Below are positions 1 to 61,541 of a stretch of DNA of 61,541 nucleotides, in pieces. The translations under genes and the position numbers were made by a program. The stretch's first letter is position 1, and every line of letters begins with the position of its first letter. The stretch spans positions 1 through 61,541 of IMG/VR virus record IMGVR_UViG_3300018481_000006. One strand, given 5' to 3'. The notes beneath the pieces were generated by a model. That model did no database searches and had not been told where the DNA came from. It saw only the letters and a program-made list of their open reading frames with translations. The stretch is from a virus (Duplodnaviria > Caudoviricetes).

Positions 1-123
1 AGTCCTGAAAACTCGTCGATGCCATCCAGCCACGCGAGGAATCCGGTGTCGACGTTGATCTGTGCCCAGTCGGGCACCATCGTGGTCACCAGATCGATGA
101 AGTTCTGCCACTGAATCTCCGTA
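1..123. repeat. Terminal direct repeat (copy 1); circular assembly overlap
   Basis: 1-123 is identical to 61419-61541 and lies inside a continuous ORF, so the contig closes into a circle of 61418 bp. Confidence 0.95.
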
Positions 124-644
124 GCCGACTTCTTCAGGTCGGTAAGCTCGCCGCGAACCTGCGCCAACTCACGCTGCGTCGGACCGTTGGCTTGCGCCAT
201 CACTTCCTTCGCCGCGCGCCGCGCCATGTCCACCAGCGGCTCGCCGAACTCCTCGACTTCCTCCGGCTTGATGAATATCTCTGTTGGTACCTTGCTCTGT
301 ACGTCTTCGATCTGCTTGGTGAGCTTGCCGACCTGCTCGGTCAGCGTGCCCACCGTGTCCTTCAGTGTGCGGTTGTCTGCCGCCAGACGAGGAACTTCAG
401 CGTTGTATTTGCCGGTGAGAACCTTGTAGCGCGCCTCCCATGAGTCTTCCGGCGGTGTATCCGGCTTGGCCGGTTCCGCTGGAGCTTCAGGCGACGTCGG
501 TACTTGGATCGGTGCTGGAGGTTCCGCAAGCTGCTGCGGTGCGCCCTCCCCCGGCTTGCCGTACGTTTGCTCATGCAACTCTGTCGCACGCTGTTCTGCT
601 CTCTCGACTGCGCTAGGCAGTTTGTCGGTGATCGGAAGTGCCAT
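1..644 (-). CDS. Capsid scaffolding protein, 5' part (continues across the junction to 61115; 315 aa total)
   Basis: ATG at 644 (MALPITDKLPSAVERAEQRA...WEARYKVLTGKYNAEVPRL) stays in frame with 61115..61507 across the overlap; Pro-rich then coiled-coil; directly upstream of major capsid. Confidence 0.75.
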   Translation of the reverse strand, partial: MALPITDKLPSAVERAEQRATELHEQTYGKPGEGAPQQLAEPPAPIQVPTSPEAPAEPAKPDTPPEDSWEARYKVLTGKYNAEVPRLAADNRTLKDTVGTLTEQVGKLTKQIEDVQSKVPTEIFIKPEEVEEFGEPLVDMARRAAKEVMAQANGPTQRELAQVRGELTDLKKSATEIQWQNFIDLVTTMVPDWAQINVDTGFLAWLDGIDEFSG

Positions 645-724
645 GTCGTCTGCAAGCCTTTAGAAACATCGACCGCGAGCGGTGTCCCGTATTCGCGCCG
701 ACTCCAGAGGTGTTTGCCTCTACC

Positions 725-961
725 TTACGTACGCTTGCGATGAATGATCTCCATCGCGCCTGTGCTGGTGTCCAAGATCGAGCGCAGCGTCTGGATCGAG
801 CCTTGCAACCAACGGACCTGAATCTCGTCCTTGGCGATCAGCAAGGTCTTCGCGTCCTCGTCCACGCTTTGCTGCATCCACTCCTTCACGATCTGCCAGT
901 CTGGGTTGCCGTGCAGTGATGCAAGTGCTGACAACACACGTTGACTGGCGCGCTCCATCAA
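725..961 (-). CDS. Small head-module protein
   Basis: 78 aa, overlaps the upstream stop, lies between portal and scaffold genes. Confidence 0.6.
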   Translation of the reverse strand: MMERASQRVLSALASLHGNPDWQIVKEWMQQSVDEDAKTLLIAKDEIQVRWLQGSIQTLRSILDTSTGAMEIIHRKRT

Positions 962-2235
962 CCCTTCTTCTCTTCGTCGTCGCCTTCGCTGTAGACCTTC
1001 ATGCCCATCGACTTGTTGGCGAGCTTGGCGGCACCGCCCTTGATCGCCTTGCCGGCTCCGCTCAACGCGCTGTAGATGGCGTTGCCGGCAGGCCGCAGGT
1101 CGGTGAGCGCGGCGATCTTGCTACCGACGCCCTTGACCGACTCCCAATCGGCGTCGGCCTTGGCTTGGCGTGCCGCGTAACGCTCTTTCTCCGGATTGGA
1201 GACTTTCATGTTCGGGCCGAGGCTGCCCGGTGTGGGCATCGCCGGAACGTCGCTGCTCTTCCTGACCTTGTTGGGGTCTTCGCCACGTCCTGCCGCTGCC
1301 GCACGCTGGCTGCCATGCGCGGCGGTCGCGGCTGCACTGCCAATCGCCTGCAGCGCACCCTTGGTCCGCTCCTGCGCCTTTATGCGATCCACCCGATCCG
1401 GGTACTGATCGGCGAGAGCGGCAGCTTTGCCGGCAGCGGCCCCGGCCTTGGCGGCAGGGGTGACCGCAATCGACTTGGATGGTGCGTCCTCGCCGAAGTC
1501 CGGGTACTCGATAGCGGATACCGGTGTGGCCCGCATCGCGGAAGCGGCGTTCGCCAAGTCCTGATCGCTCTGTGACGGCGTCTGTGCAGCGGCGCTGGGC
1601 AGCGCAGCCTGCGCGCTCGCCAAGTCGGAATCGCCCTGACCCGGGGACGGCGCAGCCGCACGCTCTGCCGCCATCCTCTCCATCTTGTTGGCCTGCGCCA
1701 GTTTGGCCTGCTCGTCCTGCACCCAACTCGACGAGCTTTCGCCCTCGATGCCACCGTCGGCGAACTTCTTGACCTTGCCGCCGTTGGCGAAAGGCTTGGG
1801 CTTGGCAGTGATCTTGACCGCGACCGCCTTCGGCTTGGCCTTGCCACCGTTGGCGAACTTCATCTGGGCCTTGAACTTGGCTTCCTGATCGGCCTTCTTG
1901 GTTGCCTGCGACTCGGCGGTAGGAGCCTCGTACTGCTTGGTCTTGTAGGTAGCAGCGTGCGTGTCGGCGGTCTTCATCGCCTCGTCGCCAACCTGCCGCG
2001 CCCTCTTGACCTCCGCATCGCTCACACCACCGCCGTCGGCGAAGCCGTTCTTCCACAGATTGTGGGTGCCGGCCTCCTTGCTGGGGCCGCTCTTGCTGTA
2101 GCTGACCCGCCCCTCGGACCCGCCCGGACCCTTGATCACCACGCCAGAGGCGATGCCGGTGGTAACCATGCCGCCGTTGGCGAACTTTCTGGCCGACGCG
2201 GAGTAGGCCGCGTCCTTCTTGCAGTCACGGTTCAT
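958..2235 (-). CDS. Ala/Lys-rich putative virion protein with five FA[ND]GG motifs
   Basis: 425 aa; FANGG x3 and FADGG x2; head-module location. Confidence 0.65.
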   Translation of the reverse strand: MNRDCKKDAAYSASARKFANGGMVTTGIASGVVIKGPGGSEGRVSYSKSGPSKEAGTHNLWKNGFADGGGVSDAEVKRARQVGDEAMKTADTHAATYKTKQYEAPTAESQATKKADQEAKFKAQMKFANGGKAKPKAVAVKITAKPKPFANGGKVKKFADGGIEGESSSSWVQDEQAKLAQANKMERMAAERAAAPSPGQGDSDLASAQAALPSAAAQTPSQSDQDLANAASAMRATPVSAIEYPDFGEDAPSKSIAVTPAAKAGAAAGKAAALADQYPDRVDRIKAQERTKGALQAIGSAAATAAHGSQRAAAAGRGEDPNKVRKSSDVPAMPTPGSLGPNMKVSNPEKERYAARQAKADADWESVKGVGSKIAALTDLRPAGNAIYSALSGAGKAIKGGAAKLANKSMGMKVYSEGDDEEKKG

Positions 2236-2237
2236 GG

Positions 2238-2459
2238 TTACGCCTTCTTGGCCTTCTTGGTTTCCTTGATCAGGCTCGGGTCGAAACGCATCTTGTGGGG
2301 TGCGCTGACCACCTTGGCCGACTTGCCCTTCGGGCCGAAATCCTTGTGAACCACGCCGATGGCGGCCCCCGCAGGGGGATGGCCCTTCTGGCTGAAGGCA
2401 CCGAGTTTGTGGCCGCCCTTGCCTTCATCCTTGGATACGGCCTTGATCTTGGTCGGCAT
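2238..2459 (-). CDS. Small Lys-rich basic protein
   Basis: MPTKIKAVSK..., GAGGAG RBS upstream. Confidence 0.6.
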   Translation of the reverse strand: MPTKIKAVSKDEGKGGHKLGAFSQKGHPPAGAAIGVVHKDFGPKGKSAKVVSAPHKMRFDPSLIKETKKAKKA

Positions 2460-2470
2460 CGCTACTCTCC

Positions 2471-4558
2471 TCACGGGGCAGGCACGGCCTGCGGTTGTTG
2501 CGGTGCCGCTTGCGGCGGCGCGGGGGCTTGCGGCTGTTGCGGTGCTGCGCCGGGAACCGGTGCCGGCCCGCCCATCTGTGGCGGTGGCGGCTGCCCGGGC
2601 GGCACTTCCGGCGGACCCATGTCCGGCGGTCCCGGCGGTTGCTCGCCGGTGGCCTGCATCGGGTTCGGCTTCGGCTCCGGCACCAGCTTGTCGGTGTCCA
2701 TCTGTAAGGTCCGGGCGATGTCCTTGAGCAGGTACCTGCGTCCATCGATGCCCATGATCTGTAGATCGATGGGGTTGGCGGTCTGGGCCAAGAACTCGCG
2801 CTTGTTGTTGGCCTGCTGCTCTCTGGAGATGAGGCCCATCGCGCCCCGGGTATTGACGCGGAAGTCGCCCTTCAGCATCGGGTCCGGGTCGAAGATCATG
2901 TTGTGGATGTACAGACGGCTGACGATGCCGTCGATTGCCATGTCAATGTTGGCAATCGCCTGCTTGATGCCCTTGGAGGCGTTGTCCATGAGCATCGACA
3001 GACCGCTTGCCGTCCGCCCCGCCCCGCCTACAGAGGACGAGCCGTACACGTAGTTGGGGATGCCGGTGATCTCGTCGGCCTGCTTGGAAAACTGCATGTA
3101 GATGCCCATCAACTCGGCGGCGTTGGAGGGCGGCTGGAAGAAATTCACGCCCCGCTGTCCGCCGCCGGTCTTGTCCGAGGTGACCTGCCAGACCTTCCAC
3201 GGGAAGATCGAGGTCACGTCCTCGCCGTCGGGGAGGCGGTCGACCACCACCTCGACCTGCGGCCCCGACGAGATCGCCATGTTGTTCGCCAACGCTCTGG
3301 CTGCCGCGTTACAGACCGCCTGAATGTCGCGCATCAACTCCGGCAGCGCCCCGCCCCAGAAAGCTCCGGGAATGCGCTGCCAGCACGACGTGCTGTACGG
3401 GCGGGCACCCAGCGGGTGCGGGTTGATGACCGCCTTGAGGACGTGCGGCCCGATCCACCACGCATTGATTTCGTAGGGCTTTTCCTTCTCCAGATCGCCC
3501 TTGTGACCCCACTCCTTGAGCATCCTTCCGGGCACCGTGCCCCAGAACTCCAAGACGTCAAGCTCTTCGCTCTGGAAGGTGAGATTCTTGCCCTCCATGT
3601 TGTCGCGCTGGGTGTCTCCAGACAGCCAGTTCTTGTAGCCCTTCGGGTAAGCCTCCAGCGCGGCGGTGATCTGCTTGTTGTTGTAGCCGGGGACGCCGAG
3701 CATGTTGTACAGAGCGGTCGACAGCAGACGATGACGCTCGATCAGGTAGCCGTCGTTCGGCCCGGTGGAACCGGGGGACGGGTAGATGTCGTAGGGGCTG
3801 ACCCGGCTGAAGCTCTGTAACAGATCGTTGACCTGCACCGGCTGGTGGTTCGGTCCCCACGTCATCCTCGGCTTCCGCTTGACCACCGGACCCTTGATGA
3901 TCGCCGTCGGGTAGGTCACGAAGTCGTTGACGAAGTCGAAGAACGCCTCCTCGTAGCCGCCCTCTCTTAGCTGGTCGCGCATCTTGCCTTCCATGCGCGA
4001 CGCCGACTTGTCCGCCCCCTCGCGCAGCATGTACAGAGCGCGGTCGTGAATGTCGGACAGCCGCCGGGAAACGTCCTGCGGCAACAGCATCCCGCCCTCT
4101 TGCACCGCCTTGATCGCCTCCAGACGCACCTGATCGATGATCTGCGACTTCATCTCGGGCGGAAGCTCGGGGTTCTGTGCCGGATCGAGGTCGAACACGT
4201 CGGTGCCGGCAGAGGCCAGCACGTCCTTGATCCAAGACTCTGCCGCCCGACACTTGACGTCGGTGAGCATCATGTAGATGTCGGAGCCGCCGGTCTTGCG
4301 GATGTCGGCTTCCTTGCTCGGGTCGTAGACGCCGCGTCGTTGCCGCTGGCAGGTCAACAGACGCTCTTGGACGCCGGAGTTCTTCTCGTTCTTGGCCCGT
4401 TCCCAACAGATGTTGAGGTGCTTACTGAGTTCGCTCTGGAACAGCGAGTCGGGACCGCTGTGGCCGATGTTCTTGGCGTTGACGGTGATCTCGGTGTCCG
4501 GGGCCGGTCTATCGAGATAGACCACCTCTGCCGACTTGCTGGGCGATTGGTTGATCAT
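2471..4558 (-). CDS. Portal protein
   Basis: ~695 aa immediately downstream of terL; portal-like segments (RVSPYDIYPSP, DEITGIPNYVYG, GRTASGLSMLM); Pro/Gln-rich tail. Start placed at MINQSP (the ORF track start at 4642 overlaps terL). Confidence 0.85.
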   Translation of the reverse strand: MINQSPSKSAEVVYLDRPAPDTEITVNAKNIGHSGPDSLFQSELSKHLNICWERAKNEKNSGVQERLLTCQRQRRGVYDPSKEADIRKTGGSDIYMMLTDVKCRAAESWIKDVLASAGTDVFDLDPAQNPELPPEMKSQIIDQVRLEAIKAVQEGGMLLPQDVSRRLSDIHDRALYMLREGADKSASRMEGKMRDQLREGGYEEAFFDFVNDFVTYPTAIIKGPVVKRKPRMTWGPNHQPVQVNDLLQSFSRVSPYDIYPSPGSTGPNDGYLIERHRLLSTALYNMLGVPGYNNKQITAALEAYPKGYKNWLSGDTQRDNMEGKNLTFQSEELDVLEFWGTVPGRMLKEWGHKGDLEKEKPYEINAWWIGPHVLKAVINPHPLGARPYSTSCWQRIPGAFWGGALPELMRDIQAVCNAAARALANNMAISSGPQVEVVVDRLPDGEDVTSIFPWKVWQVTSDKTGGGQRGVNFFQPPSNAAELMGIYMQFSKQADEITGIPNYVYGSSSVGGAGRTASGLSMLMDNASKGIKQAIANIDMAIDGIVSRLYIHNMIFDPDPMLKGDFRVNTRGAMGLISREQQANNKREFLAQTANPIDLQIMGIDGRRYLLKDIARTLQMDTDKLVPEPKPNPMQATGEQPPGPPDMGPPEVPPGQPPPPQMGGPAPVPGAAPQQPQAPAPPQAAPQQPQAVPAP

Positions 4559-4563
4559 CGTGG

Positions 4564-6054
4564 TCAAGTCCAGCCGGACACGCTCTTTTGCGTTACCGCA
4601 CGCGCGCGGATCGGGTTCATCGCTGCCCTGATCCGCATACACAGGTACTGCAGGCCGTCATGCGGGTGGCTGTACTCGTCCTTCAGCGGACGGTCCTTGT
4701 AGCGTTCGCCAGCCGCCCTGACCCGCTCGTAGCGGTACTTGCCGTTGAAGCCCTTACGAAGCTGGGTGCAGGACGGGTCCAAGAGGAACCCGGGCTGCCC
4801 TTCCGAGAGTTGAGTCAGGAAGTAGGCGACCGCCTCGCGTCTCTGGATGAAGTCGTTGGTGGCGGCAGTCTCGGTGTACAAACCGGCCTCCAAGAGTTCC
4901 TGCACGCAGGTCTTTTCGTCGATCTGTGAACGCACATTGCCTGCCGGGTCACACACCGACTCGATCTTGGTGTACGGGAAGGCGTTGACCAACGCCGGCT
5001 TGACGATGACCCGCGCGAACTGGCGGATGCCCATGTCGTCGGCGACGTATTCGCGAAGAATCTGTAGCTGGCCCTTGGGGGTGATCTGGCCGACCACGCA
5101 GGCCGGGGTCAGCCCGAAATCCCAGCCCAAGAACAGCCGGGAGCCGGTGATGTAGGTGAGCGGCTTCTTCGCCACATGCACAGAGTCGTCCCACTCCGGA
5201 TACACCGGCTTGCCGTCCGCCGTCGTCCCGTACTGGCCGAGCAGGAACACGTTGATCCAGTCCTGATTCTTGCCCGGAATCTGGTTCAGCCAGTACTGGT
5301 AGCCGTTGCTGATGTTCTGTACGTTTTCGGCTGCAGGATTCGGCGCGTAGTCCTCGACGTCGGCCTCATTATCCAAGCGCAACAGTTGTTGACGGTCCTT
5401 GGGTTTCTTGATTAGCGCCCCGGGCTGGCGGAAGAAATGCCAGTCGGCGGGGGTTCTCTCCTCGGCGAAGTGGTAGTACCAGTGATCGTCGTCCGGCGGA
5501 TTGGTGTCGAGGATCACCCCGGTATCGACCGGCCCGCCCCAAATCTTCGGCGGGTATCTGCCGACCCGCTGGGTGAGCATGTCGAAGACCTCTTTCGGCA
5601 CCTCGGAACACTCGTTGATCCACGCCCCGGTCAGTTCCAGCGAGCGCAGCTTGCCGGTGTCCTCGGGAGAGTCGAGGGCGATGAACAGAACCTCCAAATC
5701 AAGGGCGGTCCCGTCGCCGATGTTGGGCAACGATAACCGGGAGGAAATCGGTGAATCCCACTTCATGGGCGCGATGTTGTCCGGGAACCACATCTGCCAC
5801 GTCTTGATGGTGGTCGACTTCAACTCCGGGAAGGTGTTGCGGATCACCGCCCACCTTGAGTTGCGGGTGCCACGGTGCGGCGTCTGCCGCAATGCGTGAT
5901 GCACGATCTCCACGCAGCAACTGGACGACTTGCCGGAGCCGACCGGACCCATCAGTCCCCTGACGAAGCCCCGCGCCTGATGGAACTTGGCCGCTTCCGG
6001 TCCCGGGGGCCGGTAGTCGACCGTCTCCTGCTTTCTGGCGTCGAGCGGCATCAC
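4564..6054 (-). CDS. terL: Terminase large subunit
   Basis: Walker A GPVGSGKS, Walker B-like AWINE, nuclease motifs LGWDFG and SHPHDGLQY. Confidence 0.95.
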   Translation of the reverse strand: MMPLDARKQETVDYRPPGPEAAKFHQARGFVRGLMGPVGSGKSSSCCVEIVHHALRQTPHRGTRNSRWAVIRNTFPELKSTTIKTWQMWFPDNIAPMKWDSPISSRLSLPNIGDGTALDLEVLFIALDSPEDTGKLRSLELTGAWINECSEVPKEVFDMLTQRVGRYPPKIWGGPVDTGVILDTNPPDDDHWYYHFAEERTPADWHFFRQPGALIKKPKDRQQLLRLDNEADVEDYAPNPAAENVQNISNGYQYWLNQIPGKNQDWINVFLLGQYGTTADGKPVYPEWDDSVHVAKKPLTYITGSRLFLGWDFGLTPACVVGQITPKGQLQILREYVADDMGIRQFARVIVKPALVNAFPYTKIESVCDPAGNVRSQIDEKTCVQELLEAGLYTETAATNDFIQRREAVAYFLTQLSEGQPGFLLDPSCTQLRKGFNGKYRYERVRAAGERYKDRPLKDEYSHPHDGLQYLCMRIRAAMNPIRARAVTQKSVSGWT

Positions 6055-6374
6055 TCGGCCTCTATCGCGGGCAGGGCCGGCGGGTCCATCTTGAAGTTGA
6101 AGATGACCGGGGTGAAGTTGATCTCGGTCTTGGCGCTGATCAGGTCGGGCAGGGTCTTCCTCAACAGCAGGGTGGCGGCGTCCAGTTGCGACGGCGTCAT
6201 CTTGATCTTGCCGAAGGCGTGACCTTGGACTCTGTCGATCAGCTTGGAGGTGTCGATGCGCAGCCGACAGACCTCCATGCGCCGCCTCTGTACCTCGGGC
6301 AGCAACTCATTCTGGTCGGTGGGCGTCCGCACCGCAGGCTTGCGCTTGACCGTGAGTGCCCGCTTCGCCGTCAT
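6051..6374 (-). CDS. terS: Terminase small subunit
   Basis: 107 aa overlapping the terL start; MTPSQLDAATLLLRKTLPDL helical motif. Confidence 0.7.
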   Translation of the reverse strand: MTAKRALTVKRKPAVRTPTDQNELLPEVQRRRMEVCRLRIDTSKLIDRVQGHAFGKIKMTPSQLDAATLLLRKTLPDLISAKTEINFTPVIFNFKMDPPALPAIEAE

Positions 6375-6382
6375 GGACGGGA

Positions 6383-6411
6383 AGCATAGGAGGGTGCGCT
6401 CTGTAAGACAA
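6383..6411 (-). promoter_or_regulatory. Candidate sigma70-type promoter for terS (TTGTCT-N17-TATGCT), near-leaderless
   Basis: -35 at 6411-6406, -10 at 6388-6383, ATG 8 nt downstream with no SD; overlapped by inverted repeat GCTCTGTAAG/CTTACAGAGC. Confidence 0.55.
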
Positions 6412-6577
6412 GGGCTTACAGAGCTTTATTACGGACCTTATTACGGACGTGGGCTGGGTGGGGCTGAGAGATTACTCGTGTGGGCAGTCGAGTAATCCGC
6501 TCTGTAACAGAGCAGTGCAGCACCGCTAGGCTGGCGAGCAGCCTAGCGGTGAACACTCCTCCTGTCAACCTACAGAA

Positions 6578-6811
6578 CTACGGTTTTGCAGAGGGCTGGG
6601 TGGAAGGGGAAGGGGTGAACCTCCGGGGGCGGACGTACTTGATGCGGTTGCGCCACTGCTTGACCAAGATCACCCGGACGATGGTGATGGTCGGATTCTG
6701 TGGCTGGTAGCGTGGCACCGGATGCAGCAACTCCCCGTTCGGCCTGAACACGCAATCCTGATGCTTGAAGTGCCGCTGATGGCAGCGGTAGCAGTGCGGC
6801 GGCGGCTTCAC
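6578..6811 (-). CDS. Hypothetical protein (CxxC)
   Basis: 77 aa, overlaps the upstream stop. Confidence 0.45.
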   Translation of the reverse strand: MKPPPHCYRCHQRHFKHQDCVFRPNGELLHPVPRYQPQNPTITIVRVILVKQWRNRIKYVRPRRFTPSPSTQPSAKP

Positions 6812-7191
6812 TTCTTCGCGTCTCGCTTCGCCAGCGCCCTTCTCTCCTTCATGTACTCGCGCTGTCGCTCGTTGTACTTGTCCCGGCTGCCGCGACGTGT
6901 AGCCAACGTCTCGGACGACCTGACCATCTCGGGCTGGCCTTCTGGTGCGGTGACCACGGTCTTGGTTTCCTCGACAGAGCGTGGCTGTCTCGGGCGACCG
7001 GGGGCAGTTTCCTTAAGCCCCCCGGGTACCCTCACCTCGACCTTCGCCTCGGGCGGCAAAACACTCTGTGCCCCAAGCCTTGCCTTCTGTTCTCCCACAG
7101 TCGCTCCCTTATCGGTGAGGTCGACCTTGAAGACGTGAGGCTCGTTGCTCCAGTGCTTCACCTTGCACAGCCTACATAGGGGGGCGTCCAT
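6808..7191 (-). CDS. Hypothetical protein (N-terminal CxxC-x3-H, basic C-terminal helix)
   Basis: GGAGG RBS; CRLCKVKHW; YNERQREYMKERR. Confidence 0.65.
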   Translation of the reverse strand: MDAPLCRLCKVKHWSNEPHVFKVDLTDKGATVGEQKARLGAQSVLPPEAKVEVRVPGGLKETAPGRPRQPRSVEETKTVVTAPEGQPEMVRSSETLATRRGSRDKYNERQREYMKERRALAKRDAKK

Positions 7192-7299
7192 GTTCCTCCG
7201 TAGCTAACGTAGCTAACGTACTCTGTTAGCCACCTGTTAGCTACCGTTTTACTGCGCCGACGTGCGTGTGGGGGACATACGTTGAGGCTCAAGCCCACC

Positions 7300-7317
7300 C
7301 CGGGGGGTACCCCCCGG
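7300..7317. repeat. Perfect 18-bp palindrome CCGGGGGGTACCCCCCGG
   Basis: Seen directly in the non-coding gap between the divergent late and early arms. Confidence 0.85.
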
Positions 7318-7858
7318 TCCATACGCTCGTTCGCGGAGGCGCAGTTCTGTGCGCGTATGTACGCACCCACCCCCACCCATACGTAACGTGCGCAACTCTG
7401 TGCAGCGTAGGTAAGTCCTTGATTCGTAAGGGTAACGTACAGAGGTGCGGCCACATGATGATAGGTGCGCTCTGTACTAGGGGCGGTGACGCGGGACGCT
7501 CTGTAGCAAGGCGAAGCGGTGCGAGAGTTGCGCGAGAGTGCGACGTGTTTCCCCTATGACGGGACGAGTCACGCGTCTACGTACGTGACTCTCGGCACAG
7601 AGCGGTGATCGTCGTATTCGTACGTGGAGTCATAGGGTTACGTACTCGCGGGACAGGAGACGTAGAGCGTACCGGTGACCGGACGCTATCGCGTCCCACT
7701 TGGCGCTTCCACTCTGATCCAGCGTCTCTGGTAGGCCACTTACAGAGTGAGAGCCACGTTTCACCCATAGACGGCTAGCAGGAGAATACTTTCGCGGCGA
7801 GGAGGGCGAAGTAACTCGTTGACCGAGCGAACGATTCCCCTATGAAAACTAGCTCGAT

Positions 7859-7888
7859 TTGACAACAGTCGACGCGTTCCGGCAAAGT
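7859..7888 (+). promoter_or_regulatory. Candidate early promoter (TTGACA; weak -10)
   Basis: Perfect -35 at 7859-7864 just upstream of the hairpin array; -10 (CAAAGT) is poor. Confidence 0.4.
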
Positions 7889-7896
7889 TCATCTCG

Positions 7897-8179
7897 TCGA
7901 CGGGGCGAAACCCCGCCGATTCCGGTCCTCCTGACTCAGCCCTAGCGGCGAGTCATACGAAGGAGGCAGAGCGCGACGTTGTTGCCACGTCGGTCCGGAT
8001 CACCTCTGTAGCGTCTAGCAATCGCTGCAGAGCGCGTAGGGATTCCCAACCCCTATGCGGCACAGAGGCAAAGCCGCCTGCAGCGGACCTCTGTGCAAGG
8101 GACAGTCGTCCCACATGCGTTCCCCCATCCCCGGGAGCGCATGTGAGACGGCTTTCGCCGTCTCCCGCCTGCAAGCGGG
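7897..8179 (+). ncRNA. Putative highly structured leader or ncRNA (about 9 consecutive stem-loops)
   Basis: Back-to-back inverted repeats with G-U pairs that favour the + strand; no credible ORF. Confidence 0.55.
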
Positions 8180-8203
8180 CACCCGCAACTCTGGAGCCAC
8201 CCA

Positions 8204-8419
8204 ATGAACAAGCAACCCATCCTCTCGTCCGTCGTCATGTCGTTCGCCGCCGCCGACTACGGTGTCGACGCAGTGATCGTCGCCACGCCCGTCGGCTTCG
8301 CCGCATCCTTCACCGAGGACGGCGCGACGTTCTCGCTGGGCACGTACGCCGTCTACGACGACGCGTTCGATGCCGTCGACGCGATCATCGGCTTCGACGA
8401 CGACACCTTCGCCCGCTAG
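8204..8419 (+). CDS. Small acidic early protein
   Basis: GGAGCCAC RBS; 71 aa, Asp-rich C-terminus. Confidence 0.7.
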   Translation: MNKQPILSSVVMSFAAADYGVDAVIVATPVGFAASFTEDGATFSLGTYAVYDDAFDAVDAIIGFDDDTFAR

Positions 8420-8477
8420 GGCCAAACCCGCAGCCCCGGGCACTCCCGCCCGGGGCGCACGCAACTCTGGAGCCACG

Positions 8478-8723
8478 ATGGAAAATCTCGCCCGTATCCC
8501 CACGCATCTCTCCGCTGCCCCTACAGACCAAGGCTGGAAGCTCGTTGCTTGGCACACGTCGCTGGACATAGCGGCCTACGTCACCGGCGGCGCGTTCCCC
8601 TGCGAGGTGCTGCACATCAGCGGCATTGCCTACGCTGACGCCTACGCTGTGCAAACCGTCGTCACCCTCTGTGGCATGGGCAAGCGCGAAGCCTGCCGCT
8701 ATATCGCCAAGACCTACCGCTAG
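8478..8723 (+). CDS. Hypothetical early protein
   Basis: GGAGCCAC RBS before MENLARIP. Confidence 0.65.
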   Translation: MENLARIPTHLSAAPTDQGWKLVAWHTSLDIAAYVTGGAFPCEVLHISGIAYADAYAVQTVVTLCGMGKREACRYIAKTYR

Positions 8724-8851
8724 CAGCAGTGCCGTGCCGGTTGCCTCACTGGAGGCATCCGAGACTGCACCGCAGTCCCGCAGGCTCACGCTATGAGCCT
8801 GCCTTCCCCCAAGCTCGCCGTGATAGGCGGGCGCAACAGAGGAGCCACACT

Positions 8852-9253
8852 ATGGAAACCGTCCAGCATGGTCTGCCCGAGATGGCAGCCGACCCGCACT
8901 ACACCGTAGAACCATGCGACTTTGGCAGCGGAGAAATCCACGTCGTCGCCAACTGGCGGACTGTGCGAGGGATGCGAATCGCGCTTGCCATGCAGACGTT
9001 CCCTCCGGGCTGCGAAGCAGAAGCGCAGGAAGCCTGCGACGCGCTGAACGATGCCGCTCTGGAAGCGATCAACGCCGAGCTTGCCAATCTCGGCGAGCAA
9101 CACGCACTGGAGGCACGCTGTGCCTTCGTGGAGTGCCCGCAGTGCGACGGCATTGGCGGCGAGTTCTTCGACGAAGGCGACGGTCGTGGCCCCTGCGGGC
9201 ATGGGTGCTACCGCTGCGCCGGTTCGGGCAAAGTGCCCCGCAACGATCCCTAA
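8852..9253 (+). CDS. Early protein with DnaJ-type CxxCxGxG zinc finger
   Basis: AGGAGCCAC RBS; CPQCDGIG...CYRCAGSG. Confidence 0.7.
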   Translation: METVQHGLPEMAADPHYTVEPCDFGSGEIHVVANWRTVRGMRIALAMQTFPPGCEAEAQEACDALNDAALEAINAELANLGEQHALEARCAFVECPQCDGIGGEFFDEGDGRGPCGHGCYRCAGSGKVPRNDP

Positions 9254-9278
9254 CCCAACCCTACAGAGGAGCAACACT

Positions 9279-9641
9279 ATGGGAATTTTCGGATGGAGTT
9301 TGCCTCCCGGCTGCACTCAAGCGCATATCGACGCTGCCTATGGCACAGAGCAACCTTGCGACGTCTGCGGCTACGACGTCGACGATTGCGTCTGTCCCGA
9401 GTGCCCGACCTGCGGCACGCAAGGCGCTCCCGAGTGCTACGTGACGCATGGCATGGTGCGGTCACAGGCGCAACTCGACGGCTTCGCTGCCCGTGAGATC
9501 GAGCGTGATAGGCAGGAACGCGAAGGGGAGGCGACGTCTAGAGCGGAGGCCGAGTACTGGGCAAGCCCGCAGCGCAAGGTAGAGGAAGCCGAGTTGCAAG
9601 CGTACTGGCGCGACTTGGAGGCGCATCACCGCAACACGTAG
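9279..9641 (+). CDS. Cys-rich early protein
   Basis: AGGAGC RBS; MGIFGWSLPPGC, CDVC...CVCPECPTC. Confidence 0.7.
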   Translation: MGIFGWSLPPGCTQAHIDAAYGTEQPCDVCGYDVDDCVCPECPTCGTQGAPECYVTHGMVRSQAQLDGFAAREIERDRQEREGEATSRAEAEYWASPQRKVEEAELQAYWRDLEAHHRNT

Positions 9642-9698
9642 CGTAGTGCCTGTTGCCGCCCGTGCATTATGCGGATGGCAACGGAGACTGTGCTGCAG

Positions 9699-9727
9699 TT
9701 GACAACATCTGTTGACAGAGGCATCAT
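9699..9727 (+). promoter_or_regulatory. Sigma70-type promoter TTGACA-N17-CATCAT with operator-like palindrome
   Basis: -35 at 9699-9704, -10 at 9722-9727; GACAAC-ATCT-GTTGAC at 9701-9716. Confidence 0.65.
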
Positions 9728-9780
9728 AGTCGTCCGGTTAGCCGCCGGATTCATCCCCCGTTTCACTCTAGGAGCCAACG

Positions 9781-11307
9781 ATGGCACGCATCAAACAGCG
9801 GACCGCTTCCGCTAACACGCAACTCCGTCTGGCGAAGGTTCTGCAGCAAGTGGGAACCGACGCACAGCAACCCAAGCCGATGATCATGGCGCAACCTTGG
9901 GCCACGGTGATCGACGCTGCGCCCCGCGTGGCGGTCCTCAACGGGCTGCGCTCTGTAACGGCTGGCGCTCCGGGCTTCGACTACGGTCCGGTCGGTCTGG
10001 ACCTGCTGCGCTGGATCACGATCAACAAGTACGCGCTGCTGATCGACCCTCTGTCGGTCTGGAACGCCGCTCAACAGAGCAAGGGAGCGCCCGCCGTCAT
10101 CGCCCCGCCGCCGCGTCAGCCGCGACTGCCGCGCTCTGTGCCGCCGAAGGCTGCGCCGACGCTGCCGCATCCCGGCTTTCCCCCTAGCAGCATCCCGGTT
10201 CAGCCCGTCTCCCCTCCTCCCGGCGCAACCGGCGTGACAGGCGACGACGCTGTGCCGGTGATCGCTGTGCCCGAGGCAGGAACCCCGGTCCCGGTCATCG
10301 TGCCGCCCGACGTCATCGCCCCGGGCAAGCCGCTGCCGGCTGAACTGGCGCATCCCGAGTGGAACTGGCAACCCGCTGCCGTCGTGTTCGACGTGCCGGG
10401 GCTGCGTGGCAACGTGGCAGTGTGGCCGATGCAGGGTACCGAGGGAGCGCATCCCCGGGCCTACAAGCTGGACAAGGGCTACCGGTGGCCGGTCGATCAT
10501 CTGCAATGGGCGATCTTCGCTGCCGGTCAGTGCCCCGCCAAGGGCATCTGGAACTGGGGACAACGCGGATCGGGAAAGACCGAGTTTGCCCGTCAGTTCA
10601 GCGCCCGTACCGGACGTCCGTACTTCGGGATCACGTTCACGCAAACGATGGAGCCGAGCGAGTTCATCGGCGACAAGGGAGCGAAGAATGGGAACACCGA
10701 GTTTGAGGCCGGCGCAATGATCCTCGCGCTTGAGGAGCCGATTCCTGCGGTGATCCTGCTAGACGAGATCACCCTTGGGCAGAGCGGGCACATCACTGGC
10801 CCGCTGAACGAGATCGTGCATCCGGCGTGCAGCTACTGCATCCCGAGCAATGGTCGGCGTATCGACTTCAGCGACGGTCACTTTTTCATCGCTGCGGACA
10901 ACACGAACGGGACGGGTGACCCGACGGGCTTGCATCACGGCACGCAGCCGATCAACAGAGCGACGTCGGACCGGTTCAGCTACTTCAACCGGTTCACGTA
11001 CCTCCCGAAGGACGACGAGATCGCCATGCTGATGGACCGCACTGGCTGCGATCTGTCGCTGGCGGGGCGTACGTGGACGATCCTCGACGCTCTGCGCAAG
11101 AAGGTCGACACCGGTCTGTTGAGCGATCCGCCGTCGTCACGTGAGGCGCTGGCGTTCTGTAGCGCGGTGACGTGGGGCTTCGACGAGAAGGATTCGTTCG
11201 AGAAAGCCTTCGTCGCCAAGTACGCCGAGGAGTCGCAGGAGGAAATGCGCGTCACGTTTGTGGCGTGCTTCAAGGCCGAGGGCGATGCCGCCACGGTCAC
11301 GCCGTAA
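9781..11307 (+). CDS. MoxR/CobS/CbbQ-type AAA+ ATPase with Pro-rich N-terminal region
   Basis: Walker A GQRGSGKT, Walker B ILLDE, IAADN sensor, NRATSDRF arginine finger. Confidence 0.9.
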   Translation: MARIKQRTASANTQLRLAKVLQQVGTDAQQPKPMIMAQPWATVIDAAPRVAVLNGLRSVTAGAPGFDYGPVGLDLLRWITINKYALLIDPLSVWNAAQQSKGAPAVIAPPPRQPRLPRSVPPKAAPTLPHPGFPPSSIPVQPVSPPPGATGVTGDDAVPVIAVPEAGTPVPVIVPPDVIAPGKPLPAELAHPEWNWQPAAVVFDVPGLRGNVAVWPMQGTEGAHPRAYKLDKGYRWPVDHLQWAIFAAGQCPAKGIWNWGQRGSGKTEFARQFSARTGRPYFGITFTQTMEPSEFIGDKGAKNGNTEFEAGAMILALEEPIPAVILLDEITLGQSGHITGPLNEIVHPACSYCIPSNGRRIDFSDGHFFIAADNTNGTGDPTGLHHGTQPINRATSDRFSYFNRFTYLPKDDEIAMLMDRTGCDLSLAGRTWTILDALRKKVDTGLLSDPPSSREALAFCSAVTWGFDEKDSFEKAFVAKYAEESQEEMRVTFVACFKAEGDAATVTP

Positions 11308-11355
11308 CGCAACCAATCCCGCCGCCGTGACAGGCGGCTTTACAGAGGAGCCACC

Positions 11356-12531
11356 ATGTCGTACTTCAATCATCCGGTCAAGGTATCGGTGTTCATGGCC
11401 GCTATCCCGGGCCTCGTTGAGCGTCTGTTGCGCCGCGTCCCGGGAGGCGAGGGACGCATCATCGTGCAGGTCATCTTCGTCGGTGACATGGCTTGCGCCG
11501 TGTGGACCGAGAGCGGTGTCGGCGCGTTCCGCATGATCCGGGGCACGATCAAGCTGCCCGCACTCAAGGGCGGCGCGGTGATCGACCGTGCCAAGGCGAA
11601 CCGCTGGATCGGCTATGTGATCCATGAGGTTTGGCACATGGTGTTCACGTCGTCCCCGGTGTGGAGCCACTACGCACAGTACAACCCCGGCATCAAGCGA
11701 GCGATTGCCAACGCTCTGGAGGATGCGCGTATCGAACGCAGCGGGATGGAGCTTGGCTACGCCGAGGGATTCAACGTCGTCGGCAAAGACCTCATGCAGC
11801 ATCTGCTGACGACGGGCGGAATGAACGTCGACCCCAACGATCCGCGTCAGGTGGCATGGGCGTTCGCCGTGGGTTGCCGTGGCTACGGTGTGCAAGGGGA
11901 AGCGCGTCTGTTGTCGCGGCTTGATCCCCGTATCGCCGCTCTGTTGAAGCGCACTAAGGCGAAGGTCGACGCGATTCCGGCGACGATCCTCCCCGCCGAG
12001 GGCACTAAGGCGACGTGCGATCTGGCGACGTGGGTGTACAGCGAGTTGAAGAAGATCGGCAAGAAGGCAGCGGCAGAGGAAGCCGCAGAGGAAGCCGCGA
12101 AGGAAGAGCCGCCGATCTGCGTCAACCCCGCCCCGGTCCCGCAGCGTCACGATGCGAACGACGAGCCTGCACCCGAGGATGTGGATGTGGGCGAGGTGGA
12201 AGCGGGTGACGCTACCGACCAGACGTACGACGACGAGGGTGCGCCGAGCGAGGATGGCGGCGACGGCGACGACGACGGCGGCTTCGGCGGTGACGCTGGC
12301 GACGACGCTGACGACGGCGACGGTGGCGAGGGTGACGGTGGCGAGGGCGAGGGCGACGGCGACGGCGAGGGCGGTGACGCTGGCGACGGCGAGGATCACG
12401 GCGGCACGGCCCGGGGCGGTGGCGATACGGTGAACCCGCTCAAGGTAGGCGACGACGTGGTGTGCCCAGACGGTAGCGCGGGCCGCATCGTTTCGATCAA
12501 CGAGGGCGTCGCTGAAGTCGTCCCTCTGTAA
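11356..12531 (+). CDS. CobT-N-like protein with HExxH metallopeptidase motif and Asp/Gly-rich linker
   Basis: VIHEVWH and NALEDARIE motifs; acidic low-complexity region. Confidence 0.8.
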   Translation: MSYFNHPVKVSVFMAAIPGLVERLLRRVPGGEGRIIVQVIFVGDMACAVWTESGVGAFRMIRGTIKLPALKGGAVIDRAKANRWIGYVIHEVWHMVFTSSPVWSHYAQYNPGIKRAIANALEDARIERSGMELGYAEGFNVVGKDLMQHLLTTGGMNVDPNDPRQVAWAFAVGCRGYGVQGEARLLSRLDPRIAALLKRTKAKVDAIPATILPAEGTKATCDLATWVYSELKKIGKKAAAEEAAEEAAKEEPPICVNPAPVPQRHDANDEPAPEDVDVGEVEAGDATDQTYDDEGAPSEDGGDGDDDGGFGGDAGDDADDGDGGEGDGGEGEGDGDGEGGDAGDGEDHGGTARGGGDTVNPLKVGDDVVCPDGSAGRIVSINEGVAEVVPL

Positions 12532-12555
12532 CAGACGTTCAACTAGGAGCCAAGC

Positions 12556-13740
12556 ATGGCACTCTGGAAACTGGCAGAACTGCACCGTCGCGTCACCCCT
12601 GACCAGACGGGCAACGATGGCAAGCCCGTAGGCGAGCCGCCCGAGGGCGGCACCACCGGCGACGGCGAGGGCGAGAAGGGGCGCAGCACCAGCAAAGACG
12701 GCAAGCTGGACCCCAATGCGTTGGTCAACATGGACAACGTGCCGCACGACGAGATTCACAACCCCGAGCCGACGGTTGCGAATGAGGCGGGCGAGTCGTC
12801 GACGCCCACAGCGCATGACAGGCAGGGAACGATTCCCATTGTCGTGATGGACCCCATCGTCTCGCCCTTCCACAAGGTCGACGCGACGACGGGAGCGGCC
12901 TCTGTAGCGGAGTGGACACAGATGCTGCGCAGTGTCCGCGTCTCCGCTCTGCGTCTCGCCCTGCGCCGCCTGATGCAGCGTAGCGATACGCAAGGCCGTG
13001 TCGGCGGGCTGCGCTCCGGACGTCTGTCGGGGCGCGGCGTGACCCGCTTGCTGATGGGAGCGGAGAACGTGTTTGAGCGCCGCTATAGCCAGCGTGGCGA
13101 GGACGTGGCGGTGACGCTGCTGATCGACCGCTCCGGCAGCATGGCGGGCCAGTGCATAGAGCAAGCGGCGGTGACCGCTCTGTTGATCGGCGAGACGGCT
13201 AGCAACGCTAACGCGAAGCTGGAAGTCGTCGCCTTCGACTCTGTGTACAGCGGCGAAGCCCGGGAGGCGCTGGAGGATACGCTGCGCACCGAGACGCGTA
13301 CCGCTGACCGCTGGGACCACGGACGCAACACTCGCTGGGGCTATGCCGAGGCGAGCGACGTGTCCATCTGCAAGTCGTTCAGCGAACCCATCGGCAAGCT
13401 GCGCCGTCTGTACACGACGATGCGCCGCATGTCGCAGGGTGGTACGAACGACGCCTCTGCGCTCAAGTGGACCGGCGAGCGTCTGGCGAAGCAACCTGCC
13501 AAGCGCAAGATTCTGTTCGTCATCGCCGACGGTATCGGTGACCACGTGAATGTGTTCCGCCACGTGGTGACCGAGATCGAGAAGCAGGGGATCATCGTCA
13601 TCGGTATCGGCATCGGCTGCAACGCGTCGTTCACCGAGCGGTTCACTCACGCCGTCGCCATCAACAAGCCGGACGATCTGTGCGGCAAGGCGTTCGGCAT
13701 GTTGATCGGGACCATCGCCAAGGCGAAGGGTTTCGCGTAG
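12556..13740 (+). CDS. von Willebrand factor A (CobT-C-like) domain protein
   Basis: MIDAS motif LLIDRSGSM, GGTND, LFVIADG; own AGGAGCC RBS. Confidence 0.85.
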   Translation: MALWKLAELHRRVTPDQTGNDGKPVGEPPEGGTTGDGEGEKGRSTSKDGKLDPNALVNMDNVPHDEIHNPEPTVANEAGESSTPTAHDRQGTIPIVVMDPIVSPFHKVDATTGAASVAEWTQMLRSVRVSALRLALRRLMQRSDTQGRVGGLRSGRLSGRGVTRLLMGAENVFERRYSQRGEDVAVTLLIDRSGSMAGQCIEQAAVTALLIGETASNANAKLEVVAFDSVYSGEAREALEDTLRTETRTADRWDHGRNTRWGYAEASDVSICKSFSEPIGKLRRLYTTMRRMSQGGTNDASALKWTGERLAKQPAKRKILFVIADGIGDHVNVFRHVVTEIEKQGIIVIGIGIGCNASFTERFTHAVAINKPDDLCGKAFGMLIGTIAKAKGFA

Positions 13741-13796
13741 CACGTAGCACCGGGGGCGGCGCTCGCCGCTCCCGTATCTCACAGAGGAGCCACACC

Positions 13797-14120
13797 ATGA
13801 GCATCACCGCCGTTCGTATGATCGAAGACTCCATGACCAAGACGCTGTGCGTTCAGTCGCCCTACAACGCGTCGTTCACCGAGGGTGCGCGCAATCTCGG
13901 CGGACGCTGGAACGCGGAACACAAGCAGTGGGCGTTCCCGTTCAACCGCATCGACGAAGTGCGCGCTCTGTGCCGGCAGGTCTACGGCACGTGCGATGGC
14001 AAGCCGGCCATGACCCGCGAGCAACTGAAGGCGCGTCTGGCGCAACTCATCGACGAGGTCGTGAGCGTGCAAGCGCAACTCAACAAGCTCGACGGTACCG
14101 ACGGGGAGGGAGTCGAATGA
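13797..14120 (+). CDS. Small protein with SPY...LGGRWN...KQW (DUF5710/HARP-like) motif
   Basis: AGGAGCCAC RBS; motif recognition. Confidence 0.65.
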   Translation: MSITAVRMIEDSMTKTLCVQSPYNASFTEGARNLGGRWNAEHKQWAFPFNRIDEVRALCRQVYGTCDGKPAMTREQLKARLAQLIDEVVSVQAQLNKLDGTDGEGVE

Positions 14121-14278
14121 ATGCCATCGTCGGTATCTGCGCTCTGTTCTTCATCGTGCTGACCCCGATCATCCTCGTTGCCGGCCCGCTCACCCGCTTG
14201 GGTGTGTCGGGGCCGCAGGCACTCAGCGTTGCAGCCGGCGTCGTGATAGGCGCGTTCATGCTGTGGAGGCTGCGATGA
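14117..14278 (+). CDS. Small two-TM membrane protein
   Basis: 53 aa, hydrophobic, GGGAG RBS, ATGA overlap. Confidence 0.6.
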   Translation: MNAIVGICALFFIVLTPIILVAGPLTRLGVSGPQALSVAAGVVIGAFMLWRLR

Positions 14279-14619
14279 GGGTACTCATAGGCGGCGGCTC
14301 GCAGCGCGGCTTACAGAGGGCGGTCGAAAGCTGCGTCGGCCTTGGCCTTTCGTTCGACTACCTGCCGAGCGACGCCGAGGCGCAGGTCTGGAAGCGCAAG
14401 GCCCGCAACGCTGACGTAGCGATTGCCCGCACCGGTCTGCTCTCGCACAAGGCATGGGTGAACCTGAAGGCGTACTGCCCGAGGGTGATCCCTGTGCCCG
14501 AGAACGGCGAGGCCGCTCTGTTGCGAGTGATACAGAGGCTGGCGCATGAGGGCGAGGCCGCGTGGGTGATGTGGACCCCCACCGAAGGTGCGGAATTTCC
14601 ACTTGACAACGTTTGTTGA
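14275..14619 (+). CDS. DUF2325-like protein
   Basis: VLIGGG...ADVAIARTGLLSH pattern. Confidence 0.6.
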   Translation: MRVLIGGGSQRGLQRAVESCVGLGLSFDYLPSDAEAQVWKRKARNADVAIARTGLLSHKAWVNLKAYCPRVIPVPENGEAALLRVIQRLAHEGEAAWVMWTPTEGAEFPLDNVC

Positions 14620-14632
14620 CAACCGCTACATT
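14603..14632 (+). promoter_or_regulatory. Sigma70-type promoter TTGACA-N18-TACATT with operator-like palindrome
   Basis: GACAAC-GTTT-GTTGAC at 14605-14620. Confidence 0.6.
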
Positions 14633-14662
14633 GCGGTCCGCTGTACCAACCGAGGAGCCACC

Positions 14663-15004
14663 ATGTATACGCAAGACATCGAGCCGACCTTGGGCTGCAA
14701 GCGCAAGTTCTACCGCTTCATCCAACGCAAGGCGAACAAGCCGTGCCGTCGCATCAAGCTGCAGACGCTGCAACAGCAACGCGTTGCCAACGGCATCGAC
14801 TACAAGCGCACTCACGGCCTGACCATGATCTGGCCCCCGCTGCCCGGGACGAGGTTCTGGGATGACGTGCAGGACGTGATCGAAACCAGCAACAAGGCGA
14901 GGGAGTACCTGCAGCAAGTCGGCTACTACGGCCACTGCACCATCTGTGGCGAACCCAACCCACCGCAAATGTCCTGCGGTTGCCACGACAACCACTGCCA
15001 GTAA
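14663..15004 (+). CDS. Hypothetical protein with C-terminal Cys cluster
   Basis: AGGAGCCAC RBS; CTICGE...CGCH. Confidence 0.65.
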   Translation: MYTQDIEPTLGCKRKFYRFIQRKANKPCRRIKLQTLQQQRVANGIDYKRTHGLTMIWPPLPGTRFWDDVQDVIETSNKAREYLQQVGYYGHCTICGEPNPPQMSCGCHDNHCQ

Positions 15005-15018
15005 CAGAGGAGCCACCC

Positions 15019-15276
15019 ATGTTTCCAGCACCAACCCGCAAGGCACGTATCCAGATGGCGATGAAGCGCGGCCTCACCCAAGCGCAGGCTATCGCCGAGG
15101 TTGCCCGTCAGGACACCGCATCACACAAGGCAGCGCAGCGTTTCGCTGAACTCCTGCGTGACCGTGGCATCAAGGGCGAGCGTCCCGGCGTGTTCCGCTT
15201 CAATCCGGACGACGACAACGATCCGGTGACCAAGGCGATGGTCGACGCCATGAACCAAACCGATTCCTTCAAGTAG
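15019..15276 (+). CDS. Hypothetical protein
   Basis: AGGAGCCAC RBS. Confidence 0.65.
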   Translation: MFPAPTRKARIQMAMKRGLTQAQAIAEVARQDTASHKAAQRFAELLRDRGIKGERPGVFRFNPDDDNDPVTKAMVDAMNQTDSFK

Positions 15277-15284
15277 GAGCCACC

Positions 15285-15644
15285 ATGAGCAAGCGCAAGC
15301 AACCCACGCAACGTAACGTCACCCCCAAGGCCGCAGCACTTGCCGTGCTGGCCGCGATGCGTGACCAGATCAGCCGCATAGAGTCGGAAGTCGCGAGACG
15401 TGCCGACGGCGAGGACAGCGCCCCGCTGGGTCTGTCGAACGAGTACATGACCCGGGTGATGCGTGCCGGGGACGGGCTGGCCGTGCATGGCTGGTCGACG
15501 TACAGCACAGAGGAGCAACCGGAACCCACGGTTGCCGCCGACAGCGCATCCATGCTGGCGATGCAGATGATGGACATGATCTGGCGTGACGCCGTACAGA
15601 GGGCGTCGTTCGCTCTGGTCGAAGCCGGTTACCACCACAACTAG
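15285..15644 (+). CDS. Hypothetical protein
   Basis: AGGAGCCAC RBS. Confidence 0.65.
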   Translation: MSKRKQPTQRNVTPKAAALAVLAAMRDQISRIESEVARRADGEDSAPLGLSNEYMTRVMRAGDGLAVHGWSTYSTEEQPEPTVAADSASMLAMQMMDMIWRDAVQRASFALVEAGYHHN

Positions 15645-15653
15645 GAGCCACAG

Positions 15654-15917
15654 ATGAGCTACATCGTTCGCGTCGAGTTTCCCGACGGCAGCAATCGCCA
15701 CACCTCCTGCGAGAGCAAGGGGCAGGCGAAGCGTGTCTACCTGCAAGCCATGCACAACCCCGTGGTGGAGCGTTGCGGCGGGCTGGTCACCTGTGAGGAT
15801 GCACTCACCGGTGCGGTCGTCGACATACTGGCCCGCAACACCCGTGCTGCCCGTGAGGATCACCACCACCGTCTGTTGGCAGCGATAGACGAGAACATGC
15901 CGTTCCGGGACGTCTAG
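15654..15917 (+). CDS. Hypothetical protein
   Basis: AGGAGCCAC RBS. Confidence 0.65.
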   Translation: MSYIVRVEFPDGSNRHTSCESKGQAKRVYLQAMHNPVVERCGGLVTCEDALTGAVVDILARNTRAAREDHHHRLLAAIDENMPFRDV

Positions 15918-16079
15918 CAGTAGCAGCACACCTTCGCCAAGGTGTCGCGTAAAAGCCGCCCGATAGGGCAACGCGTAAAAGGGCGGGCCGGGAGCAACGG
16001 GAGCGGGGCGGGGTGAAGTTCCAAGCCTGCACGCAAAGCCGCTCCCGGCCAATCGTTTCCCCCTACAGAGGAGCCACAC

Positions 16080-16550
16080 ATGGAAACCGTATTCAAGTGC
16101 CGTCGCATCCGCAGCGGTCTGTACCAGTACCGGGGCCACAAGCTGGAGCGCAACGACGACGTGCCCGAGGGGTTCTGGGGCCACTGGCGCACCAACAGCA
16201 TGGTCGACCAAGGCTTCGCCAAGGCCGGCACGCTGACGCAACTGCGCTACGTCATCGACCGCGATCTGGCGTTCAAGGCGCTGCGTGAGCAAGCCGAGCA
16301 GGCGAAGGCCGAGGCGGCGCGGCGTGCCGTGCTGCGTCTGTGGAAGTGCGACAACGGGACGTACGACGTCTGTAACGAGGATGGCGTCGTGTACCCGAAC
16401 CTGCCCGAGGCCGTGGCCCGCATCGTGGTCAAGCATGACGCGGTGATAGGCGCGCTGCAATCAATCGCCAAATCCAAATCGATGGATGGGGCTATCGCCC
16501 GCGACGCTCTCGCCAAGGGTGGCGTTCTGCTTACAGAGGAGCAAGCATGA
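16080..16550 (+). CDS. Hypothetical protein
   Basis: AGGAGCCAC RBS. Confidence 0.65.
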   Translation: METVFKCRRIRSGLYQYRGHKLERNDDVPEGFWGHWRTNSMVDQGFAKAGTLTQLRYVIDRDLAFKALREQAEQAKAEAARRAVLRLWKCDNGTYDVCNEDGVVYPNLPEAVARIVVKHDAVIGALQSIAKSKSMDGAIARDALAKGGVLLTEEQA

Positions 16551-16813
16551 TCAACAACAGCGAACGTAAGGCTAGCTGGCAGAGCATTGCCGCCGAGGCT
16601 CTGTCGGAACGCGATGCGCTCAAGAGTGACGTGCTGCGTATGCAGCAAGAGCGTGACGAGGTGGTGATCGTCGCCAGCGTGATGCGTACGTTGGCGGGAT
16701 CGCCGCGCCTCCAGAGCATGACCGTCGCCGCCGCTCTGGATGAACTGCAGGACAACGGCGTCTGGGACGACAGCATCGTCCGCACCCCCATCCCCTATAG
16801 GAGCCAAGCATGA
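16547..16813 (+). CDS. Hypothetical protein
   Basis: AGGAGC RBS, ATGA overlap. Confidence 0.6.
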   Translation: MINNSERKASWQSIAAEALSERDALKSDVLRMQQERDEVVIVASVMRTLAGSPRLQSMTVAAALDELQDNGVWDDSIVRTPIPYRSQA

Positions 16814-16938
16814 CCCCAACCGAGCAAGCCGCCTACTGGCGTAAGCAAGCAGACCGTGACCATGTGTCACGCACCAACTTTATCGTGGTGCTGGCGTTCG
16901 TCCTGCCGTTCGCGCTGATGTACCTGTTCGGACTCTGA
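16810..16938 (+). CDS. 42-aa single-TM protein (below the ORF-track cutoff)
   Basis: AGGAGCC RBS; MTPTEQAAYWRKQADRDHVSRTNFIVVLAFVLPFALMYLFGL. Confidence 0.6.
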   Translation: MTPTEQAAYWRKQADRDHVSRTNFIVVLAFVLPFALMYLFGL

Positions 16939-16940
16939 TC

Positions 16941-17141
16941 ATGGCCCGCATGTACACAGTGATGTGCAAGCGCACCGTCACGCAGCGAGTGACGGTCAAG
17001 GTCTTTGCGGATGATGCCGCCGAGGCCATCAACTCTGTAGAGCGCGGCGACGTACCGGTGCAGTGGCCGGACGGCGAGTACCTGTCCGAGCGTGATCACG
17101 CCGTCGTGACCGCTCATATGTTTGAGGGGATCACGGGATAG
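16941..17141 (+). CDS. Hypothetical protein
   Basis: 66 aa, tightly packed in the operon. Confidence 0.55.
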   Translation: MARMYTVMCKRTVTQRVTVKVFADDAAEAINSVERGDVPVQWPDGEYLSERDHAVVTAHMFEGITG

Positions 17142-17143
17142 CC

Positions 17144-17578
17144 ATGACTCAACGGCTATCCGCGTACAGAATCTTCGACAGCATAGACATCCACGGTCCA
17201 GACGAGTGCTGGCCGTGGATGGGGCGCAAGTCGCCGCGAGGCTACCCGCTGATGAACCTGCGGGGCGCGAAGTGGCTACGCGGCAATCGGGTGATCTTCG
17301 CGTTCTGTAACGGGCCGCTCGCCGAGAAGGAGGTCGTGCGCCACACGTGCGACAACCCAACGTGCTTGAACCCGAGGCACTTGCTGAAGGGAACGATGAA
17401 AGAAAACGCCCACGACATGCTGGCGCGAGGTCGGCAGAACAACCAGCGCAAGACCCACTGCAAGCGTGGTCACGCTCTGGATGGAGTGAATCTGATGGTG
17501 AGGAAAACCGGGACGCGGGCTTGCCGCACTTGTCACAACGAGCGCGCCCGGATGCACAAAAAGAAAACGCCCAGATAA
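17144..17578 (+). CDS. HNH endonuclease
   Basis: ECWPW, VRHTCDNPTCLNPRHL...N, KTHCKRGH. Confidence 0.9.
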   Translation: MTQRLSAYRIFDSIDIHGPDECWPWMGRKSPRGYPLMNLRGAKWLRGNRVIFAFCNGPLAEKEVVRHTCDNPTCLNPRHLLKGTMKENAHDMLARGRQNNQRKTHCKRGHALDGVNLMVRKTGTRACRTCHNERARMHKKKTPR

Positions 17579-17750
17579 CTGAGCGTTTTCAAGTAGTTGG
17601 GAGGCCCACCATCCCGGCGTATCCCGGGGTGAAGCGGGGCGCAAAGGACCGGGCCTCAGTTCGCATTGGCCTGCAAGCCGAATGCGAGCGTACAACGTCG
17701 TCTAGGAGCCACCCAGCCGATACCCACCAGCATACCCAAGGAGCCACACT

Positions 17751-17984
17751 ATGGCAACAGTCCAACTACGCCTGCTTTCCACCGTCGAAGTCGCCCAGAA
17801 GCTGGGTATGTCCCGGCAGCGAGTGCTGGTGCTGGTCAAGCAGGGGCGCATCAGCGGAGCGGTCAAGGCCGGCAAGCGATGGGTGTTCCGCGCCAGCGCC
17901 AAGGTCATCCCGCTACCTCCGCGCTGGCAAGATGAGGTCGAGCCGGACGCGAAGCTGCCACCTTCGGCATTTCGGTTACGGTGA
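17751..17984 (+). CDS. Excisionase/MerR-like HTH DNA-binding protein
   Basis: LLSTVEVAQKLGMSRQRVLVLVKQGRI...KAGKRWVF. Confidence 0.8.
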   Translation: MATVQLRLLSTVEVAQKLGMSRQRVLVLVKQGRISGAVKAGKRWVFRASAKVIPLPPRWQDEVEPDAKLPPSAFRLR

Positions 17985-18315
17985 TCACCACCCAATCCTC
18001 TGCCAGTAGATCAACCTGCGCACCGCCCCACGGGCCGACTGTGCCGTCTGTAGCCACCATGTCGATGTGTGGTCTGTAGACGACCCTGCGGCCCCGTGGG
18101 TAGATGCCGAGCAACGGCGGGCGCGACACGTGGAAGCTGCTTCCCGGTACCAAGAACAGGAACGCTCCCGACAGGCTCCACCCCGTACGCATCACCCGCT
18201 CGCCACGTTTCAACGCCTGCAGCGCACCCGAGAAGTCCATCGGGCCTTCGCTCTGTGCCGGCGTCTCCTCCTTCATCTTCAGCTTCACTTCCTTCTTCAG
18301 CCTGATCGTCGCCAC
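17905..18315 (-). CDS. DUF2829 family protein (Tad2-like nucleotide-signal sponge)
   Basis: MDFSGALQALKRGERVMRTGW...PW...QVDLLAEDW signature. Confidence 0.8.
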   Translation of the reverse strand: MATIRLKKEVKLKMKEETPAQSEGPMDFSGALQALKRGERVMRTGWSLSGAFLFLVPGSSFHVSRPPLLGIYPRGRRVVYRPHIDMVATDGTVGPWGGAQVDLLAEDWVVITVTEMPKVAASRPARPHLASAEVAG

Positions 18316-18318
18316 GGT

Positions 18319-18693
18319 TCACCCTCCCAGTGTCACATCGCTCTTCAGCCACAGAGCCGCCAGCGTCAACGCCACGAACTCAAACTGTGTGCCGTACTTC
18401 TCCTCCCACTCCGGACGCCCGCGATGCAACTCCTCGTGGTGCCCTCTACAGAGCGGGATCACCCAGATGTCGGGTGACTTGGTGCCGGCTCCTCTGTAGC
18501 CAGCGCCATGTGGGTGGTGCGGGTCCGAAGGCGGCGGCGCGTCACAGACGCAGCATGGAAGCTGGCGCACCTTGGTCATGTACGGCTCGCTGCGCAAGGT
18601 GACGTAGCCGTTCTGTAGTGCTTCCCGTACAGACATCCCCGGCGGTATCGGTTTCATCAGCAACCTCGCAATCTGTGGCTCCATGACAGGCAC
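18319..18693 (-). CDS. DUF968-like zinc-binding HNH-type nuclease
   Basis: VRQLPCCVC...DPHH...IPLCRGHHEELH. Confidence 0.8.
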   Translation of the reverse strand: MPVMEPQIARLLMKPIPPGMSVREALQNGYVTLRSEPYMTKVRQLPCCVCDAPPPSDPHHPHGAGYRGAGTKSPDIWVIPLCRGHHEELHRGRPEWEEKYGTQFEFVALTLAALWLKSDVTLGG

Positions 18694-18694
18694 T

Positions 18695-19006
18695 TCACGT
18701 CAGCGTCGGCTCTGTATCGATGGCGGTCCACGATCCCGGGGCGGGCGGGACGCGCATGATCTCCATGTGGAACGCGGTCAGCGGCTTGTTGGGCTTGCCG
18801 TCCGGACGCAACGGCTTGTCTTTAGGGATCGAGTTCCACGCTATGAGCGCAAGCTCCGCGCTGGCGAACACCTTGGCCCGACTGCGGTGCGTGGTCAGCA
18901 CGATGTCGCCTACGCCGCCGTGGGCGTCGACGTCGTATTCCATCAGCCAGCCATGTATCGCGGGCTTGAGTACCGACTTGCAGTAACAGATCACCGCCGC
19001 GCTCAT
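18695..19006 (-). CDS. Hypothetical protein
   Basis: GGAGG RBS before MSAAVIC; RPDGKPNKPLTAF. Confidence 0.6.
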   Translation of the reverse strand: MSAAVICYCKSVLKPAIHGWLMEYDVDAHGGVGDIVLTTHRSRAKVFASAELALIAWNSIPKDKPLRPDGKPNKPLTAFHMEIMRVPPAPGSWTAIDTEPTLT

Positions 19007-19206
19007 TTCCCCTCCCTCCATACGGTTGACTTGTGGCGGCGCAGGTCGCGCTCCTTCTTGCGCTGCTCCAGCACCGTGCAGTCGTCGCACAGAATCTCGC
19101 CATCGATCAGGTTCTCGTTGCCGCGTACACCCCGGCGCAGGCAACCGTAGCCGCGCCGCGCGCACTTGTCCGGCAACAGGCTCCACAGATACTCGACTGG
19201 CCCCAT
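19003..19206 (-). CDS. Small Cys-containing hypothetical protein
   Basis: GAGGA RBS before MGPVEYLW. Confidence 0.55.
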   Translation of the reverse strand: MGPVEYLWSLLPDKCARRGYGCLRRGVRGNENLIDGEILCDDCTVLEQRKKERDLRRHKSTVWREGK

Positions 19207-19538
19207 CAAATCTTCCTCTCGTTGGCGCATTTGGTGCGCCACACGTCGATCACCGTCTCGCAAAAATCCCACGTGTACCGCAGCTTCTGCTCTGTAGCGG
19301 AGGCGTCGCGAAACGCTTCCAGAGCAAGGTGGTAAGCCTCGCTGGTGCGCGCTTCGCGTTCCTGCGCATGAGCCGCCTCGTCCTTGTGCTTCGCCTTCTC
19401 CTGCGCTTCGACCACCTTGATGTACGCCTCGGTGTGCTGCCGGTTGGCTACCGCCTGCCCGAGCGCGGTGGTGTTGCGGCTCATCCAGCCCATCACCTTG
19501 CGTACAGAACTCTCGTCGGCGTCGAAGTCCTCCTCCAT
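19206..19538 (-). CDS. Helical phage protein (possibly UvsY-like recombination mediator)
   Basis: EREARTSEAY...IDVWRTKCANER pattern; function uncertain. Confidence 0.55.
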   Translation of the reverse strand: MEEDFDADESSVRKVMGWMSRNTTALGQAVANRQHTEAYIKVVEAQEKAKHKDEAAHAQEREARTSEAYHLALEAFRDASATEQKLRYTWDFCETVIDVWRTKCANERKI

Positions 19539-19729
19539 CAGCCGAGCCTGATTCTCGGTACGCTGCCGGTCAGCAAGCTGATCAGGAAGATCACCGCGAT
19601 CAGCACCAGCACCACCAGCGCCACAGTGCGGAACGGCGCGGGCAGCGGTAGCTGGGCGAGTAGCCAGTAGATGAGCCAGAAGATCAGCCCCGCGATGACG
19701 ACGGTTACCAGTACAGAGATCAGGTCCAT
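19538..19729 (-). CDS. Small two-TM membrane protein (Thivi_2564-like)
   Basis: 63 aa, two hydrophobic helices around LPLPAPF; GGAGG RBS. Confidence 0.7.
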   Translation of the reverse strand: MDLISVLVTVVIAGLIFWLIYWLLAQLPLPAPFRTVALVVLVLIAVIFLISLLTGSVPRIRLG

Positions 19730-19755
19730 GCCTACCTCCCTTCAGAGTGCCAGCC

Positions 19756-20265
19756 TTAGACAGCGTCCGGGGCTGGCAAGATGCCGTTGCCGCCGGTTGG
19801 CGGCAGCAGCGCGTGAGTGGTCAGCATCTTCTGGTACTTGTCGACCGCATTCTGCGCGCCATTCGCGACGGCGACCTTCTGCTGGAACTTGCGGATCGCC
19901 AGCTTGCCTTCGCACAGAGTGACGTTGGCGAAGCCGACCGTTGCCTTGCCGTTGCCGATAGCAACATACTTTTGCGGCGCAATTTCCGGCGGCGGAATTC
20001 CCTTTGCCTTGCGCGCCTTAACCGAAAGGAACCACTCCTTCGCCAGCGGCACCAGTTCGCAGCCGACGTCCTCCTGCCACCACTCGCGCAGGTAGTCCCA
20101 GCGGATCGAGTTGGTCGAGATGCCGTGGAACGCAGCATCCTCCATCACCTCATCGAGGGCGAAGAACCCGTCGGCACCGAGCCGCGTGATGCCCGCTTGG
20201 TGCAGCGCCCGATGGATTGCGCATAGCCGGATTTTTTCTCGTCTCGCGTAGTCGCGCTTGTTCAT
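19756..20265 (-). CDS. Hypothetical protein
   Basis: Start MNKRDY abuts the stop of the ParB-like gene. Confidence 0.6.
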   Translation of the reverse strand: MNKRDYARREKIRLCAIHRALHQAGITRLGADGFFALDEVMEDAAFHGISTNSIRWDYLREWWQEDVGCELVPLAKEWFLSVKARKAKGIPPPEIAPQKYVAIGNGKATVGFANVTLCEGKLAIRKFQQKVAVANGAQNAVDKYQKMLTTHALLPPTGGNGILPAPDAV

Positions 20266-20267
20266 GT

Positions 20268-21275
20268 TCAGCCCCGCTTGAGCAGTTTGAGAGGAACCAC
20301 GTTCTGGCCTTTCGGCGTGAGCCGCTGCCGCCAGTTGCTGCTGCGCTCGCCCAACTCGGCCAACGCAAAGTCGATGTGCCGCAGGCACGCCTTGTCATCG
20401 TCCAGCGTGACCTTGCCGACCACCTTGGCGATCTCCTCCAGCTTCTCGGCAGCGGTGTCGGTACAGACCATCTTGCTGATGCTCTCGGCGATGGCCCTGC
20501 CGAACACGGCGAACAGCGGCGTCGGCTTGGAATCCTTGGCGCTACGGTAGGCGTGAACGTCAACCTGCCCGCGCAGATCGCGCTGCGCCACCTTGCCGCT
20601 GCGCACGTCCTGCGCGGTCTTGGTCGCCGCCTTGCCGACGTGACGCTTGGCCTGCTCGATCTCACGCGCTGGTCGCTTGTTCTGTGAGCCGACTCTCTGT
20701 ATCTGCTCCATGCGGGTCTGCGCACGTCCGAGGATTTCACGCGCTGCGTTGACGGTGAGATCGCGCAAGTCTGTGCGCGCCACGTAACCGCCGAGCATGA
20801 GCGCGTGCGCCGCAGTGCAGGCGCGGGCGGTGTGGCTCATCCTGTCCGACTCGCGATCAGCTACCGTCCACCCCAAAACCCTCGCTATATCAACTGGTTC
20901 CAGTTTTTGCGGCCGACTTGCCGCAGAGAACTTCACCGCTGCTTCCCACGTCTCCAGCATGGTCAGGAAGTCGGCGTTGTAGTCCTCCATGTTCTCCCGC
21001 CCCATGAACTGGAGCATCTGCTCGTCGGTGAGGTCACGAACGATCAGCGGCACGCGCTTCATCTTGTTGCGACGCGCGGCCTCGATGCGGTGATGCCCGA
21101 ACGCGATCTCGTAGCCGCGCCCCGCCTTGCGGGCGATCACGCCTTCCCAAAGACCGACGTCGTCAATCGAGCGCATCAGCGCCTCGACCTTGCGCTCGAC
21201 GTACGGGTACTTCTGTAACAGGCGAAACGGGTTGTGATCGACGTTGTCAATCGACGCTTGGACAATCTCGGTCAT
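20268..21275 (-). CDS. ParB/Srx N-terminal domain protein
   Basis: LMRSIDDVGLWEGVIAR...YEIAFGHHRIEAAR...EN. Confidence 0.85.
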   Translation of the reverse strand: MTEIVQASIDNVDHNPFRLLQKYPYVERKVEALMRSIDDVGLWEGVIARKAGRGYEIAFGHHRIEAARRNKMKRVPLIVRDLTDEQMLQFMGRENMEDYNADFLTMLETWEAAVKFSAASRPQKLEPVDIARVLGWTVADRESDRMSHTARACTAAHALMLGGYVARTDLRDLTVNAAREILGRAQTRMEQIQRVGSQNKRPAREIEQAKRHVGKAATKTAQDVRSGKVAQRDLRGQVDVHAYRSAKDSKPTPLFAVFGRAIAESISKMVCTDTAAEKLEEIAKVVGKVTLDDDKACLRHIDFALAELGERSSNWRQRLTPKGQNVVPLKLLKRG

Positions 21276-21297
21276 GTGTGGCTCTCTGTGGTTGTGG

Positions 21298-21612
21298 TCA
21301 TAATTCGATCTCCCTGCAAGTCCAGCCGGCCTTGAGCTTCGACCAGCCGTGGACGAACACCAGCATCCCGCTCTCGATGATGCGTTCGTAGTTTGGATGC
21401 GCCTTGACCTTGGCGACGCGCTCCGCGACGTGATCGCCGGAGGTGGTCTGTACGCCGATGATTTCCAGAGGGCGGATGGCGAGCAGGTCGATGAACCCGT
21501 AGAGGTCTTGGCGAATCCTCACGTGCGGGTTCCACCGCTCGACGACCGCAACGAGATAGCCGCGCTCTCTCAGGAGGGCGAGGCTACGCTGCGTCGGCGA
21601 CGTCTTGCTCAT
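21298..21612 (-). CDS. PD-(D/E)xK nuclease, Holliday junction resolvase-like
   Basis: SPTQRSLALLRERGY...DLYGFIDLLAI...GVQTTS. Confidence 0.7.
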   Translation of the reverse strand: MSKTSPTQRSLALLRERGYLVAVVERWNPHVRIRQDLYGFIDLLAIRPLEIIGVQTTSGDHVAERVAKVKAHPNYERIIESGMLVFVHGWSKLKAGWTCREIEL

Positions 21613-21737
21613 GCTGCGGTGGCTCCCGGCGTGCCGCGATGCTTACCTGCGGCGTTGACAAGATTGCAGGACTTCGTGAAAGCGCACAAGGCCCAGAAGA
21701 CCGGCGGCGTAGCCGATCCGGAACTGGCGGCGCTCCT

Positions 21738-21974
21738 CTACCTCGCGATCTTCCTGCCAGCCGGCGCGGATGGCCTTGCGGAGCCAACGCTCTGCTTCGG
21801 TCTGTCGAGCGTCCCCCCGTAGCTGGCCGGCACTCCCGGCGGGCAACGCGTCCCGATCTCCACCCCGTTCTCCCTCGCCCATCTGACTTTCACCCCATCC
21901 CCGAACACCCGTCGGAACTCGTCAACAACCTTTGCCGTCTCCGGAAACGCCGCCCGCCGCTCTGTTGCGTTCAT
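21738..21974 (-). CDS. Hypothetical phage protein
   Basis: ATGA overlap with helicase; FPETAKVVDEFRRVFG...ENG. Confidence 0.6.
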   Translation of the reverse strand: MNATERRAAFPETAKVVDEFRRVFGDGVKVRWARENGVEIGTRCPPGVPASYGGTLDRPKQSVGSARPSAPAGRKIAR

Positions 21975-23455
21975 GCGACACGCTGCGCGTTTTCCCGCGC
22001 CTGCTTCGCGCGGAACCACGCGCTGCGCGCGGCGGCGATCTCGCTGATCAAGCCACGTGGCGGCGGGCCGGCAACCCAGTTCATGTTCCTCGGCCACATG
22101 CCGAACTTCTGCCGGTACTGGTTGGCTACCCAGCCCGGGTTGTAGCTGTGCCGGTTACAGAGCGTGACCAGCCCGGAGTACCACTCCTGCCGGACGTCGA
22201 TTGGCTGCGGCGTGCGCTTGATCTCGCGCAGCGTGCCCTCGCGCTGGTCGATGTTGAGCGTGGCCTGTGGCTTGCGGTAGCCGCACTCGTTGCACGGGTT
22301 GGGCGGACGCTGGCTCACCGCCTTGCACTTCGGGCAGGTATGCAGCTTGTCCTTGGGTACCGGGGTCTTGCGCTTCTTGCCGTCGTCGAGGATCAACGGC
22401 AGTTCGTCTGTAGGGAAGCCCAGCGACTCCACGGTGTTGCTGTGATCGAGGATCAGCGCATGGGTCTTGCCTTCGGCTGGGCGCAACGCCCGTCCCACCA
22501 TCTGCAGGTAGCGGATCAGCGACTGCGTGGGCCGCGCCAGCACGATGCACTCAAGGTCGGGCAGGTCGAAGCCTTCGGCCAGCACCGCGCAGTTGGATAC
22601 CACCCGCGTGGTGCCGTCGCGCAAGCGTCCGAGGATCGCCTTGCGGTCGTCGTCGGGCGTGTTGCAGTCGATATGCTCTGCCGCCACACCCCGGAAGCGG
22701 AACTGGTCGGTGATGTGCTTGCTGTGCAGGATCGAGGTCGCGAACACCACGGTGCGCGCATTGCCGGCCCTCTGTAGCCACTCGTCAACAAGGTTTCCGA
22801 CGAGGATTTTCTGGTTTACAGCACGCTCCAACCCCCCCTCCTCATAGTCGCCGGCCACGATCTTCACCGATGACAGGTCGACACGGTCGGGCGCGAAGAA
22901 CTTCGCCGGCACCAGCCAGCCCTGCTCTGTAAGGTCGGCGACGGTGACCTCGTGGATCAAGGTCTGGAAGACCTTGCCCAGCCCTCTGGAGAACGGCGTC
23001 GCGGTCAGGCCGAAGGTCTTCACCGGGTTCGCCGCCATGAACGCGCGGTACGAATCCGAGATTGCGCCGTGCGCCTCGTCGATGATCAGCACGTCGAAGC
23101 TGGGGATCAGGCCGCGCCTGCGCAGCGTCTGGATGCTGGCGATCTGCACCGGCTTGCTGATGTCGGTGCGCTCATGCTGGGCCTGCACCACGCCGTGATC
23201 GATGCCGTGGTCGAGGAAGCGGCGCGAGGTCTGGTTGATCAACTCGATGCGGTTGACCGTCCACATTACCCGCTTGCCGTGCTGCACCAGCTTCTGGACG
23301 AGGCGCATCCCTTGCTCCGTCTTGCCGGAGCCGGTGGGTCCGTAGATGCACACGCGGTCGTGGATGGCGGTGGCCTTGACCGCTGCGTTGAGGGTTGAGA
23401 CTTGGTAGTCCCGAAGGACGATGTTGGCATGGGACGGTGGCGAGTCGTCGGGCAC
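21971..23455 (-). CDS. Superfamily II DEAH helicase with C-terminal zinc finger
   Basis: GPTGSGKT, IIDEAH, LTATP, QMVGRALR, CPKC...CNEC. Confidence 0.92.
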   Translation of the reverse strand: MPDDSPPSHANIVLRDYQVSTLNAAVKATAIHDRVCIYGPTGSGKTEQGMRLVQKLVQHGKRVMWTVNRIELINQTSRRFLDHGIDHGVVQAQHERTDISKPVQIASIQTLRRRGLIPSFDVLIIDEAHGAISDSYRAFMAANPVKTFGLTATPFSRGLGKVFQTLIHEVTVADLTEQGWLVPAKFFAPDRVDLSSVKIVAGDYEEGGLERAVNQKILVGNLVDEWLQRAGNARTVVFATSILHSKHITDQFRFRGVAAEHIDCNTPDDDRKAILGRLRDGTTRVVSNCAVLAEGFDLPDLECIVLARPTQSLIRYLQMVGRALRPAEGKTHALILDHSNTVESLGFPTDELPLILDDGKKRKTPVPKDKLHTCPKCKAVSQRPPNPCNECGYRKPQATLNIDQREGTLREIKRTPQPIDVRQEWYSGLVTLCNRHSYNPGWVANQYRQKFGMWPRNMNWVAGPPPRGLISEIAAARSAWFRAKQARENAQRVA

Positions 23456-23767
23456 GTTTGGCTCCTGTGAGTGAGTACTTACGGTAAGTGGGCGCTAACG
23501 TCGCGTCGCGTAAAGACACTGCAACTACAAAGTCAACTACCTTTCACCCAGAAGCCCCCCCGACCCCCCGCTGGCTGGCGGCTGGTGCAGGAAGACTTCT
23601 GGCTTCACCCCCCGCCTTCGGGGCCGCGATCATGGTACGGATTGGATGCCGTATCCCCCCGGCTCTCGCGCAAAAGCCCGCCGCCCGAATCGAATCGGGT
23701 ACCGCTTTCCTTCCTCGCCACCACGGCTAGGGTGCAGTGCTTTGTGTTCCGGTGAGGAGTACCGGTC

Positions 23768-23941
23768 CTACGTATGCGTGATCGGCTCCTTCGTTCGCTT
23801 GAACACCGAGATGTTCGCGGTCATGCAGTGCGGGCACGTCGAGAACGGCCTGCCCACAGACTGGCGTGCGCAGTCACGGCAGTGGTAAACCGTTTCCAGC
23901 GACGACGAGTCGGCGTTTCTTGGCGGGCGGCGTGTTTGCAT
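23768..23941 (-). CDS. 57-aa zinc-ribbon protein (not in the ORF track)
   Basis: My translation: MQTRRPPRNADSSSLETVYHCRDCARQSVGRPFSTCPHCMTANISVFKRTKEPITHT. Confidence 0.5.
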   Translation of the reverse strand: MQTRRPPRNADSSSLETVYHCRDCARQSVGRPFSTCPHCMTANISVFKRTKEPITHT

Positions 23942-24068
23942 GTGACGTACGCGTGTTTACACAGAGCGGTGATCTGCCCACGATTTCGCTGCTGGTAAGT
24001 CACCCAAAACGGAACGGGTCGGCTACTACCAAGCCCCGAATCTACCCCCGCTTTTCGTAGGACGCAAG

Positions 24069-24088
24069 CCGACACGTCGGGTTTTTTG
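24069..24088 (+). terminator. Terminator-like hairpin plus T tract
   Basis: CCGACACGTCGG-GTTTTTTG; very short loop. Confidence 0.35.
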
Positions 24089-24156
24089 TATGTGCCTGAT
24101 TACGTGTGACTTCATCGCCCGCTCTGTAGGTGCGCGTACGGCCCGTAGGGCAGGAA

Positions 24157-24195
24157 GCAACAAGTGTTGACATCGACGTTGACACGTGACATCAT
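24157..24195 (+). promoter_or_regulatory. Sigma70-type promoter TTGACA-N17-CATCAT with operator-like palindrome
   Basis: -35 at 24167-24172, -10 at 24190-24195; GCAAC-AAGT-GTTGAC at 24157-24171. Confidence 0.65.
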
Positions 24196-24234
24196 CCGTC
24201 TCGCAGTCCGTTTCTCACTCTCACAGGAGCCACC

Positions 24235-25002
24235 ATGACCGACGAAACGTCAGTCGAAGCAGTGCCGTCTACCGATCCGCAGACATCCGACGATGCGCTG
24301 TGGTCGCCGCAGTCGCTGACCTCACCGCGTCCCGCCATCCGGGTGGACGAGTTCTCACCCCAGTTCCAGACCTCGCCGTCCATCGGCAAGCTGGCGCTGG
24401 CACTGGCCCGGGTGCAGAAGGTCATCAAGCAGCCGGCCAAGGAAGCCGACAACCCGTTCTTCAAGAGCAAGTACGCCGACCTCCACGAAGTGTGGAGCGT
24501 GGTGCGCGGCGCTCTGTCGGACGAGGGTATCGCCATCATCCAGTCGCCGTCGTTCACCACCAGCGAGATCAAGGGCAAGGTCGTCGGCGTGATCACCATC
24601 AGCACCACCGCCATCCACGGCGAGTCGGGTGAGTGGATGACCAACGTGCTGCGTGGCACGTCCGAGAACATCGGGCCGCAGGCCATCGGTTCGGCGATCA
24701 GCTACTTCCGCCGCTACTCGCTGCAGCCGTTGCTCATGCTCACGCCCAACGATGGCAGCGACGATGACGCCGAGAAGGCCGAAGGCCGGCAGGCTCCCGC
24801 CGAAGACAAGCCGAGCGCCGAGGAGGTCACCAAGATCACCGCCTCGATCAAGGGCGCGAAGGACAAGGCGGCGCTCAAGGCCGCGTACGAAGCCATCCCC
24901 GAGGCGCACCGCAAGTGGTTCAACAAGCTGGTCAACGCAAGGAAGGCGGCGCTGCAGCCTGACCCGCCAGAGGCGGCACAGGACCAGACGCCGGCAGAGT
25001 GA
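24235..25002 (+). CDS. erf: ERF-family single-strand annealing protein
   Basis: NPFFKSKYADL, PQAIGSAISYFRRYSL, DDDAE. Confidence 0.9.
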   Translation: MTDETSVEAVPSTDPQTSDDALWSPQSLTSPRPAIRVDEFSPQFQTSPSIGKLALALARVQKVIKQPAKEADNPFFKSKYADLHEVWSVVRGALSDEGIAIIQSPSFTTSEIKGKVVGVITISTTAIHGESGEWMTNVLRGTSENIGPQAIGSAISYFRRYSLQPLLMLTPNDGSDDDAEKAEGRQAPAEDKPSAEEVTKITASIKGAKDKAALKAAYEAIPEAHRKWFNKLVNARKAALQPDPPEAAQDQTPAE

Positions 25003-25610
25003 TGGAACAGCGCACCGACGAGTGGCACACCGCGAGGTCCGGGAAGATGACGGCCTCGCGGATGGGTGAGGCTGTCGGCATGATCGGCTCCCGCAAGAGG
25101 CTGTGGCGGGAGTTGACGGGCCGGGAGCGAGCGCAGCACGCCAACACAAGGATGCAGGATGGCATCAACTGCGAGTGCATCGCGGTTGCTCTGTACGAGC
25201 AGGTCACCCGCAACGAAGTCACCCCGGCGGGCTTCATCACCCACCCGACGCTGGATTGGATCGGCGGGTCACCAGATGGTCTGGTCGACAGCCGCTTCCT
25301 GTACGGCGGTATCGAAGTGAAGTGTCCGGCGTCCCAGTACGGCTATGCCGTGCCCGAGTACTACATGCCGCAGGTACAGGGCTTGATGGAGATCACCAAC
25401 CGTCTGTGGTGGGACTTCTCGGTGTGGACGCCGGACGAGTTCACCATCATCCGCGTGACTCGCTCACCCGAGTACTGGCAGCAGCTACATGAGTTGCTGG
25501 CCGACTTCTGGGCGTACGTGGATGCCGACGTGGAGCCACCAACGTTCCGTCGCGGAACGAAGCCAAAGATCACCGCAGACATACAGACCCGACTCATACA
25601 CAGGGAGTAG
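24999..25610 (+). CDS. YqaJ/lambda-type exonuclease
   Basis: EQRTDEWHTARSGKMTAS, GGSPDGLV, IEVKCP, YMPQVQ. Confidence 0.92.
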   Translation: MMEQRTDEWHTARSGKMTASRMGEAVGMIGSRKRLWRELTGRERAQHANTRMQDGINCECIAVALYEQVTRNEVTPAGFITHPTLDWIGGSPDGLVDSRFLYGGIEVKCPASQYGYAVPEYYMPQVQGLMEITNRLWWDFSVWTPDEFTIIRVTRSPEYWQQLHELLADFWAYVDADVEPPTFRRGTKPKITADIQTRLIHRE

Positions 25611-25612
25611 AC

Positions 25613-25912
25613 ATGGGCTTGACACATTACGTTAGGGCAAGAACCGGCGAGACTTACACCGACCGCAACGGAGCCGAGAAGGAGAGCTACGTCACCATCG
25701 GTCGTTTGATCGAGTCGGCCAAGGGCAACAAGATGATCATCATCGACGCCATCCCGCTGGCGTGGTTCGCGGCGGGCAAGCCGGTCACTCTGTTCCTGCA
25801 GAACAAGGATCGTGACGAGCGTCCGGCAGCTACAGAGGCACCGCCGCAGACCCGCAGGGCCGCTGCCGCCACCGCCCCGCCGGACGACATCGATGACGAT
25901 CTCCCGTTCTAA
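25613..25912 (+). CDS. Single-stranded DNA-binding protein
   Basis: Follows erf/exo; acidic tail DDIDDDLPF. Confidence 0.75.
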   Translation: MGLTHYVRARTGETYTDRNGAEKESYVTIGRLIESAKGNKMIIIDAIPLAWFAAGKPVTLFLQNKDRDERPAATEAPPQTRRAAAATAPPDDIDDDLPF

Positions 25913-25923
25913 GGAGGACGATC

Positions 25924-26217
25924 ATGGCAAGGAAAGTGTACGTACAGAAGAGTCCGCCCACACCACGGCAGATTCTGATGAAGCGGTTCAGGACGCAGAT
26001 CGAGATCGCCAAGGTCGCCGGCTGTACGCGGCAGGCGATCAGCTTGGCGTTCAAGCGCGGACGGCTGTCGTTCCAAGTCGCCGCGATGCTGGCGAAGCGG
26101 ATGCGTATCCCGGTCGACGTGTTGCTTACCGAGTGGATACCCGACACCAACCGGCGGTCACGTCAGTCCGAGTCCGCAAAGCGAAGGGTAGCGGCTGCGC
26201 AATCGCTGCGGCCATGA
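25924..26217 (+). CDS. Cro/XRE-like HTH transcriptional regulator
   Basis: TQIEIAKVAGCTRQAISLAFKRG; AAGGAGG RBS. Confidence 0.75.
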   Translation: MARKVYVQKSPPTPRQILMKRFRTQIEIAKVAGCTRQAISLAFKRGRLSFQVAAMLAKRMRIPVDVLLTEWIPDTNRRSRQSESAKRRVAAAQSLRP

Positions 26218-26453
26218 TCAAGCTCACCAAGCATCTGCACGACGCAGAGGGCGGGCGCTTGTCGTCGACCGTGTGCGGCGTGACCCGGGCGGCGTCGGTG
26301 ACCCCGAGCATCCCCGACCTGCTGCGTGACCGCGAGCCGTGCCCACGCTGCCTGAAGTGGGTGATCGAGCAAGGCCAGCTAGCCACACAGAAGCTGGATT
26401 CCATCAACGGAGAGGAGCCACATGACCACCAAGCTGAAAGCGAAAATCTATAA
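26214..26453 (+). CDS. Hypothetical protein (H...C...CxxC)
   Basis: ATGA overlap; STVCG...CPRC. Confidence 0.5.
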   Translation: MIKLTKHLHDAEGGRLSSTVCGVTRAASVTPSIPDLLRDREPCPRCLKWVIEQGQLATQKLDSINGEEPHDHQAESENL

Positions 26454-26700
26454 CGTCTGGGTTGGCGACAAGCAGATGCTGATCAAGGCGAAGACCAAGC
26501 AAGGCGCGATCACCTTCGCCGCGCAGATGTCGATTACCTGCGACTACGCCGACCAGCAGACTCTGTACGAGGCGACCAAGGCCGGGGTGGAGATCGTCGA
26601 CGTCGACGCTGACCCGAAGCAGCCGCGCCTGCCGCACGTCGACCCAGAGACTGAGGAGGAGTTGGAGCAAGCTCTGGAAGCTGCCGAGGAGGAGTCGTAA
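26422..26700 (+). CDS. Hypothetical protein
   Basis: AGGAGCCAC RBS. Confidence 0.7.
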   Translation: MTTKLKAKIYNVWVGDKQMLIKAKTKQGAITFAAQMSITCDYADQQTLYEATKAGVEIVDVDADPKQPRLPHVDPETEEELEQALEAAEEES

Positions 26701-26707
26701 CATCGGG

Positions 26708-26730
26708 GCGGCGGGGTTCGCCCCGCCTTC
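26708..26730 (+). terminator. GC-rich hairpin with TTCG loop
   Basis: GGCGGGG-TTCG-CCCCGCC; weak T tract. Confidence 0.35.
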
Positions 26731-26749
26731 CTACAGAGCGAGGGACCGC

Positions 26750-27010
26750 ATGGCAAAGACCGCACAGCAGAAGCGCAGCGACAAGGCGTACGCCGCACGT
26801 CCGGAACAGATCGCCAACCGAGTGGAGCGCAACGCCGCACGCCGCAAGCTGATGCAGGCTGGCGTCGTCCACAAGGGCGATGGCAAGGAGGTGCATCACA
26901 AGAACGCGCTGATCAGCGGCGGCAGCAACGGCAGGGACAACCTCGCCGTGGTGAGCGCAGCCACCAACCGGGGCTGGCGCAAGGGCAAGAACGGCAAGCA
27001 GCGGCCCTGA
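26750..27010 (+). CDS. Small basic HNH-motif protein
   Basis: GDGKEVHHKNALISGGSNGRDNLAVVSAATNR. Confidence 0.75.
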   Translation: MAKTAQQKRSDKAYAARPEQIANRVERNAARRKLMQAGVVHKGDGKEVHHKNALISGGSNGRDNLAVVSAATNRGWRKGKNGKQRP

Positions 27011-27011
27011 T

Positions 27012-27055
27012 TTGACAAGGCAATCGCCATGCCTTAATGTGTCAACGTTTGTTGC
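27012..27055 (+). promoter_or_regulatory. Candidate promoter TTGACA-N17-TAATGT with downstream operator-like palindrome
   Basis: GTCAAC-GTTT-GTTGC at 27041-27055. Confidence 0.55.
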
Positions 27056-27071
27056 TAACCAAGGAGCCACC

Positions 27072-27893
27072 GTGGAAGTAACCGTAGAGAAGATCACTCC
27101 TGCGAAAGCGGAGAAGCTGCTGAACAAGAACAAGCTGAACCGCAAGCTGCGCAACGGCATCGTGGAGAAGTACGCCGCCGACATGCGCAACGGCAAGTGG
27201 ACGCACTGCACCGACCCCATCGCGTTCTACGAAGGCAGCCACGATATCGCCGACGGCCAGCACCGTCTGTGGGCCATCGTCGAAACCAAGATTCCGCAGA
27301 CCTTCATCGTGGTACGTGGACTGGACCGTGCATCGGGTCTGAACATCGACACCGGCTTCAACCGCAGCCTCGTTGACGCCGCCAGCATCAGTGGCGTGAA
27401 CGACGGTGTCACCCACCTCCTGATCGCAGTGACCCGCGCCGTCGCCACTGGCCTGCGCGGCGACAACTCACGCTTCGGCACCTCCAACGCCACCAAGCTG
27501 GGCTACATCGAGGCGCACGGCGAGGCGGCGCGCTGGGCCATCGAGCATGGTCCGAAAACGCGTGCGTTTGCACACTCGCTGGTCCTCGCCGCCATCGCCC
27601 GGGCTTGGTATCACGAAGACGACAAGGAGCGCCTGATCGCCTTCTGCCACGTCCTGACCAAGGGCTTCATGGATCACGAAGGCGACAGCGCCGCCGTCGC
27701 GCTGCGCAACATGCTGGTAGCCATCCACACTTCGCACGGTTTCGGCAGCCGGGACGTGTGGCGTGACGCGTTCCTCAAGGCACAGAACGCGATCAAGTAC
27801 TTTATGAAGCACAAGCCGCTGAAGATTCTGAAGTCGGTGCAGGACGAGGTGTACCCGCTCCCCACAGAGCGCAAGGCGCGCAAGGCGGCATGA
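27072..27893 (+). CDS. DGQHR-motif ParB-like protein
   Basis: AGGAGCCAC-GTG start; ITPAKAEKLL...NR...YAADMRNGKW...IADGQHRLWAI...IDTG. Confidence 0.8.
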   Translation: MEVTVEKITPAKAEKLLNKNKLNRKLRNGIVEKYAADMRNGKWTHCTDPIAFYEGSHDIADGQHRLWAIVETKIPQTFIVVRGLDRASGLNIDTGFNRSLVDAASISGVNDGVTHLLIAVTRAVATGLRGDNSRFGTSNATKLGYIEAHGEAARWAIEHGPKTRAFAHSLVLAAIARAWYHEDDKERLIAFCHVLTKGFMDHEGDSAAVALRNMLVAIHTSHGFGSRDVWRDAFLKAQNAIKYFMKHKPLKILKSVQDEVYPLPTERKARKAA

Positions 27894-28084
27894 TGGGCAA
27901 GCTCAACGACAGCGAGCGGTTCAAGCACGTCGACTACCACCACACCGACCTGCGCCTCACCTTCGCCCGTATCCGCAGGGAGCAGGCGCAGGTCGAGAAG
28001 GCGCGTGTCGAGCAGGAGAAGGTCAAGGTCGACGCTCTGTTCAACACCTACCCGCAGTGGAAGGGGATGCGAGCGGTCAAGTGA
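27890..28084 (+). CDS. Hypothetical protein
   Basis: ATGA overlap; TDLRLTFARIRREQ. Confidence 0.6.
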   Translation: MMGKLNDSERFKHVDYHHTDLRLTFARIRREQAQVEKARVEQEKVKVDALFNTYPQWKGMRAVK

Positions 28085-28509
28085 GGCCGCTGTACGAAAC
28101 CGATGCCGACAGGTTGGCCGAGAAGAACGTGGCCGATCTGTTGGAGGTGCGCTGGACCTGCCAACTGAGCAAGCTGCCCATCGCCTACAGACTCGACTTT
28201 CTGGTCTGTACCATCCTGCAGCCACGTGCCTTCTGCGAGATCAAGGTGCGCAAGTACACGTGGGAGCAGATCAGCGACTGGGGCGGCTACATGCTTTCGC
28301 TGGGCAAGTGGGACGCAGCGCGCAACCTGTTCCTTGCCACTGGCCTGCCGTTCCTGCTGGTGGTCAGTTGCGCTGGCGACGTCCGCTGGCGTCTGTTCGC
28401 TCGCTTCCCGGTGGTGCCCATCAAGATGGGTGGACGCACCGACCGCGACGATTCGCAGGACATGGAGCCGGTGGTGATGATCGACTGCGCCAAGTTCAAC
28501 ACTCTGTAG
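28081..28509 (+). CDS. PD-(D/E)xK-type nuclease
   Basis: RPLYET...YRLDF...FCEIKVR...GGRTDRDD. Confidence 0.65.
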   Translation: MRPLYETDADRLAEKNVADLLEVRWTCQLSKLPIAYRLDFLVCTILQPRAFCEIKVRKYTWEQISDWGGYMLSLGKWDAARNLFLATGLPFLLVVSCAGDVRWRLFARFPVVPIKMGGRTDRDDSQDMEPVVMIDCAKFNTL

Positions 28510-28536
28510 CATCGACTGACCAATAGGAGCCAACCC

Positions 28537-28791
28537 ATGAAATCAGCAGAACAGCATCGAGCCAATCTCTCGTTTTTCTCGACCGGCGGCAAGTGGGCCA
28601 CCAGTGCCGTGAACAAACTGCTGGAAGACTACGAGCAGGTGCTTGCCGAGAACGAACGGCTGCGCGCGGCGATCACAGAGATCGAGGAGTGTCGCCAGCG
28701 TATGCGAGAAGCCGAAACGCGATTGTCGGCCATCTACAGCGACGACGGCGTGAAGGCGTGGCCGCACGCCCACCCGAAAGAGGCGGCATGA
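28537..28791 (+). CDS. Hypothetical coiled-coil protein
   Basis: AGGAGCC RBS; ENERLRA. Confidence 0.6.
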   Translation: MKSAEQHRANLSFFSTGGKWATSAVNKLLEDYEQVLAENERLRAAITEIEECRQRMREAETRLSAIYSDDGVKAWPHAHPKEAA

Positions 28792-28991
28792 CTGAGTCCA
28801 CCACAAAGCATCTGCTCAAGCTCGCCACAGACGAGAACGAACGGCTGCGCGCCTCGCTGACCGAGATCGTCAGGGTGGGCGTGAAGCGCCCGCCGCCGTC
28901 GGTGTCTGTGCTGGTGGCGCTGGCGTCGGACGCCCTCAAGGGCAAGCGTGCGATGCGCGACGAGAAGCGCAGCCCGCCGCGCAAGGAGTAG
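28788..28991 (+). CDS. Hypothetical protein
   Basis: ATGA overlap; ENERLRA motif shared with the upstream gene. Confidence 0.55.
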   Translation: MTESTTKHLLKLATDENERLRASLTEIVRVGVKRPPPSVSVLVALASDALKGKRAMRDEKRSPPRKE

Positions 28992-28996
28992 TAGCC

Positions 28997-29314
28997 ATGA
29001 TCAACACTGTGGAACGGCTACGCTCACCATTCAATGCTTGCTCACATCGCGCGCAGTGCATTGACGAGATCGAGCGGCTGCAAAAGGTGGTTAAGCATCA
29101 AGCCGCTACCATCAATTGCATGTTGGACGAAACCGTCGAGTGGGAGTGCGAGATCGAGAGCCTGCGGGCGGTCTTGAAGAAAGCCGCTACGGCGATCAGT
29201 GAAGAACTCGCCGCCGTCGGCCCCGACGAGGTTAAGCGGCACCCAGTATTGCGCCGCCACGCGAGCGTGTTGAAAAGCATCCACGCCGCGCTCGCCGCTA
29301 GTGAGCAGGGCTAG
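28997..29314 (+). CDS. Hypothetical protein
   Basis: AAGGAG RBS; DEIERLQ/EIESLRA. Confidence 0.55.
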   Translation: MINTVERLRSPFNACSHRAQCIDEIERLQKVVKHQAATINCMLDETVEWECEIESLRAVLKKAATAISEELAAVGPDEVKRHPVLRRHASVLKSIHAALAASEQG

Positions 29315-29483
29315 TTCTCGACGTGGTGAACGTACAGAGTAGGCTCTTCCGGGTGCTGATCCGGGTGACACCAGCACTCCACGCTCATCTCATGCTCCCT
29401 GCCGAACAGGGGGTAGACGTGGACGTAGCCGTCGCCCACCTCCGGCTCTGTAGCGGGGTGGTTGTTGACGCGGTTGGCCCGGG

Positions 29484-32400
29484 CTACCACTTCGCCACCG
29501 TCACCGTGTAGCTCTTCAGCATCCGGTTGTTGAGTTCCTCGATCTTCTTGTCGATGCGGTTCTTCTCTGTAGCCTCGTCGTCGACCTTGAGCTTGCCGTC
29601 AATGATCGCCGCCTTGCGCTTGTACAGTTCGCCGGTCTGCTTGGTCATCGCCTTGAAGGTGGCGTCGATGCCGGCCCAGCCGGGATGCTCCTTCGCCAAC
29701 TCGCGCCGCTCCTCTGGCGTACCGTTCTTGGCGATGTTCTGGAACTCGTTGATCTCGGCCTTGGCGTCCTGCAGGGCTTCGTAGACCTTGCCCTTGGAAG
29801 GCTCGGCCAGCACCCGCCGCACCACCGGATACTCCTTCGTCTCTGTAGCCTCGCCGGTGGCGATCTTCTTCAGCGTCGACAGACCACGGCCCAGCACGGT
29901 CGGGATGCCGGGGAGCGCGGTGCCGGCCCAGAAGTCGATGCTGTCTGGGCTGACGTCGATGCCACCCGCCTTGGCCGCGCTGCCCTGCGTCAGCGAGTTC
30001 AGCCCGCTGGCGATAGCGCGCGACGTCGCGCTGGCGCTCATGCTGCCGGTCTGTGACTCCGGCTGCTTGGCCCCGTAGGCGCTGCTCTGCTCGCGGTAGA
30101 TGCGACTGCCGAAGCGGTTCTCGTTCATCCCGAATTCGATGAACGGATCGACGGCAGTGGGTGCCACGGTCTTTGCAAGCCATCCAGCGAGCGTCTTGCT
30201 ATCCGCACCCCCAATCGGGTCGAACGCGCTGTGTGCGGCCTTCAGGCCGGCGAACGCGGACCCCACCGGCGAGCGCCCGAAGAACGCGTCGGCGGCGAAG
30301 TTGCCCATCGCGTAGAACGCGTTCCAGCCGTACGGCAGCGGCAGCTTGGGGCCGTGCGCGAACGGGATGATGTTGGTCGAGCGGTCCCAGTCGGAAAGCT
30401 GCTGGTAGTCGGGGATGCCGTTCTCGTCGTCGTCGCCCCCGGCGTTGCCGGTGAGTCCGGCCACGAAGCCCATGCCGAACAGACCGGCAGCGATGGCCTT
30501 GCCCTGCGGCGAGCGCATCGCTTGGTAGATACGCGCGGTGCCCTGCACGGCAGGGTTGAAGAACAGGAACAGAGAGGTTAGCTCGCTGCTGGTGCCCTTC
30601 CTCTGGAAGTTGGTGGTCAGGTTCTTCACATAGTCGGCGGCGTTGGCCTTCGTCCAGCCGGCCTCGACCAGCACCTTGTAGGCGATCACCCGTGGTGCCG
30701 CCTCGATGGACGAGTTGACGTCCTCCAGCCACTTCACCGCGCCCTCGGCGTGCGACTTCTTGTACGCGTCCAGCGCCTTGCCCTTGATCCCGGTGCCGGT
30801 CAGGCGCTGCTCCATCGCCTTCAGCTTTTCGGCGCGGTCCTTGAGGCTTTCCAGAGCGAAGAACTTGGTGATGCCGCCCTGCTCGGCGAGGTCGTGGTAC
30901 CACTGGCCCAGACCGGCCTGATGGTTGGGGTCTGTAATCGCCTTGTAGATGTCCTTGTGGCCCTTCAGGGCCAGTATCTGCTTGAGTACCGTCTTCTCCA
31001 TCCCCGGCGGCATGTTCGGTTTGTTCTTGTCCGCCGCGATGTTGTAGAACGCCGTCTGTACGTCGCGTGCCGCGTTGATCAGCGCCCACTCCGGGTTGAG
31101 CGTGGTCATCATCGAGGCAAGGAACTTGTTGAATTTGCGCGCCTTGTCCAAGATCACGCCGTCGCCAGTGGCGCTGGCCCCGGTTATCGCGTTGGCGAAA
31201 TCCTCCTGATGGAGATCGATCTTGGTCGGTATCCCGTTCTGGTACGCTGTCACCACGTTGGGGTTGGTGAGATCGTTGTCGTTGGTGTAGCGGATGGTGC
31301 CCTTCTCGGGATCGAAGGTGCGCCGCGCCTTCATCGGGTTCAGCGTCCAGAACTTGGGGTCCGGAAAATCCGCCGCCAGATTGGCGAGCGACAGAGCGAC
31401 TTCGTTCTTGCCGGCGCGCACGATCTTCGCCTCGGCGTCCAGCAACAGATGCGAGACGACGTGCTTGGCTTGGGTTTCCCGGCCCATCGCGTACTTCAAC
31501 AGAGACGCCTTGCCGGAGAAGCCACGGCCCACGCCCAGCCCGCTGGTGATCTCTGTGGTGTCGTCGTCGTCCAGACCCTTGAGCGGTCTGTAGTGCTGGT
31601 ACTTGCGCAGGCCAGCGGCGGTGTCGGCGTCGATCAGGCCCGCCTTCTCCATCCGGCTGACCTTGTCCTCGCTGATCTCGTCGGCGATCCTGCCGATCTC
31701 GTTTAGCTCGGCGGCGTACGGCACGCTGGCGTAGGTGCGCAGCGTGCGGTTGGCTTCGTCTGTAGACATCCCGGAGCCGTCGGTGATCGGCCCGCCGTCA
31801 CGATCCTGCGTGCGCTGCTCGATCTGCTCGTTGCGCTCCTCGGCGTGCTGCGCGATCAGGAAGGTGTCGATGTCGTTCATCGTCGCGCCCTTCTTCATCG
31901 CCTTGCCGATCTGCTCCTCCATCGGCTCCGCGTACTTGCGCTGGAACCGCTCCATCTGCTCACCGACCTTGCCGGCGAACAGCGTGATCTTCTGGTAGAC
32001 GTTGGAGGCTGCGCTGATCACGCCGCCCTTGCGCACGATGTCTTCCTGCAGCGAGCGCACGTCGATGTTCGCGTCCTGTGCGCGTCTCTGTAGATTGCGC
32101 CGCAACTCCTTGCCCTTCTTGTTGAACAGACCGGTCGCGTCCAACGCACGGTCGACGTTGCGGGTGAACCAGTTCTGCCCCGGCTGCGGCGAGGTGTCGT
32201 GGTCGTACAGAGCATCCGGGCCACGCGGCCACGCGTCGTTGAAGCCCTCCTCCAGAGCGGAAGCCTTGCGCCGTTCGAGCCTCACGCCGCGCTCGCGCAG
32301 CATGTTGATCGCCTCTACAGAGGTGGCGGCGTTATGCTCGGAGTAGTCGTCGCGGATGTCGCCGTCGGGGGTCACCGCCTTGTAGATGAACCACCGCTGG

Positions 32401-35400
32401 TTGGGCGCGTTGTAGGTCGCCATGCCGACGATCTTGTCGCCCTTGGTGGCGTAAATCTCCTGCGGGTTGAGCAAGTCCTTGCGCGAGAACTTGACCTGCG
32501 CACGCCGCCCAGAACTCCTCGACAGAGCGCGCGTCGCGGTTTCGCGGTTCAGCCGGTCGGCGTAACGCTCGGCTAGCCGCCGCGCCGCTTGGCGTTCGTA
32601 TCGTCTCTGAGTACGCTCAACAAACGGCCCCGCTTGGCCTGCAGTTCCTTGGTTGGCTTGGTCACCTTCTGCTGGCGCATTATGTCCAGCACCAAGTCCA
32701 TAGAGTCCTTTGATACGGTTTCCAAGCCCTGCTTCCCGGAGGAGTCCTTGGTACGGTTTGGTTTCATCGGTGAATAGGTTCCTGAAGTCGACGTTGGCAG
32801 CGATCAGATCGTCTGTAAGTGCGCCGTCGTTGAGCAGTTCCATCGCGTCACGCGATTCGCCGGTGCGCTCCTGAAGCTGGTACAGAGTCTTGGCCCATGC
32901 CCAGATCGTGGTCTGTACCTCGGCAGGCGTCCACTCCACGCCGGTGCGCTTGGTGAGGATGCGCGCCGCCTCGCGAGTGCGTGAGTTCATGGCTAGGTAG
33001 CCATGTCCCTTGCCGGAGTCGAGTCCGGTCAGCTTGCCGCCGAATATCTCCTGCTCGACCGCTGCGTACGCCGCCATCCACGCGTCGTTGGTGACCTCGC
33101 TGGCGTCACCGATCAGGTTGCGGAAGAACGAGTTGACCTTCGGTCCCGACAACAGAGAGATCATGCTGCCCGGGTCTTCGGCGGTCAGCGAGCGGATCGA
33201 GTTGTTGACCAGCGCCGGCAGCACAGAGAGATCGGCGATGCGGGCACGAGCCACCTTGGAACGCTTCTCCAGAGCGGATAACTCGGCGACCAGCGTGTCG
33301 TGACCTTTCCTCGGGTTGATGCCGAACATCTTGGCGATGTCGCGCAGGTCGTCGGTTTCGCGCGTCTCCATCGGCGGAACGCGGATCGCCCCACGCAGGA
33401 TTTGCTTGATCGTCTTCGCATCTGTGGGCCGTCCGGCCTTGTCCCAGTCGCGCCATACCGCCAGCGAGTTGCGCAGGTTGTCCTGCACGCTGACCCGTGG
33501 CGACATCGACGACAACAGAGCGGCGAAGCGCGGCGCGTCGATGCCGAACACCTGATGCAACGCCGCTACAGAGCCGGTGTACCAGTCGCGCTTGGCGCGT
33601 CCGGCGTGGGCAACCGCCGCCATCTCCTGCGCGCTCGGCACGTGCTGCAGGGTGCGCAGGAAGTTGAAGGCGATCTGCGCCATCGAGCCGTCTTTGAGGT
33701 ACAGCTTCTTGGCCTCGGCTTCGGTCAGGAACCGCTCGGCGGCGCGCAGCGCCTTCGCCTGACTGCCGGTGGTCTTGGCGAGTCCTTTGCGCGAGTAGCG
33801 GATGTCGGGGTTGCGTGGATCGAACGTGCCGACGTTCTCGGTCGCGCTCTTGATCTGCCCCGGCTCAAACGCGATGTACGAATCCTTGCCGGCGTCCTCG
33901 TACTTGTTCTTGTAGACGATGCCGTCGTGACCCGATTGCTTGGCGAGGTCGATGACCTCCTTCCAGTTTGCGTTGTCGCCCATGTCGCGCACCCGCATGG
34001 GGTTCTGTAGCGACAGGTAGGTTGCGGTCAGCGTGCCAAGGTCTTCCATATCAGACTCGGCGTTCGCGCTCTCAGCAAACTGGCGAGCGGTACCGCGCCC
34101 CGCCAGCACCGCACGCTCCTCGGCGTGCCAGCTTTCGTCGGTGACATCCTCCGACGTCGTGCCGTCATTCATCTTCCAGTACCAGCGCCCGTCCCGTTTG
34201 TACGCGGTGACCCCGTCCACGGCGTCGTCGATCTGCTTGCCGGTAGCGCGCTCCTGCGCAGCCTGAAACGTGCCGAAGTGCATCGGCCCGCTGGGCGTGT
34301 AGTTGTCGGGATCGGAAGCGAAGCTGCCGTGGTGGTAGACCGTCATCGGCCTGCCGGTCGGCGTCACCACCTTGCTGTCCTTGAACCAGTCCTTGAACGC
34401 CGCCGTGTCGGTTTGCCGCTCTGCGGTGTCGACTTCCGGGTTGCCGTACTCATCGACCGGACCGATATAGCCCATGCCGAACTCGGCACGAGAGAACTTG
34501 ATGCCACCCAACAGAGGCTTGATGATCCGCCGCATCGGGTCGGGCAGCTTGCTCAACGTCTCGGGATCGTCCAGCACCCGGTCGACCAGCTTGCGCAGCC
34601 GCTCTTCCGCCTTCTCGCCCCACTCGGTCTTGAAGTGGCGTCCGACCACATCCTGTTGGGCCGGCGTCAGGTTCTGTAGACGCTGCGCAATCGCCGGACG
34701 CTCGGCCTTCACCAGCGCCTCCAGACGTTCGCGCTTTTCCTTGACCTTGGCCTTGGCCGCGTCGACCTTGGCCTGCTCCTTGGCCTTGACCTTCTCCTCC
34801 TTCACCCGCTCGCGCTCGATGAGAGCGAGGCGCTTCTGTTCCTCTGTAAAGCCCTTCTCGCCCTCGGCGCGCCACTCGTTGATCTGGTCGTACGCCTCGA
34901 CGATGCCTTCCTCGTCGGCGACGGCGCGGATGAAGTGGTTCTTGTGATCGCCGATCAGGTCGTCGAAATCCGGGTCGCTCTTCTTGGTGGCGATCTTCTC
35001 GTCCCAGATTTGCTTCGCCGTCTGGTACGCCTCGCTACGCCTGACCTGACCGCTGGCGGCTTCGCCGCGCCGGTTCTTCGCCTCTGATGCGTTGACCTGC
35101 CCGAACACCCGCTCCAGTTCCGGGTAGGTGATGTCGCGACGCCGGTACATATCGTAGGCGTCGGCCCAGTAATCCTGCACGTCCTCGGACAGCTTCACCC
35201 ACGGGAACTCGCCGTCGGCTTCGTCCGGCTCCATCTTCTCGTCGTAGAACCACGCCGCCTTCTCGCGGACTTGGGCCTTGGTCAGCTTCTCCAGTTGGCG
35301 ATGCTCGACGATCAGGTCGCGCACCCTGCGGTTCAGCACCCGCAGGTCTTTGAACATGCGCGTCTCTTCTACAGAGCGCGGCTTCTTCTTGACGTTGGGG

Positions 35401-38400
35401 TCGGCGAGCTTCAGCGCCTCGGCCAGCGCCTGCTTCCAGCGCGCCAGCATGGCAACGAACTCTTCCATCATCCGCACCACGAGCGGCCTCTGTTCAACGT
35501 CAACAGAGTCGTGGAGCATCTTCCAGAACTCTTCGTCCATGAACGCCGTGCCCATCGCGTCGGCGGACACTTCGTCGCGAGTCTGGTCGCCAATGTCCTC
35601 CAACGACGGGCGCGTCTCGTCGCGCGCCTTGGCTTCGGCCTCCATGCGCAACTTGAGGTTGTGCTGGTACGTCGCGAACATTTTGCGGTCGGCGATCTTG
35701 TCGACCTCGTCCATGAACTTCGACCACAACGCCGGGTTCAACTCGCGGATGTTGTGGCCGATCTCGTGGCCGATGACGAACATCTCCGGCTTCTTGGCGT
35801 TGGCGTTGACGTAGATGGTGTCCGGGTCGCCCGGGAGCTTGAACCCATCCATCGCGTCGACACGCTGGTTGGCCGGCGTGTAGAACTGCACGTTCTGGTC
35901 GAGCAGCTTGTGGATGACCAGCGAGAAGTTCTTGTACTTATCCGGCGTGTCAACAAGCGTGACGCTGTGCTTGTTGCCGAACTCCGGCGCAAGGTATTCG
36001 TTGACCAGCACCTCGCGCTCGTCGCGGCTGGCTCCCTCCGGGACGGTGCGCTCTGTAGCGGTGCGGCCCTTGCGGCGAATCTTCTTGCGCAGCACCTTCA
36101 GCGCCTCGTCCGCCGTGCGCTGCTTCGGCTCCTTCTTCTCCTCTGTAGGCTCCTTGGCCGCTTCCTCGGCAGCCGCGTCAGCCTCCTCCTTGATCGACTC
36201 GTGAGTGCGAAAGTCGTCGGCGATCTTGTCCAGAATGCTGTTGATCGTGTCGTCGCGCCGAACCGCGATGCGGATAACCGTGCCGTCCTCGTAGTGCTGC
36301 TCGATGCGCTGGAACTTGCCGTTCTTCAGCCAGACGTGGAGCGTGGCCGGCTCGCCGTTGCCGTCGATGCCGTCGAAGGAAAGGTCCGGCTCTAGCGCCT
36401 CTGCTTTCCCTTCATCTTTGGCGGCAGCTTCTTTCCCTTGCTCGCCTTGTTCCACTCGTCCACGTTTACGCCCTGCTTTGCCAGCTTCTTCCGATTCGCG
36501 TTGAAGAACTTCTGCTGCGCCTTGCTTTGGAACGGCATCTTTCGCCTCCTTGGCTTTGCTGACCTCCTTGGCCTTCTTGGCGGCGGGAGCGTCGTCCTTA
36601 AGCAGCACCGTGGCGGTGGGGTCGTAGTCGCCATCCACCTCGCGGTCGCCGTGCGCGACGGTGAGTCGCACCCGACCACCCTTGCCCTTGCCGACCTTGG
36701 TCACGCGCACGAACTTGCTGCCGCCGACGCTGATCCAGTTGCCGACCCGAAGATGGCTGACCGGCGTCTCGCCCTCGACCGGCGCTTTTTCAGCAGTAGC
36801 CTTCGGCGCGGGTTTCTGCTCTGTAACCGGCGGCGCTGGAAGTTTCGGCGCGACCTTGGCGGCCTTCGCCTTGCTGGTCTTCTTGGCGTCGGTGGCGGCG
36901 GGAGGCTCTGTAGTCTCTGTAACCACCGGCGTTTCGGTGATAGTGGGCGCTAACTCGGCATCGACCTTGGCGGCCCGCTCCTCCAGAACCTCGGTGATCG
37001 GGGTGATCTCTGTGGTGCCGTCGACGGGCGTCTGGTCCTGCACCGCCTTGACGTTCGGCCCACCCGGCGTGGTGGCGGCCTGCATGACCACGTTGCCGGC
37101 AGCGTCCTTGGCGGTGACCGCGACCTTCGGCCCGATCTGGCTGGCGACCTCCAGCTTGCTCTGTGGGATACCGAGAAGGCTGGCGCGCTGCTTGTCTGTA
37201 AGGGGGCCGTGGATGTTGAGGATGGCCTTGGCCTTGTCCGGGTTGGTGGTCAGGTACAGACCATCGCCACCCTTGAAGATTTTCGACACGCCCTTGGGGA
37301 TCGCCGGGATCGGTGTCCCTGACCGGATGCCGGCGATGTACACCGTGTCCTTGGGGTGCTTCGGGTCGGTCATCGCCGCGATCTGCGCGTTGATGTCGCT
37401 CGACGGCTCGGGCATGGTGAACGCCGCCTCGGCCTGCCGCTCGTCCACCACTGGCGCGTTGGCGGCTGTAGCGGGCGCTGCGGTGACCGGAGGTGCGCCG
37501 GTAGCCGCGACGTCCGCTGGGGCTGCCACTGGCGGCTGCAGACCCTGCGCCGTGGCCTTGGGAGCGTGGCGGTCCGCCAGTGCGTCCAGATCGGCCTGCA
37601 CGCGGCCCAACGTCGCGTAGATGGCGGGACGCGCACCGATGGAGTCGAGCGCGGCCTGTGCGTTGCCAACCAGTTCCTTGAGGCCGGTCTGTACCGCCGG
37701 CAGGTCGCCCTGCCGAGTCAGCACGCTGATGCGCTCGGCCAAGTCGTCCGCCGCGCCCACCGGATCGCCGCCCGGAGGCTGCAGCCCACGGCGCTCGCCC
37801 GGGGTTATCGCCGGCATCTCGCGCTCCGGCAAGCTCTCGACGGTAGCGTTGGGGTCGCCCTTCAGGTACCGCTCCTGCTCGGCAGCGTTGCGCCCACGCG
37901 CGCCGGCCACCGCGCCTGCGCCGACGCCACCGACTGCGCCGACAGCGGCCTCGTTCAGGTAGCTGCGAATCGCCTCGGCGTCGGCCAGCGTCTGTTGCGC
38001 GCCCCAGCGTTCGGCCACACCCTGCAGCCCCTCTGTGCCGCCGTCGAGGAAGCCTTGCGCCAGACCGCCCTTGATCACCCGTCCGACCACGTTGGAACCG
38101 TGACCGGCCCCGCGCAGCACCCGCCCGATGGCGGTCATGTCGACCAGCGTGTCCAGCCCCGCAGAGCCGGCAGCGGCAGCACCGATGCGGCCAAGCTCCG
38201 GCTTCGGCCCCTCGCCGGCCTGATAGCGTTCCTCGGCCCCGCCGTAGATGCTGCCTGCCGTAGCGCCGAGATTGAGGCCGTAGCTGGCGGCGGTGGCCCC
38301 CACCAGTTGCGCGGTGTACTCGGCAGCCTTGAGCTTGGTGGCCTCGCTGATCGCGTTGCGGCCCGCCATCTGTGCCGCCTGCTGGGCTGCCGCCTCGGCG

Positions 38401-39122
38401 GACAGACCCCCGGCGATCAACTCCTTGGCGGCAAGCTCTGTAGCCTTCTTCTCGATCATGCCGCCGACCATCGCCTGCAGCGGCTTCTTCAGCAGCGCCT
38501 TGCCGACGACGCCGCCGACCCCGGCTCCGGTCAGGAAGCTGGCCGCGTTGCCGACCACGTTGCCGGCGGCGTAGCCCAACCAGTCTGTAAAGGAACCCTT
38601 GTCGGAGAGGGCGACGAAGATGTCGTCGTTGTCCCGGGACAGACCCTCGATGTCCTTGCCGACCGCCTTGTACTTCTCCATCCCCCAGTCTTTCAGCCCC
38701 TCCAGACCAAACGCATCGGCACCGTAGGCCACCAGACTGGCCCCGAACTGCTTGTTCTGCTCCCAGCCTCCGATCTGTAGACCCCGACCGAAGTGGCTGC
38801 GGCTGTCGTCCTTGGGCGCTGCCTGTCCAGCAAAGATCGGCTCCCCGTAACGGGCGGCGAAGTCCGGGCTGACCTCCCGCCGCGCTGGCGTGGACGGCGT
38901 CGCGGACGGCGTGGCGAAGATCGGCTCGCCGTAGCGGGCCACCATCGGGTCGACGGGTGGCGTGGCTCCCGTCGGCTGTGGGTTGACCGGGTCTGTAGGG
39001 ATCGCCATGCGCGGCGGCGCGGGGGGCGGTGTACTGGAGCCGCCGTACACCGGGAGTCCGCGCCGCGCTTGCTGCGAGGTCTGGTACAGAGGGTCGTCGT
39101 CTTCCTGCAGACCGTAGGCCAT
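29484..39122 (-). CDS. Giant polyvalent internal virion (ejection) protein, 3212 aa
   Basis: HEIGH metallopeptidase motif (35754-35768); ART-PolyVal-like block FKDWFKDSKVV...YH...GHDGIVY...QIKSATENVGTFDP; SPRVSV/GPKVNSF/TNDAWM domain; LPD38-like C-terminus (LPLPYGW, PTAVDPFIE..NENRFG). Confidence 0.85.
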   Translation of the reverse strand: MAYGLQEDDDPLYQTSQQARRGLPVYGGSSTPPPAPPRMAIPTDPVNPQPTGATPPVDPMVARYGEPIFATPSATPSTPARREVSPDFAARYGEPIFAGQAAPKDDSRSHFGRGLQIGGWEQNKQFGASLVAYGADAFGLEGLKDWGMEKYKAVGKDIEGLSRDNDDIFVALSDKGSFTDWLGYAAGNVVGNAASFLTGAGVGGVVGKALLKKPLQAMVGGMIEKKATELAAKELIAGGLSAEAAAQQAAQMAGRNAISEATKLKAAEYTAQLVGATAASYGLNLGATAGSIYGGAEERYQAGEGPKPELGRIGAAAAGSAGLDTLVDMTAIGRVLRGAGHGSNVVGRVIKGGLAQGFLDGGTEGLQGVAERWGAQQTLADAEAIRSYLNEAAVGAVGGVGAGAVAGARGRNAAEQERYLKGDPNATVESLPEREMPAITPGERRGLQPPGGDPVGAADDLAERISVLTRQGDLPAVQTGLKELVGNAQAALDSIGARPAIYATLGRVQADLDALADRHAPKATAQGLQPPVAAPADVAATGAPPVTAAPATAANAPVVDERQAEAAFTMPEPSSDINAQIAAMTDPKHPKDTVYIAGIRSGTPIPAIPKGVSKIFKGGDGLYLTTNPDKAKAILNIHGPLTDKQRASLLGIPQSKLEVASQIGPKVAVTAKDAAGNVVMQAATTPGGPNVKAVQDQTPVDGTTEITPITEVLEERAAKVDAELAPTITETPVVTETTEPPAATDAKKTSKAKAAKVAPKLPAPPVTEQKPAPKATAEKAPVEGETPVSHLRVGNWISVGGSKFVRVTKVGKGKGGRVRLTVAHGDREVDGDYDPTATVLLKDDAPAAKKAKEVSKAKEAKDAVPKQGAAEVLQRESEEAGKAGRKRGRVEQGEQGKEAAAKDEGKAEALEPDLSFDGIDGNGEPATLHVWLKNGKFQRIEQHYEDGTVIRIAVRRDDTINSILDKIADDFRTHESIKEEADAAAEEAAKEPTEEKKEPKQRTADEALKVLRKKIRRKGRTATERTVPEGASRDEREVLVNEYLAPEFGNKHSVTLVDTPDKYKNFSLVIHKLLDQNVQFYTPANQRVDAMDGFKLPGDPDTIYVNANAKKPEMFVIGHEIGHNIRELNPALWSKFMDEVDKIADRKMFATYQHNLKLRMEAEAKARDETRPSLEDIGDQTRDEVSADAMGTAFMDEEFWKMLHDSVDVEQRPLVVRMMEEFVAMLARWKQALAEALKLADPNVKKKPRSVEETRMFKDLRVLNRRVRDLIVEHRQLEKLTKAQVREKAAWFYDEKMEPDEADGEFPWVKLSEDVQDYWADAYDMYRRRDITYPELERVFGQVNASEAKNRRGEAASGQVRRSEAYQTAKQIWDEKIATKKSDPDFDDLIGDHKNHFIRAVADEEGIVEAYDQINEWRAEGEKGFTEEQKRLALIERERVKEEKVKAKEQAKVDAAKAKVKEKRERLEALVKAERPAIAQRLQNLTPAQQDVVGRHFKTEWGEKAEERLRKLVDRVLDDPETLSKLPDPMRRIIKPLLGGIKFSRAEFGMGYIGPVDEYGNPEVDTAERQTDTAAFKDWFKDSKVVTPTGRPMTVYHHGSFASDPDNYTPSGPMHFGTFQAAQERATGKQIDDAVDGVTAYKRDGRWYWKMNDGTTSEDVTDESWHAEERAVLAGRGTARQFAESANAESDMEDLGTLTATYLSLQNPMRVRDMGDNANWKEVIDLAKQSGHDGIVYKNKYEDAGKDSYIAFEPGQIKSATENVGTFDPRNPDIRYSRKGLAKTTGSQAKALRAAERFLTEAEAKKLYLKDGSMAQIAFNFLRTLQHVPSAQEMAAVAHAGRAKRDWYTGSVAALHQVFGIDAPRFAALLSSMSPRVSVQDNLRNSLAVWRDWDKAGRPTDAKTIKQILRGAIRVPPMETRETDDLRDIAKMFGINPRKGHDTLVAELSALEKRSKVARARIADLSVLPALVNNSIRSLTAEDPGSMISLLSGPKVNSFFRNLIGDASEVTNDAWMAAYAAVEQEIFGGKLTGLDSGKGHGYLAMNSRTREAARILTKRTGVEWTPAEVQTTIWAWAKTLYQLQERTGESRDAMELLNDGALTDDLIAANVDFRNLFTDETKPYQGLLREAGLGNRIKGLYGLGAGHNAPAEGDQANQGTAGQAGPFVERTQRRYERQAARRLAERYADRLNRETATRALSRSSGRRAQVKFSRKDLLNPQEIYATKGDKIVGMATYNAPNQRWFIYKAVTPDGDIRDDYSEHNAATSVEAINMLRERGVRLERRKASALEEGFNDAWPRGPDALYDHDTSPQPGQNWFTRNVDRALDATGLFNKKGKELRRNLQRRAQDANIDVRSLQEDIVRKGGVISAASNVYQKITLFAGKVGEQMERFQRKYAEPMEEQIGKAMKKGATMNDIDTFLIAQHAEERNEQIEQRTQDRDGGPITDGSGMSTDEANRTLRTYASVPYAAELNEIGRIADEISEDKVSRMEKAGLIDADTAAGLRKYQHYRPLKGLDDDDTTEITSGLGVGRGFSGKASLLKYAMGRETQAKHVVSHLLLDAEAKIVRAGKNEVALSLANLAADFPDPKFWTLNPMKARRTFDPEKGTIRYTNDNDLTNPNVVTAYQNGIPTKIDLHQEDFANAITGASATGDGVILDKARKFNKFLASMMTTLNPEWALINAARDVQTAFYNIAADKNKPNMPPGMEKTVLKQILALKGHKDIYKAITDPNHQAGLGQWYHDLAEQGGITKFFALESLKDRAEKLKAMEQRLTGTGIKGKALDAYKKSHAEGAVKWLEDVNSSIEAAPRVIAYKVLVEAGWTKANAADYVKNLTTNFQRKGTSSELTSLFLFFNPAVQGTARIYQAMRSPQGKAIAAGLFGMGFVAGLTGNAGGDDDENGIPDYQQLSDWDRSTNIIPFAHGPKLPLPYGWNAFYAMGNFAADAFFGRSPVGSAFAGLKAAHSAFDPIGGADSKTLAGWLAKTVAPTAVDPFIEFGMNENRFGSRIYREQSSAYGAKQPESQTGSMSASATSRAIASGLNSLTQGSAAKAGGIDVSPDSIDFWAGTALPGIPTVLGRGLSTLKKIATGEATETKEYPVVRRVLAEPSKGKVYEALQDAKAEINEFQNIAKNGTPEERRELAKEHPGWAGIDATFKAMTKQTGELYKRKAAIIDGKLKVDDEATEKNRIDKKIEELNNRMLKSYTVTVAKW
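36392..36538 (-). CDS. 48-aa basic protein overprinted in an alternative frame of the giant gene
   Basis: AGGAGG (36550-36545) 6 nt before ATG; MPFQSKAQQKFFNANRKKLAKQGVNVDEWNKASKGKKLPPKMKGKQRR. Confidence 0.65.
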   Translation of the reverse strand: MPFQSKAQQKFFNANRKKLAKQGVNVDEWNKASKGKKLPPKMKGKQRR

Positions 39123-39131
39123 CGTCGCTCC

Positions 39132-40712
39132 CTACTGCGTCAGCCCGTAGGTTTGCCGGCCCGCACCCGGAGCCGTCGCTGGCACCGGATTGGCCTTGGC
39201 TGCCGCTGCCGCCGCCTGCGCTTGGCGCTTATCCCATGCTTCGCGAACCGAGGGGGGCACAAAGCGCAACCGCAGCGGCTTGTCGACGTTGCCGGAGTCG
39301 GTGATCCACTGCCCGTTCTTGTCGCGCTGCACCCCTATCGTGCCGTTCACGATCCCGTTCCACGTCGAGTTGAGCTTGGAGATGTTCATCGGGTTCACCT
39401 CCAGACCGTTGTCCTCGATCATCCCGTCAACCGCGCCAATCGCCTCGCCGATCTTCGCTTCCAGCGTGCCGGTGCCGCCCTGTTCCTTGCTGTCCTTGGC
39501 GATGGTGTCGGCGGTGACGCCGTTCAGCTTGAGCATCAGGTCGAGCGAACGACGCTGATCATCGGCCTTGCGTCTGGCGGTGCGATCTTCGATGCTGGCT
39601 TTCTTCTGCTCGACGGCAGCCCCGGCCATCGCTCCTTTGTAAGCCCGGTCTGAAGCGCGATCAACGCCCTGCACATCGAACTCGCGCTTGACCTCCTTCA
39701 GCCGGTCGATGCCAAGCTGGGTGGCGGCCTCCCGCGACGTGATCTCTGACTGGACTTCCTTGGCCTTGAGCGCCACCGCCTGCTCCCTCTGTCCGAAGTT
39801 GAGGATTTCCAGAGGCGACAACTGCTCGGCCAGCATGACCTTGATCTGTGCTTCGTTGACCGGCACGGTCTTGGTGCTGCCGTCCGGCATCTGGCGGTCG
39901 TACGACGCGTAGCGCCGGCCCTGCTGATCGGTCTTGTCGACCCGCCACGAACCGTCGACGTAGGTCGGGTCCATCTCCTTGACCAGTCCCGGGATTGCCG
40001 GATGGTCCGGGTTGGTCGCCGCCATCGTGGCGAGCGCGGCGCTCTTCGCCATATGCTCTTGCACGCCGCTGCTGGCGAGTTGCTGGATCATCTTCGACGC
40101 CTCGGCGGGGTGCGTCTTGCGCAGCAGCATGAACATCTCGGGCATCAGTTGGCGGTTCAGCGCGTAGCCGTCCTTGATGTGGTCGACCACCGACTTCTGT
40201 GGCGGCTGGATCAGCGGCGCAGGCGCGCTCTGTGCTGGCGGCGGCGCAGGTCCGCCACCCACCACGCCCTCGGGCGCAGTCAGCGCAGCAACCCGTGGCG
40301 CACCAGCCGGCGGCACCGGCGCAGCGGTCTGTGGACCGGATAGCGCCTGCCCAACCGGCGCGGACGGCTCCGGCGACAGCGGTGGCGGCACCGGTCCGGG
40401 TTCCTGCTGCGCGGTGGGCACGGTCGGTGGCGGCGGCGGTCCGGCCCCCGGCGTGCCACGCGCACCCTGCACGGCCTGATCGATGTACTGCGTGGTCAGG
40501 TCGTACATCTTCTTGGCACGTGCCTTCTCCTCCGCGTACTCCTCCTGCTCCTGCGTGAACTTGGTCTTCAGGCGTCCCTCTGCGGCCTCGGCGCGCACGT
40601 CGGCGTTCGCCAGCAGGTCGCCACGCCGCTTGTCCTCCACGATCTTGGAGGTGCTGTTGTACGAATTGACGAAGGCTTCACCGAAGCCGGGAATCGACAG
40701 TCCCCCCATCAC
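39132..40712 (-). CDS. Internal virion (ejection) protein
   Basis: Lies between the pilot-like protein and the giant protein; Ala/Pro-rich, helical. Confidence 0.65.
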   Translation of the reverse strand: MMGGLSIPGFGEAFVNSYNSTSKIVEDKRRGDLLANADVRAEAAEGRLKTKFTQEQEEYAEEKARAKKMYDLTTQYIDQAVQGARGTPGAGPPPPPTVPTAQQEPGPVPPPLSPEPSAPVGQALSGPQTAAPVPPAGAPRVAALTAPEGVVGGGPAPPPAQSAPAPLIQPPQKSVVDHIKDGYALNRQLMPEMFMLLRKTHPAEASKMIQQLASSGVQEHMAKSAALATMAATNPDHPAIPGLVKEMDPTYVDGSWRVDKTDQQGRRYASYDRQMPDGSTKTVPVNEAQIKVMLAEQLSPLEILNFGQREQAVALKAKEVQSEITSREAATQLGIDRLKEVKREFDVQGVDRASDRAYKGAMAGAAVEQKKASIEDRTARRKADDQRRSLDLMLKLNGVTADTIAKDSKEQGGTGTLEAKIGEAIGAVDGMIEDNGLEVNPMNISKLNSTWNGIVNGTIGVQRDKNGQWITDSGNVDKPLRLRFVPPSVREAWDKRQAQAAAAAAKANPVPATAPGAGRQTYGLTQ

Positions 40713-41785
40713 AACCCCCTTGCACGCTGCTGGTCGGCAGGCTGGTGGTGCTTCTTGACCAGCTTGTCGAAGAACTCCTCGCCCTTGCGCCGCACGACGT
40801 CGGCAGGGATCACGTACTCGCCGTTCGACAGACGAGCCTCGATCTGGTCATCCACCGGGCCACCCGGTCCGCGCACGAGGCCAGCCTTGCGTGCCCGCGC
40901 CACAGAGGGCAGGTCGCCGACAGAGCCGGCCTTGGCCCCCTCCTCGCCGGCCTCGCCGCCGTCGGCCATGAACGCCGCCGCCATGCCGGCAATCGAGCCA
41001 ATCGAAGAAAGCGTCTTGCCACGCTGCTCCTCGCCCGCCGACCAGTTCTGCATCCGTGCGCCGAACTCCTGCCCGTAGCCCTTGCCCGCCGCAGAGTTAG
41101 CCTCGATGCCCATGCCGAAGTTGGCGTTGCCCAAGCCACGGGCGGACACCGCGTTCTGGGTCTGGCCCATGATGTTCTGGGTGCCGGCCTGCCCAGCCTG
41201 CAACGCGAGCGCGGCGGCGCTGTTGCTCTGTCCGGACAGTCCGCGCCCCATGTTGGCGGCGTCGGCGGCCATCGCCATGCCCATCGCGCGGCTCTGTAGC
41301 CGGGACTGGTTCATCGCCCCAGCCTTCGCCAGAGCCTCCTCGTCACCGAGAGTGCCGGCGGCGCGCAACGCGGTCGACGAGTTCGGGTTGATGCCGTAGC
41401 GGGAAAGCTCACGCGCGGTCGCCGCACGCTGCTGCCCGAACGCCTGCTCGATGTCGGCCCCGGCCTGCCCAGCCATCTTCTCCCGCTCGGCGTCGGTGTT
41501 GAACTGCAACGCCTCGTTGATGATCTTCTGTTCCAGCGGCTGGTAGGACTGCTTCCAGTAGTCGTACTGCTCCTGCGAGCGTGCTTCGGCGGAATCAGCC
41601 AGCCTCTGTTGTTGTTGGAAGATCGGCATCAGCATCTGCCGGTCCGACGCCGCGTTCTGCTTCGACCACTCGAACTGCTCGCGGCCTAGCTCGATCTGCT
41701 CCTGCGCGATGCGCTCGTTCGCCTGCGCTGTCGCCAGCAGGCCCGGGTTCACGTCCGGTGGCTTCGGTCCGCTGCACAATCCCAT
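40709..41785 (-). CDS. Internal virion/DNA pilot-like protein
   Basis: MGLCSG start, Ala/Gly/Gln-rich; C-terminal MADGG...GPGGPVDDQIEARLSNGEYVIPADVV. Confidence 0.7.
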   Translation of the reverse strand: MGLCSGPKPPDVNPGLLATAQANERIAQEQIELGREQFEWSKQNAASDRQMLMPIFQQQQRLADSAEARSQEQYDYWKQSYQPLEQKIINEALQFNTDAEREKMAGQAGADIEQAFGQQRAATARELSRYGINPNSSTALRAAGTLGDEEALAKAGAMNQSRLQSRAMGMAMAADAANMGRGLSGQSNSAAALALQAGQAGTQNIMGQTQNAVSARGLGNANFGMGIEANSAAGKGYGQEFGARMQNWSAGEEQRGKTLSSIGSIAGMAAAFMADGGEAGEEGAKAGSVGDLPSVARARKAGLVRGPGGPVDDQIEARLSNGEYVIPADVVRRKGEEFFDKLVKKHHQPADQQRARGL

Positions 41786-42248
41786 GTGATGTCTCCACAG
41801 ACTCGATGTAGTCTTTCCACGGCTCGCTGTGACAACGCCTGCGAACCTCTATCCCTACCTTCGCTGCCCAGTCTGGACCGCCACAGATCAGCGCAGTCTG
41901 TTGGATCAGGTCAGCATAACTGCTACGTACTACGAACGCCACGCGTAAATCGACCTCCCCGGTGGGGTGATCCTCCAGTTCGTTGGCGACCCGCCAGTTG
42001 ACGATGGCGTTGGTCACCAGCGGCTGTAAATCCGGGAAGTACTTGCGGTAGAACTCGTTGCGCGGAATGGTCACCATCGTCATCCACAGCAGGTCGAGGA
42101 CACGACCCTTCGACGGCGGGCTGTCGCCGTCGTACAGATCGTCGAAGAAGTGCGCGACCTCGGTCATGGTGATCGCGAAGTCGGCGGCGATCTCGTTGCC
42201 CTGACAACAGGCTTTGACGAAATCGATGAACTCTTTGTCGCGCTTCAT
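41595..42248 (-). CDS. Helical protein with HFFDDLYDGD motif
   Basis: GGAGCCAC RBS; 3' end overlaps the next gene by ~190 nt. Confidence 0.65.
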   Translation of the reverse strand: MKRDKEFIDFVKACCQGNEIAADFAITMTEVAHFFDDLYDGDSPPSKGRVLDLLWMTMVTIPRNEFYRKYFPDLQPLVTNAIVNWRVANELEDHPTGEVDLRVAFVVRSSYADLIQQTALICGGPDWAAKVGIEVRRRCHSEPWKDYIESVETSHGIVQRTEATGREPGPAGDSAGERAHRAGADRARPRAVRVVEAERGVGPADADADLPTTTEAG

Positions 42249-42445
42249 GTGGCTCCGGGTGGTGGGTATGGGAACTTCTTCTTCAACTCTTCGATGCGGT
42301 CGATCATGGCGATGACATCGTCGCTCAACGGCTCGCCACGGCTCAACAGATCAAGCGCCCTCCAGATCATGTCGAGTTGGCGCTGGCGACTCGGGAACGC
42401 GAGTTCTCTCTCTGTTTCAACGTCACCGTAGTGAGTAATCTTCAT
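42245..42445 (-). CDS. Small tail-associated protein
   Basis: RELAFPS..QLDMIW...IEELKKKFP, tail assembly chaperone-like pattern. Confidence 0.6.
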   Translation of the reverse strand: MKITHYGDVETERELAFPSRQRQLDMIWRALDLLSRGEPLSDDVIAMIDRIEELKKKFPYPPPGAT

Positions 42446-42828
42446 GGCACCACCACGTCAAAGTGTGCGTCGGTGAACGGCCACGACAGAACCGTGACGT
42501 GGTGACTGCCCGGAGTCTTGAAGTCCAGTTCTACCGTGCCGTCTGTAGCCTCAAACTCGGCGTCCCCCTTGGGGAGCCGTATCAGAATCGTCGCCGGTAA
42601 CGGGACGTTGTACAGCGTGCTTCCGGTGAGCAATGTCGGGTTCAGCGGGCGAGGAATTGCATCACCATCGAGTACGTACATGACATCGGCGTGATGAACG
42701 CCGACAACGTAGGGTCCGATCAGGTGGAGATACTGTTCCTCGACGGTCTGGACAACGCCAAACCTGCCGGTCGCCGGATCGTAGTTGCTGACCGCGATGG
42801 TGGTGCCGATCTCTATCTCTTTGCGCAC
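42442..42828 (-). CDS. Tail-associated protein
   Basis: Directly downstream of the J-like tip gene. Confidence 0.6.
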   Translation of the reverse strand: MRKEIEIGTTIAVSNYDPATGRFGVVQTVEEQYLHLIGPYVVGVHHADVMYVLDGDAIPRPLNPTLLTGSTLYNVPLPATILIRLPKGDAEFEATDGTVELDFKTPGSHHVTVLSWPFTDAHFDVVVP

Positions 42829-45800
42829 AAGATGACCGCTTTGTAGTTGCCGAACTTGTTGGTTGCCGTTTGCCCGCCACTCAAACTTCCGGTCCCGTTT
42901 ATTGGAAGCTGCTCTACGGTCATGTGCAGGAAGTACGGCGTCGACTGGCCGCTGATCGGCACGTTATCGAAGGCGAAGATGCAGGTTTGCGCATAGCGCG
43001 GCTGGTTGTTGATGATGCCCATCTGGTGACGGCTGAACAACGGGCCGTACCCAGTGCGCGTCAGGTAGCAGTTGATCCAGAAACGTCCACCGTTGCTGCC
43101 GGTGTCCTGTTGCACTTCGCAGCCGAAGATAACGGTTATCTTGGAGACAACCTCGGTGTTGAACGGCAACACGCCCTTGAACAACGACCACACGTTGACC
43201 CCAAGCTCTGGCGCGCTCGGATCGGATTGATCTCGACGATGATTCACGTCGTTGGGATTGGATGCCATGCGCGGCACCATCACCGCGTCGCCCTGAATCT
43301 TCAGCGTCGCTACCTGTAGGTCAGCGATGTGTGCGGTCTGGATTGCAGCGGTCTTGATCTGTGCGCCACCCACCGCGAGGTTGGCGATCTGCGCGGTGTC
43401 GATGGCGGCGTTTGCGATGTACGTACCGGTGAAGTTGACGCCGAGTTCGCCGATGCGATACCCCGGCATGATCACGCCAGCGATGGTGCCGCCGCCCGCC
43501 CCGGTAAGCGTTATCGTTCCGGCGGTAGGCTTGGTCAGAACAATGTTGGTGTTGAGCAACGCCGGTGCGTTGGAGCCGCTGGGTAGCGCCGCACCGATCC
43601 AGTACGGCGACACCTGACCGCCTCCGGGCTTGCCGCCGATCAGCGTGCCGTGCGGGGTGATGTCGATCTCGCTATTCGACGTCCCGGGCGGCGGGACATT
43701 GACACCGGACCAGTTGATGCCGGTGCCGGTCGAGAACAGCACCGTGCCGCCAGCGCCGTAGATGGTCAGCGACTGTGAATCCTGCCGCCACTCCATGCGT
43801 GGCGTCTTGTCGGGACCGCCGATCCTGAAGTAGCCGTTGACGTCGAGATAGAAGCCGGAACCGCCCAGCCACGACACGCCGTTGTTGAACATGATGCCGC
43901 CCAGCAGATTGATGCCGGCGATCCATCCGCTGTCGGCCATCAGGTGGCCGCGCACTTGCATCTTTGCGCCGTCCCACATCACGTAATTCGATAGCGAGTC
44001 GCCGCTGTAGAACTTGTATTGCCCACCGCTGTAGCCGAGATAGAAGCCGCTGCCGAAGCTGGGATCGCCGACCGCCGCTCCCGGGTTCACGCCGCCGCTG
44101 ATCTGCCCGGTGGTGATGCCGATGGAGGCGATCAGCGTGCCGGTGGCGATCTTGCTGGCGCTCAAGTTCTCGATCATCGCGCTGACGATCTGCGCGTCGA
44201 AGATGTTCGCCGAGTTGATCCAGACCCCCGGCGGATACGTCTTGCCGTCGATGGTCTGTGCGGTGGTGGTGGCGATGAACGGCAGGCGCACCACCAGATC
44301 GTTCCAGAACGGGTCTTCGTTCGGCTTGGCGGGGGTGTTGACCGCGCCCCAGATCGGCTGGTGACCGACGTTGCCGTCAACTCTGCTCTGGAACGAGTGG
44401 ACGATGCTGCTTGGCCCGCCGGCCATCCACACCAGCGCGCCCTTGGCGTAGGGAGTGCTGGCAACCCACGGGTTGGGCGGCTGCGGCGGGGCGAGGCTGA
44501 AGGTATCGGCCCTGACGATGAACTTGGAGTCTGTGGGCTGACCGTACCCCGGCGAAGTCGATGACAGGCCGAAGCCGGCGATGTAGCCGTTGACGTCGGT
44601 CTTCACAGAGTATTGCGCGAGCAGGCCAGTATCGGTTTGCTTCATGGCGACGAAGGTCTGCTCGACGGTGGCGTTGTACGACGCCCCGCCGTCCATCGAT
44701 ACGCCAACCTGCTTGGACGCCTTGGCGAACGGCAAGCCGACGTGCCACGTCACCCGGCTGTCTGTGCCGGGAGCATCGACGTGCGTCGAGTTCCAGAACT
44801 GCACGCTGTTGGTGTAGGCCGGGTCGCCGGACGGCACGTTGTTCCAGATCAGGCCGTTGTTGTCGAACACCGAACCGGCCAGACCGTAGCGCGTGGTCGT
44901 GGTGTTCAGCGTTGCGTAGCCGATCTTGGTCTGTTCCAGCGTGATGACTTCAGCCGAAGCGTCTCCAGAGGAGAAGTCCTTCCAGACCAACTCCTCGCCC
45001 TTCCAGCGGTACGGGTGGTTGCCGTCGTCTTCGTCGTACCAGAGGTCACCGTCGATGATCTTGCGACCGGCGCTGTCAACCCACTCTGTGCCGTCCCAGA
45101 TCGCCGGATCGTCGGGCTGGTGGTAGACCTTGTTGCCGCTGGCGAGGCTGAACTCCTCCCACTGTGTGCCGGTCCAGCGGTAGCTGCGGTTGCTCTCGTC
45201 GGTGTCGTACCAGACGTCGCCGCCGATCAGCGGTACGCCGGCAACGATGCCGTGCGATTCAGCGTCCGGACGCTCCGGCGTGAAGAACGTGCGGTTGGCG
45301 CTCGGCCCCTGCGACTGCAGCACCCTGATCTGCGTGGCCTGCGAGGACGACACTGAACTCAGTTCAAAGATGCGTGACGTGGCGAGGAGGTCGCGTTCCT
45401 CCAGATGCTCCAGCTTGGAGTTGATGGCCCTGTTCTTGATGTACTCGTCGGTTTCGATCTTGCCGATGCGCTGGCTCAACTCGGTCCACAGAGCGGAGTT
45501 GACGATCTCTGTGGACAGCGCCTCGATGGCCTTGCCGATGTCGCGTCCAGTCCTGCCGTAGGTGCCGGACGTGGAGTTCCACGGGCCGGTGACGTTGGCC
45601 TTGGAGACGAACCGAATCCAGTACCAGTACTCGGTGTCGTAATCGACCGACGAGTCCGAGTACACGTTGGGCACGGCGGTGCCGACCATCAACGCCTGCG
45701 AGAGGTCGTCGATTTGCGCTCGCCATATCTCGGTGTAGCCGTGGTTGGGGTACGGCGCACCGTCCCAACTCATGTTGATCACCGTGAATACCGGATAGAC

Positions 45801-46100
45801 CTTGAATCCGGTGGGCGCAGGCGGGGTGGTGAAGTCGGTGCCGGGGTTGTAGATGCCGCCGCCCGGACCGCCGCCGGGACCGACCGGCCCAACCGGAAGC
45901 CCGCTATCGTCGCCACCGCTGTTACCGCTGTCGGCGAGGTTCAGGTCTTCCAGATCGCGGAAGCGCACGAAGCCGTCGAGTTCGTCTCCAGAGCGGCGCT
46001 CGCGCACCTCCAGCGTGGACTTGATGGCGCGCAGCACCTCCGCGATGTTGTCGTCGCGGATGTCCGGGATACCCGGGGTCGAGGTGGCGCGCTGCACCAT
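42813..46100 (-). CDS. Tail tip / host-specificity protein (J-like, DUF1983-like)
   Basis: Fn3-like YTEIWRA...YWYWIRFVS; YSVKTDVNGYIAGFGL...FIVRADTF; IANAAIDTAQI repeats. Confidence 0.8.
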   Translation of the reverse strand: MVQRATSTPGIPDIRDDNIAEVLRAIKSTLEVRERRSGDELDGFVRFRDLEDLNLADSGNSGGDDSGLPVGPVGPGGGPGGGIYNPGTDFTTPPAPTGFKVYPVFTVINMSWDGAPYPNHGYTEIWRAQIDDLSQALMVGTAVPNVYSDSSVDYDTEYWYWIRFVSKANVTGPWNSTSGTYGRTGRDIGKAIEALSTEIVNSALWTELSQRIGKIETDEYIKNRAINSKLEHLEERDLLATSRIFELSSVSSSQATQIRVLQSQGPSANRTFFTPERPDAESHGIVAGVPLIGGDVWYDTDESNRSYRWTGTQWEEFSLASGNKVYHQPDDPAIWDGTEWVDSAGRKIIDGDLWYDEDDGNHPYRWKGEELVWKDFSSGDASAEVITLEQTKIGYATLNTTTTRYGLAGSVFDNNGLIWNNVPSGDPAYTNSVQFWNSTHVDAPGTDSRVTWHVGLPFAKASKQVGVSMDGGASYNATVEQTFVAMKQTDTGLLAQYSVKTDVNGYIAGFGLSSTSPGYGQPTDSKFIVRADTFSLAPPQPPNPWVASTPYAKGALVWMAGGPSSIVHSFQSRVDGNVGHQPIWGAVNTPAKPNEDPFWNDLVVRLPFIATTTAQTIDGKTYPPGVWINSANIFDAQIVSAMIENLSASKIATGTLIASIGITTGQISGGVNPGAAVGDPSFGSGFYLGYSGGQYKFYSGDSLSNYVMWDGAKMQVRGHLMADSGWIAGINLLGGIMFNNGVSWLGGSGFYLDVNGYFRIGGPDKTPRMEWRQDSQSLTIYGAGGTVLFSTGTGINWSGVNVPPPGTSNSEIDITPHGTLIGGKPGGGQVSPYWIGAALPSGSNAPALLNTNIVLTKPTAGTITLTGAGGGTIAGVIMPGYRIGELGVNFTGTYIANAAIDTAQIANLAVGGAQIKTAAIQTAHIADLQVATLKIQGDAVMVPRMASNPNDVNHRRDQSDPSAPELGVNVWSLFKGVLPFNTEVVSKITVIFGCEVQQDTGSNGGRFWINCYLTRTGYGPLFSRHQMGIINNQPRYAQTCIFAFDNVPISGQSTPYFLHMTVEQLPINGTGSLSGGQTATNKFGNYKAVILCAKR

Positions 46101-46104
46101 GCCG

Positions 46105-48858
46105 TCACACCGCCTGTAGCTGGGCGCTGCTGGAGGCCATGACTACCTCGGTGACCTCGGTGCGCGTCTGTAGCTCGATCTCCCAGTCGAGCGCGCGGAA
46201 TCCGGCAGGCAAGCGAAACGGCTCGCCGTTCTGGATCGTCTTCTCGTAGCGCAGGATGCCGTCGGCGTAGATGAAAAGCTCCGGATTCGGCGCGTAGTCG
46301 TTGTTGATGCACAGAACCTGCGCCCAGCCGAAGTTGTGCTGCATCCCTTGCCGGAACAGCTTGCTGCGCCACGTCGCCACCAGCGGAGCGCCGGAGTCGA
46401 AGCGCACGATGTCGGCACCGGAGGCGAAGTACAGAATGTCACGCTGCGGCGAGTAGTAGCCGGCGGTGATCGGCGGGTAGGGCGGCGCGTGCATGGCGTC
46501 GTTGATGTCCGACGTTGACAACAGAGCGCCGGCCCCGGAGATGTCGATGATCAGGATGCCGCGTCGCGGGTTCTCGTACAGAACGATCACCCGACCGTTG
46601 TGGATGAACGCCTGCATCTTCGACGGGTTGTAGCTCTGCCAGAGTTCCCGCGACAGCACGTTCAGCGTCACCACAGAGGTGGACTGGCCGATCATGGTCA
46701 TGCCATCCGGCGACGCGTACAGAACGCCGTCGCCAGTCTCCACCACGCTGCGCTTGGATGAACACGCCTGCGGCAGATGCATCTTGGTGGACGCCATCGC
46801 CCCGGGATCGATGCCGCTGAACAGGTACGGGTAGTTGTTGGTCAGCGCCACTACAGACTGGCCGAAGGTACCGATGGCGACGATGTTGTCGTCGATTGGG
46901 TACTCGTGCGGCCATGCGTGCGGCAGGTTCGGCTCCGAGAAGTACAACGAGTTGCCGGCGAACCCGACCGCCACGCCGTTCGCCATCATGCGCAATCCGG
47001 ACAACCCCTTGGGCGGCGGTATCCAACCGTCAGATGGCAGAAGCTCGCCGAGTGCGGACGTACGCACGTCGTCAACAAACGTTGACGAGGCAACATTCGT
47101 CTCGCCGACGTACTGGAACTTGGTGCGCTGGGTGCCGGTTGCCGACCGGTAGATGCGCTTCTTGGTGATGTTGTACTGGCCTCCGGGAGCGCCGGGAAGC
47201 GTCAGCGTCACCGGCTTGGCCGGATCGCAGGAGATCACTTCCGACGCTGGCGACGGCGCACCCTCCTCGTCGTACGCGGTGACCAGCGTGTACACGTAGA
47301 CGCGGCTCTCCGGCACTACAGAGGCCGGCACTTCAGCCTTCCCGGAAGGCGCACCTTTCGGCGCTGGCGGCGCATTCTGCAGGTCCACGTTGAAGCCGCC
47401 GCCCGGAAGCTGGGCGTCGGGGATTACGTCCACCGCCTGCGTGGCCGAAGCCGAGTTCTCGGCGACGAACTTCCAGTTGGCGTCGTCGGTGACGATCACT
47501 CCGGAAGACATGCTGATGTCCTGCCGGTACAGACGCTTCTTGACGACGCCGTCCGGGATCGGCTCGCTGTGGTACAGAACCACCTCGGTCTTGCCGTCGA
47601 CTACCGACACCACCTCGCTCACCGGGCTACGGTGGCTCTCGTTGTTGGACACGTTGACGAAGGTGACCATGTAGACGCGCTTCAGCGCAGAACCGCCGGT
47701 GCTGGCGGTGATGCCGGAACTCATCGAGTTCGGCGCGGACGATGGCGGGCCGTCGTAGATTCCCAGTATGTCCGATGGCCTTGAGGTACCGATGACGTCG
47801 ACGTAGCTTGTCTCGCTGACCGGTTGTTGGGTCAGCAGCAGGTAAGTGTTCTTGTCGGCATCCATTCTGTAGATGCGGAAGAACGTGGCCGAGTTGTGTG
47901 GGTCGACGATGTCGACCAGCGTCACCGTCTGTGTCTCGTCGGCGTCGTACTCGACCGGCCACTTGGAGGGCGGGGACTCCTTGTAGTGCTGGCCTTGGTA
48001 GTCGTACTCACCCAGCGTGTAGACGTACTTGCGCAGGATCGTCTTGGACTCCACCGCCTCACCAGCCGACACCACCGGCGGGTACTGCGGCGATGCCGAT
48101 GAATTGGCGTAGGTAGTCGGCATCTCGGGATGCACGTCCTGCCCGTCGGCCTGCGCCTCCATCTCCTCGTCTGTGAACACGTCCTCGTATTCGGTCTGTG
48201 CGAGCGGGATCGGCACCACGATCCGCCATTTCAGGTTGACCTTGCGCCACAGAATCTTGTGGGTGACCAGCATGTCACCCCGGTTGTCGGTGGTCAGGTT
48301 GGTGAACTTCACCGGCTTGCCGTCTACCGCCTGCACGGTGAGGGTTTCCCCGGGCGGACCGCCGGTCTTCGTCGAGTCGCGGTAGAACGACATCGTGTAT
48401 TCGCGGGGAACGGTGGTGACCACCTCCGGCGCGGTGAACGAGGCGACCGTAGGCGGGCTGCTCGGCTCGGGCACGCCCAGCATGTAGCTGCCCCCGGGCA
48501 AGGTGCCGCCGCCGCCGATGACCATGCTCGCTGGCGCGTAGCGCGGCTCGTCGGGCACGTCGGTCCAGTACAGACGGTCCCACTGGTCCTGCGCTATCGG
48601 CGAGCGCATGACGTCGGTGTCTTCCTCAAACTCCAGCCAGTAGTTCTCCTCGGCTTGATCGTTCTGTGGATCGAAGCGGTAGATGGTCTTCGCCCCGACC
48701 TTGGTCATCCCCTTCAGCTTGGTGGTCGCGTTGAGCGGGCGCAACGAGCCACTGTTCAGGATCACGTTGTTGGCAACCTGCGCATCCGATGGGTCCAACA
48801 GAAGTGCGTTGGAGATCGGCTTCAGCCCGTTGAAAGCCTTGACGACGATGGCGCTCAT
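46105..48858 (-). CDS. Tail nozzle / stabilisation protein
   Basis: 917 aa beta-rich; YFSEPNLPHAWP, YASPDGM, WRSKLF, FRLPAG motifs. Confidence 0.75.
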   Translation of the reverse strand: MSAIVVKAFNGLKPISNALLLDPSDAQVANNVILNSGSLRPLNATTKLKGMTKVGAKTIYRFDPQNDQAEENYWLEFEEDTDVMRSPIAQDQWDRLYWTDVPDEPRYAPASMVIGGGGTLPGGSYMLGVPEPSSPPTVASFTAPEVVTTVPREYTMSFYRDSTKTGGPPGETLTVQAVDGKPVKFTNLTTDNRGDMLVTHKILWRKVNLKWRIVVPIPLAQTEYEDVFTDEEMEAQADGQDVHPEMPTTYANSSASPQYPPVVSAGEAVESKTILRKYVYTLGEYDYQGQHYKESPPSKWPVEYDADETQTVTLVDIVDPHNSATFFRIYRMDADKNTYLLLTQQPVSETSYVDVIGTSRPSDILGIYDGPPSSAPNSMSSGITASTGGSALKRVYMVTFVNVSNNESHRSPVSEVVSVVDGKTEVVLYHSEPIPDGVVKKRLYRQDISMSSGVIVTDDANWKFVAENSASATQAVDVIPDAQLPGGGFNVDLQNAPPAPKGAPSGKAEVPASVVPESRVYVYTLVTAYDEEGAPSPASEVISCDPAKPVTLTLPGAPGGQYNITKKRIYRSATGTQRTKFQYVGETNVASSTFVDDVRTSALGELLPSDGWIPPPKGLSGLRMMANGVAVGFAGNSLYFSEPNLPHAWPHEYPIDDNIVAIGTFGQSVVALTNNYPYLFSGIDPGAMASTKMHLPQACSSKRSVVETGDGVLYASPDGMTMIGQSTSVVTLNVLSRELWQSYNPSKMQAFIHNGRVIVLYENPRRGILIIDISGAGALLSTSDINDAMHAPPYPPITAGYYSPQRDILYFASGADIVRFDSGAPLVATWRSKLFRQGMQHNFGWAQVLCINNDYAPNPELFIYADGILRYEKTIQNGEPFRLPAGFRALDWEIELQTRTEVTEVVMASSSAQLQAV

Positions 48859-48874
48859 GCTCCCCTCTGGAGAC

Positions 48875-48894
48875 GGGGGGCCGAAGCCCCCCCC
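48875..48894 (-). terminator. GC hairpin with TTCG loop (terminator or processing site)
   Basis: GGGGGGC-TTCG-GCCCCCC between two genes; no T tract. Confidence 0.4.
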
Positions 48895-48909
48895 TGCAAC
48901 CCTGCAACG

Positions 48910-49791
48910 TTACTTCGGCTGCGCTTTCGGCGGAATCCAGCACACCACCGGTAGCGTTCCCCTGCCGCCCCACGCCAGCACCGGCATAGACCCCGGCGGC
49001 ACGTTCGGCGGCGCAGCGACCGGCCTGTCTGTGGACACCGGGATCAGCAGCACGCTACCTTCGGGCAGTCCAGACCCGCCACCAGAGCCGCCACCACCAC
49101 TGCCGCCACCTTGCCCGGGCAGTGTGTTGTCGGGACGCGCTGGACGCCCCGGCGGCTCCCCCGGCAACGTGTTGTCCGGTATCTGCCCCGGTCCGGGAAG
49201 ACCGATGATCGGCGGCGACGCGTGAATCGGCGGCAGTCCCGGTGTGGGCGGCAGCGTGTTGTCGATCCCCGGCGGGTAGACGATGGGGTTGGACGGACGT
49301 CCGCCCTGTCCGGGCAGCGTGTTGTCGGGGCGACCCTGCCCCGGCGGCAAGCCTTGCTCGGGACGAGTGGGGCGTCCGGGCAGCGTGTTATCCGGACGAG
49401 CGCCCGAACCGGGAAGCCCTTGCTCTGGACGATCCGGGCGCGGCGTGCCTTGGCCGTAGCCGGGGTCCACGCCACCTTGTCCGGGCAGCGTGTTGTCGGC
49501 GTGTCCGGGCGGGTTGATGACGATGGCCTGCGACGGCACACCGGGACCGATGGCGTTGGGCGGGATGATGATCGGACGTCCACCGGGGAGCGTGTTGTCC
49601 GGGCGTCCGTAGCCGGGAAGGCTGTTGTCGGGACGGTCGGGACGCGGCGTGCCTTGGCCGTAGCCGGGGTCGGTCGGACGCTCCCAGCCGGGAAGCGTGT
49701 TGTCCGGGCGACCTTGGAACGGCGGCAGACCCTGATCGGGACGCTGGCCGGTTTCGCCGAGGAGAGTGATCAAAGCGTAGAACGATTGCAT
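48910..49791 (-). CDS. Pro/Gly-rich repeat protein (PDNTLPG repeats)
   Basis: About 8 DN[TS]LP units, DPGYGQGTPRPDRP x2, P[DE]QGLP x3. Confidence 0.75.
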   Translation of the reverse strand: MQSFYALITLLGETGQRPDQGLPPFQGRPDNTLPGWERPTDPGYGQGTPRPDRPDNSLPGYGRPDNTLPGGRPIIIPPNAIGPGVPSQAIVINPPGHADNTLPGQGGVDPGYGQGTPRPDRPEQGLPGSGARPDNTLPGRPTRPEQGLPPGQGRPDNTLPGQGGRPSNPIVYPPGIDNTLPPTPGLPPIHASPPIIGLPGPGQIPDNTLPGEPPGRPARPDNTLPGQGGGSGGGGSGGGSGLPEGSVLLIPVSTDRPVAAPPNVPPGSMPVLAWGGRGTLPVVCWIPPKAQPK

Positions 49792-49800
49792 AGCGTTTCC

Positions 49801-50043
49801 TTATGGTTGGGTAACGACACCCCTCACTACCATCGACAGGATAGCGACCAGCACGCTGCTGATCACCAGCCCAGCGATGCCATACGCGATCAGCTTGACA
49901 GGGGAAAACTCATGTTTGGAGACAAGGTTGTTCTTGACCACCCACGCCAGTAGCCGCACCTGTGCCTGCAGCACCGCGATGGAGGCGGCGATGCTGCGCT
50001 TGGGTGACTCATCCTCAAAGAAATCGTCATCCTCTGTGGACAC
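49801..50043 (-). CDS. Small membrane protein (holin/antiholin candidate)
   Basis: GTG start; C-terminal TM helix LIAYGIAGLVISSVLVAILSMVV. Confidence 0.55.
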   Translation of the reverse strand: MSTEDDDFFEDESPKRSIAASIAVLQAQVRLLAWVVKNNLVSKHEFSPVKLIAYGIAGLVISSVLVAILSMVVRGVVTQP

Positions 50044-50044
50044 T

Positions 50045-50776
50045 TCAACACACGATTGCCGGGGGCGTCGGGATGCAGTTGCTGTTGTTGGTGTGATCGT
50101 CGCTGGGGCTGTTGATGCGACCCGTGTTGCCGCTGTTCGTGCCGCTGTACGGTCCGGTGTAACTGCCACTGCCGATCACGCCGGAGTTGGTGACGATGAA
50201 GTTGGGCCGCGTCTGTGACGCGATGGCGGATGTGGCGATGCTCCCTATGGTGCCGAAGCCGGTGTTGGCGACGCTCTGTACGGTGCCGAACCCAGCGTTG
50301 GCGATGCCGACGTTGGAACTGAACCCGCCCAGAGCGGTGGTACCCAGCGCGTTGTAGCTGGCGATGGTCGAGTCAGCCGTGTTGCGGCTCTGTTCCACAC
50401 CCAGTTTGTAGCCGAAGTAGCCCTGCACGAGGGAGATCGCCGGACCGGCGAAGATCGCTGCCCACTTCAGCGCCCGTTGCTCTTGGTTCTCGGGGATGTG
50501 CGGAAGCTGCACCGGCACCACGGCGTGCGCGGATGACTCGCTGCCACGGCCCAGCGCCAGTGCTAGGATCGCCATCTGCCGGGAGGCGGGGTCGCCCCGC
50601 TCCGCGATGGCCCCTATCGCGTTGTACCTCGCCTCCTCGGCTCTCGCCTTCGCCACCTCGACGTTCTGTTGCGTGGTGACAGTCAGCCGGTAGCTCTCCA
50701 TCTGCAAAGCGAAGTTGGGGTCCATCGTGGTCTGGCACCCCGTCAGCAGCAGCGTGCTACAGAGCAGTCTCTTCAT
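50045..50776 (-). CDS. Lipoprotein
   Basis: MKRLLCSTLLLTGC lipobox; GGAG RBS. Confidence 0.75.
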   Translation of the reverse strand: MKRLLCSTLLLTGCQTTMDPNFALQMESYRLTVTTQQNVEVAKARAEEARYNAIGAIAERGDPASRQMAILALALGRGSESSAHAVVPVQLPHIPENQEQRALKWAAIFAGPAISLVQGYFGYKLGVEQSRNTADSTIASYNALGTTALGGFSSNVGIANAGFGTVQSVANTGFGTIGSIATSAIASQTRPNFIVTNSGVIGSGSYTGPYSGTNSGNTGRINSPSDDHTNNSNCIPTPPAIVC

Positions 50777-52038
50777 ATCTCCACCAGTCCGGGTTGGCGT
50801 TGGCCCTTGAGGGCAACCAAGTCCGCGTACACGTAGACGATGTTGTGCGTCTGGTGCCACACCGACGGGTACTCGTTGCGCATCGACGCACTCTGGAAAC
50901 GTCCCCTGATTCCCGGCACGTACTGTTGCTGCTGACGGCGGGTGTAGTACCAGAACGAGTTGGAGTTCCAGAACGAGGCATGGGTCGGGTCTTGAAAGGC
51001 TCCGCGTCCGTCTGTAGACGGGGTGGCGGTGAGCATCCAGCCTCCGGGCACCAGCACTCTGTACGCCTCGTTCATCAACCCCACCGTGCAGAACGGCGGC
51101 TGATGGGTGCAGCTTGAGTCGCGGCAGTGCGGCACATGCTCTAGGAAGTCGTAGGCCCGTATGCAGCCGACCGAGTTATCGGCAAACGGCCACGGTTGGC
51201 GCAGGTCTACCCCGGTCTTCAGGTCAGCGGCGACGAAGCCCTCCGGGCAACCGATGCCGCCGCCAAGATCGAGCTTCAGGTACTCGTTGCGACGGCACCA
51301 CTCGGCGACCAACTGGTGGGTGTAGCGATCACGTAGCTCGGCCTGCTTGCTCTGTATCTCGGCGTTGCGCTTGAGCCACGTGTTCTCCCCGTTGGACTGA
51401 AGTCTGTAGAGGTACAGAGCCTCCGGGATGTGCGCGAAACGCGCCCCGGCGAGGTAGGTCCGCATCACCAGATCGTGGTCGTCACAGATCGGCAACGCCG
51501 CGTCGTGTCCGCCCACCGCTCTGTAGGTGTCGGCGTTCCACACCCGGACGTGGTTGGGGGCGTAGAAGATTTCCCGCAGCGAGGACGCGTCCGGCTCAAA
51601 GCTGCGGTTGGCTTGGTGAACGTCGTCGCCGACTCTGTAGCTGTAGTGTTCCCAGCCCCACACCTTGTCGTACAACTCGTAGGTGCCGTCCGCCCTGAAG
51701 TTGGCAGCATCGGAGTAGATGAAGTCCGCTCCGTCATCCGCCGCCTTCGCCACCTTCTCCAGAGCGTTCGGCATCAGCTTGTCGTCGTGGTCGAGTTCGA
51801 CCAGCAGGTCACCCCTGCACTCGCCGCAGGCGAACTTCTTCAGCGCGCCGACGCCCTCTGTGCCGGTCGGTGCGTGCAGCACGCGGATGCGCGTGTCCTG
51901 CATCTCGGGAGGCAGCGTGGCCCCGTTGTTGATGACCACTACCCACTCCCAGTCGCGCACGCTCTGGGCGAGCAGCGAACGCTGTGCTTCGGCCAGATAC
52001 TTGGTGTCGTGGGTCGGCGTGAAGATGCTGAACTTCAT
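50773..52038 (-). CDS. GT2 glycosyltransferase fused to a class I SAM methyltransferase-like domain
   Basis: FSIFTPTH, ELDHDD (DxD), DDHDL; LDLGGG, DFLEH, EAYRVLVPGG, QDPTH. Confidence 0.85.
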   Translation of the reverse strand: MKFSIFTPTHDTKYLAEAQRSLLAQSVRDWEWVVVINNGATLPPEMQDTRIRVLHAPTGTEGVGALKKFACGECRGDLLVELDHDDKLMPNALEKVAKAADDGADFIYSDAANFRADGTYELYDKVWGWEHYSYRVGDDVHQANRSFEPDASSLREIFYAPNHVRVWNADTYRAVGGHDAALPICDDHDLVMRTYLAGARFAHIPEALYLYRLQSNGENTWLKRNAEIQSKQAELRDRYTHQLVAEWCRRNEYLKLDLGGGIGCPEGFVAADLKTGVDLRQPWPFADNSVGCIRAYDFLEHVPHCRDSSCTHQPPFCTVGLMNEAYRVLVPGGWMLTATPSTDGRGAFQDPTHASFWNSNSFWYYTRRQQQQYVPGIRGRFQSASMRNEYPSVWHQTHNIVYVYADLVALKGQRQPGLVEI

Positions 52039-54083
52039 CGGATCGGTTTTCCTAGTTGCGCTTCCAGCGCGGTGACTTTTGCGGACAGCTCCTGAATCGC
52101 CTTGATCATCGGCGCGATGAACTCGTCGTAACGCAGGCCAAGCTGGGCGTTCGGGTCGGCATCCCTCTCCAGCGTTGGGTCGATGTAGCCACCGAAGTCC
52201 ACCACCCCGGAAGCCTTCACCGACAGCGCCACCTCCTGCGCGATCAAGCCGTAGTGGGTGCGTACGCCGGGAACCGGAGTTACCACGTTCTTGTAGATGA
52301 TCGGCGGCTCTGTGCCTTCCGGCGGCGGCGTATCTTCAGCCGTGGGCGGTCGCTCCGCATCCGGGTCAGGCTCGCGCGTGACCACGTTCTTGCCGACGAT
52401 CCACTTGTACGACACCGGACGCAGCGTGTTGATGAAGTCCAGCCCGAGGTCGCTATCTGCAACGTCCTTTTTAGCGCGTGCATCCGAGGAGTTGACTACG
52501 CCGCTGACTGCCCAGATCGAGGTCCAACGATTGATAGCGTTGCCTGAACTTAGCTGGTTATCGACTTGCGGCTTGATAGCTTGGTAGCCGTTAAAAGAGA
52601 GGTCGTTCCACGCAGCCCCGCTATCGACGATCACCCCAAGGCTCGAAAACCCGCCTTGGTTGCTCATAAGGAAGTTGTTGGTGGTCCCCGGCAAGTGGAC
52701 CATCAACGGGCCGAACGCTGCAACAGTGTTGATGGAGACATGCCCGCCGTTGGGGTTCAGCAGGATGTTGTAGCTGACCATGTTGCTGGCGTCACGGGAC
52801 TGTATCCAGTTGCACCAGTTGTTGCCGTTGTGGTTCGCGCCAAAATCAAGTGCCACGTTGCCGGAATCGAGCCGTGTCTTGATTCCGTTGTCTACGCTGC
52901 CGGAGGTAAGCGGCCATGAGTGAACGGCGTGCGAGACGCAGAACTTCGGCGTCATGTAGACGTTGGCTGCGCCGACCCAAGCGTAGCCGCCAGCACCCAA
53001 CCCAGCGCCGCAACTCATGGTCCCGTTGCAGGCGATGTTGCCGCCGAGGTTCATGTAGCTGCCGCCGAAGTAGCTGGCGTTGACGTAGTAACCGGTAACC
53101 GTCCCGAAGGTCGGGTCCATCCCCTCATGCGCCACGCGATAGGAGTTGGGCGACATCGAGTAGCCGCCCCAACGCAGCGCGTTGTCGATGCTGCCGTCGA
53201 TGCCCAACTGCGCCGCCCACCCCGATCTGTGGAACGAGATACCAGCGAAACCGGTGGCGGAAGGGTTGTAAAGCTGCATCTGCCCCGTCGAACCCAGAAC
53301 CGTGATGGCCTGACCGGAGTTGTACGAGAGTTGCGTAAACCCGTTGACCTGCAAGTTTCTGCCGACCGTGAGGTCGTAGGTCAACCCCATACTGCTGCCG
53401 TTGATGTTGCCAACCGTGATGTTGCGGCCCTCGCTGTTGACGTGGTACTGGTCAACGTCCCACTTCCAGCCATAGCTGTTGGCAGACGTCCAGAACAGAT
53501 ACCGGTTTGCGCCCCAGTTGCCGCTGCCCCAGTACCACTGGGCGTCGGTGTCGAAACCGAAGTGCGCTATGTGGCGAGTCTGGACGTGAAAACAGATCGA
53601 CGCGGCATCGTCCGCCGTGCGCCCCTGCACTTGAAACGTGGAGCTATGCGTGCCGGAGTTGATGGTCCCACCCTGACCAGCCCCGATCACGATGAGACTT
53701 CCGACACCGTCGATGACGTTGGCGGCATTGCTGTGCAGGTAGCCGGTCAGGGGAGGCGTTACACCTTGGAATCCTTGCGTACCTTGCGGACCTTGGAACC
53801 CTTGCGGTCCTTGCGCTCCCTGCGGACCAACCAACCCTATCGGTCCCTGTGATCCCGTCGGACCCTGTGCGCCGGTTACGCCTTGGAAGCCTTGGAAGCC
53901 GCGCAACCCTTGCGTGCCCTGCGGTCCTTGCGGACCTTGGAAGCCTTGCGCACCCTGCACGCCTTGCGCACCAACCGTGTTGCCGCCCTTCCACGCACCA
54001 GCGGCGGCGCTCCAGTTCCACGTCGAGCCAGCCTCGCTGTGGACTTGCCCGTCGGTAGGGTTGCTGGGGAAGTTGATCATCAC
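52035..54083 (-). CDS. Tail fibre with collagen-like segment and C-terminal intramolecular chaperone (peptidase S74-like)
   Basis: GxQ triplets; [44 protein letters not shown]. Confidence 0.88.
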
Positions 54084-55504
54084 ATGCCCTGCACCATGTA
54101 CAGAGGGCCAGCGGTGTCAACCGTCTCGCCCCAAGTCGTCGCCCAGATCGGCGGCATAGACGCACCTTGGTTTTGCATCATCTGCGCGTTCCAACCTTCC
54201 CGGCCAAAGTTGCTTGGCATGAAGAGTCCGGGCGAGTACGGATTGACCGATTGCGTACCGCGCATGTCAAGCAAGTTCGCACCGATGTTCTGTACCGCCA
54301 GCCAGTACGCACCGGGGGAGAGGTACGCGGTCATATCGCACTGCATCCCGGCTTGCACGTCGAGGTAGTCTTGGCTGGTAAGCAGCGCGCCCGGGTTCGG
54401 GTACTGGCCGTCGTCATACACGCCGATGGCGATGTCGCAGACGCCGTCGTACACGGTTTCGACAAAAGCGGCTATCGTCATGCTGGTGGTGGTAAGCACC
54501 ATCCGCGTTGCTGCTGCCCATCCGGGCTGAAGAAGAGTCGGTACGTCATCATCGAACTTCCTCGGCCACAGATTCACCCAGCGCCCGGGGCCGGGACTCA
54601 CGCCGCCAGTCGAAGGAGCCTGTGCTGGTGGCACCACCCACGACAGACCACCGTTGCCGCTAACGTCGGTGAGTACAGAGCCTGCGCTTCCGATGCTCGG
54701 GGGCAGGTAGAACGTGACGTCGCTAGAAGCGGTTGGATACAGGCGCGTCGCCCCGCCACCAACCCCCTTCACCAGACTAAGCACGCCATCGAACAGCGTC
54801 GTGCCAAGTTGCAGTCTGCCGCCAACGGTAAGATTCTTCAGCGCCTTGTCGAAGACGAGGCCCGCATCACCAGCGAAAGCACCGCCATCGTTGAACTGAA
54901 TCTGTGTGGTCGCGCCACCGGGAGCGCCACCACCCACGTTCGACGGCAACACGTCTGTAGGGGTGATCTCGCGCAGCATCCCGAGGGATGACGAGTACAC
55001 CACCGGGATCACCTTGCCAGCGATGGCGTTCTGTAGCGCAATCGGCTCTTCCGGCTCAAACAGAATCTGGTTGACGCCGATCAGCCAGCCGATGCGCTGT
55101 GCGATATAGCCCACCACTTCCGCTGGCGGGGTCAGCGTGGCCGTGCCGTTGGAGTTAGCCAGCCACACCGGCACCGGACCACCCTGCGAAGTCGGATTGG
55201 CGATGGTTTGCTTGTCGTTGATGCCGCCCAAGTGAACGAGGGCGTTGCCGCCGCTCGCCACGTCCACGGTCACATAGCCAACCGCCGGACTGTGTGGCGC
55301 ACTGATGGCCGGGAACGCCCGGAACCTCGCCCCTGACGTGTAGTGGCGCACGGTGACGAACATGCCAGCAGTGAGCGCCACGCCCGCCTGCGCCATCACC
55401 GACGGGGACGGGTTGCCGATGTACCTGCCAGTCGGATAGGGATGCGTGATGTTGCCGTCCACCGAAATCGGGGCGGTGATCATCATCGGCTCTGTGATGG
55501 GCAT
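54080..55504 (-). CDS. Tail fibre-associated structural protein
   Basis: Shares PGG.T.Q.QFND.GAFAG and LP...G.AGSVLTD..GN..LSW blocks with the next gene. Confidence 0.7.
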
Positions 55505-55507
55505 CGT

Positions 55508-57670
55508 TTATCCGTGGATGACGACGTAGTACTCGTCTACGAACGGCTTGGTGTTGAACATCAGCGTAACCGAGTTGGCATCGCGCAACTCGACGTACGG
55601 CATCGCCAGCGACATCATGGGTCGCCAGTACAACTGCACGACTGGGTTCGCGTTGTTGAGGTTGTGAGTGATCACGAAGTCGGTGTTGATGTAGTCGCCG
55701 ATCAGTTGCGTGTACTTCCTGACCGTGCCGGTGCCACCACCCGCCGCAGGCAGCGCCCATGACAGCGTGGCGTTCCCAGCCGCGTCTGTAAGCACAGAGC
55801 CAGCCGGACCCTTGTTGCTGGGCAGGATGTAGGTGACGTCGGCGGCAGCGTTGCCGGCGCGGAACTTGGTCAGGAACGCACTGGCCTGATTGGCGAAGCG
55901 CAACTCGCCGGTGTACTGGCTCGCCGCCCCCGCATCGACCCAACTGGTGGACAGCAGTCCGCCGGATACAACCCGCCCTACAGACAGCGCACCGATGACC
56001 TTGTCGTAGGTCAGGAAGGCGTTGCCGGCGAACGCACCGGCGTCGTTGAACTGGACCTGCATGGTGGTGCCGCCCGGGACGCCACCACCGCCGCTTCCGG
56101 TCGCACCCTGCGGGCCTTGCGGTCCCGGCAGACCGGTGCCGCTCGGTCCCTGCGGACCCTGCGTGCCTGAAGTGCCCTGCGGCCCTTGCGGTCCACCAGC
56201 CGCGCCTGCCGCGCCCTGTGGCCCCTGTATGCCGATACCGGCTGGTCCCTGTGGACCCGCCGACCCTTGCGGGCCTTGCGGGCCGCCGGGAATGCCAGCG
56301 GACCCTTGCGGGCCTTGCGCGCCAACGCCGGTGATGCCCTGCGGACCCTGCGCACCGGTCGCGCCTTGTGCGCCCTGCTGACCGGACGGGCCGAAGCCAC
56401 CCTGCGTGCCCGGTATCCCGCTCGATCCCTGCACACCCTGCGCACCTTGCGGACCTTGCGAGCCTTGCGGACCCACCGGTCCGAGGCCACCCGGACCCTG
56501 CACGCCTTGCTCGCCCTGCGGCCCCTGTGCCCCAGTACCCGGAACACCCTGCGGCCCCTGCACGCCGACGCCGGAAGCGCCCTGCACGCCCTGCGGCCCC
56601 TGCGTGCCGGCCCCGGTGACGCCTTGCGCCCCAGCCGGCCCTTGCACCCCCACAGAGCCTTGCGGGCCTTGCGCGCCGGCTCCGGTGACCCCTTGCGCGC
56701 CCTGCGAGCCGGTTGGCCCCTGCACGCCAGCGATACCCTGCGGGCCTTGCGCACCGCTGCCCTGCGCACCCTGCGGGCCAAGGCCACCCACCGGACCCTG
56801 CGCGCCCGCCGTGCCTTGTGGTCCCTGCGTTCCGGCACCGGTTGCACCCTGCGGCCCTTGTGGGCCACCCGCCGGTCCCTGCACGCCAGCAACACCTTGC
56901 GGCCCCTGCACGCCAACGCCCGCGACGCCCTGCGGGCCTTGCGGCCCTCCGGACGGACCTTGCGCACCGGCAACGCCCTGCGGGCCTTGCGGCCCGCCCG
57001 CCGGCCCCTGCGGGCCTGCACCGCCGACGAACTGCACCCACTGCGCAGAGGTGCCGTCGAAGTAGTAGACGTAGCTGGTGCCGTCGTCGGAATCCCACCA
57101 CGCGTCGCCGTGCTGCGGGTTGACCGGCGGCGTCGGGCTGATGGTGAACTTGCCGATGACCCCTTGGTAGCCTTGCGTGCCTTGGGTGCCCTGCGGTCCG
57201 GTCGCACCCTGCGCGCCGGTTGCGCCCACCAAGCCCTGCACGCCCTGCGAGCCTTGCACACCCTGCGGACCCTGTACGCCGATGTTGCCCTGCGTGCCTT
57301 GGCTGCCCTGCAAGCCCTGCGCGCCGGTCGAGCCTTGCGGCCCCTGCGGGCCTTGGTAGCCCTGCGGCCCTTGGTGGCCCTGCGTGCCCTGTGGGCCTTG
57401 CGGGCCTTGGAAGCCCTGATCGCCCTGAAAGCCTCGCGGCCCGGGAGCGCCCTGAAAGCCTTGAACGCCCTGATACCCCTGATGACCTTGGAAACCCTGC
57501 GGCCCGCGCGCCGCCTCGATGACGACTACAGACGGCGGGGCCGAAGGTGGGGTGACGACAACGGCGGTCGGTGTCGGTGCCGTCGTGACCAGAACGCTGC
57601 CGGCGGGCGCGAGCGGAGGCTCGACCAGAACGACATCTGGCGGTTCCTCGATGATGACGACATCAGTCAT
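55508..57670 (-). CDS. Collagen-like tail fibre
   Basis: Long interrupted G-X-Q repeat; [13 protein letters not shown] domain; ITHNLN C-terminus. Confidence 0.88.
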
Positions 57671-58079
57671 CGTCGGCAGTGACGGCGAGGCGGGCGATGA
57701 CCTCGCCCTCGACCAGCCGGTCCTCGGACTGGTCCGGGTTGTAGCACTTCAAGTCCCAGAAGCCGTTCTTGATCACCAGATCGGTCTTCTCGTCGGGGAT
57801 GGTCGCTTCGATGTTGCCGTTGGCATCCCCGGTGATGCCGCCGTCGGCGTCCTCGGAGGTGATCGTACAGACGATGTCGGCGTCGGTGCGCTGCTTCAGG
57901 CGAAGCTGGATGCGGAACGTGCAGCCGGTGAAGTCGCGCGGCTCGTCGATCTGGTAGTTGCCGTTGGCGTCGAGAATCGGCTCGCTGTTGGCGTCGACCA
58001 ACAGAGTGCCGAACTGGAACTTGGGGAAGCGAAACGTCGCGCCCTGCTCGACGGTGATGTCGTAAACGGCGGCAGTCAT
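57663..58079 (-). CDS. Fibre anchor / BppU-like beta-sandwich protein
   Basis: Start MTAAVYDITVEQGATF; DFTG...WDL...RLVEGEV. Confidence 0.7.
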   Translation of the reverse strand: MTAAVYDITVEQGATFRFPKFQFGTLLVDANSEPILDANGNYQIDEPRDFTGCTFRIQLRLKQRTDADIVCTITSEDADGGITGDANGNIEATIPDEKTDLVIKNGFWDLKCYNPDQSEDRLVEGEVIARLAVTADDD

Positions 58080-58729
58080 CAGAGTCTCCGCATCCGTACC
58101 GAGAGATTGGCGCGAGTGTGGGCCTTGTTGGCGCGCACCATCGCTCTGTTGACGCCGGCAGTGAACAGCGCCTGATTGAAGCCCGCGACCTGCGGGTTGG
58201 AGAACGGCTTGCCCGGTGTGATCTGTAGCTTGGCCTTGGCTCCGGAGGCGATCACCTCGATGAAGTCCTGATACAGATCGTCGTCGAATTGGGTGACGTC
58301 GCGCTTGGGCTTGATCGCGATCCGCACCGTCAGACCCTTTTCGAGGTCTTCGTTGGGCGGCGGCCACAGAGCGATCTGCCGCTCGCCCTTGTGCGTGTAC
58401 CCACTCGGCGTGCCCCAGCCCTCGGTGGCGGCGTGAACGTTGTACAGACGGGCGTCGTCCATGTCGTCTGGCGCGATGGGCTGCAGCACGCTGTTGCGGT
58501 GCCACGCCTTCATCACCTTGTGGACGAGATAGCCGGTGGGCGCATCGAGGTCGTAGGCGGACCGACCGGCGACCAGATTGATCGGGTCGTGGTCCCTCTG
58601 TAGAACCAGTGATCGCTCACAGAACTCGATGGCCGACGAGATCAGCGCGTTGATCGCCTGCGTTTCCGACACGCCCGGGAGGTCGGGCAGCACGTACGGC
58701 AACAGATCGTCCAGAGCCTTGGGCATCAC
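58079..58729 (-). CDS. Head-tail adaptor / tail tubular protein
   Basis: SAIEFCERS...ALWPPP...IASGAKAKLQITPGKPFSNP. Confidence 0.7.
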   Translation of the reverse strand: MMPKALDDLLPYVLPDLPGVSETQAINALISSAIEFCERSLVLQRDHDPINLVAGRSAYDLDAPTGYLVHKVMKAWHRNSVLQPIAPDDMDDARLYNVHAATEGWGTPSGYTHKGERQIALWPPPNEDLEKGLTVRIAIKPKRDVTQFDDDLYQDFIEVIASGAKAKLQITPGKPFSNPQVAGFNQALFTAGVNRAMVRANKAHTRANLSVRMRRL

Positions 58730-59430
58730 GCACCCTCCATCTGGATCGACGCCGCGTTGGGCAGCGCGCCCTTGCTGTGCAAGTCGGGCGAGAAGGCAAT
58801 GTCCTTGCGCCCCTTCATGCCCAGCACCGCCATGAAGGACTGCAGGTAGGCTGCCGCAAGCTGCGCGTTCTGTACGAACTGGGCGTCCTTGCTGTAGCAG
58901 CGGAACAGAACGTAGTTCAGCAGGGGGTCGATGAACACGTCGGGCAGCCCCAGCTTGTCAGTGGGCGCGGTGACGTCGGGCGGGGTCTTGGAGTAGACGA
59001 TCTCGACCTTCGTCTCGCCGAACTTCGGGTCCGGCTTGAGGGCCGGCGGCGACACGTAGAACGTGGTCGGATCGCGGTTATCGAACACGTAGCTGCGCGT
59101 TACCGCAGCGGGCTTCGCGCCGTGCCAGTTGGGGTCGGCGCTGTCCAGCACCTCGCGGTCGACCATGCGAATCGCACGCGAGCCGGCGCTGGTGATGGAG
59201 GGGATGTTCCTGACCACGTCCAGCAGGCGCAGCCCGCCGTCGGGAATCTTCTGCTTGGTGCCGGCGACCAGCGTGATCTGTGCGTTCTCGACGCACGCGT
59301 CCGGTCGCACCAGCACGATGACGCGCTGGCCGTCGGTGATCCACTGGAACGCCTCGGCATCCAGCCAGCGCACCGCAGCCTCGTCCTGCAGGACACGGCG
59401 AGCGCGAGCGATGATGTCGCTTGCCAACAT
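58726..59430 (-). CDS. Head-tail adaptor (DUF6682-like)
   Basis: IIARARRVLQD..VRW...RPDA...LLNYVLFRCYSKD. Confidence 0.75.
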   Translation of the reverse strand: MLASDIIARARRVLQDEAAVRWLDAEAFQWITDGQRVIVLVRPDACVENAQITLVAGTKQKIPDGGLRLLDVVRNIPSITSAGSRAIRMVDREVLDSADPNWHGAKPAAVTRSYVFDNRDPTTFYVSPPALKPDPKFGETKVEIVYSKTPPDVTAPTDKLGLPDVFIDPLLNYVLFRCYSKDAQFVQNAQLAAAYLQSFMAVLGMKGRKDIAFSPDLHSKGALPNAASIQMEGA

Positions 59431-59452
59431 GATCGGCTCCTCTGTAGTCGCA

Positions 59453-59490
59453 GCAAAACCCCCGGGGGACAGACAGGACTCCCCCGGGGT
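59453..59490 (-). terminator. Rho-independent terminator after major capsid
   Basis: CCCCGGGGGA...TCCCCCGGGG stem followed by GTTTTG on the - strand. Confidence 0.65.
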
Positions 59491-59509
59491 AGGTCACGCT
59501 ACAGACCGA

Positions 59510-61099
59510 TCACTTCTTCTTCGGCTTCTCCGCGTCGTCGTCGGCTTGGGCTTGGAAGCCCTGCGTGCGCGCCGCACGATGCTCGGAAGCAACATCCTTC
59601 ACGCCGCCGGTCCGCTCAGGATTCTCGGTCCGCTGACGCTCAACGCGCGCTTCACGATCCTCGTTACGCTCCTCGACCTTGGTCTTGGTGCCCGGACGCG
59701 TGTGACGCCCTTCGCCACGCGGATTGGCGAGATCGCTGCCATCGCCGCTGGCGCTCGGCACGCCTTCGCCGCCAAACGTATCGCGGTTCTCGTCGTACCG
59801 CTTGGCGTCCTCTTCCTTCATCGGCATGGCGTTCTCGGTGCGCTCTTCGGACTCGGGGATCGCCTCGCCCATGAACGCACGCGTGCGGATACGACCGGAG
59901 TCGGAGTCTTCCTCGATCTCGTCGTAACGCTGCTGGTACTCACGCGTCGCCTTCGCCATCGCATCGCGCGCTGCGCCCTTGGCTTCATCGCGCCGACGAA
60001 GCTCTTCGTAACGCTCCTCGCGCAGCCGCGCGCGACGCGAAACTTGGCTTTCGGGATCAGCCATCACGACTCCCGCAGGTGCTTTGATGTTCACGATGCC
60101 CAGCGCATCCGGGGCAGTCAGACCGTAGCCGAACACGTTCAGCCCACGAACGATGTTGCCGAACGTGGTGGTGGAACGCAACGTCTCGACGTTGGTGATC
60201 TGCGACGCAAAGCTGATGCCGTCACGAGCGCCGAACAGCGCCGCCACAGACGATGCCGCCGTGTTGTAGTTGTTGGAGATGTACACGGTGAAACGATCCA
60301 CCATGCCGATCTTGCCGTTGCGCAGCGGGGAGGTCGGATCGCCGGTCAGGTACACCGCCTTCAGGTCCGAGGTCTTGAGCATGAAGCCCATCCACGCCGG
60401 CAGCACGATCCAGCGTCCGCTATCCGGGATGTTCTGCTCGTCCAGCACCAGACCAGCGCGCAGGATGACGTCGAGCGGATTGCACGATACCTGATCAAGA
60501 TTGCCGGCCACCTTGGTCTGGTCGGGAATCAACGGAGCAACCGCAGTGCCGAGGTTGACGCTGCCAGTGAGCGCGCCAGCGGTGTCGCCTTGGTTGTCGG
60601 CATCGACCACTGCCGACCACGTCACAAGGTTCTGCGTGGGCGGCTGTGGCACGCCAGCAACCGGCGGCACGTAGGTGTAGCTGCTGGTCGGCGAGTAGTT
60701 CAGCACCGCGAAGTCGATCTTCTGCTTCATCTGCTCGGCGGCGTCGTTGGTGAACACGTCCATCAGCTTCAGATCGGACTGCACCGCGTTGACGTCGTCG
60801 AGGATGACGCTGAAGTACTTGCCCTTGTCGATCAGAAGCTCGGACGTGTCGCTGGCCGGAATCTGATTGCTGAGTGCAGCGTTCTTGACGTAATCGAGAA
60901 CGGCGATGTCCGGCGCGCGACGGATGATGACCTTGTCGCCGTGACCCTTGATTTCGCCTTCCCAATCGTTGTTGGTGATCTCGGAAAGCACGGTCGAGCG
61001 ATAGAACTTGACCTGCAGCTTGCCGCTCCAGATTTCGGGAATGAATTTGGAAACGCCATCTGACGCATAGTCGGGTGGGGTGCTTGGAAAAACGGGCAT
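59510..61099 (-). CDS. Major capsid protein with ~185-aa charged C-terminal extension
   Basis: FIPEIWSGKL, WEGEIKGHGDKVIIR, LDEQNIPDSGRW, FGNIVRGLNVFG; follows scaffold. Confidence 0.9.
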   Translation of the reverse strand: MPVFPSTPPDYASDGVSKFIPEIWSGKLQVKFYRSTVLSEITNNDWEGEIKGHGDKVIIRRAPDIAVLDYVKNAALSNQIPASDTSELLIDKGKYFSVILDDVNAVQSDLKLMDVFTNDAAEQMKQKIDFAVLNYSPTSSYTYVPPVAGVPQPPTQNLVTWSAVVDADNQGDTAGALTGSVNLGTAVAPLIPDQTKVAGNLDQVSCNPLDVILRAGLVLDEQNIPDSGRWIVLPAWMGFMLKTSDLKAVYLTGDPTSPLRNGKIGMVDRFTVYISNNYNTAASSVAALFGARDGISFASQITNVETLRSTTTFGNIVRGLNVFGYGLTAPDALGIVNIKAPAGVVMADPESQVSRRARLREERYEELRRRDEAKGAARDAMAKATREYQQRYDEIEEDSDSGRIRTRAFMGEAIPESEERTENAMPMKEEDAKRYDENRDTFGGEGVPSASGDGSDLANPRGEGRHTRPGTKTKVEERNEDREARVERQRTENPERTGGVKDVASEHRAARTQGFQAQADDDAEKPKKK

Positions 61100-61114
61100 G
61101 GCATTCTCTCTGGG

Positions 61115-61541
61115 TTAACGCACGCGCCCTTCTGCGGTTGCGGCGTTGATCTCTGCCTCTATGACTATCGCTTTCGCGTCATCGATGCGCCCAGCGCGCC
61201 AGTCGGAGTAGAAGGCAGCGATCTGTCCACGGGTGATGTGCTGCTTGCCCGGGGGGACCACCGTCCTCGACGACGAATCCGGCACGACGTGCGGCTCAAG
61301 TGCGTTATGCGATGTAGTCGCCTTGTTCTGATTGGCCTGCTTCCATCCCGAGAAAAACCGCGCCACTCTCTGTGCATCACGAGCGTCCTTGGCTCGGTCC
61401 AACAGTGCCTGACGAGGCAGTCCTGAAAACTCGTCGATGCCATCCAGCCACGCGAGGAATCCGGTGTCGACGTTGATCTGTGCCCAGTCGGGCACCATCG
61501 TGGTCACCAGATCGATGAAGTTCTGCCACTGAATCTCCGTA
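61115..61541 (-). CDS. Capsid scaffolding protein, 3' part
   Basis: Continuation of the ORF starting at 644; ends EAEINAATAEGRVR just before the capsid ATG. Confidence 0.75.
   Translation of the reverse strand, partial: TEIQWQNFIDLVTTMVPDWAQINVDTGFLAWLDGIDEFSGLPRQALLDRAKDARDAQRVARFFSGWKQANQNKATTSHNALEPHVVPDSSSRTVVPPGKQHITRGQIAAFYSDWRAGRIDDAKAIVIEAEINAATAEGRVR
61419..61541. repeat. Terminal direct repeat (copy 2); circular assembly overlap
   Basis: Identical to 1-123. Confidence 0.95.

Follow-up and report, generated by a model that had tools for sequence, protein, structure and literature searches.

The window, i.e. the whole stretch of 61,541 nt of viral DNA that was analysed, is a circularly permuted genome, with a gene split across its ends and terminal repeats. 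A divergent control region separates the terminase operon from the early genes, and the other features relevant here are a gene for a giant polyvalent protein, a three-gene block opened by an AAA_5 ATPase, genes for an HTH_17 and a ParB_N-domain protein, and the major capsid gene (Table 1). A short word is dispersed over this genome, TCTGT on one strand and ACAGA on the other.

Table 1. Location of the word and of the features of the window discussed in the text.
Feature	Position	Strand	Remarks
Dispersed word TCTGT/ACAGA	1..61541	both	318 copies, ~5.2 per kb; 71 in the extended form CTCTGTA/TACAGAG
Divergent non-coding control region	6375..8203		between terminase operon (-) and early genes (+)
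Inverted pair GCTCTGTAAG-N7-CTTACAGAGC	6398..6424		10-nt arms, 100% complementary; directly upstream of gene 6051-6374 (-)
Near-palindrome GCTCTGTAACAGAGC	6499..6513		two core words head to head, one base between
AAA_5 (CobS/MoxR-like) ATPase	9781..11307	+	opens three-gene block
CobT_C/VWA protein	12556-13740		last gene of the three-gene block of the + gene 9781..11307
HTH_17 protein	17751..17984	+	excisionase-type winged helix; possible monomeric DNA binder
ParB_N-domain protein	20268..21275	-	rejected as clade-wide reader
Giant polyvalent protein, 3212 aa	29484..39122	-	ART-PolyVal, DUF7178, LPD38; 55 core words vs 8.4 expected
Two direct CTCTGTA copies nine bases apart	36906..36921	+	inside the giant gene
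Giant protein N-terminus, ~420 residues	37863..39122	-	Gly/Ala-rich, helical
Major capsid gene	59510..61099	-	only long gene without enrichment: 1 core word vs 0.9 expected

Counts, strand and spread of the word

The original prediction described the heptamer CTCTGTA/TACAGAG as a candidate genome-wide DNA-marking or binding code, with about 70 exact copies where base composition predicts about 4. Both figures hold, and the signal turns out stronger than described. In all, 71 exact sites were found (41 of them on the + strand and the other 30 on the - strand), all 13 of the coordinates quoted being among them, and the zero-order expectation is 4.3. The mean in 100 dinucleotide-preserving shuffles is 2.64 (sd 1.51, max 7) and none of them reaches 71. 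Synonymous-codon shuffling, which preserves every protein and the codon usage of each gene, gives a mean of 17.7 (sd 1.7, max 22) in 300 rounds; 14 of these 17.7 are unshuffled sites outside or straddling the called genes, so that about 4 are expected within genes and 57 are observed, well beyond the null.

While the enrichment of the heptamer is real, the unit under selection is the pentamer TCTGT/ACAGA and not CTCTGTA, which is its extended form in the window phage. In fact, the 318 copies of the pentamer compare with 105.5 (sd 6.7) by codon shuffle and with 139 expected by a maximal-order Markov model. ACAGA is top-ranked among all pentamers against the codon-shuffled null (z about 32-35; 34.7), the words ranking next are its own sub-words, and the heptamer count of 71 matches the 65 predicted from its 6-mers. 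Codon shuffle, frame counts and control pentamers agree with the earlier claim that neither a peptide nor codon bias is involved: the word is selected at the DNA level. The available opportunities for synonymous recoding are used in 133 of 377 cases for TCTGT and 143 of 553 for ACAGA, about 30% overall, compared with 2.4-3.7% for six composition-matched control pentamers (TCTGA, TGTCT, TCAGT, ACTGT, TGTGT, TCTCT) and 4-6% for ACACA and AGACA.

Occurrence on both strands and in several frames had also been noted correctly. Of the heptamer copies, 25 lie in the sense and 32 in the antisense orientation of a gene, and 14 are intergenic or partial; the pentamer, with TCTGT 181 times on the + strand and 137 times on the - strand, has 133 sense, 140 antisense and 45 intergenic or partial copies, in all three frames of each strand, 273 of the 318 lying within genes. 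No strand, transcription or frame bias of TCTGT/ACAGA was found in the window, nor any strand or transcription bias in the seven enriched complete genomes, and because of this lack of sense/antisense or strand bias recognition looks like recognition of duplex DNA. Site spacing is near Poisson, with neither a fixed spacing between paired sites nor helical (10-11 bp) phasing, and site pairs 12-21 bp apart are about 1.7 times as common as by chance (125 vs about 71-75).

A dispersed, selected site is what the spread over the whole genome and the excess in nearly all long genes indicate: 16 of the 17 long genes other than the capsid gene show a 3-9 fold excess, and one tail-fibre gene (42813-46100) a 2.9 fold excess of the core word. 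The benefit per site is weak, as the highly expressed capsid gene has no excess and non-coding DNA is densest. The clustering in regulatory DNA that was originally proposed stands in part. Core density is 8.5 per kb in non-coding and 4.9 per kb in coding DNA, and the control region, with its inverted pair and near-palindrome, lies in the 2-kb bin where core sites are most frequent (6001-8000, 20 core sites); (T)ACAGAGGAGCC is found at about eight gene starts and TACAGAGGAGCC immediately 5' of the start codon in about eight early genes. Most sites, however, are intragenic.

Any single change at the five core positions brings the count in the window to background or below it. At position -1, C is preferred over G, and at position +1, A is preferred and C avoided; these preferences are soft, the two flanks contribute independently of each other, and no information was found in the bases beyond them. 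With five required core positions and independent flanks, the profile looks like a protein-binding matrix.

Distribution and turnover in related phages

The trait is not peculiar to the window but common to two separate clades of related uncultured podoviruses. In clade A the core is enriched in 10 of 10 contigs (ratios 2.6-4.7), and in clade B in six near-complete genomes (ratios 2.1-3.2), of which the four tested by codon shuffle give z values of 9.8-24. The two clades are separated in a portal tree of the quick type, with supports of 84-99, and they provide only two independent contrasts. Core enrichment is absent from the lineages lying between them, and the non-enriched sisters G712 and G714 have ACAGA z values of 1.9 and -1.3. 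The best match of the portal among 50,697 phage records, at 34% identity, is to Rhizobium phage RHph_TM3_14A, the nearest cultured relative.

Nine aligned relatives conserve 25-56% of the sites of the window, vs 25-50% for any pentamer, and each has 5-27 private sites. The alignments thus show individual sites turning over while density is kept, as if density mattered and not position. The non-motif states at orthologous positions are scattered over several neighbour words (TCTGC, TCTGG, GCTGT, CCTGC, TCGGT), which argues against a single mutational route. Enriched phages span a GC content of 49-67% and CCWGG counts from 0 to 199; the flanks are nearly constant in clade B (AACAGA[T/C], vs TACAGAG in the window) and vary among close clade-A relatives. 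As judged from these genomes, the trait follows the phage lineage and not the host, and flank preferences track lineage as well.

Candidate readers and competing explanations

A full-text literature search returned no description of TCTGT/ACAGA or of its extended form, in keeping with the original prediction, which knew of no described system with this site. Two ParB-like proteins had been suggested. The product of 20268-21275 does carry a ParB_N domain, but as a clade-wide reader it was rejected, ParB_N being absent from 10 of 10 near-complete relatives, six of them enriched; the product of 27072-27893 has no Pfam family and PHROG 5931 (function unassigned) as its sole match, so the ParB-like label is unconfirmed. 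The HTH_17 family occurs in all 11 genomes compared, enriched or not, and its presence is therefore uninformative.

The ejected giant protein stays a candidate through the distribution of its N-terminus, though a weak one. Among all gene segments, this stretch of ~420 residues alone is clearly shared by the seven enriched genomes and missing from each of the four non-enriched complete ones; it may be a reader or only a marker of shared ancestry, and its character suggests a membrane or ejection module more than a DNA-binding protein. The AlphaFold model was too low in confidence for use (pLDDT 37). The AAA_5 ATPase has the same distribution (7 of 7 and 0 of 4) plus an occurrence in one non-enriched fragment, G720, and in clade B its partner differs (DUF7192). 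At the BLAST/HMM level these two alone are found both in the window and in clade B but in no complete genome without enrichment. A homologous phage reader is therefore either below detection or nonexistent, which leaves room for a conserved host reader.

The explanation that we prefer, with a probability of roughly 0.4, is that TCTGT/ACAGA is a dispersed docking or identity word on duplex DNA for a factor supplied by the phage. We infer that a protein reads the word, that this protein is phage-encoded and that the benefit rises with the number of sites. Weak, additive selection at non-coding and synonymous sites would maintain the word in the lineage at a density of about 5 copies per kb, counted over both strands. 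The factor, which would come with the virion or be made early, would engage the entire phage chromosome rather than one locus through this low-information word, and could serve to coat the chromosome, to organise it or to label it as phage DNA.

The main rival, which we regard as rather unlikely, is a word for the host primase: TCTGT would be the extended preferred start of host DnaG (template 5'-CTG-3' flanked by T), and phages without a primase of their own would increase its density to ensure frequent priming of displaced single strands. The word has CTG at its centre, and DnaG of E. coli, Yersinia and Pseudomonas, as described by Larson et al. (2010; PMC2978363), primes preferentially on d(CTG) with primers starting pppAG, a start that on this description would equal the AG(A) of ACAGA. 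CTG alone is nevertheless already very common, NCTGN variants are not enriched in the window (GCTGT 0.9x, TCTGG 1.4x, TCTGC 1.1x) and strand polarity is absent in every genome. A Toprim primase domain is found in none of the seven enriched and three of the four non-enriched complete genomes (a Toprim+DnaB_C protein of 508-602 aa); among the fragments, G719, which is not enriched, has it too, and the five enriched ones do not; yet all four primase-bearing genomes lie in one clade and therefore represent one evolutionary event, and G713, only 95% complete, is without a detectable primase and not enriched. Family-A DNA polymerase was found in none of the 11 genomes, all of which therefore depend on the host polymerase. 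The constancy of the flanks across clade-B phages that differ widely in GC and restriction avoidance, and their variation among clade-A relatives, are easier to reconcile with a reader carried by the phage than with a host enzyme that evolves slowly.

Alternatively, a base in TCTGT/ACAGA might be modified by an enzyme of the phage, perhaps one contained in the ejected polyvalent protein, more sites giving more protection or marking, which we consider unlikely. DarT-type ADP-ribosyltransferases act on short T-rich DNA motifs; the giant protein of the window has an ADP-ribosyltransferase domain (ART-PolyVal, 36 bits), and polyvalent proteins of related architecture (P0003-P0007) have DNA methylase and SNF2 domains by Pfam. 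The ART region is not common to clade B, however, apart from a weak match in G706, and a Pfam and/or PHROGs scan of about 45 window ORFs and four giant-protein fragments gave no gene for a DNA methyltransferase, a glycosylase or base modification. Moreover, enzyme targets are normally not enriched, and the window avoids many restriction sites completely (CCWGG 0 vs 228 expected; ten 6-bp palindromes at zero copies), for which broadly protected DNA would have no need.

Equally improbable as an account of the whole is transcriptional control, in which a phage regulator would use the word as its half-site and intragenic copies would act as stoperator-like roadblocks or decoys. Perfect inverted pairs and the palindrome of the extended word in the control region, the highest density in non-coding DNA, the TACAGAGGAGCC element before early start codons and the presence of HTH proteins could be accounted for in this way, but only for the control-region subset and not for the genome-wide excess, which is mostly intragenic and unbiased relative to transcription, with no fixed pair spacing. 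Stoperator-like repression, one of the roles originally suggested, is unlikely: integrase was not found in the window, and its roughly 300 sites are ten times the number in known stoperator sets.

We hold it very unlikely that the excess is a neutral by-product, without a reader, of context-dependent mutation or repair bias or of purged neighbouring restriction sites. A single step does separate some of the depleted words from parts of the motif (observed vs expected: ACGGA 33 vs 118, CGGAG 110 vs 207, CTCAG 15 vs 84), and turnover at constant density is also expected from mutational equilibrium. Nevertheless, none of the neighbouring words has a deficit as large as the excess of ~213 sites (ACGGA lacks ~85), G712 and G714 avoid restriction sites equally strongly (CCWGG 1 and 2) without any excess, and orthologous states differ in position and type, no single process converging on one pentamer. 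The exemption of the capsid gene likewise points to a balance of selection.

Mimicry of a host word, i.e. of a Chi-like site that tames RecBCD/AddAB or of a signal for uptake or orientation taken over from the host genome, is largely refuted and highly improbable. The size of 5-8 nt, the frequency of about one per 200-400 bp per orientation and the turnover of sites do resemble Chi and uptake sequences, and with a circularly permuted genome the phage would benefit from both orientations. To our knowledge, however, every Chi or uptake word is over-represented in its host, whereas the heptamer reaches at most 0.09 per kb in 401 Alphaproteobacteria genomes and 0.23 per kb in 301 Gammaproteobacteria-class genomes, vs 1.15 per kb in the phage. 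None of these 702 proteobacterial genomes, sampled as likely hosts among which the phage's own host may not be included, reaches one fifth of the heptamer density of the phage, and this rarity therefore speaks against any such mimicry. The pentamer is under-represented in five of five samples of high-GC alphaproteobacterial DNA of 80 kb each (observed/expected 0.34-0.83, rank 601st-895th of 1024), vs 4.28 and first rank in the phage, and in host-like genomes it is 5-15 times rarer; clusters of three heptamers sought in the genomes of 185,579 species single out no taxon among the matches listed (80 loci). The same core is enriched in phages of GC 49-67%, necessarily with different hosts.

An assembly or sequencing artefact is refuted, because the same enrichment is found in many independent metagenome assemblies (10 clade-A and >20 clade-B loci) and is absent from related contigs obtained likewise.

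Comparison with known systems

Chi sites are likewise short (5-8 nt), asymmetric and dense, matter by density over position, and turn over. They differ in being over-represented and co-oriented with replication in the host, whereas the word of the window is rare in the proteobacterial genomes sampled, is without polarity in the phage and retains one core in phages that differ greatly in GC. The uptake sequences of Neisseria (DUS) and Haemophilus (USS) are similar in that, like the extended form of the word, they occur about once per kb, on either strand and within genes in every frame, at a cost in codon usage; they belong, however, to the genome of the cell and are read by its competence machinery, while the present word is viral and missing from cells.

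The stoperators of Cluster A mycobacteriophages are also asymmetric sites scattered over a phage genome, in genes and control regions, and are read by a phage protein, as is proposed here. They are 13-14 bp long and oriented with transcription, a genome has about 25-35 of them, and the protein that binds them is a temperate phage's immunity repressor, whereas the window has a 5-bp core in 318 copies without orientation bias, and no integrase.

Primase sites share the pentamer size, as the recognition sites of T7 gp4 primase are pentamers, and the central CTG (d(CTG) of DnaG), and the enriched genomes are without a phage primase. We know of no primase site that is enriched genome-wide, one primase-less relative is not enriched, and the word of the window is without strand polarity. 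RHph_TM3_14A has an over-represented heptamer too, AGGTAAC (49 copies vs 5.2 expected in 50 kb), which is the arm of an 18-bp hairpin, GTTACCT-N4-AGGTAAC, whereas the word of the window has no partner arm; in that phage ACAGA is not in excess (ratio 0.66).

The sites of chromosome organisers (Noc NBS, SlmA SBS, ParB parS and the heptamer boxes of P1 parS) differ in being longer, mostly palindromic and far fewer, and in that ParB_N is found in none of the ten relatives. They are alike in that a heptamer is a typical half-site size, and in that a protein acts chromosome-wide from tens of dispersed sites.

The word and its distribution in the window

The heptamer CTCTGTA/TACAGAG, for which the original prediction had given about 70 exact copies, occurs 71 times in the window, 41 times on the + strand and 30 times on the - strand, against 2.64 +/- 1.51 in dinucleotide shuffles. 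A null model of shuffled synonymous codons had been named beforehand as the test able to refute this excess. Genes were called with a codon-usage model and synonymous codons were shuffled within each gene, 300 times, in a gene set without two doubtful ORFs that lie opposite terL. The shuffled sequences contain 17.7 +/- 1.7 heptamers, of which 14 are unshuffled non-coding sites; in coding DNA 57 copies are observed and about 4 are expected. Since the shuffled counts are far below the observed ones, the intended refuting test confirms the finding.

In a maximal-order Markov model the heptamer is accounted for by its own hexamers (65 expected, 71 seen), and the excess is first visible at the pentamer TCTGT/ACAGA, hereafter the core (318 copies vs 139). 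Against codon shuffles no other 4-, 5- or 6-mer, extensions of the core aside, is as extreme as the core itself (318 vs 105, z 34.7), which has a density of 5.17 per kb and an observed/expected ratio of 4.28. Any one substitution in the core brings the count to background or lower. At position -1 C is preferred, then G, and at position +1 A is preferred and C avoided; the two flanks contribute independently, and beyond +/-1 there is no conservation.

The occurrence on both strands and in several frames, also predicted originally, is borne out by 133 sense and 140 antisense sites in all frames. The preferred frames, NNT-CTG-TNN and NNA-CAG-ANN, are the codon-compatible ones, and synonymous opportunities are used at 35% for TCTGT and 26% for ACAGA, compared with 2.4-6% for control pentamers of the same composition. 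Spacing is near Poisson (CV 1.02), with no preferred distance between site pairs in the window; when seven genomes are pooled, pairs 12-21 bp apart show a 1.7-fold excess, and no 10-11-bp phasing is found, the sole periodicity being the 3-bp codon signal. The core is denser in non-coding DNA (8.5 per kb, the highest) than in coding DNA (4.9 per kb). The capsid gene aside, the excess is 3-9-fold in 16 of 17 long genes and weakest, about 3-fold, in the tail-fibre genes, one of which has 2.9-fold; the capsid gene itself has none (1 core word, 0.9 expected). Perfect inverted pairs of the extended word lie within the divergent control region, and TACAGAGGAGCC is found ahead of the start codon in about 8 early genes. 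The early genes also have in common a near-invariant translation-initiation cassette, ...(ACAGA/ACTCT/ACTA)GGAGCCAC(N0-3)ATG, in which AGGAGCCAC has 13 copies vs 0.8 expected.

The window is a complete virus record of 61,541 bp with direct terminal repeats and a GC content of 63.8%; one gene is split between the two ends of the record, which indicates that the sequence is circularly permuted. Its gene set is that of a podovirus-like phage (see the table). Family and tRNA scans found no DNA polymerase, primase, RNA polymerase, DNA methyltransferase, integrase or tRNA in the window. The nearest protein-atlas clusters of the GT2 glycosyltransferase are mostly viral and most of their members also carry a Methyltransf_11 domain, which Pfam does not report in the window's own protein.

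Features of the window, with coordinates and strand
Feature	Coordinates	Strand	Remark
SU10-type portal	2471-4642	-	gene/family scan
Large terminase	4564-6054	-	gene/family scan
Doubtful ORF opposite terL	4967-5155	+	left out of the shuffling gene set
Doubtful ORF opposite terL	5501-5899	+	left out of the shuffling gene set
Divergent control region	6375-8203		inverted pairs of the extended word
Early genes with initiation cassette	8204-17141	+	
AAA_5 / 391-aa / CobT-VWA block	9781-13740		
Tad2-like (Thoeris anti-defence 2) domain protein	17905-18315	-	Pfam E 1.1e-17; adjoins DUF968/HNH-like gene, overlaps HTH_17 ORF 3' end
3212-aa polyvalent (giant) protein	29484-39122	-	domains ART-PolyVal, DUF7178, LPD38
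GT2 glycosyltransferase	50773-52038	-	among tail genes
Major capsid protein	59510-61099	-	gene/family scan
Tail fibre and tail spike genes			gene scan
ParB_N, SF2 helicase, Erf, RecE-like exonuclease, HNH proteins, HTH_17, HTH_3			other proteins of the window

Relatives, turnover and hosts

No DNA near-identical to the window is found among 50,697 phage records; the best portal match there is 34%, to Rhizobium phages, and there is no close cultured relative. A search of sequencing runs placed the window, at small shares (0.12 and 0.06), in contigs of one soil and one leaf-litter metagenome, with no RNA data set among the matches.

Testing related phages, as the original prediction had proposed, revealed the core excess in two clades of uncultured phages. 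In clade A, which comprises the window and its closest relatives, the core is enriched 2.6-4.7-fold in 10/10 contigs from metagenomes, selected at 59-90% identity in the portal or helicase. The flanks differ among them: CTCTGTA in the closest relatives (L002, L131), TTCTGTA or GTTCTGT in L003 and TCTGTTG in L006 and L007. In nucleotide alignments each relative keeps 25-56% of the window sites, compared with 25-50% for any pentamer, and 5-27 sites are private to each aligned relative; at orthologous positions that lack the motif, the states are scattered across several neighbouring words. Since sites are retained like any pentamer and private sites arise, selection maintains density and not positions. 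Searches for further relatives of the replication module gave one IMG/VR contig, met again in a metagenome scan, and a 3-kb piece from that scan.

A portal profile search of IMG/VR gave at least 569 confirmed relatives, 80 of which were kept; loci shorter than 4 kb were excluded from the enrichment survey. Clade B, a second and separate group of podoviruses, is core-enriched, and its six near-complete genomes (G706-G710 and G715; 50-62 kb, GC 49-61%) have core ratios of 2.1-3.2, with 111-176 copies of AACAGA vs 15-27 expected. Their top heptamers are CAACAGA, AACAGAT, AACAGAC and GAACAGA, and codon shuffling of four of the genomes gives z = 9.8-24. Clade-B genomes, G707 among others, encode a tyrosine integrase, a Sak-type annealing protein, DUF1376, DUF3846, a short DnaB_C/AAA_25 helicase and a gene pair of AAA_5 and DUF7192; these phages are probably temperate, in contrast to the window with its lack of an integrase.

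Four further near-complete genomes (G711-G714) have no core excess (z -1.3 to 2.7), and no word in them exceeds z 10 against codon shuffles. Milder over-representation, at z of 10 or less, is seen for CTCGAG (104 vs 31) and CTCGAGC (48 vs 8.6) in G713 and for heptamers containing CTCAG in G711. The ACAGA excess is also absent from the cultured, more distant relatives RHph_TM3_14A and phiM6 (ratio 1.02 in the latter, whose annotation includes a polymerase and a primase/helicase). In a quick maximum-likelihood tree of 64 portal rows, restricted to loci of at least 7 kb with a portal match of at least 450 residues, clade A is enriched in 7/7 rows and clade B has a ratio of at least 1.5 in 22/22 rows. 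Between them lie a 21-row clade and several small lineages, all non-enriched, with supports of 84-99, so the trait was gained or lost more than once.

The word does not appear to be a host word: the candidate hosts suggested for comparison by the original prediction show no comparable density in the genomes sampled. A scan for three heptamers within 30 nt, in which 185,579 species were each represented by a single genome, found at least 120 stretches; those listed, 80 in number, are scattered over unrelated taxa. Heptamer density reaches at most 0.09 per kb in 401 Alphaproteobacteria (G354, 261 in 3.0 Mb) and, in 301 genomes of the class Gammaproteobacteria, 0.23 per kb, whereas the phage has 1.15 per kb; these two bacterial sets include genomes flagged as unpublished (G212, G037; G444, G701, G546) or limited (G653), none of which is discussed individually. 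Many large alphaproteobacterial genomes hold far fewer heptamers than copies of a reversed-word control (56 vs 311, 13 vs 230 and 14 vs 320, for example), and five 80-kb pieces of high-GC alphaproteobacterial DNA have a pentamer observed/expected ratio of 0.34-0.83 and a density of 0.34-1.06 per kb. This low density gives no support to mimicry of a host Chi or uptake sequence, within a sample that may not contain the true host.

Symbiopectobacterium purcellii G004, which holds locus L029, has 1776 copies of CTCTGTA in 5.7 Mb vs 196 of the reversed-word control, probably owing to a repeated element; it belongs to another bacterial group than the hosts of the phage's nearest cultured relatives. 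From these relatives our guess is an alphaproteobacterial host. In tblastn searches the tail spike and the tail fibre gave scattered domain matches only and no host signal, and no prophage relative of the window was found in GTDB genomes.

Restriction-site avoidance in the window is extreme. CCWGG is absent (0 vs 228 expected in codon shuffles), as are GGCGCC, CCGCGG, GAGCTC, CTCGAG, GGATCC, AAGCTT, GCATGC, AGATCT, GTGCAC and CAGCTG, and CGGCCG has 1 copy; the asymmetric words CTCAG (15 vs 84) and ACGGA (33 vs 118) are also depleted. CCWGG and GAGCTC are missing from all clade-A contigs and nearly so from RHph_TM3_14A, while GGCGCC, CCGCGG and CGGCCG vary among the relatives compared (L002-L010, L131 and L001). 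Among portal-relative genomes CCWGG ranges from 0 to 204 copies, and this difference in avoidance indicates different hosts.

Candidate readers and competing explanations

To account for these observations, selection must act directly on the DNA and favour dense occurrence of a five-base word, whatever its strand, frame or position. This selection is weighed against translational cost and inherited along phage lineages across hosts, with flank preferences that drift between lineages. Selection of this kind is the signature of a trans-acting reader along the whole chromosome. We favour, with a probability of roughly 0.4, a putative duplex-DNA-binding factor supplied by the phage, which would coat, organise or mark phage DNA. 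In favour of a phage origin are the flanks, which stay constant in clade B despite its wide span of GC and differ between close clade-A relatives, the lack of the word in the host genomes sampled, and the paired sites in the control region.

Candidate readers were judged by their phyletic profiles. ParB-like proteins had been put forward originally, and ParB_N is indeed encoded in the window; it is found in 0/10 relatives, six of them enriched, and is rejected as a clade-wide reader. Clade B lacks counterparts of most replication and early genes of the window, and of the helicase, Erf, HTH_3, the small early proteins, both HNH proteins and the PHROG-5931 protein. A RecE-like exonuclease, DUF968 and a 77-aa protein are common to the window and clade B, yet occur also in the non-enriched G713, and HTH_17, present in 11/11 genomes, does not separate the groups. 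Lifestyle does not serve as a correlate either, an integrase being present in 5/7 enriched and 2/4 non-enriched genomes.

At the BLAST/HMM level only two items are common to the window and clade B and missing from G711-G714, namely the N-terminus of the giant protein and the AAA_5 ATPase. The ATPase was at first perfectly correlated with enrichment and was then found in a non-enriched fragment (G720); its partners differ by clade, CobT_C/VWA in the window and DUF7192 in clade B. Residues 1 to ~420 of the giant protein match 6/6 clade-B genomes with E 1e-15 to 3e-23. This segment is Gly/Ala-rich and helical, other polyvalent 'PLxRFG' proteins also begin with it, and in character it is closer to an ejection or membrane module than to a DNA reader; its AlphaFold model is unusable (mean pLDDT 37). 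The giant protein is chimeric: matches to residues 1-420 are confined to giants of ACAGA-enriched genomes, and those to residues about 2200-3212, which include LPD38, to giants of the non-enriched G711-G714, with up to 36% identity over 1011 residues in G713.

A more specific and distinctly less probable proposal is that the word is an identity code encoded by the virus and read by a factor delivered with, or made early from, the phage genome. Such a factor, perhaps part of the ejected polyvalent protein, would recognise ACAGA/TCTGT and tell phage DNA, with about 5 words per kb, apart from host DNA, which has 0.3-1, so that phage DNA would be spared, coated or preferentially processed and host DNA would not. 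This would amount to a Chi-like self-recognition owned by the virus and not by the cell, with a flank specificity drifting between phage lineages.

The best rival to a phage-supplied factor, though an unlikely one, is that the word is an extended start site of the host primase DnaG. PMC2978363 gives d(CTG) as the preferred proteobacterial DnaG site, and CTG, the initiation trinucleotide, is the centre of TCTGT. A host start site would account for this centre and for the lack of a phage primase in enriched genomes: a fusion of a Toprim primase with a DnaB-type helicase is encoded by 3/4 non-enriched complete genomes and one further non-enriched fragment, and by 0/7 enriched genomes and 0/5 enriched fragments. 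However, all the carriers fall in one clade of the portal tree, and G713, 95% complete, has neither primase nor enrichment; moreover the strict need for both outer T's, the missing polarity and the flank pattern fit poorly.

The word as a target of DNA modification appears improbable, because a cognate modifying enzyme would be expected and the window ORFs scanned contain no methyltransferase or base-modifying domain. Equally improbable is a regulator half-site, which would account for only part of the signal. A mutational by-product is very unlikely, and slightly more so is mimicry of a host word, given the scarcity of the word in sampled proteobacterial genomes; an artefact is scarcely credible.

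Significance and comparison with known systems

A virus lineage bears a measurable codon-usage cost to retain a word of its own, with the highly expressed capsid gene as the exception. The word is scarce in the likely hosts and is kept across hosts of very different GC, and within a single phage family the trait has seen at least two gains or losses. If the reader is a phage factor, the word would represent a new means by which a virus marks or handles its DNA with the bases left unmodified; if it is host DnaG, this would be the first case of a primase-tuned genome. In either case the word offers a simple sequence signature for spotting this phage group in metagenomes and a concrete target for assays. 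Because synonymous changes are not neutral in these phages, caution is needed in recoding and synthetic-phage work.

Chi, uptake sequences and KOPS are the classic cases in which a protein machine shapes the sequence of a whole genome, and to our knowledge these and similar genome-wide short words all belong to cells. Chi is over-represented in the host genome, whereas the phage word is not so in the genomes sampled, among which the phage's own host may be missing. The orientation polarity of Chi is not seen either: strand counts are near-equal in 5/7 enriched genomes, a modest one-strand excess occurs in the window (181/137) and in the clade-B genome G708 (118/75), and no switch occurs along any enriched genome; a permuted genome could tolerate the absence of such polarity. 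DNA uptake sequences are dense in the cellular genome that takes up DNA, and the phage word is not dense in the cells sampled.

Stoperator-like repression, raised originally, is not supported. Stoperators are oriented with transcription and belong to temperate phages with an immunity repressor and an integrase; the window has no Phage_integrase match, and its balance of sense and antisense sites, similar in six relatives, shows no transcription-direction bias. The ParB/parS system has a ParB-family reader wherever its sites occur, unlike the enriched relatives of the window, and uses a palindromic site of ~16 bp in few copies, where the word of the window is an asymmetric 5-mer in 318 copies. 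Another kind of dispersed element is found in the window's nearest cultured relative, RHph_TM3_14A (L001, MN988472.1; 50 kb), which has about 45 dispersed 18-bp hairpins GTTACCT-N4-AGGTAAC, many directly upstream of start codons (AGGTAAC 49 vs 5.2 expected).

Full-text literature searches, with supplements outside their scope, found neither this word nor a comparable genome-wide word owned by a phage described. The word resembles Chi, uptake sequences and stoperators in kind and fails the defining tests of each; we thus rate it as a variant of the dispersed recognition words, and there is a real chance that the mechanism behind it is new.

Follow-up and report, generated by a model that had tools for sequence, protein, structure and literature searches.

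A probable multi-hairpin 5' leader at the head of the early region of a podovirus-like phage, a candidate structured RNA family

Our analysis confirmed that the array of hairpins in front of the early genes of this tailed soil phage is real and exceeds what chance would produce. The array very probably constitutes an untranslated 5' leader of ~310 nt at the head of the first early transcript, which host RNA polymerase would make from a sigma-70-type promoter (7859–7864) and extend into the gene at 8204. The leader is best described as a new, unannotated family of structured RNA with three known members, outside any described family; among known systems, it would work most like the RNA antiterminators. 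Throughout, "the window" denotes the whole stretch of DNA that was analysed (61,541 bp). A sequence-only reading of the window had proposed an unannotated structured RNA on the + strand, and this proposal is supported by the position of the promoter, the unstructured DNA upstream, compensatory changes in relatives, z scores biased to the sense strand and a blank Rfam search.

Genomic setting and folding of the hairpin array

The window is one contig of 63% GC. An open frame of 361 codons runs unbroken across the joined contig ends, so the assembly closes into a circle. The gene content is podovirus-like, that of a tailed phage; cultured relatives are remote, with at most 34% identity in the portal and at most 43% in the terminase. 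Capsid, tail fibre and internal virion protein genes share the − strand with the terminase and portal genes, and the AAA ATPase, VWA protein, HNH nuclease, helicase, Erf and exonuclease genes lie mostly on the + strand from 8204 onward. These divergent late and early blocks are separated by a non-coding gap of ~1 kb (7192–8203), which holds the hairpin array. No RNA polymerase gene was found among the scanned open reading frames (35 with PHROGs, 33 with Pfam), and transcription by the host enzyme is therefore assumed. No tRNA or tmRNA genes were found in the genome. No RNA sequencing run was found to contain the sequence; contigs from one DNA sequencing run cover 7487–7800 plus a stray 39 nt, with zero coverage over 7812–8372.

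The back-to-back hairpins listed by the sequence-only reading were recovered as nine separate elements within 7897–8179 (+), their ends within 1–2 nt of that list. The elements of the minimum-energy fold with DNA parameters are given in Table 1; 190 of the 283 bases are paired (95 pairs), and the longest uninterrupted helix has 12 bp. The shuffle comparison proposed together with the array bore it out: the RNA fold reached −148.4 kcal/mol against −108.4 ± 5.6 kcal/mol for dinucleotide shuffles (z = −7.21), and none of 200 shuffles was as good. With DNA parameters, the + strand gave z = −7.42. The array also had the lowest GC-corrected energy among 633 genome windows of 283 nt (residual z = −3.17), a ranking in which its own register had been optimised and that of the other 632 windows had not. 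Two things make the residual z milder than the shuffle z: natural sequence in this genome outfolds shuffles (the regression across the genome puts a stretch with the GC content of the array at about −116 kcal/mol, compared with −108 for the mean of the shuffles), and the register was chosen. In windows of 120 nt, the best part of the array ranked 3rd of 1024.

Several details of the earlier description also held. The array, placed ~30 nt after a TTGACA, begins ~32 nt downstream of that hexamer, and it stops 14 nt ahead of the GGAG (8193–8196), in agreement with an end just before the first early ribosome-binding site. The CTCTG/CAGAG motif, from which two stems were said to be built, occurs at 8004/8028 and 8063/8089, in the stems of 8004–8032 and 8060–8096. 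The argument that G–U pairs point to a + strand RNA is not enough on its own. There are indeed 3 G–T pairs on the + strand (8009/8027, 8036/8056 and 8120/8137) among the 95 pairs, but the window alone gives no strand, because the − strand folds equally well (−152.4 kcal/mol; z = −5.3 as RNA and −7.6 with DNA parameters). The relatives described below were needed to decide the strand.

Transcription of the leader would start from the TTGACA promoter, around which a 12-mer is identical in one of the relatives (L001), and the start is predicted near 7894–7897. We infer this position, since the −10-like hexamer is too weak for a consensus scan: under the 9-of-12 rule, no promoter-like site was found in 6500–9500, and the site of the array itself fails. 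The corresponding −10 sites of the relatives are TACGGT and TAAGGT, each with a spacer of 17 nt. A sigma-70-type promoter combines TTGACA with a TATAAT-like −10 after 16–18 nt; the −35 here is a perfect match to this, whereas the −10 of the window phage is poor. Upstream, z was −1.49 (+) and −0.93 (−) for 7300–7599, and +0.22 (+) and +0.25 (−) for 7600–7896. Since these 600 nt carry no excess structure on either strand, the excess folding begins at the predicted start of the transcript.

At the other end, the transcript should read on into gene 1, because the last hairpin is followed by CACCCGCAAC and has no U tract after it; for the same reason, H10 is not an intrinsic terminator. The scan for terminator-like sites on the + strand of 6500–9500 found none, and the leader has no GC-rich hairpin with a U tract before the gene, as an intrinsic terminator or attenuator would. 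The GGAG is unpaired in the folds of all three phages, save for a pairing between the 5' end and GGAG that is peculiar to L001. The first early open reading frame (8204–8419) has a third-position GC of 0.93. An open reading frame for a possible leader peptide (8055–8207, +, 50 aa) was rejected, having neither a ribosome site nor a counterpart in the relatives.

Table 1. Coordinates of the leader, its elements and other features of the window
Feature	Positions	Strand	Element of the DNA-parameter fold	Description
Portal	2471–4642	−		
Terminase	4564–6054	−		
−35 hexamer TTGACA, presumed early promoter	7859–7864	+		TTTGACA invariant in the three-way alignment
−10-like hexamer CAAAGT	7883–7888	+		Weak; 18-nt spacer; three-way alignment
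H1, 5'-terminal hairpin	7897–7919	+	7897–7919	Base GTCG/CGAY kept, top variable; equivalents directly after the −10 site in L001 and L077
M domain, three-way junction	7921–7999	+	7921–7999 (multibranch)	79–81 nt; RNAalifold, covariance model, identity counts
P1	7921–7925/7995–7999	+		5-bp closing helix of M domain
P2	7927–7932/7961–7966	+		M domain; carries P2'
P2'	7933–7937/7950–7954	+		M domain; carried by P2
3' bulge ATACGA	7955–7960	+		M domain
Junction CAGAGCG	7967–7973	+		M domain
P3	7974–7979/7987–7992	+		M domain; 7-nt loop TGTTGCC
H4	8004–8032	+	8004–8032	Stem holds CTCTG/CAGAG; loop TCTAGCAAT
H5	8033–8059	+	8033–8059	Carries a copy of CCCCTATG; no clear counterpart in relatives
H6, two-tier hairpin	8060–8096	+	8060–8096	Built on CACAGAGG/CCTCTGTG; window phage only, gapped in both relatives
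H7, GGGAC-N4-GTCCC	8099–8112	+	8099–8112	5 stem pairs invariant in 3/3; loop 4–6 nt, variable
H8, 12-bp hairpin	8113–8144	+	8113–8144	Two-sided change in 3/7 outer pairs; sense-strand wobble pairs in L001 and L077
H9, GAGACGG(C)-loop-(G)CCGTCTC	8145–8164	+	8146–8163	Stem nearly invariant; loop 4–7 nt, variable
H10, last hairpin	8164–8179	+	8164–8179	Sequence different in each phage
Translation start region, first early gene	8185–8206	+		16-mer GCAACTCTGGAGCCAC (second copy at 8461); GGAG 8193–8196; ATG 8204
Giant open reading frame, 3212 aa	29484–39122			Pfam: LPD38 (5e-28), DUF7178 and ART-PolyVal only, a polyvalent protein

Conserved architecture in two related phages

Two independent homologous leaders were found, both on metagenomic contigs: L001 (the same contig as L020, L027, L056, L152 and L199) and L077 (the same phage as L005, L021, L097, L176 and L192). 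Identity to the window is 85% for the terminase and about 57–60% for the ATPase. In the control region, blastn aligned a single block of 40–52 nt at 7261–7312, together with exact words of 10–14 nt. The order of elements is common to all three phages: TTTGACA, a −10-like site, a GTCG/CGAY hairpin, an (N)CCGG/CCGG(N') helix around two stem-loops, a hairpin with a YNTAGCRA-type loop, GGGAC-loop-GTCCC, a 10–12-bp hairpin, GAGACGG-loop-CCGTCT, a phage-specific last hairpin, the ribosome site GGAGCCA and the start codon. The window phage has two extra hairpins, H5 and H6, where both relatives are gapped. The counterpart of H4 in L001 and L077 may be their hairpin with the YNTAGCGA loop, a homology that is ambiguous because MAFFT placed the hairpin of the relatives on 8033–8059. 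Behind the leader, the first genes of the three phages are unrelated (71, 75 and 116 aa, zero similarity), and the next common gene is that of the AAA ATPase.

The sequence-only reading had looked to homologues for compensatory changes, and such changes are present in the two relatives. In the M domain, 14 of the 25 pairs predicted by RNAalifold from an unfitted MAFFT alignment of the 3 sequences carry compensatory changes, that is, two-sided changes that keep the pair. Of the alignment cells, 92% are paired, versus 40–51% when the 3' partners are slid by 1–3 columns, and none of 500 column shuffles matched the observed values. All covariation alignments comprise three sequences in plain MAFFT, with no fitting of structure; with only three independent sequences, too small a number for a formal statistical test of covariation, the covariation amounts to strong anecdote, and the shuffle controls should not be read as probabilities.

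The M domain is conserved mainly in its unpaired bases. Between the window and L001, the stems are identical at 23 of 50 positions (46%) and the unpaired core at 22 of 24 (92%), the core columns being the linker, the ATACGA bulge, the CAGAGCG junction, the 7-nt loop and GT. The more distant L077 keeps the architecture, with 13 of 24 positions of the unpaired core. This pattern fits an RNA whose single-stranded bases would be recognised or engaged in tertiary contacts. The conserved core with covarying stems by which riboswitches are recognised is present in the M domain, without implying a ligand.

The 3' domain shows the opposite distribution of conservation, with stems 69–81% identical and unpaired positions 27–38%. 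Here, 29 pairs are predicted and 6 show a compensatory change; 90.6% of the cells are paired, versus 32–46% when slid (RNAalifold on the MAFFT alignment of 3 sequences). The pattern fits hairpins that would matter as duplexes. It would also suit recognition as duplex DNA or as duplex RNA.

The relatives also bear on the choice of strand. Sense and antisense z scores of the RNA are −7.2 and −5.3 in the window, and −3.1 and −0.9, and −5.1 and −2.7, in the relatives, so that in each of the three phages the sense strand has the better score. Across the alignments of the M domain and the 3' domain, the sense strand has 8 G–U cells and 5 C–A/A–C cells, several of the latter where MAFFT visibly shifted one strand.

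The searches for further members covered phage records, viral contigs, metagenomes and genome contigs. Distant blastn of 7400–8700 against 50,697 phage records gave zero matches, and tblastn of gene 1 against phage records gave none. A terminase query of viral contigs returned 17 loci, 8 of them at 82–90% identity, and the leader was reached in L001 and L005 only. DNA-pattern scans of viral contigs yielded 1 real leader in 3 stretches, 2 in 12, 1 in 35 and 2 in 34 (the last by model screen), all of them on the same two contigs. The pattern scan of metagenomes gave 93 stretches, from which 80 loci were examined; 4 had the follow-up motif, and L056, L077 and L097 were real and belonged to the same two phages. 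L048, which also passed the follow-up motif, was rejected as a leader homologue, as were L067, L136, L151 and L155 upon reading. The ATPase protein query found nothing, and the ATPase alignment query found only the phage of L077 again. A genome-contig scan with the terminase alignment gave 15 loci, none exceeding 62% identity and none with the M domain. In L010–L013 (63% terminase identity), a different, AT-rich and repeat-laden region was found, whose leaders are mildly structured (z = −2.3 and −1.4).

Run with filters off, a covariance model of the M domain (R1) matched the genome once, at 93.7 bits, and the second-ranked match scored 19.9 bits (E = 0.056). Among 35 + 34 other loci, the model detected the domain in the two known phages only. 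The proposed comparison with Rfam likewise found no curated family that matches the leader. Rfam 15 gave 0 matches over the whole genome at the gathering threshold; for 6500–9500 at E ≤ 10, it gave sub-threshold chance matches only, e.g. miRNA models at 19–22 bits against thresholds of 67–78, and for L001 and L077 one such sub-threshold chance match.

A possible effect in cis on the transcribing polymerase

As a whole, a leader RNA with a mechanism in cis is the best explanation that we can offer, tentatively and at somewhat less than an even chance. Its functional part, namely that the leader acts in cis on its own transcription complex, is put forward a shade more cautiously still. The leader would fold co-transcriptionally into H1, the M domain, one to three variable hairpins and four packed 3' hairpins. 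The promoter-proximal M domain would bind the host polymerase during elongation, or else a host factor carried by that polymerase, in the manner of put, EAR and canT. The polymerase so bound would resist Rho and the terminator-like hairpins between the early genes, and the packed 3' hairpins would deny naked RNA to Rho or RNase E along the long untranslated stretch. The leader is possibly a put- or canT-like antiterminator.

We favour an effect on the polymerase because the domain with the conserved core lies ~25 nt after the predicted start, a position like that of putL, and because RNA antiterminators (70–452 nt) are multi-hairpin leaders of mobile-element operons. It is also favoured because the leader travels with the promoter and not with any gene, and because each of the three phages has terminator-like hairpins with short U-rich tails directly before its ATPase gene, with no TTGACA between them and the leader in L001 and L077. 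Hairpins occupy each of the early intergenic gaps, 8420–8460, 8724–8852 and 9642–9690, and such hairpins are also present in L001 and L077. The downstream hairpins fail the U-tract rule of the terminator scan, with 4 T in 8 by eye and a threshold of 5. In the window phage, a separate TTGACA promoter at 9699 serves the ATPase gene; the leader transcript may therefore have to span only about 1.5 kb, so that antitermination would be less needed. Three observations thus speak against antitermination: the hairpins before the ATPase gene are weak terminators, the window phage has this second promoter, and there is one copy of the leader per genome. The opposite conservation of the 3' half and the enrichment of stem motifs in untranscribed DNA upstream also count against the favoured explanation.

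Known RNA antiterminators adjoin their promoter on its downstream side, and put comprises about 70 nt with two stem-loops, as described in PMC9378689. HK022 put (putL/putR), a protein-independent processive antiterminator, is a cis-acting folded RNA that host polymerase makes just after an early promoter with no need for phage protein, as the leader would be; by binding the polymerase, put suppresses both intrinsic and Rho-dependent termination. For comparison, the M domain has two stem-loops (P2 and P3) within 79–81 nt and lies ~25 nt behind the predicted start. In contrast to put, a third helix closes the two into a three-way junction, the leader in full is about fourfold the length, and it is present once per genome, whereas put has two related copies, one per early promoter. 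The contacts between put and polymerase that PMC9378689 discusses may be specific to gamma-proteobacteria.

The canT element of Tn916, EAR of the Bacillus eps operon and conAn2 of pLS20 are long multi-hairpin leaders at the promoter of a long operon and match our leader in size class and position. The class is orientation-specific, cis-acting and processive, and canT is described as needing 341–452 nt (PMC11658703). These RNAs differ from the leader in that they belong to Gram-positive elements and have no detectable relation to it, the search of Rfam, which holds EAR, being blank. Their targets are clear intrinsic terminators, whereas the phage with the leader shows only weak terminator-like hairpins. 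In the nut system of lambda (boxA/boxB with N), a hairpin signal in the early leader RNA reprograms polymerase, and H7 and H9 resemble such signals as short hairpins with invariant stems. The loop is the recognised part of boxB; unlike it, the loops of H7 and H9 vary in length and sequence. Furthermore, there is no conserved small basic early protein common to the three phages, because their first genes are unrelated.

To our knowledge, RNA-only control of host RNA polymerase comprises very few systems (put, EAR and canT/conAn2), each of which came from genetics in a model organism. The leader would be a candidate for such control from an uncharacterised phage lineage. Its anatomy is clearly modular, the conservation of the M domain indicates that its single-stranded bases are read by something, and the occurrence of one leader before unrelated first genes is a natural swap experiment. 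If the leader reprograms polymerase or shields the first transcript, it would provide a new, tool-like read-through part for high-GC hosts and an entry point to early expression in phages without a polymerase of their own. A leader that merely stabilises the transcript would still be a new, unannotated RNA family.

With distinct doubt, we also consider that the M domain could represent a new and self-sufficient class of regulatory RNA, in one of two forms: a processive antiterminator that binds polymerase independently of protein and is unrelated to put, EAR and canT, or an aptamer through which a host molecule would control the genes for host takeover. Promoter and leader would then form a portable cassette in front of interchangeable early genes, in uncultured soil podophages that inject a giant polyvalent protein.

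Other roles for the leader

An effect on polymerase would be dispensable if the leader and the intergenic hairpins were a scaffold for stability or processing, that is, protective ends or cleavage sites for host RNases that give stable monocistronic early mRNAs. The early region of T7 has established RNase III sites, processing hairpins in a podophage early operon that is read by host polymerase, and the leader phages resemble it in having several hundred nt of leader before the first gene and a hairpin in each early intergenic gap, L001 and L077 included. H1 at the extreme 5' end would suit such a role, as would the 3' hairpins, which keep their stems and vary their loops as if only the duplex counted. 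However, a classical RNase III site requires about two helical turns, for which helices of at most 12 bp, unlike those of T7, are short, and about 300 nt far exceeds what a protective 5' hairpin needs. The scaffold also leaves the identity of 22/24 unpaired against 23/50 stem positions in the M domain unexplained, and we know of no T7 counterpart for a 5' three-way junction with conserved unpaired bases. We consider a scaffold unlikely.

The leader persists although different genes follow it from phage to phage, and its role should therefore be independent of any particular downstream gene. This would also be expected of an RNA acting in trans, in which the leader or an excised M domain accumulates in free form and, during takeover, binds or titrates a host molecule, be it protein or RNA, for instance polymerase, a global RNA-binding protein or a defence sensor. 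The leader would be the first RNA made, and the conservation of the M domain resembles that of a protein or ligand site. The 3' end of the leader, however, has neither a terminator nor a recognisable processing site from which a free RNA could arise, and a role in trans is quite unlikely.

The function could also reside in the DNA, with the inverted repeats serving as paired sites for a DNA-binding protein (a regulator, small terminase or ParB-like protein) or forming single-stranded hairpins at ejection, replication or packaging. Both strands fold alike with DNA parameters (z = −7.4 and −7.6), the stem sequences of H7 and H9 are invariant, and the array separates two divergent operons, late and early, a setting in which genome ends or pac sites are common. 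Motif density points the same way. CTCTG/CAGAG is enriched ~4-fold across the 1-kb control region, its untranscribed part included (15 in 1012 nt versus 3.8 per kb genome-wide); CTCTG reaches 13.8 per kb in the control region of L001 versus 3.0 per kb in the remainder of the locus, and TCTGT reaches 16.5 per kb versus 5.1 per kb in L077. All 4 genome copies of CCCCTATG lie within 7175–8057. On the other hand, excess folding ends sharply at the promoter, antisense z is worse in both relatives, and the stem sequences of the M domain are wholly changed with pairing kept. The loops inside the invariant stems vary in length (4–6 and 4–7 nt), which a dimeric operator would not tolerate. As the sole function, a DNA element is improbable; as a further layer, it probably coexists with the RNA leader.

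The single-stranded DNA hairpins that the sequence-only reading had offered as an alternative are weakened overall, and the version in which they serve as promoters for a virion RNA polymerase is unlikely. N4-type phages carry a giant virion RNA polymerase that uses hairpin promoters, and the open reading frame of 3212 aa prompted us to consider such an enzyme. This candidate was rejected at the level of Pfam: the protein has polyvalent domains only and no polymerase domain, and no virion RNA polymerase was found that could use hairpin promoters.

A sensor leader, riboswitch-like or responsive to protein, would bind a metabolite, an ion or a host protein through the M domain and set the translation or elongation of the early genes. 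Aptamers show the pattern seen here, a three-way junction of ~80 nt in which the stems covary and the unpaired bases hardly change. However, apart from the pairing of the 5' end with GGAG in L001, the minimum-energy and centroid folds of the three phages show no alternative pairing of the M domain with either the ribosome site or a terminator that would serve as an expression platform. About 190 nt of other hairpins separate the M domain from the start codon, and the riboswitches of Rfam give no match. A sensor is very improbable.

Chance palindromes in a GC-rich spacer are hardly credible: the genome has 63% GC and its natural sequence folds somewhat better than shuffles, but z = −7.2, the first rank in the genome, and an architecture with compensatory changes in two diverged phages all stand against the absence of function.

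The hairpins specific to the window phage, H5 and H6, are built from the CTCTG/CAGAG and CCCCTATG motifs.

Repeated motifs of the divergent control region

The motif CTCTG/CAGAG, often in the form CTCTGT, is concentrated in the non-coding gap that separates the divergent late and early gene blocks: 15 copies lie in the 1012 nt of 7192-8203, compared with 3.8 per kb genome-wide, an approximately 4-fold enrichment. This enrichment spans the entire control region, and the richest 1-kb bin of the genome is 7000-7999. A similar enrichment was found in the corresponding regions of L001 (505-1375, minus strand) and L077 (2452-3300, minus strand), the two metagenomic contigs that share the structured leader of the early operon. 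The copies are frequently arranged as inverted pairs with variable spacing. CTCTG/CAGAG may be a protein-binding motif.

A second set of repeats surrounds the early promoter. All four genome copies of CCCCTATG fall within 7175-8057 (at 7175, 7551, 7837, and 8050), and a 7-mer form of the motif occurs additionally at 7631. The 11-mer TTCCCCTATGA is exactly repeated at 7549 and 7835, the latter copy lying approximately 14 nt upstream of the -35 element. L001 carries the motif at the same place before its own -35 element, in inverted orientation; the motif is absent from L077. These repeats are candidate regulator sites on either side of the early promoter.

Toward the late operon, the gap contains the segment 7261-7312, which is the sole control-region block that blastn aligned to both L001 and L077 (88-90% identity) and which terminates in a perfect palindrome at 7300-7317. 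Tandem repeats of the GTTAGCTAC type occupy 7201-7245, immediately before the first late gene. This side of the gap may serve as a late promoter or leader, or as a packaging signal.

The more distant relatives L011-L013 (approximately 63% terminase identity) have an AT-rich block of approximately 250 nt at the equivalent place, with dense short direct and inverted repeats such as TACGGTATACCGTA-like units, followed by a conserved doublet of the TTGAGGTGGGGA type. The block represents a control region of another kind, or possibly an origin.

Coordinates of features in the control and early regions of the phage and its relatives
Feature	Sequence	Coordinates	Strand	Matches
Early-gap hairpin	window	8420-8460		
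Early-gap hairpin	window	8724-8852		
Early-gap hairpin	window	9642-9690		
Early-gap hairpin	window	9734-9752		
Early-gap hairpin	L001	~205-300	-	
Early-gap hairpin	L077	~2010-2115	-	
TTGACA promoter-like site	window	9699-9727	+	10/12
TTGACA promoter-like site	window	14603-14632	+	10/12
TTGACA promoter-like site	window	24167-24195	+	10/12
Late-operon side of gap	window	7201-7317		
AT-rich block	L011	5230-5480		
AT-rich block	L012	5230-5480		
AT-rich block	L013	5230-5470		

Hairpins, promoter-like sites, and putative start signals of the early genes

Each gap between the small early genes contains GC-rich hairpins. In all three phages (the window, L001, and L077), the ribosome site of the AAA ATPase gene is directly preceded by a hairpin whose U-rich tail is short. 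None of these hairpins passed the U-tract rule of the terminator scan. Two of the three additional TTGACA sites are located in gaps directly 5' of genes, namely those of the ATPase (site at 9699, gene at 9781) and Erf (24167 and 24235); the total of such sites is not above shuffle expectation.

The sequence GGAGCCA occurs 22 times on the plus strand, always within 8193-28526, and seven times on the minus strand. At least 11 of the 22 plus-strand copies are positioned 8-12 nt upstream of a picked ORF start, and the exact 16-mer GCAACTCTGGAGCCAC is common to the first two early genes (8185-8200 and 8461-8476, plus strand). The early genes of L001 and L077 are likewise preceded by GGAGCCA. The sequence looks like an extended translation start signal used across the lineage.

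Encoded proteins and genome ends

Among the small early proteins, the third and the fourth (8853-9253 and 9280-9641, plus strand) contain many paired cysteines in CxxC runs and appear by eye to be zinc-finger-like; neither gave a family match. CxxC motifs also end the first early protein of L001.

An uninterrupted minus-strand open frame of 361 codons spans the junction of the contig ends (61541/1), which marks the record as a circularly closed assembly opened at an arbitrary point, position 1/61541. The 3212-aa ORF at 29484-39122 (minus strand) carries the polyvalent-protein domains LPD38 (5e-28) and DUF7178, together with a sub-threshold match to ART-PolyVal, and its product is a giant multi-domain protein that is probably injected.

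Follow-up and report, generated by a model that had tools for sequence, protein, structure and literature searches.

A probable 48-residue phage gene nested out of frame in the linker of a polyvalent virion protein gene, with relatives nested, fused and free-standing in other uncultured phages

The window analyzed here is the whole 61,541-nucleotide stretch of the virus record IMGVR_UViG_3300018481_000006 (Caudoviricetes), with a GC content of 64%. A 147-nt ORF was found whose full length is enclosed by a longer ORF on the same strand, with the frame shifted ((39122 − 36538) mod 3 = 1), as a sequence-only reading of this DNA had proposed; the coordinates are collected in Table 1. The product starts MPFQSKAQQKFFNAN and includes DEWNKASKGKKLP, both as that reading had given them, and the start codon is preceded by a perfect Shine–Dalgarno heptamer that extends one base beyond 36550, where it had previously been ended. 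The host frame translates this heptamer as Lys-Glu-Ala codons, and a further AAGGAGG copy lies at 36563–36569. The heptamer occurs 12 times in the window against 5.2 expected, five of these being on the coding strand within the giant ORF, and frame +1 of the giant ORF contains nine open stretches of at least 90 codons. The ORF and its Shine–Dalgarno sequence are by themselves not beyond chance in a phage of 64% GC; the homology described below is.

Table 1. Features at the nested locus, in positions of the window
Feature	Position	Strand	Details
Nested 48-aa gene (P0002)	36392..36538	minus	ATG 36538-36536, TAG 36394-36392, frame +1 of host
Shine–Dalgarno-like AAGGAGG	36545..36551	minus	spacer CGAAAG, 6 nt, before nested ATG
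Host giant gene, 3212 aa, polyvalent virion protein	29484..39122	minus	ORF and Pfam/PHROGs
Dual-coded host stretch	36390..36539	minus	host residues ~862-911, Gly/Glu/Ala/Lys/Gln-rich linker

The host giant gave Pfam matches to LPD38 (98.8 bits, cut-off 27), located C-terminally, and to DUF7178 (33 bits, cut-off 27), as well as a sub-threshold match to ART-PolyVal (29 bits, cut-off 31.2). It also carries a HEIGH zincin-like motif, and PHROGs 14770, 616 and 10691 match its C-terminal third. It thus has the large size and the multi-domain make-up, with LPD and effector domains together, that define polyvalent proteins. Across the nest the host frame reads DAVPKQGAAEVLQRESEEAGKAGRKRGRVEQ, in agreement with its earlier description as a linker, and neither Pfam nor PHROGs placed a domain over host residues ~862–911. 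Scanning of positions 36000–37200 for promoters and terminators returned no site of either kind. The suggestion that host codons in this stretch end unusually often in A or T was borne out: over the nest, host GC3 drops to 0.327 from a giant-wide mean of 0.849 (sd 0.098), the lowest value (rank 1) among 3164 sliding 49-codon segments of the giant, and the GC3 of the small frame in the window is 0.857. A second zone of low host GC3 (codons ~2120–2160 of the giant) corresponds to a 64-aa +1-frame ORF at 32767–32573, which had no relatives in viral contigs, in the compared loci or in a set of 5.8 billion proteins.

Homology was examined in a database of 5.8 billion proteins, in which all 128 candidate small proteins matched at E ≤ 0.1, with identities to the window peptide of 60–89% among the 120 matches listed. 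The free-standing small genes of uncultured phages to which the sequence-only reading had likened the peptide were among the relatives recovered. A family profile (127 sequences) matched 1547 representatives at E ≤ 1e-3 and 372 at E ≤ 1e-10 among 1.84 billion, these being cluster representatives and not single proteins; 247 relatives were found in viral contigs, of which 80 were retrieved. Family members are 45–60 residues long, with the consensus MPYKSxAQExFFNANRxKLEKQGVNVDEWNKASKGKKLP..., and the near-invariant positions (M1, P2, S5, Q8, F12, N13, G23, V24, V26, E28, W29, N30, S33, K34, G35, L38 and P39) are all present in the window peptide, which matches across the whole conserved core (best E 6.7e-16). 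The family's own Met-Pro N terminus is encoded by ATG-CCG at 36538, and in 116 of the 150 profile matches listed the module begins no later than residue 2. As judged by these alignments, the ORF is predicted to encode a member of a large, unnamed phage family with a Lys/Arg-rich tail. An AF2 model of the 48-aa protein (pLDDT 86.9) has three short helices and a basic tail.

Searches of Pfam and PHROGs with the 48-aa peptide and with a 95-aa upstream-extended form found no family at E ≤ 1, and ten other family members searched at E ≤ 10 yielded nothing above noise, the matches to DUF3921 and YwhD (E ~0.1) being sub-threshold. Three family members gave no tblastn match at E ≤ 1 in 50,697 deposited phage genomes, so that no laboratory model can be named; the family seems to be absent from cultured and deposited phages. 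Foldseek comparison of the AF2 model with the PDB returned one meaningless match (E 7.5), and comparison with BFVD returned 13 matches, none at E ≤ 0.001 and all to uncharacterized phage proteins. A single-peptide search for longer proteins yielded just five, of 85–98 aa; the fused forms described below surfaced only through the profile search.

For analysis of genomic context, 129 rows were classified, which after removal of 7 duplicates represent 122 distinct loci, the window included. The small gene is free-standing in 85 of these, is fused in frame as the N-terminal part of a longer protein in 16, and is nested in a giant same-strand ORF (867 to >4038 codons) in 21; a 22nd nested copy (L130) was reached through the giant alone. 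At least 21 further contigs of uncultured phages therefore share the gene-within-gene arrangement, and because gene callers forbid genes within genes, standard annotation misses the window copy along with at least 21 others. The host is always in frame −1 with respect to the small gene and never in the other frame, and the nested loci span GC contents of 0.31–0.67. Free copies adjoin TerL in three loci (L001, L011 and L061), and in another three (L003, L006 and L129) the small gene lies directly downstream of a giant's stop codon, at a distance of 7–9 nt; 95 of the 101 non-nested loci contain no ORF of 1000 aa or more. The domains neighboring the nest in the giants include RelA_SpoT, Acb1, Zeta_toxin, SAM-lyase, GGACT and other conflict domains. 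BLAST clustering and Pfam revealed no domain common to the host flanks, and the notion of one set domain always standing before or after the nest was therefore rejected. On a tree of 104 cores, the nested state is clustered (8 changes versus 17.4 in shuffles, with 0 of 500 as low); the 42 columns of this tree are too few for counting origins, and it is compatible with a single origin of nesting.

Selection was assessed on 19 distinct nested cores, with 59 free copies for comparison. Computed frame by frame, a procedure that is biased in overlapping genes, pN/pS in the nested cores was 0.30 for the small frame (pN 0.18) and 1.80 for the host frame, as compared with 0.22 (pN 0.20) in the free copies. 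These values point to purifying selection on the small frame of nested copies and to none on the host frame; synonymous-site patterns, which the sequence-only reading had put forward as a check, likewise place selection on the small frame. Nested copies have less synonymous diversity than free ones (pS 0.60 versus 0.91), a difference that may be due in part to closer kinship and not to dual-coding constraint. The host-type frame has at least one stop in the core in 55 of 58 free copies and none in 19 of 19 nested copies, and nested copies have T in the third position at 0 of 208 sites where this base would introduce a stop into the host frame. The host frame is thus actively kept open.

Relatives of the giant were sought separately. 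Single-sequence searches of viral contigs with its 300–400-aa flanks found none, and two-sequence alignments were required for their recovery. Alignment of the C-part recovered two loci, L130 and L131, the latter being on the same contig as L005. L130 (48% identity) has a 3563-codon ORF with the nest in the same frame, preceded by AAGGAG and starting with ATG, and L005 has the nest as well. Among the window, L130 and L005, amino acid differences number 10–13 of 40 in the small frame and 16–22 of 40 in the host frame. The proposed check, whether giant relatives keep the alternative frame open, came out positive for these two closest relatives, which also keep its start codon; two more distant giants (L133 and L134, 31–34% identity in the N-part) are without the nest.

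With homology, recurrent same-frame nesting and this pattern of selection all observed, we consider that the 147-nt ORF is a genuine coding gene, read in frame +1 where the polyvalent virion protein has an inter-domain linker, with a probability of roughly 0.8. Both proteins would be made from the late mRNA of the giant gene: ribosomes initiating at 39122 would translate the stretch as a hydrophilic linker, and others would initiate internally at the Shine–Dalgarno sequence and ATG 36538 to give the small protein. Because of its separate start, the small protein could accumulate at a stoichiometry unlike that of the giant.

The rival that survives best, though we hold it to be unlikely, is that the nest is a fossil: a free small gene swallowed by the fusion of two neighbors, intact-looking and untranslated, of which only the linker still matters. 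The nest is dispensable for the giant, as the two relatives without it show; the Shine–Dalgarno heptamer is not rare within the giant gene; and some nested copies may be decaying, since one (L084) has no ATG, GTG or TTG at the family start position and another (L015) has a core indel. Against this, the protein sequence is no less conserved in nested than in free copies, pN/pS is far lower in the small frame than in the host frame, and 20 of 21 nested copies retain a start codon (19 ATG and 1 GTG, the remaining copy having neither). The nest also persists over the full range of GC contents given above and in giants that share just 42–48% identity, over which an unselected frame would have decayed.

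Programmed +1 frameshifting, by which ribosomes on the giant would slip to produce a truncated N-terminal product ending in the small domain, is very improbable. Upstream of the nested ATG, the small frame of the window has no stop for 54 codons, and a shifted ribosome would thus read through; several low-GC nested loci, on the other hand, close the small frame by an in-frame stop 0–13 codons upstream of the ATG (0 codons in L104, 1 in L042 and L123, 4 in L002). The near-invariant Met-Pro start is moreover the N terminus of both free-standing and fused proteins, and Shine–Dalgarno-like motifs precede the start in the higher-GC loci (7 of 9 nested loci with GC of at least 0.49).

Somewhat less probable still is the converse reading, in which the host-frame peptide (of the N-A-V-Q-E-P ... 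G-E-R-G-R-V-E-Q type) is a selected, conserved polyvalent linker or motif and the small ORF a by-product occasionally picked up by gene callers. Host-frame readings are visibly alike among nested loci, and even a third-position T without stop risk is avoided, being used at 12 of 211 nested versus 266 of 853 non-nested sites, which implies some compositional constraint on the host frame. A by-product would not, however, be expected as a small gene without any overlapping long ORF in 85 of 122 distinct loci, where the host-type frame is mostly interrupted; nor does this reading fit the high host-frame pN/pS, the GC3 signal, which tracks the small frame, or the position of the module at the very start of most listed profile matches. 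An assembly or sequencing artefact, in which an indel joined two genes, together with a small gene between them, into an apparent giant, is extremely improbable: the window is a metagenome-assembled record and the L005 giant seems to be split ~220 codons past the nest into two ORFs overlapping by 240 nt, but 22 distinct contigs, which come from different samples, have the same in-phase layout, the nest being flanked on either side by hundreds to thousands of open codons, and a single error would not hold open a stretch that normally contains ~3 stops.

As regards the origin of the nested gene, the nesting implied by the term "overprinted" in the sequence-only reading stands, and birth de novo inside the giant finds no support. 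As the family is mostly free-standing, it is more likely that the giant frame ran over a pre-existing gene. The small gene would be the older element, free-standing in most phages and often next to the large terminase gene; a giant ORF would, in one or a few lineages, have extended across it in the one frame cleared of stops, and the dual-coding piece would now lie between very different domains of polyvalent proteins. Compared with de novo overprinted genes of viruses as treated in a review (PMC8227390), the two proteins likewise share one DNA stretch, in which one frame is strongly constrained and the other tolerates the sequence imposed on it. The nested frame is, however, no lineage-restricted novelty: with 85 free and 16 fused copies among the 122 loci and 1547 cluster representatives, the narrow range of a de novo overprinted gene was not found, and the "new" reading is more likely the linker frame of the host.

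The closest known architecture is that of the embedded Rz1-in-Rz spanin genes. In lambda, too, a larger gene encloses the whole of a small one, which is on the same strand but in another frame and has its own start. Two-component spanin genes may be embedded, overlapped or separated (Kongari et al. 2018, PMC6139136), and the family described here similarly varies among phages, being nested, just downstream or fully separate. The proteins are unrelated, and the 48-aa peptide has no apparent lipobox or signal peptide; the host is a multi-domain virion protein with the overlap in a linker, and the family has a third architecture, the in-frame N-terminal fusion. Most free copies are not beside a giant gene, and a two-component partnership is therefore not indicated; this context argues weakly against the small protein and the giant acting as one machine. 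The host itself resembles the polyvalent proteins of phages and conjugative elements (Iyer et al. 2017, PMC5512222) in its LPD38 and sub-threshold ART-PolyVal matches. In the main text of that paper the terms "overlapping", "frameshift", "internal initiation" and "linker" each occur 0 times, and an out-of-frame gene as a "module" is not described there. With the nest, polyvalent proteins gain an unexpected element, a module read in another frame.

The overlap is of a rare kind in that hundreds of free-standing homologues allow the nested gene to be recognized independently. Its occurrence both inside and outside a giant ORF is a natural experiment for measuring dual-coding constraint, visible here in the loss of third-position T and the drop in synonymous diversity of nested copies. 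It also draws attention to a family with 1547 cluster representatives and a confident predicted structure that is wholly uncharacterized.

Among 64 long representatives, the domain behind the module was DUF6321 in seven and NUDIX, SET, Ferritin, DUF5872 and LAGLIDADG in one each. Since it heads unrelated enzymes, the module may be an adaptor or nucleic-acid-binding module, and its occurrence in a packaging or virion gene neighborhood makes it a candidate adaptor; a role of this kind for virion-associated or co-injected proteins is a weak inference. As known from T4, phage internal proteins bear N-terminal capsid-targeting peptides. These offer an analogy for guessing at function, in that a short N-terminal module is common to unrelated cargo proteins, just as the present one stands in front of NUDIX, SET, ferritin-like, DUF6321 and DUF5872 proteins. 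More tentatively, the nest could be a mobile dual-coding module, serving at once as the giant's linker and as an adaptor that sends proteins to the capsid or packaged DNA for co-injection, a reading that we find doubtful but worth stating; the adaptor would then act alone or fused N-terminally to NUDIX, SET, ferritin-like or DUF6321 cargo. If so, the family would be a new, widespread targeting signal for virion cargo, and nesting would be a route to excess adaptor from the mRNA of the giant cargo itself.

Pfam DUF3008 (PF11450, cut-off 24 bits) was considered as a named relative, being also a family of small proteins, with an N-terminal motif that we take to be similar to that of the present family. 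It was rejected on finding no HMM match to the window peptide (E ≤ 1), to 10 family members (E ≤ 10) or to the six frames of the whole record (E ≤ 10). In the ESM Atlas, the nearest named neighbor was a cluster with DUF3008 on 15% of its members (score 0.89), which we treat as a lead only.

The 48-aa ORF that the sequence-only reading had placed inside the giant gene, on the same strand and in a shifted frame, was present with its Shine–Dalgarno (SD)-like heptamer and ATG. The window record is a complete virus (61,541 bp, 64% GC) with direct terminal repeats. The small-gene ATG lies 2584 nt from the giant start, which puts the small gene in frame +1 of the giant, whose own reading over the nest gave DAVPKQGAAEVLQRESEEAGKAGRKRGRVEQ... 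on translation, exactly as first quoted. Frame +1 of the giant contains nine open stretches of at least 90 codons, and of the 12 AAGGAGG copies counted in the window, five fall within the giant on its coding strand; by themselves, the ORF and SD are not more than chance. The heptamer is doubled, 18 nt apart, inside a short direct repeat, and the duplicated stretch (36545-36569) is Lys/Glu/Ala-rich in the host frame.

Features of the window and of related loci (L-numbers)
Feature	Coordinates	Strand	Remark
Giant ORF, 3212 aa	39122..29484	-	ORF reading
SD-like AAGGAGG	36551-36545	-	6 nt ahead of small-gene ATG
Other AAGGAGG copy	36563-36569	-	
Small gene, 48 codons	ATG 36538, TAG 36394-36392	-	wholly within giant
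526-aa ORF	39132-40712	-	directly upstream of giant
64-aa ORF	32573-32767	-	frame +1, ATG start
L130, nest	4537-4695		same frame, ATG
L005, giant ORFs	4233-6821 and 6584-12115		
L084, nested copy	7995-8171		
L003 and L006, small gene	6001-6165 in each		
L129, small gene	8001-8159		
L019, distant subfamily	1581-1736		

What lifts the nest above chance is homology, the decisive result. All 128 of 128 candidate small proteins from a database of 5.8 billion proteins matched the window peptide at E≤0.1, the best at E = 6.7e-16 with 89% identity; the 120 matches listed are 43-82 aa long. The window peptide carries every residue that is near-invariant in family alignment A4 (127 sequences): M1, P2, S5, Q8, F12, N13, G23, V24, V26, E28, W29, N30, S33, K34, G35, L38 and P39. 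Among 1.84 billion cluster representatives, the family profile retrieved 1547 at E≤1e-3, of which 372 reached E≤1e-10. Pfam and PHROG searches of the peptide found no family covering it, and DUF3008, a lead from Atlas, gave no HMM match.

For classification of the arrangements, IMG/VR was scanned with the window peptide (30 loci) and alignment A1 (the 80 best-scoring loci among 247 relatives), and GTDB genome contigs were scanned as well (19 loci, all MAG contigs). The 129 classified entries, window included, reduced to 122 distinct loci after removal of seven duplicate contigs. The small protein was free-standing in 85, so that the free-standing relatives mentioned in the sequence-only reading do exist; in 16 it formed the N-terminal part of a 103-628-aa ORF, and in 21 it was nested in a same-strand ORF of 867 to >4038 codons, a 17% share that is no population estimate since the sampled loci are the best-scoring ones. 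In every nested locus, as in the window, the host frame is -1 relative to the small gene; the other frame is used by none. These loci span 0.31-0.67 GC, with the nest between 136 and 2229 codons from the host start. On a tree of 104 cores (42 columns, branching poorly separated), the nested state was clustered, with 8 changes vs 17.4 in shuffles (0/500 shuffles had as few), and a single origin of nesting may be compatible with this tree. A second, more distant subfamily (L017-L027 and L029; 40-46% identity to the window peptide) has its first nine residues in common with that peptide and is free-standing in every locus seen. Two free-standing members (L047 and L048) come from contigs that had been assigned to archaeal MAGs (Methanofastidiosum, Micrarchaeota); either mis-binning of phage contigs or an origin in archaeal viruses could explain this.

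The codon signal changes frame over the nest. Against 0.849 gene-wide, host GC3 falls there to 0.327, lower than in any other of the 3164 49-codon windows slid along the giant, bearing out the reported excess of A/T-ending host codons; small-frame GC3 is 0.857. Synonymous-site analysis, proposed at the outset as a check, pointed to the small frame as the selected one: across 19 distinct nested cores, pN/pS was 0.30 in the small frame (pS 0.60, pN 0.18) vs 1.80 in the host frame, and across free copies (n = 59) 0.22 and 1.83 in the small and host-type frames, although values taken frame by frame are biased where genes overlap. With pN 0.18 in nested vs 0.20 in free copies, nested copies are equally conserved at the protein level. 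Residue differences among the nests of the window, L130 and L005 numbered 10-13/40 in the small frame and 16-22/40 in the host frame.

The host frame is held open through synonymous choice. At least one stop (typically 2-3) interrupts the host-type frame in 55/58 free cores, compared with only 43/58 for the other frame; among the 19 nested cores, the host frame is free of stops throughout. Third-position T was used at 0/208 sites in nested and 247/801 in non-nested copies where a host-frame stop would arise, and at 12/211 and 266/853 other synonymous sites, respectively. This avoidance of T past stop-avoidance suggests either that the linker disfavours host T-initial codons (Phe, Leu, Ser, Tyr, Cys, Trp) or that the nested copies share ancestry.

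Start signals were then compared across the 21 nested copies, 19 of which begin with ATG and one (L015) with GTG. The remaining copy (L084) has AGG at the family start position and an in-frame GTG six codons upstream; its start may have moved, or the gene may be in decay here. An SD-like motif, scored by a simple 4-mer criterion, preceded 7/9 nested copies in loci with GC≥0.49 and 1/12 with GC≤0.40. That the peptide is a frameshift product instead of an independently started protein is disfavoured by the low-GC nested loci, which have a stop in the small frame 0-13 codons ahead of the ATG. De novo overprinting (cf. the review PMC8227390) does not fit, as free-standing relatives of the nested frame are numerous. 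The overprinted gene first proposed is thus supported as a nested gene, de novo birth apart, and we put the probability that the nest is a real, selected, independently initiated gene at about 0.8.

Searching with the giant alone, by its C-part alignment, yielded two loci: L130 (48% identity, 3563-codon ORF), with AAGGAG upstream of its nest, and L131, the same contig as L005 (42% identity), which also has the nest. The N-part alignment additionally found more distant giants (L133 and L134, 31-34% identity), both lacking it; the open alternative frame, proposed as a check on giant homologues, is kept in the two closer ones. No family match was obtained by tblastn in five short N-part matches (L135-L139). 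The L005 giant appears as two ORFs overlapping by ~240 nt, ~220 codons past the nest; the split may be genuine or may come from a frameshift or an assembly error.

The nearest known architecture is that of the spanin genes Rz1 in Rz, which, according to PMC6139136, occur embedded, overlapped and separated. The embedded phage gene here comes from a widespread, probably pre-existing family and falls, always with the same frame offset, within the linker of polyvalent giants. The literature searched held no description of the family or of the nested arrangement, and a term search of the main text of the founding polyvalent-protein paper (PMC5512222) returned no 'overlapping', 'frameshift', 'internal initiation' or 'linker'. 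In L003, L006 and L129, the small gene begins 7-9 nt past the stop of a giant ORF (1997 to 2664 codons, truncated by the locus end), giving the nested architecture a 'separated' counterpart.

An AlphaFold2 model of the small protein (127-row alignment, pLDDT 86.9) contains three helices (6-14, 16-21 and 26-33) and a basic tail in extended form; it matched no solved structure, and the BFVD matches were all weak and to phage proteins that are themselves uncharacterised. Of the 150 profile matches listed, 116 have the module starting at residue 1 or 2, and behind it, in 64 long representatives, lie DUF6321 (seven) and DUF5872, NUDIX, SET, Ferritin, LAGLIDADG_3, DUF6055 and a glycine-zipper domain (one each). 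The large terminase gene adjoins the free copy in L001, L011 and L061, and 95/101 non-nested loci contain no ORF of at least 1000 aa. That unrelated enzymes have a short N-terminal module in common, and that it occurs near packaging or virion genes, tentatively points to a role as adaptor or in nucleic-acid binding for virion-associated proteins, at odds that we consider low.

The giant is a polyvalent protein, with Pfam matches to LPD38 (98.8 bits) and DUF7178 (33 bits) and ART-PolyVal slightly under the cut-off (29 bits). It lies within a virion module, downstream of an internal virion protein, a tail fibre and a virion structural protein; the 526-aa ORF immediately upstream of the giant, where position had suggested a portal protein, matched no PHROG at E≤0.001. 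No domain is common to the 600-aa flanks of all 21 nests, so that the conserved piece is the small gene itself, between varied modules: RelA_SpoT (5 loci), His_Phos_1, 2'-5' RNA ligase and Acb1 upstream, and GGACT, DUF3293, Zeta_toxin and SAM lyase downstream. Flank BLAST clusters were small. A second GC3 collapse was seen in the giant at codons about 2120-2183, where the host reads as a Gly-rich linker with GC3 0.27-0.43, frame +1 GC3 reaches 0.77-0.83 and local GC drops to about 0.52-0.57. The 64-aa ORF in this zone had no relatives in viral contigs, the retrieved loci or the 5.8-billion protein set, and the zone could represent either another nested gene or inserted foreign DNA.
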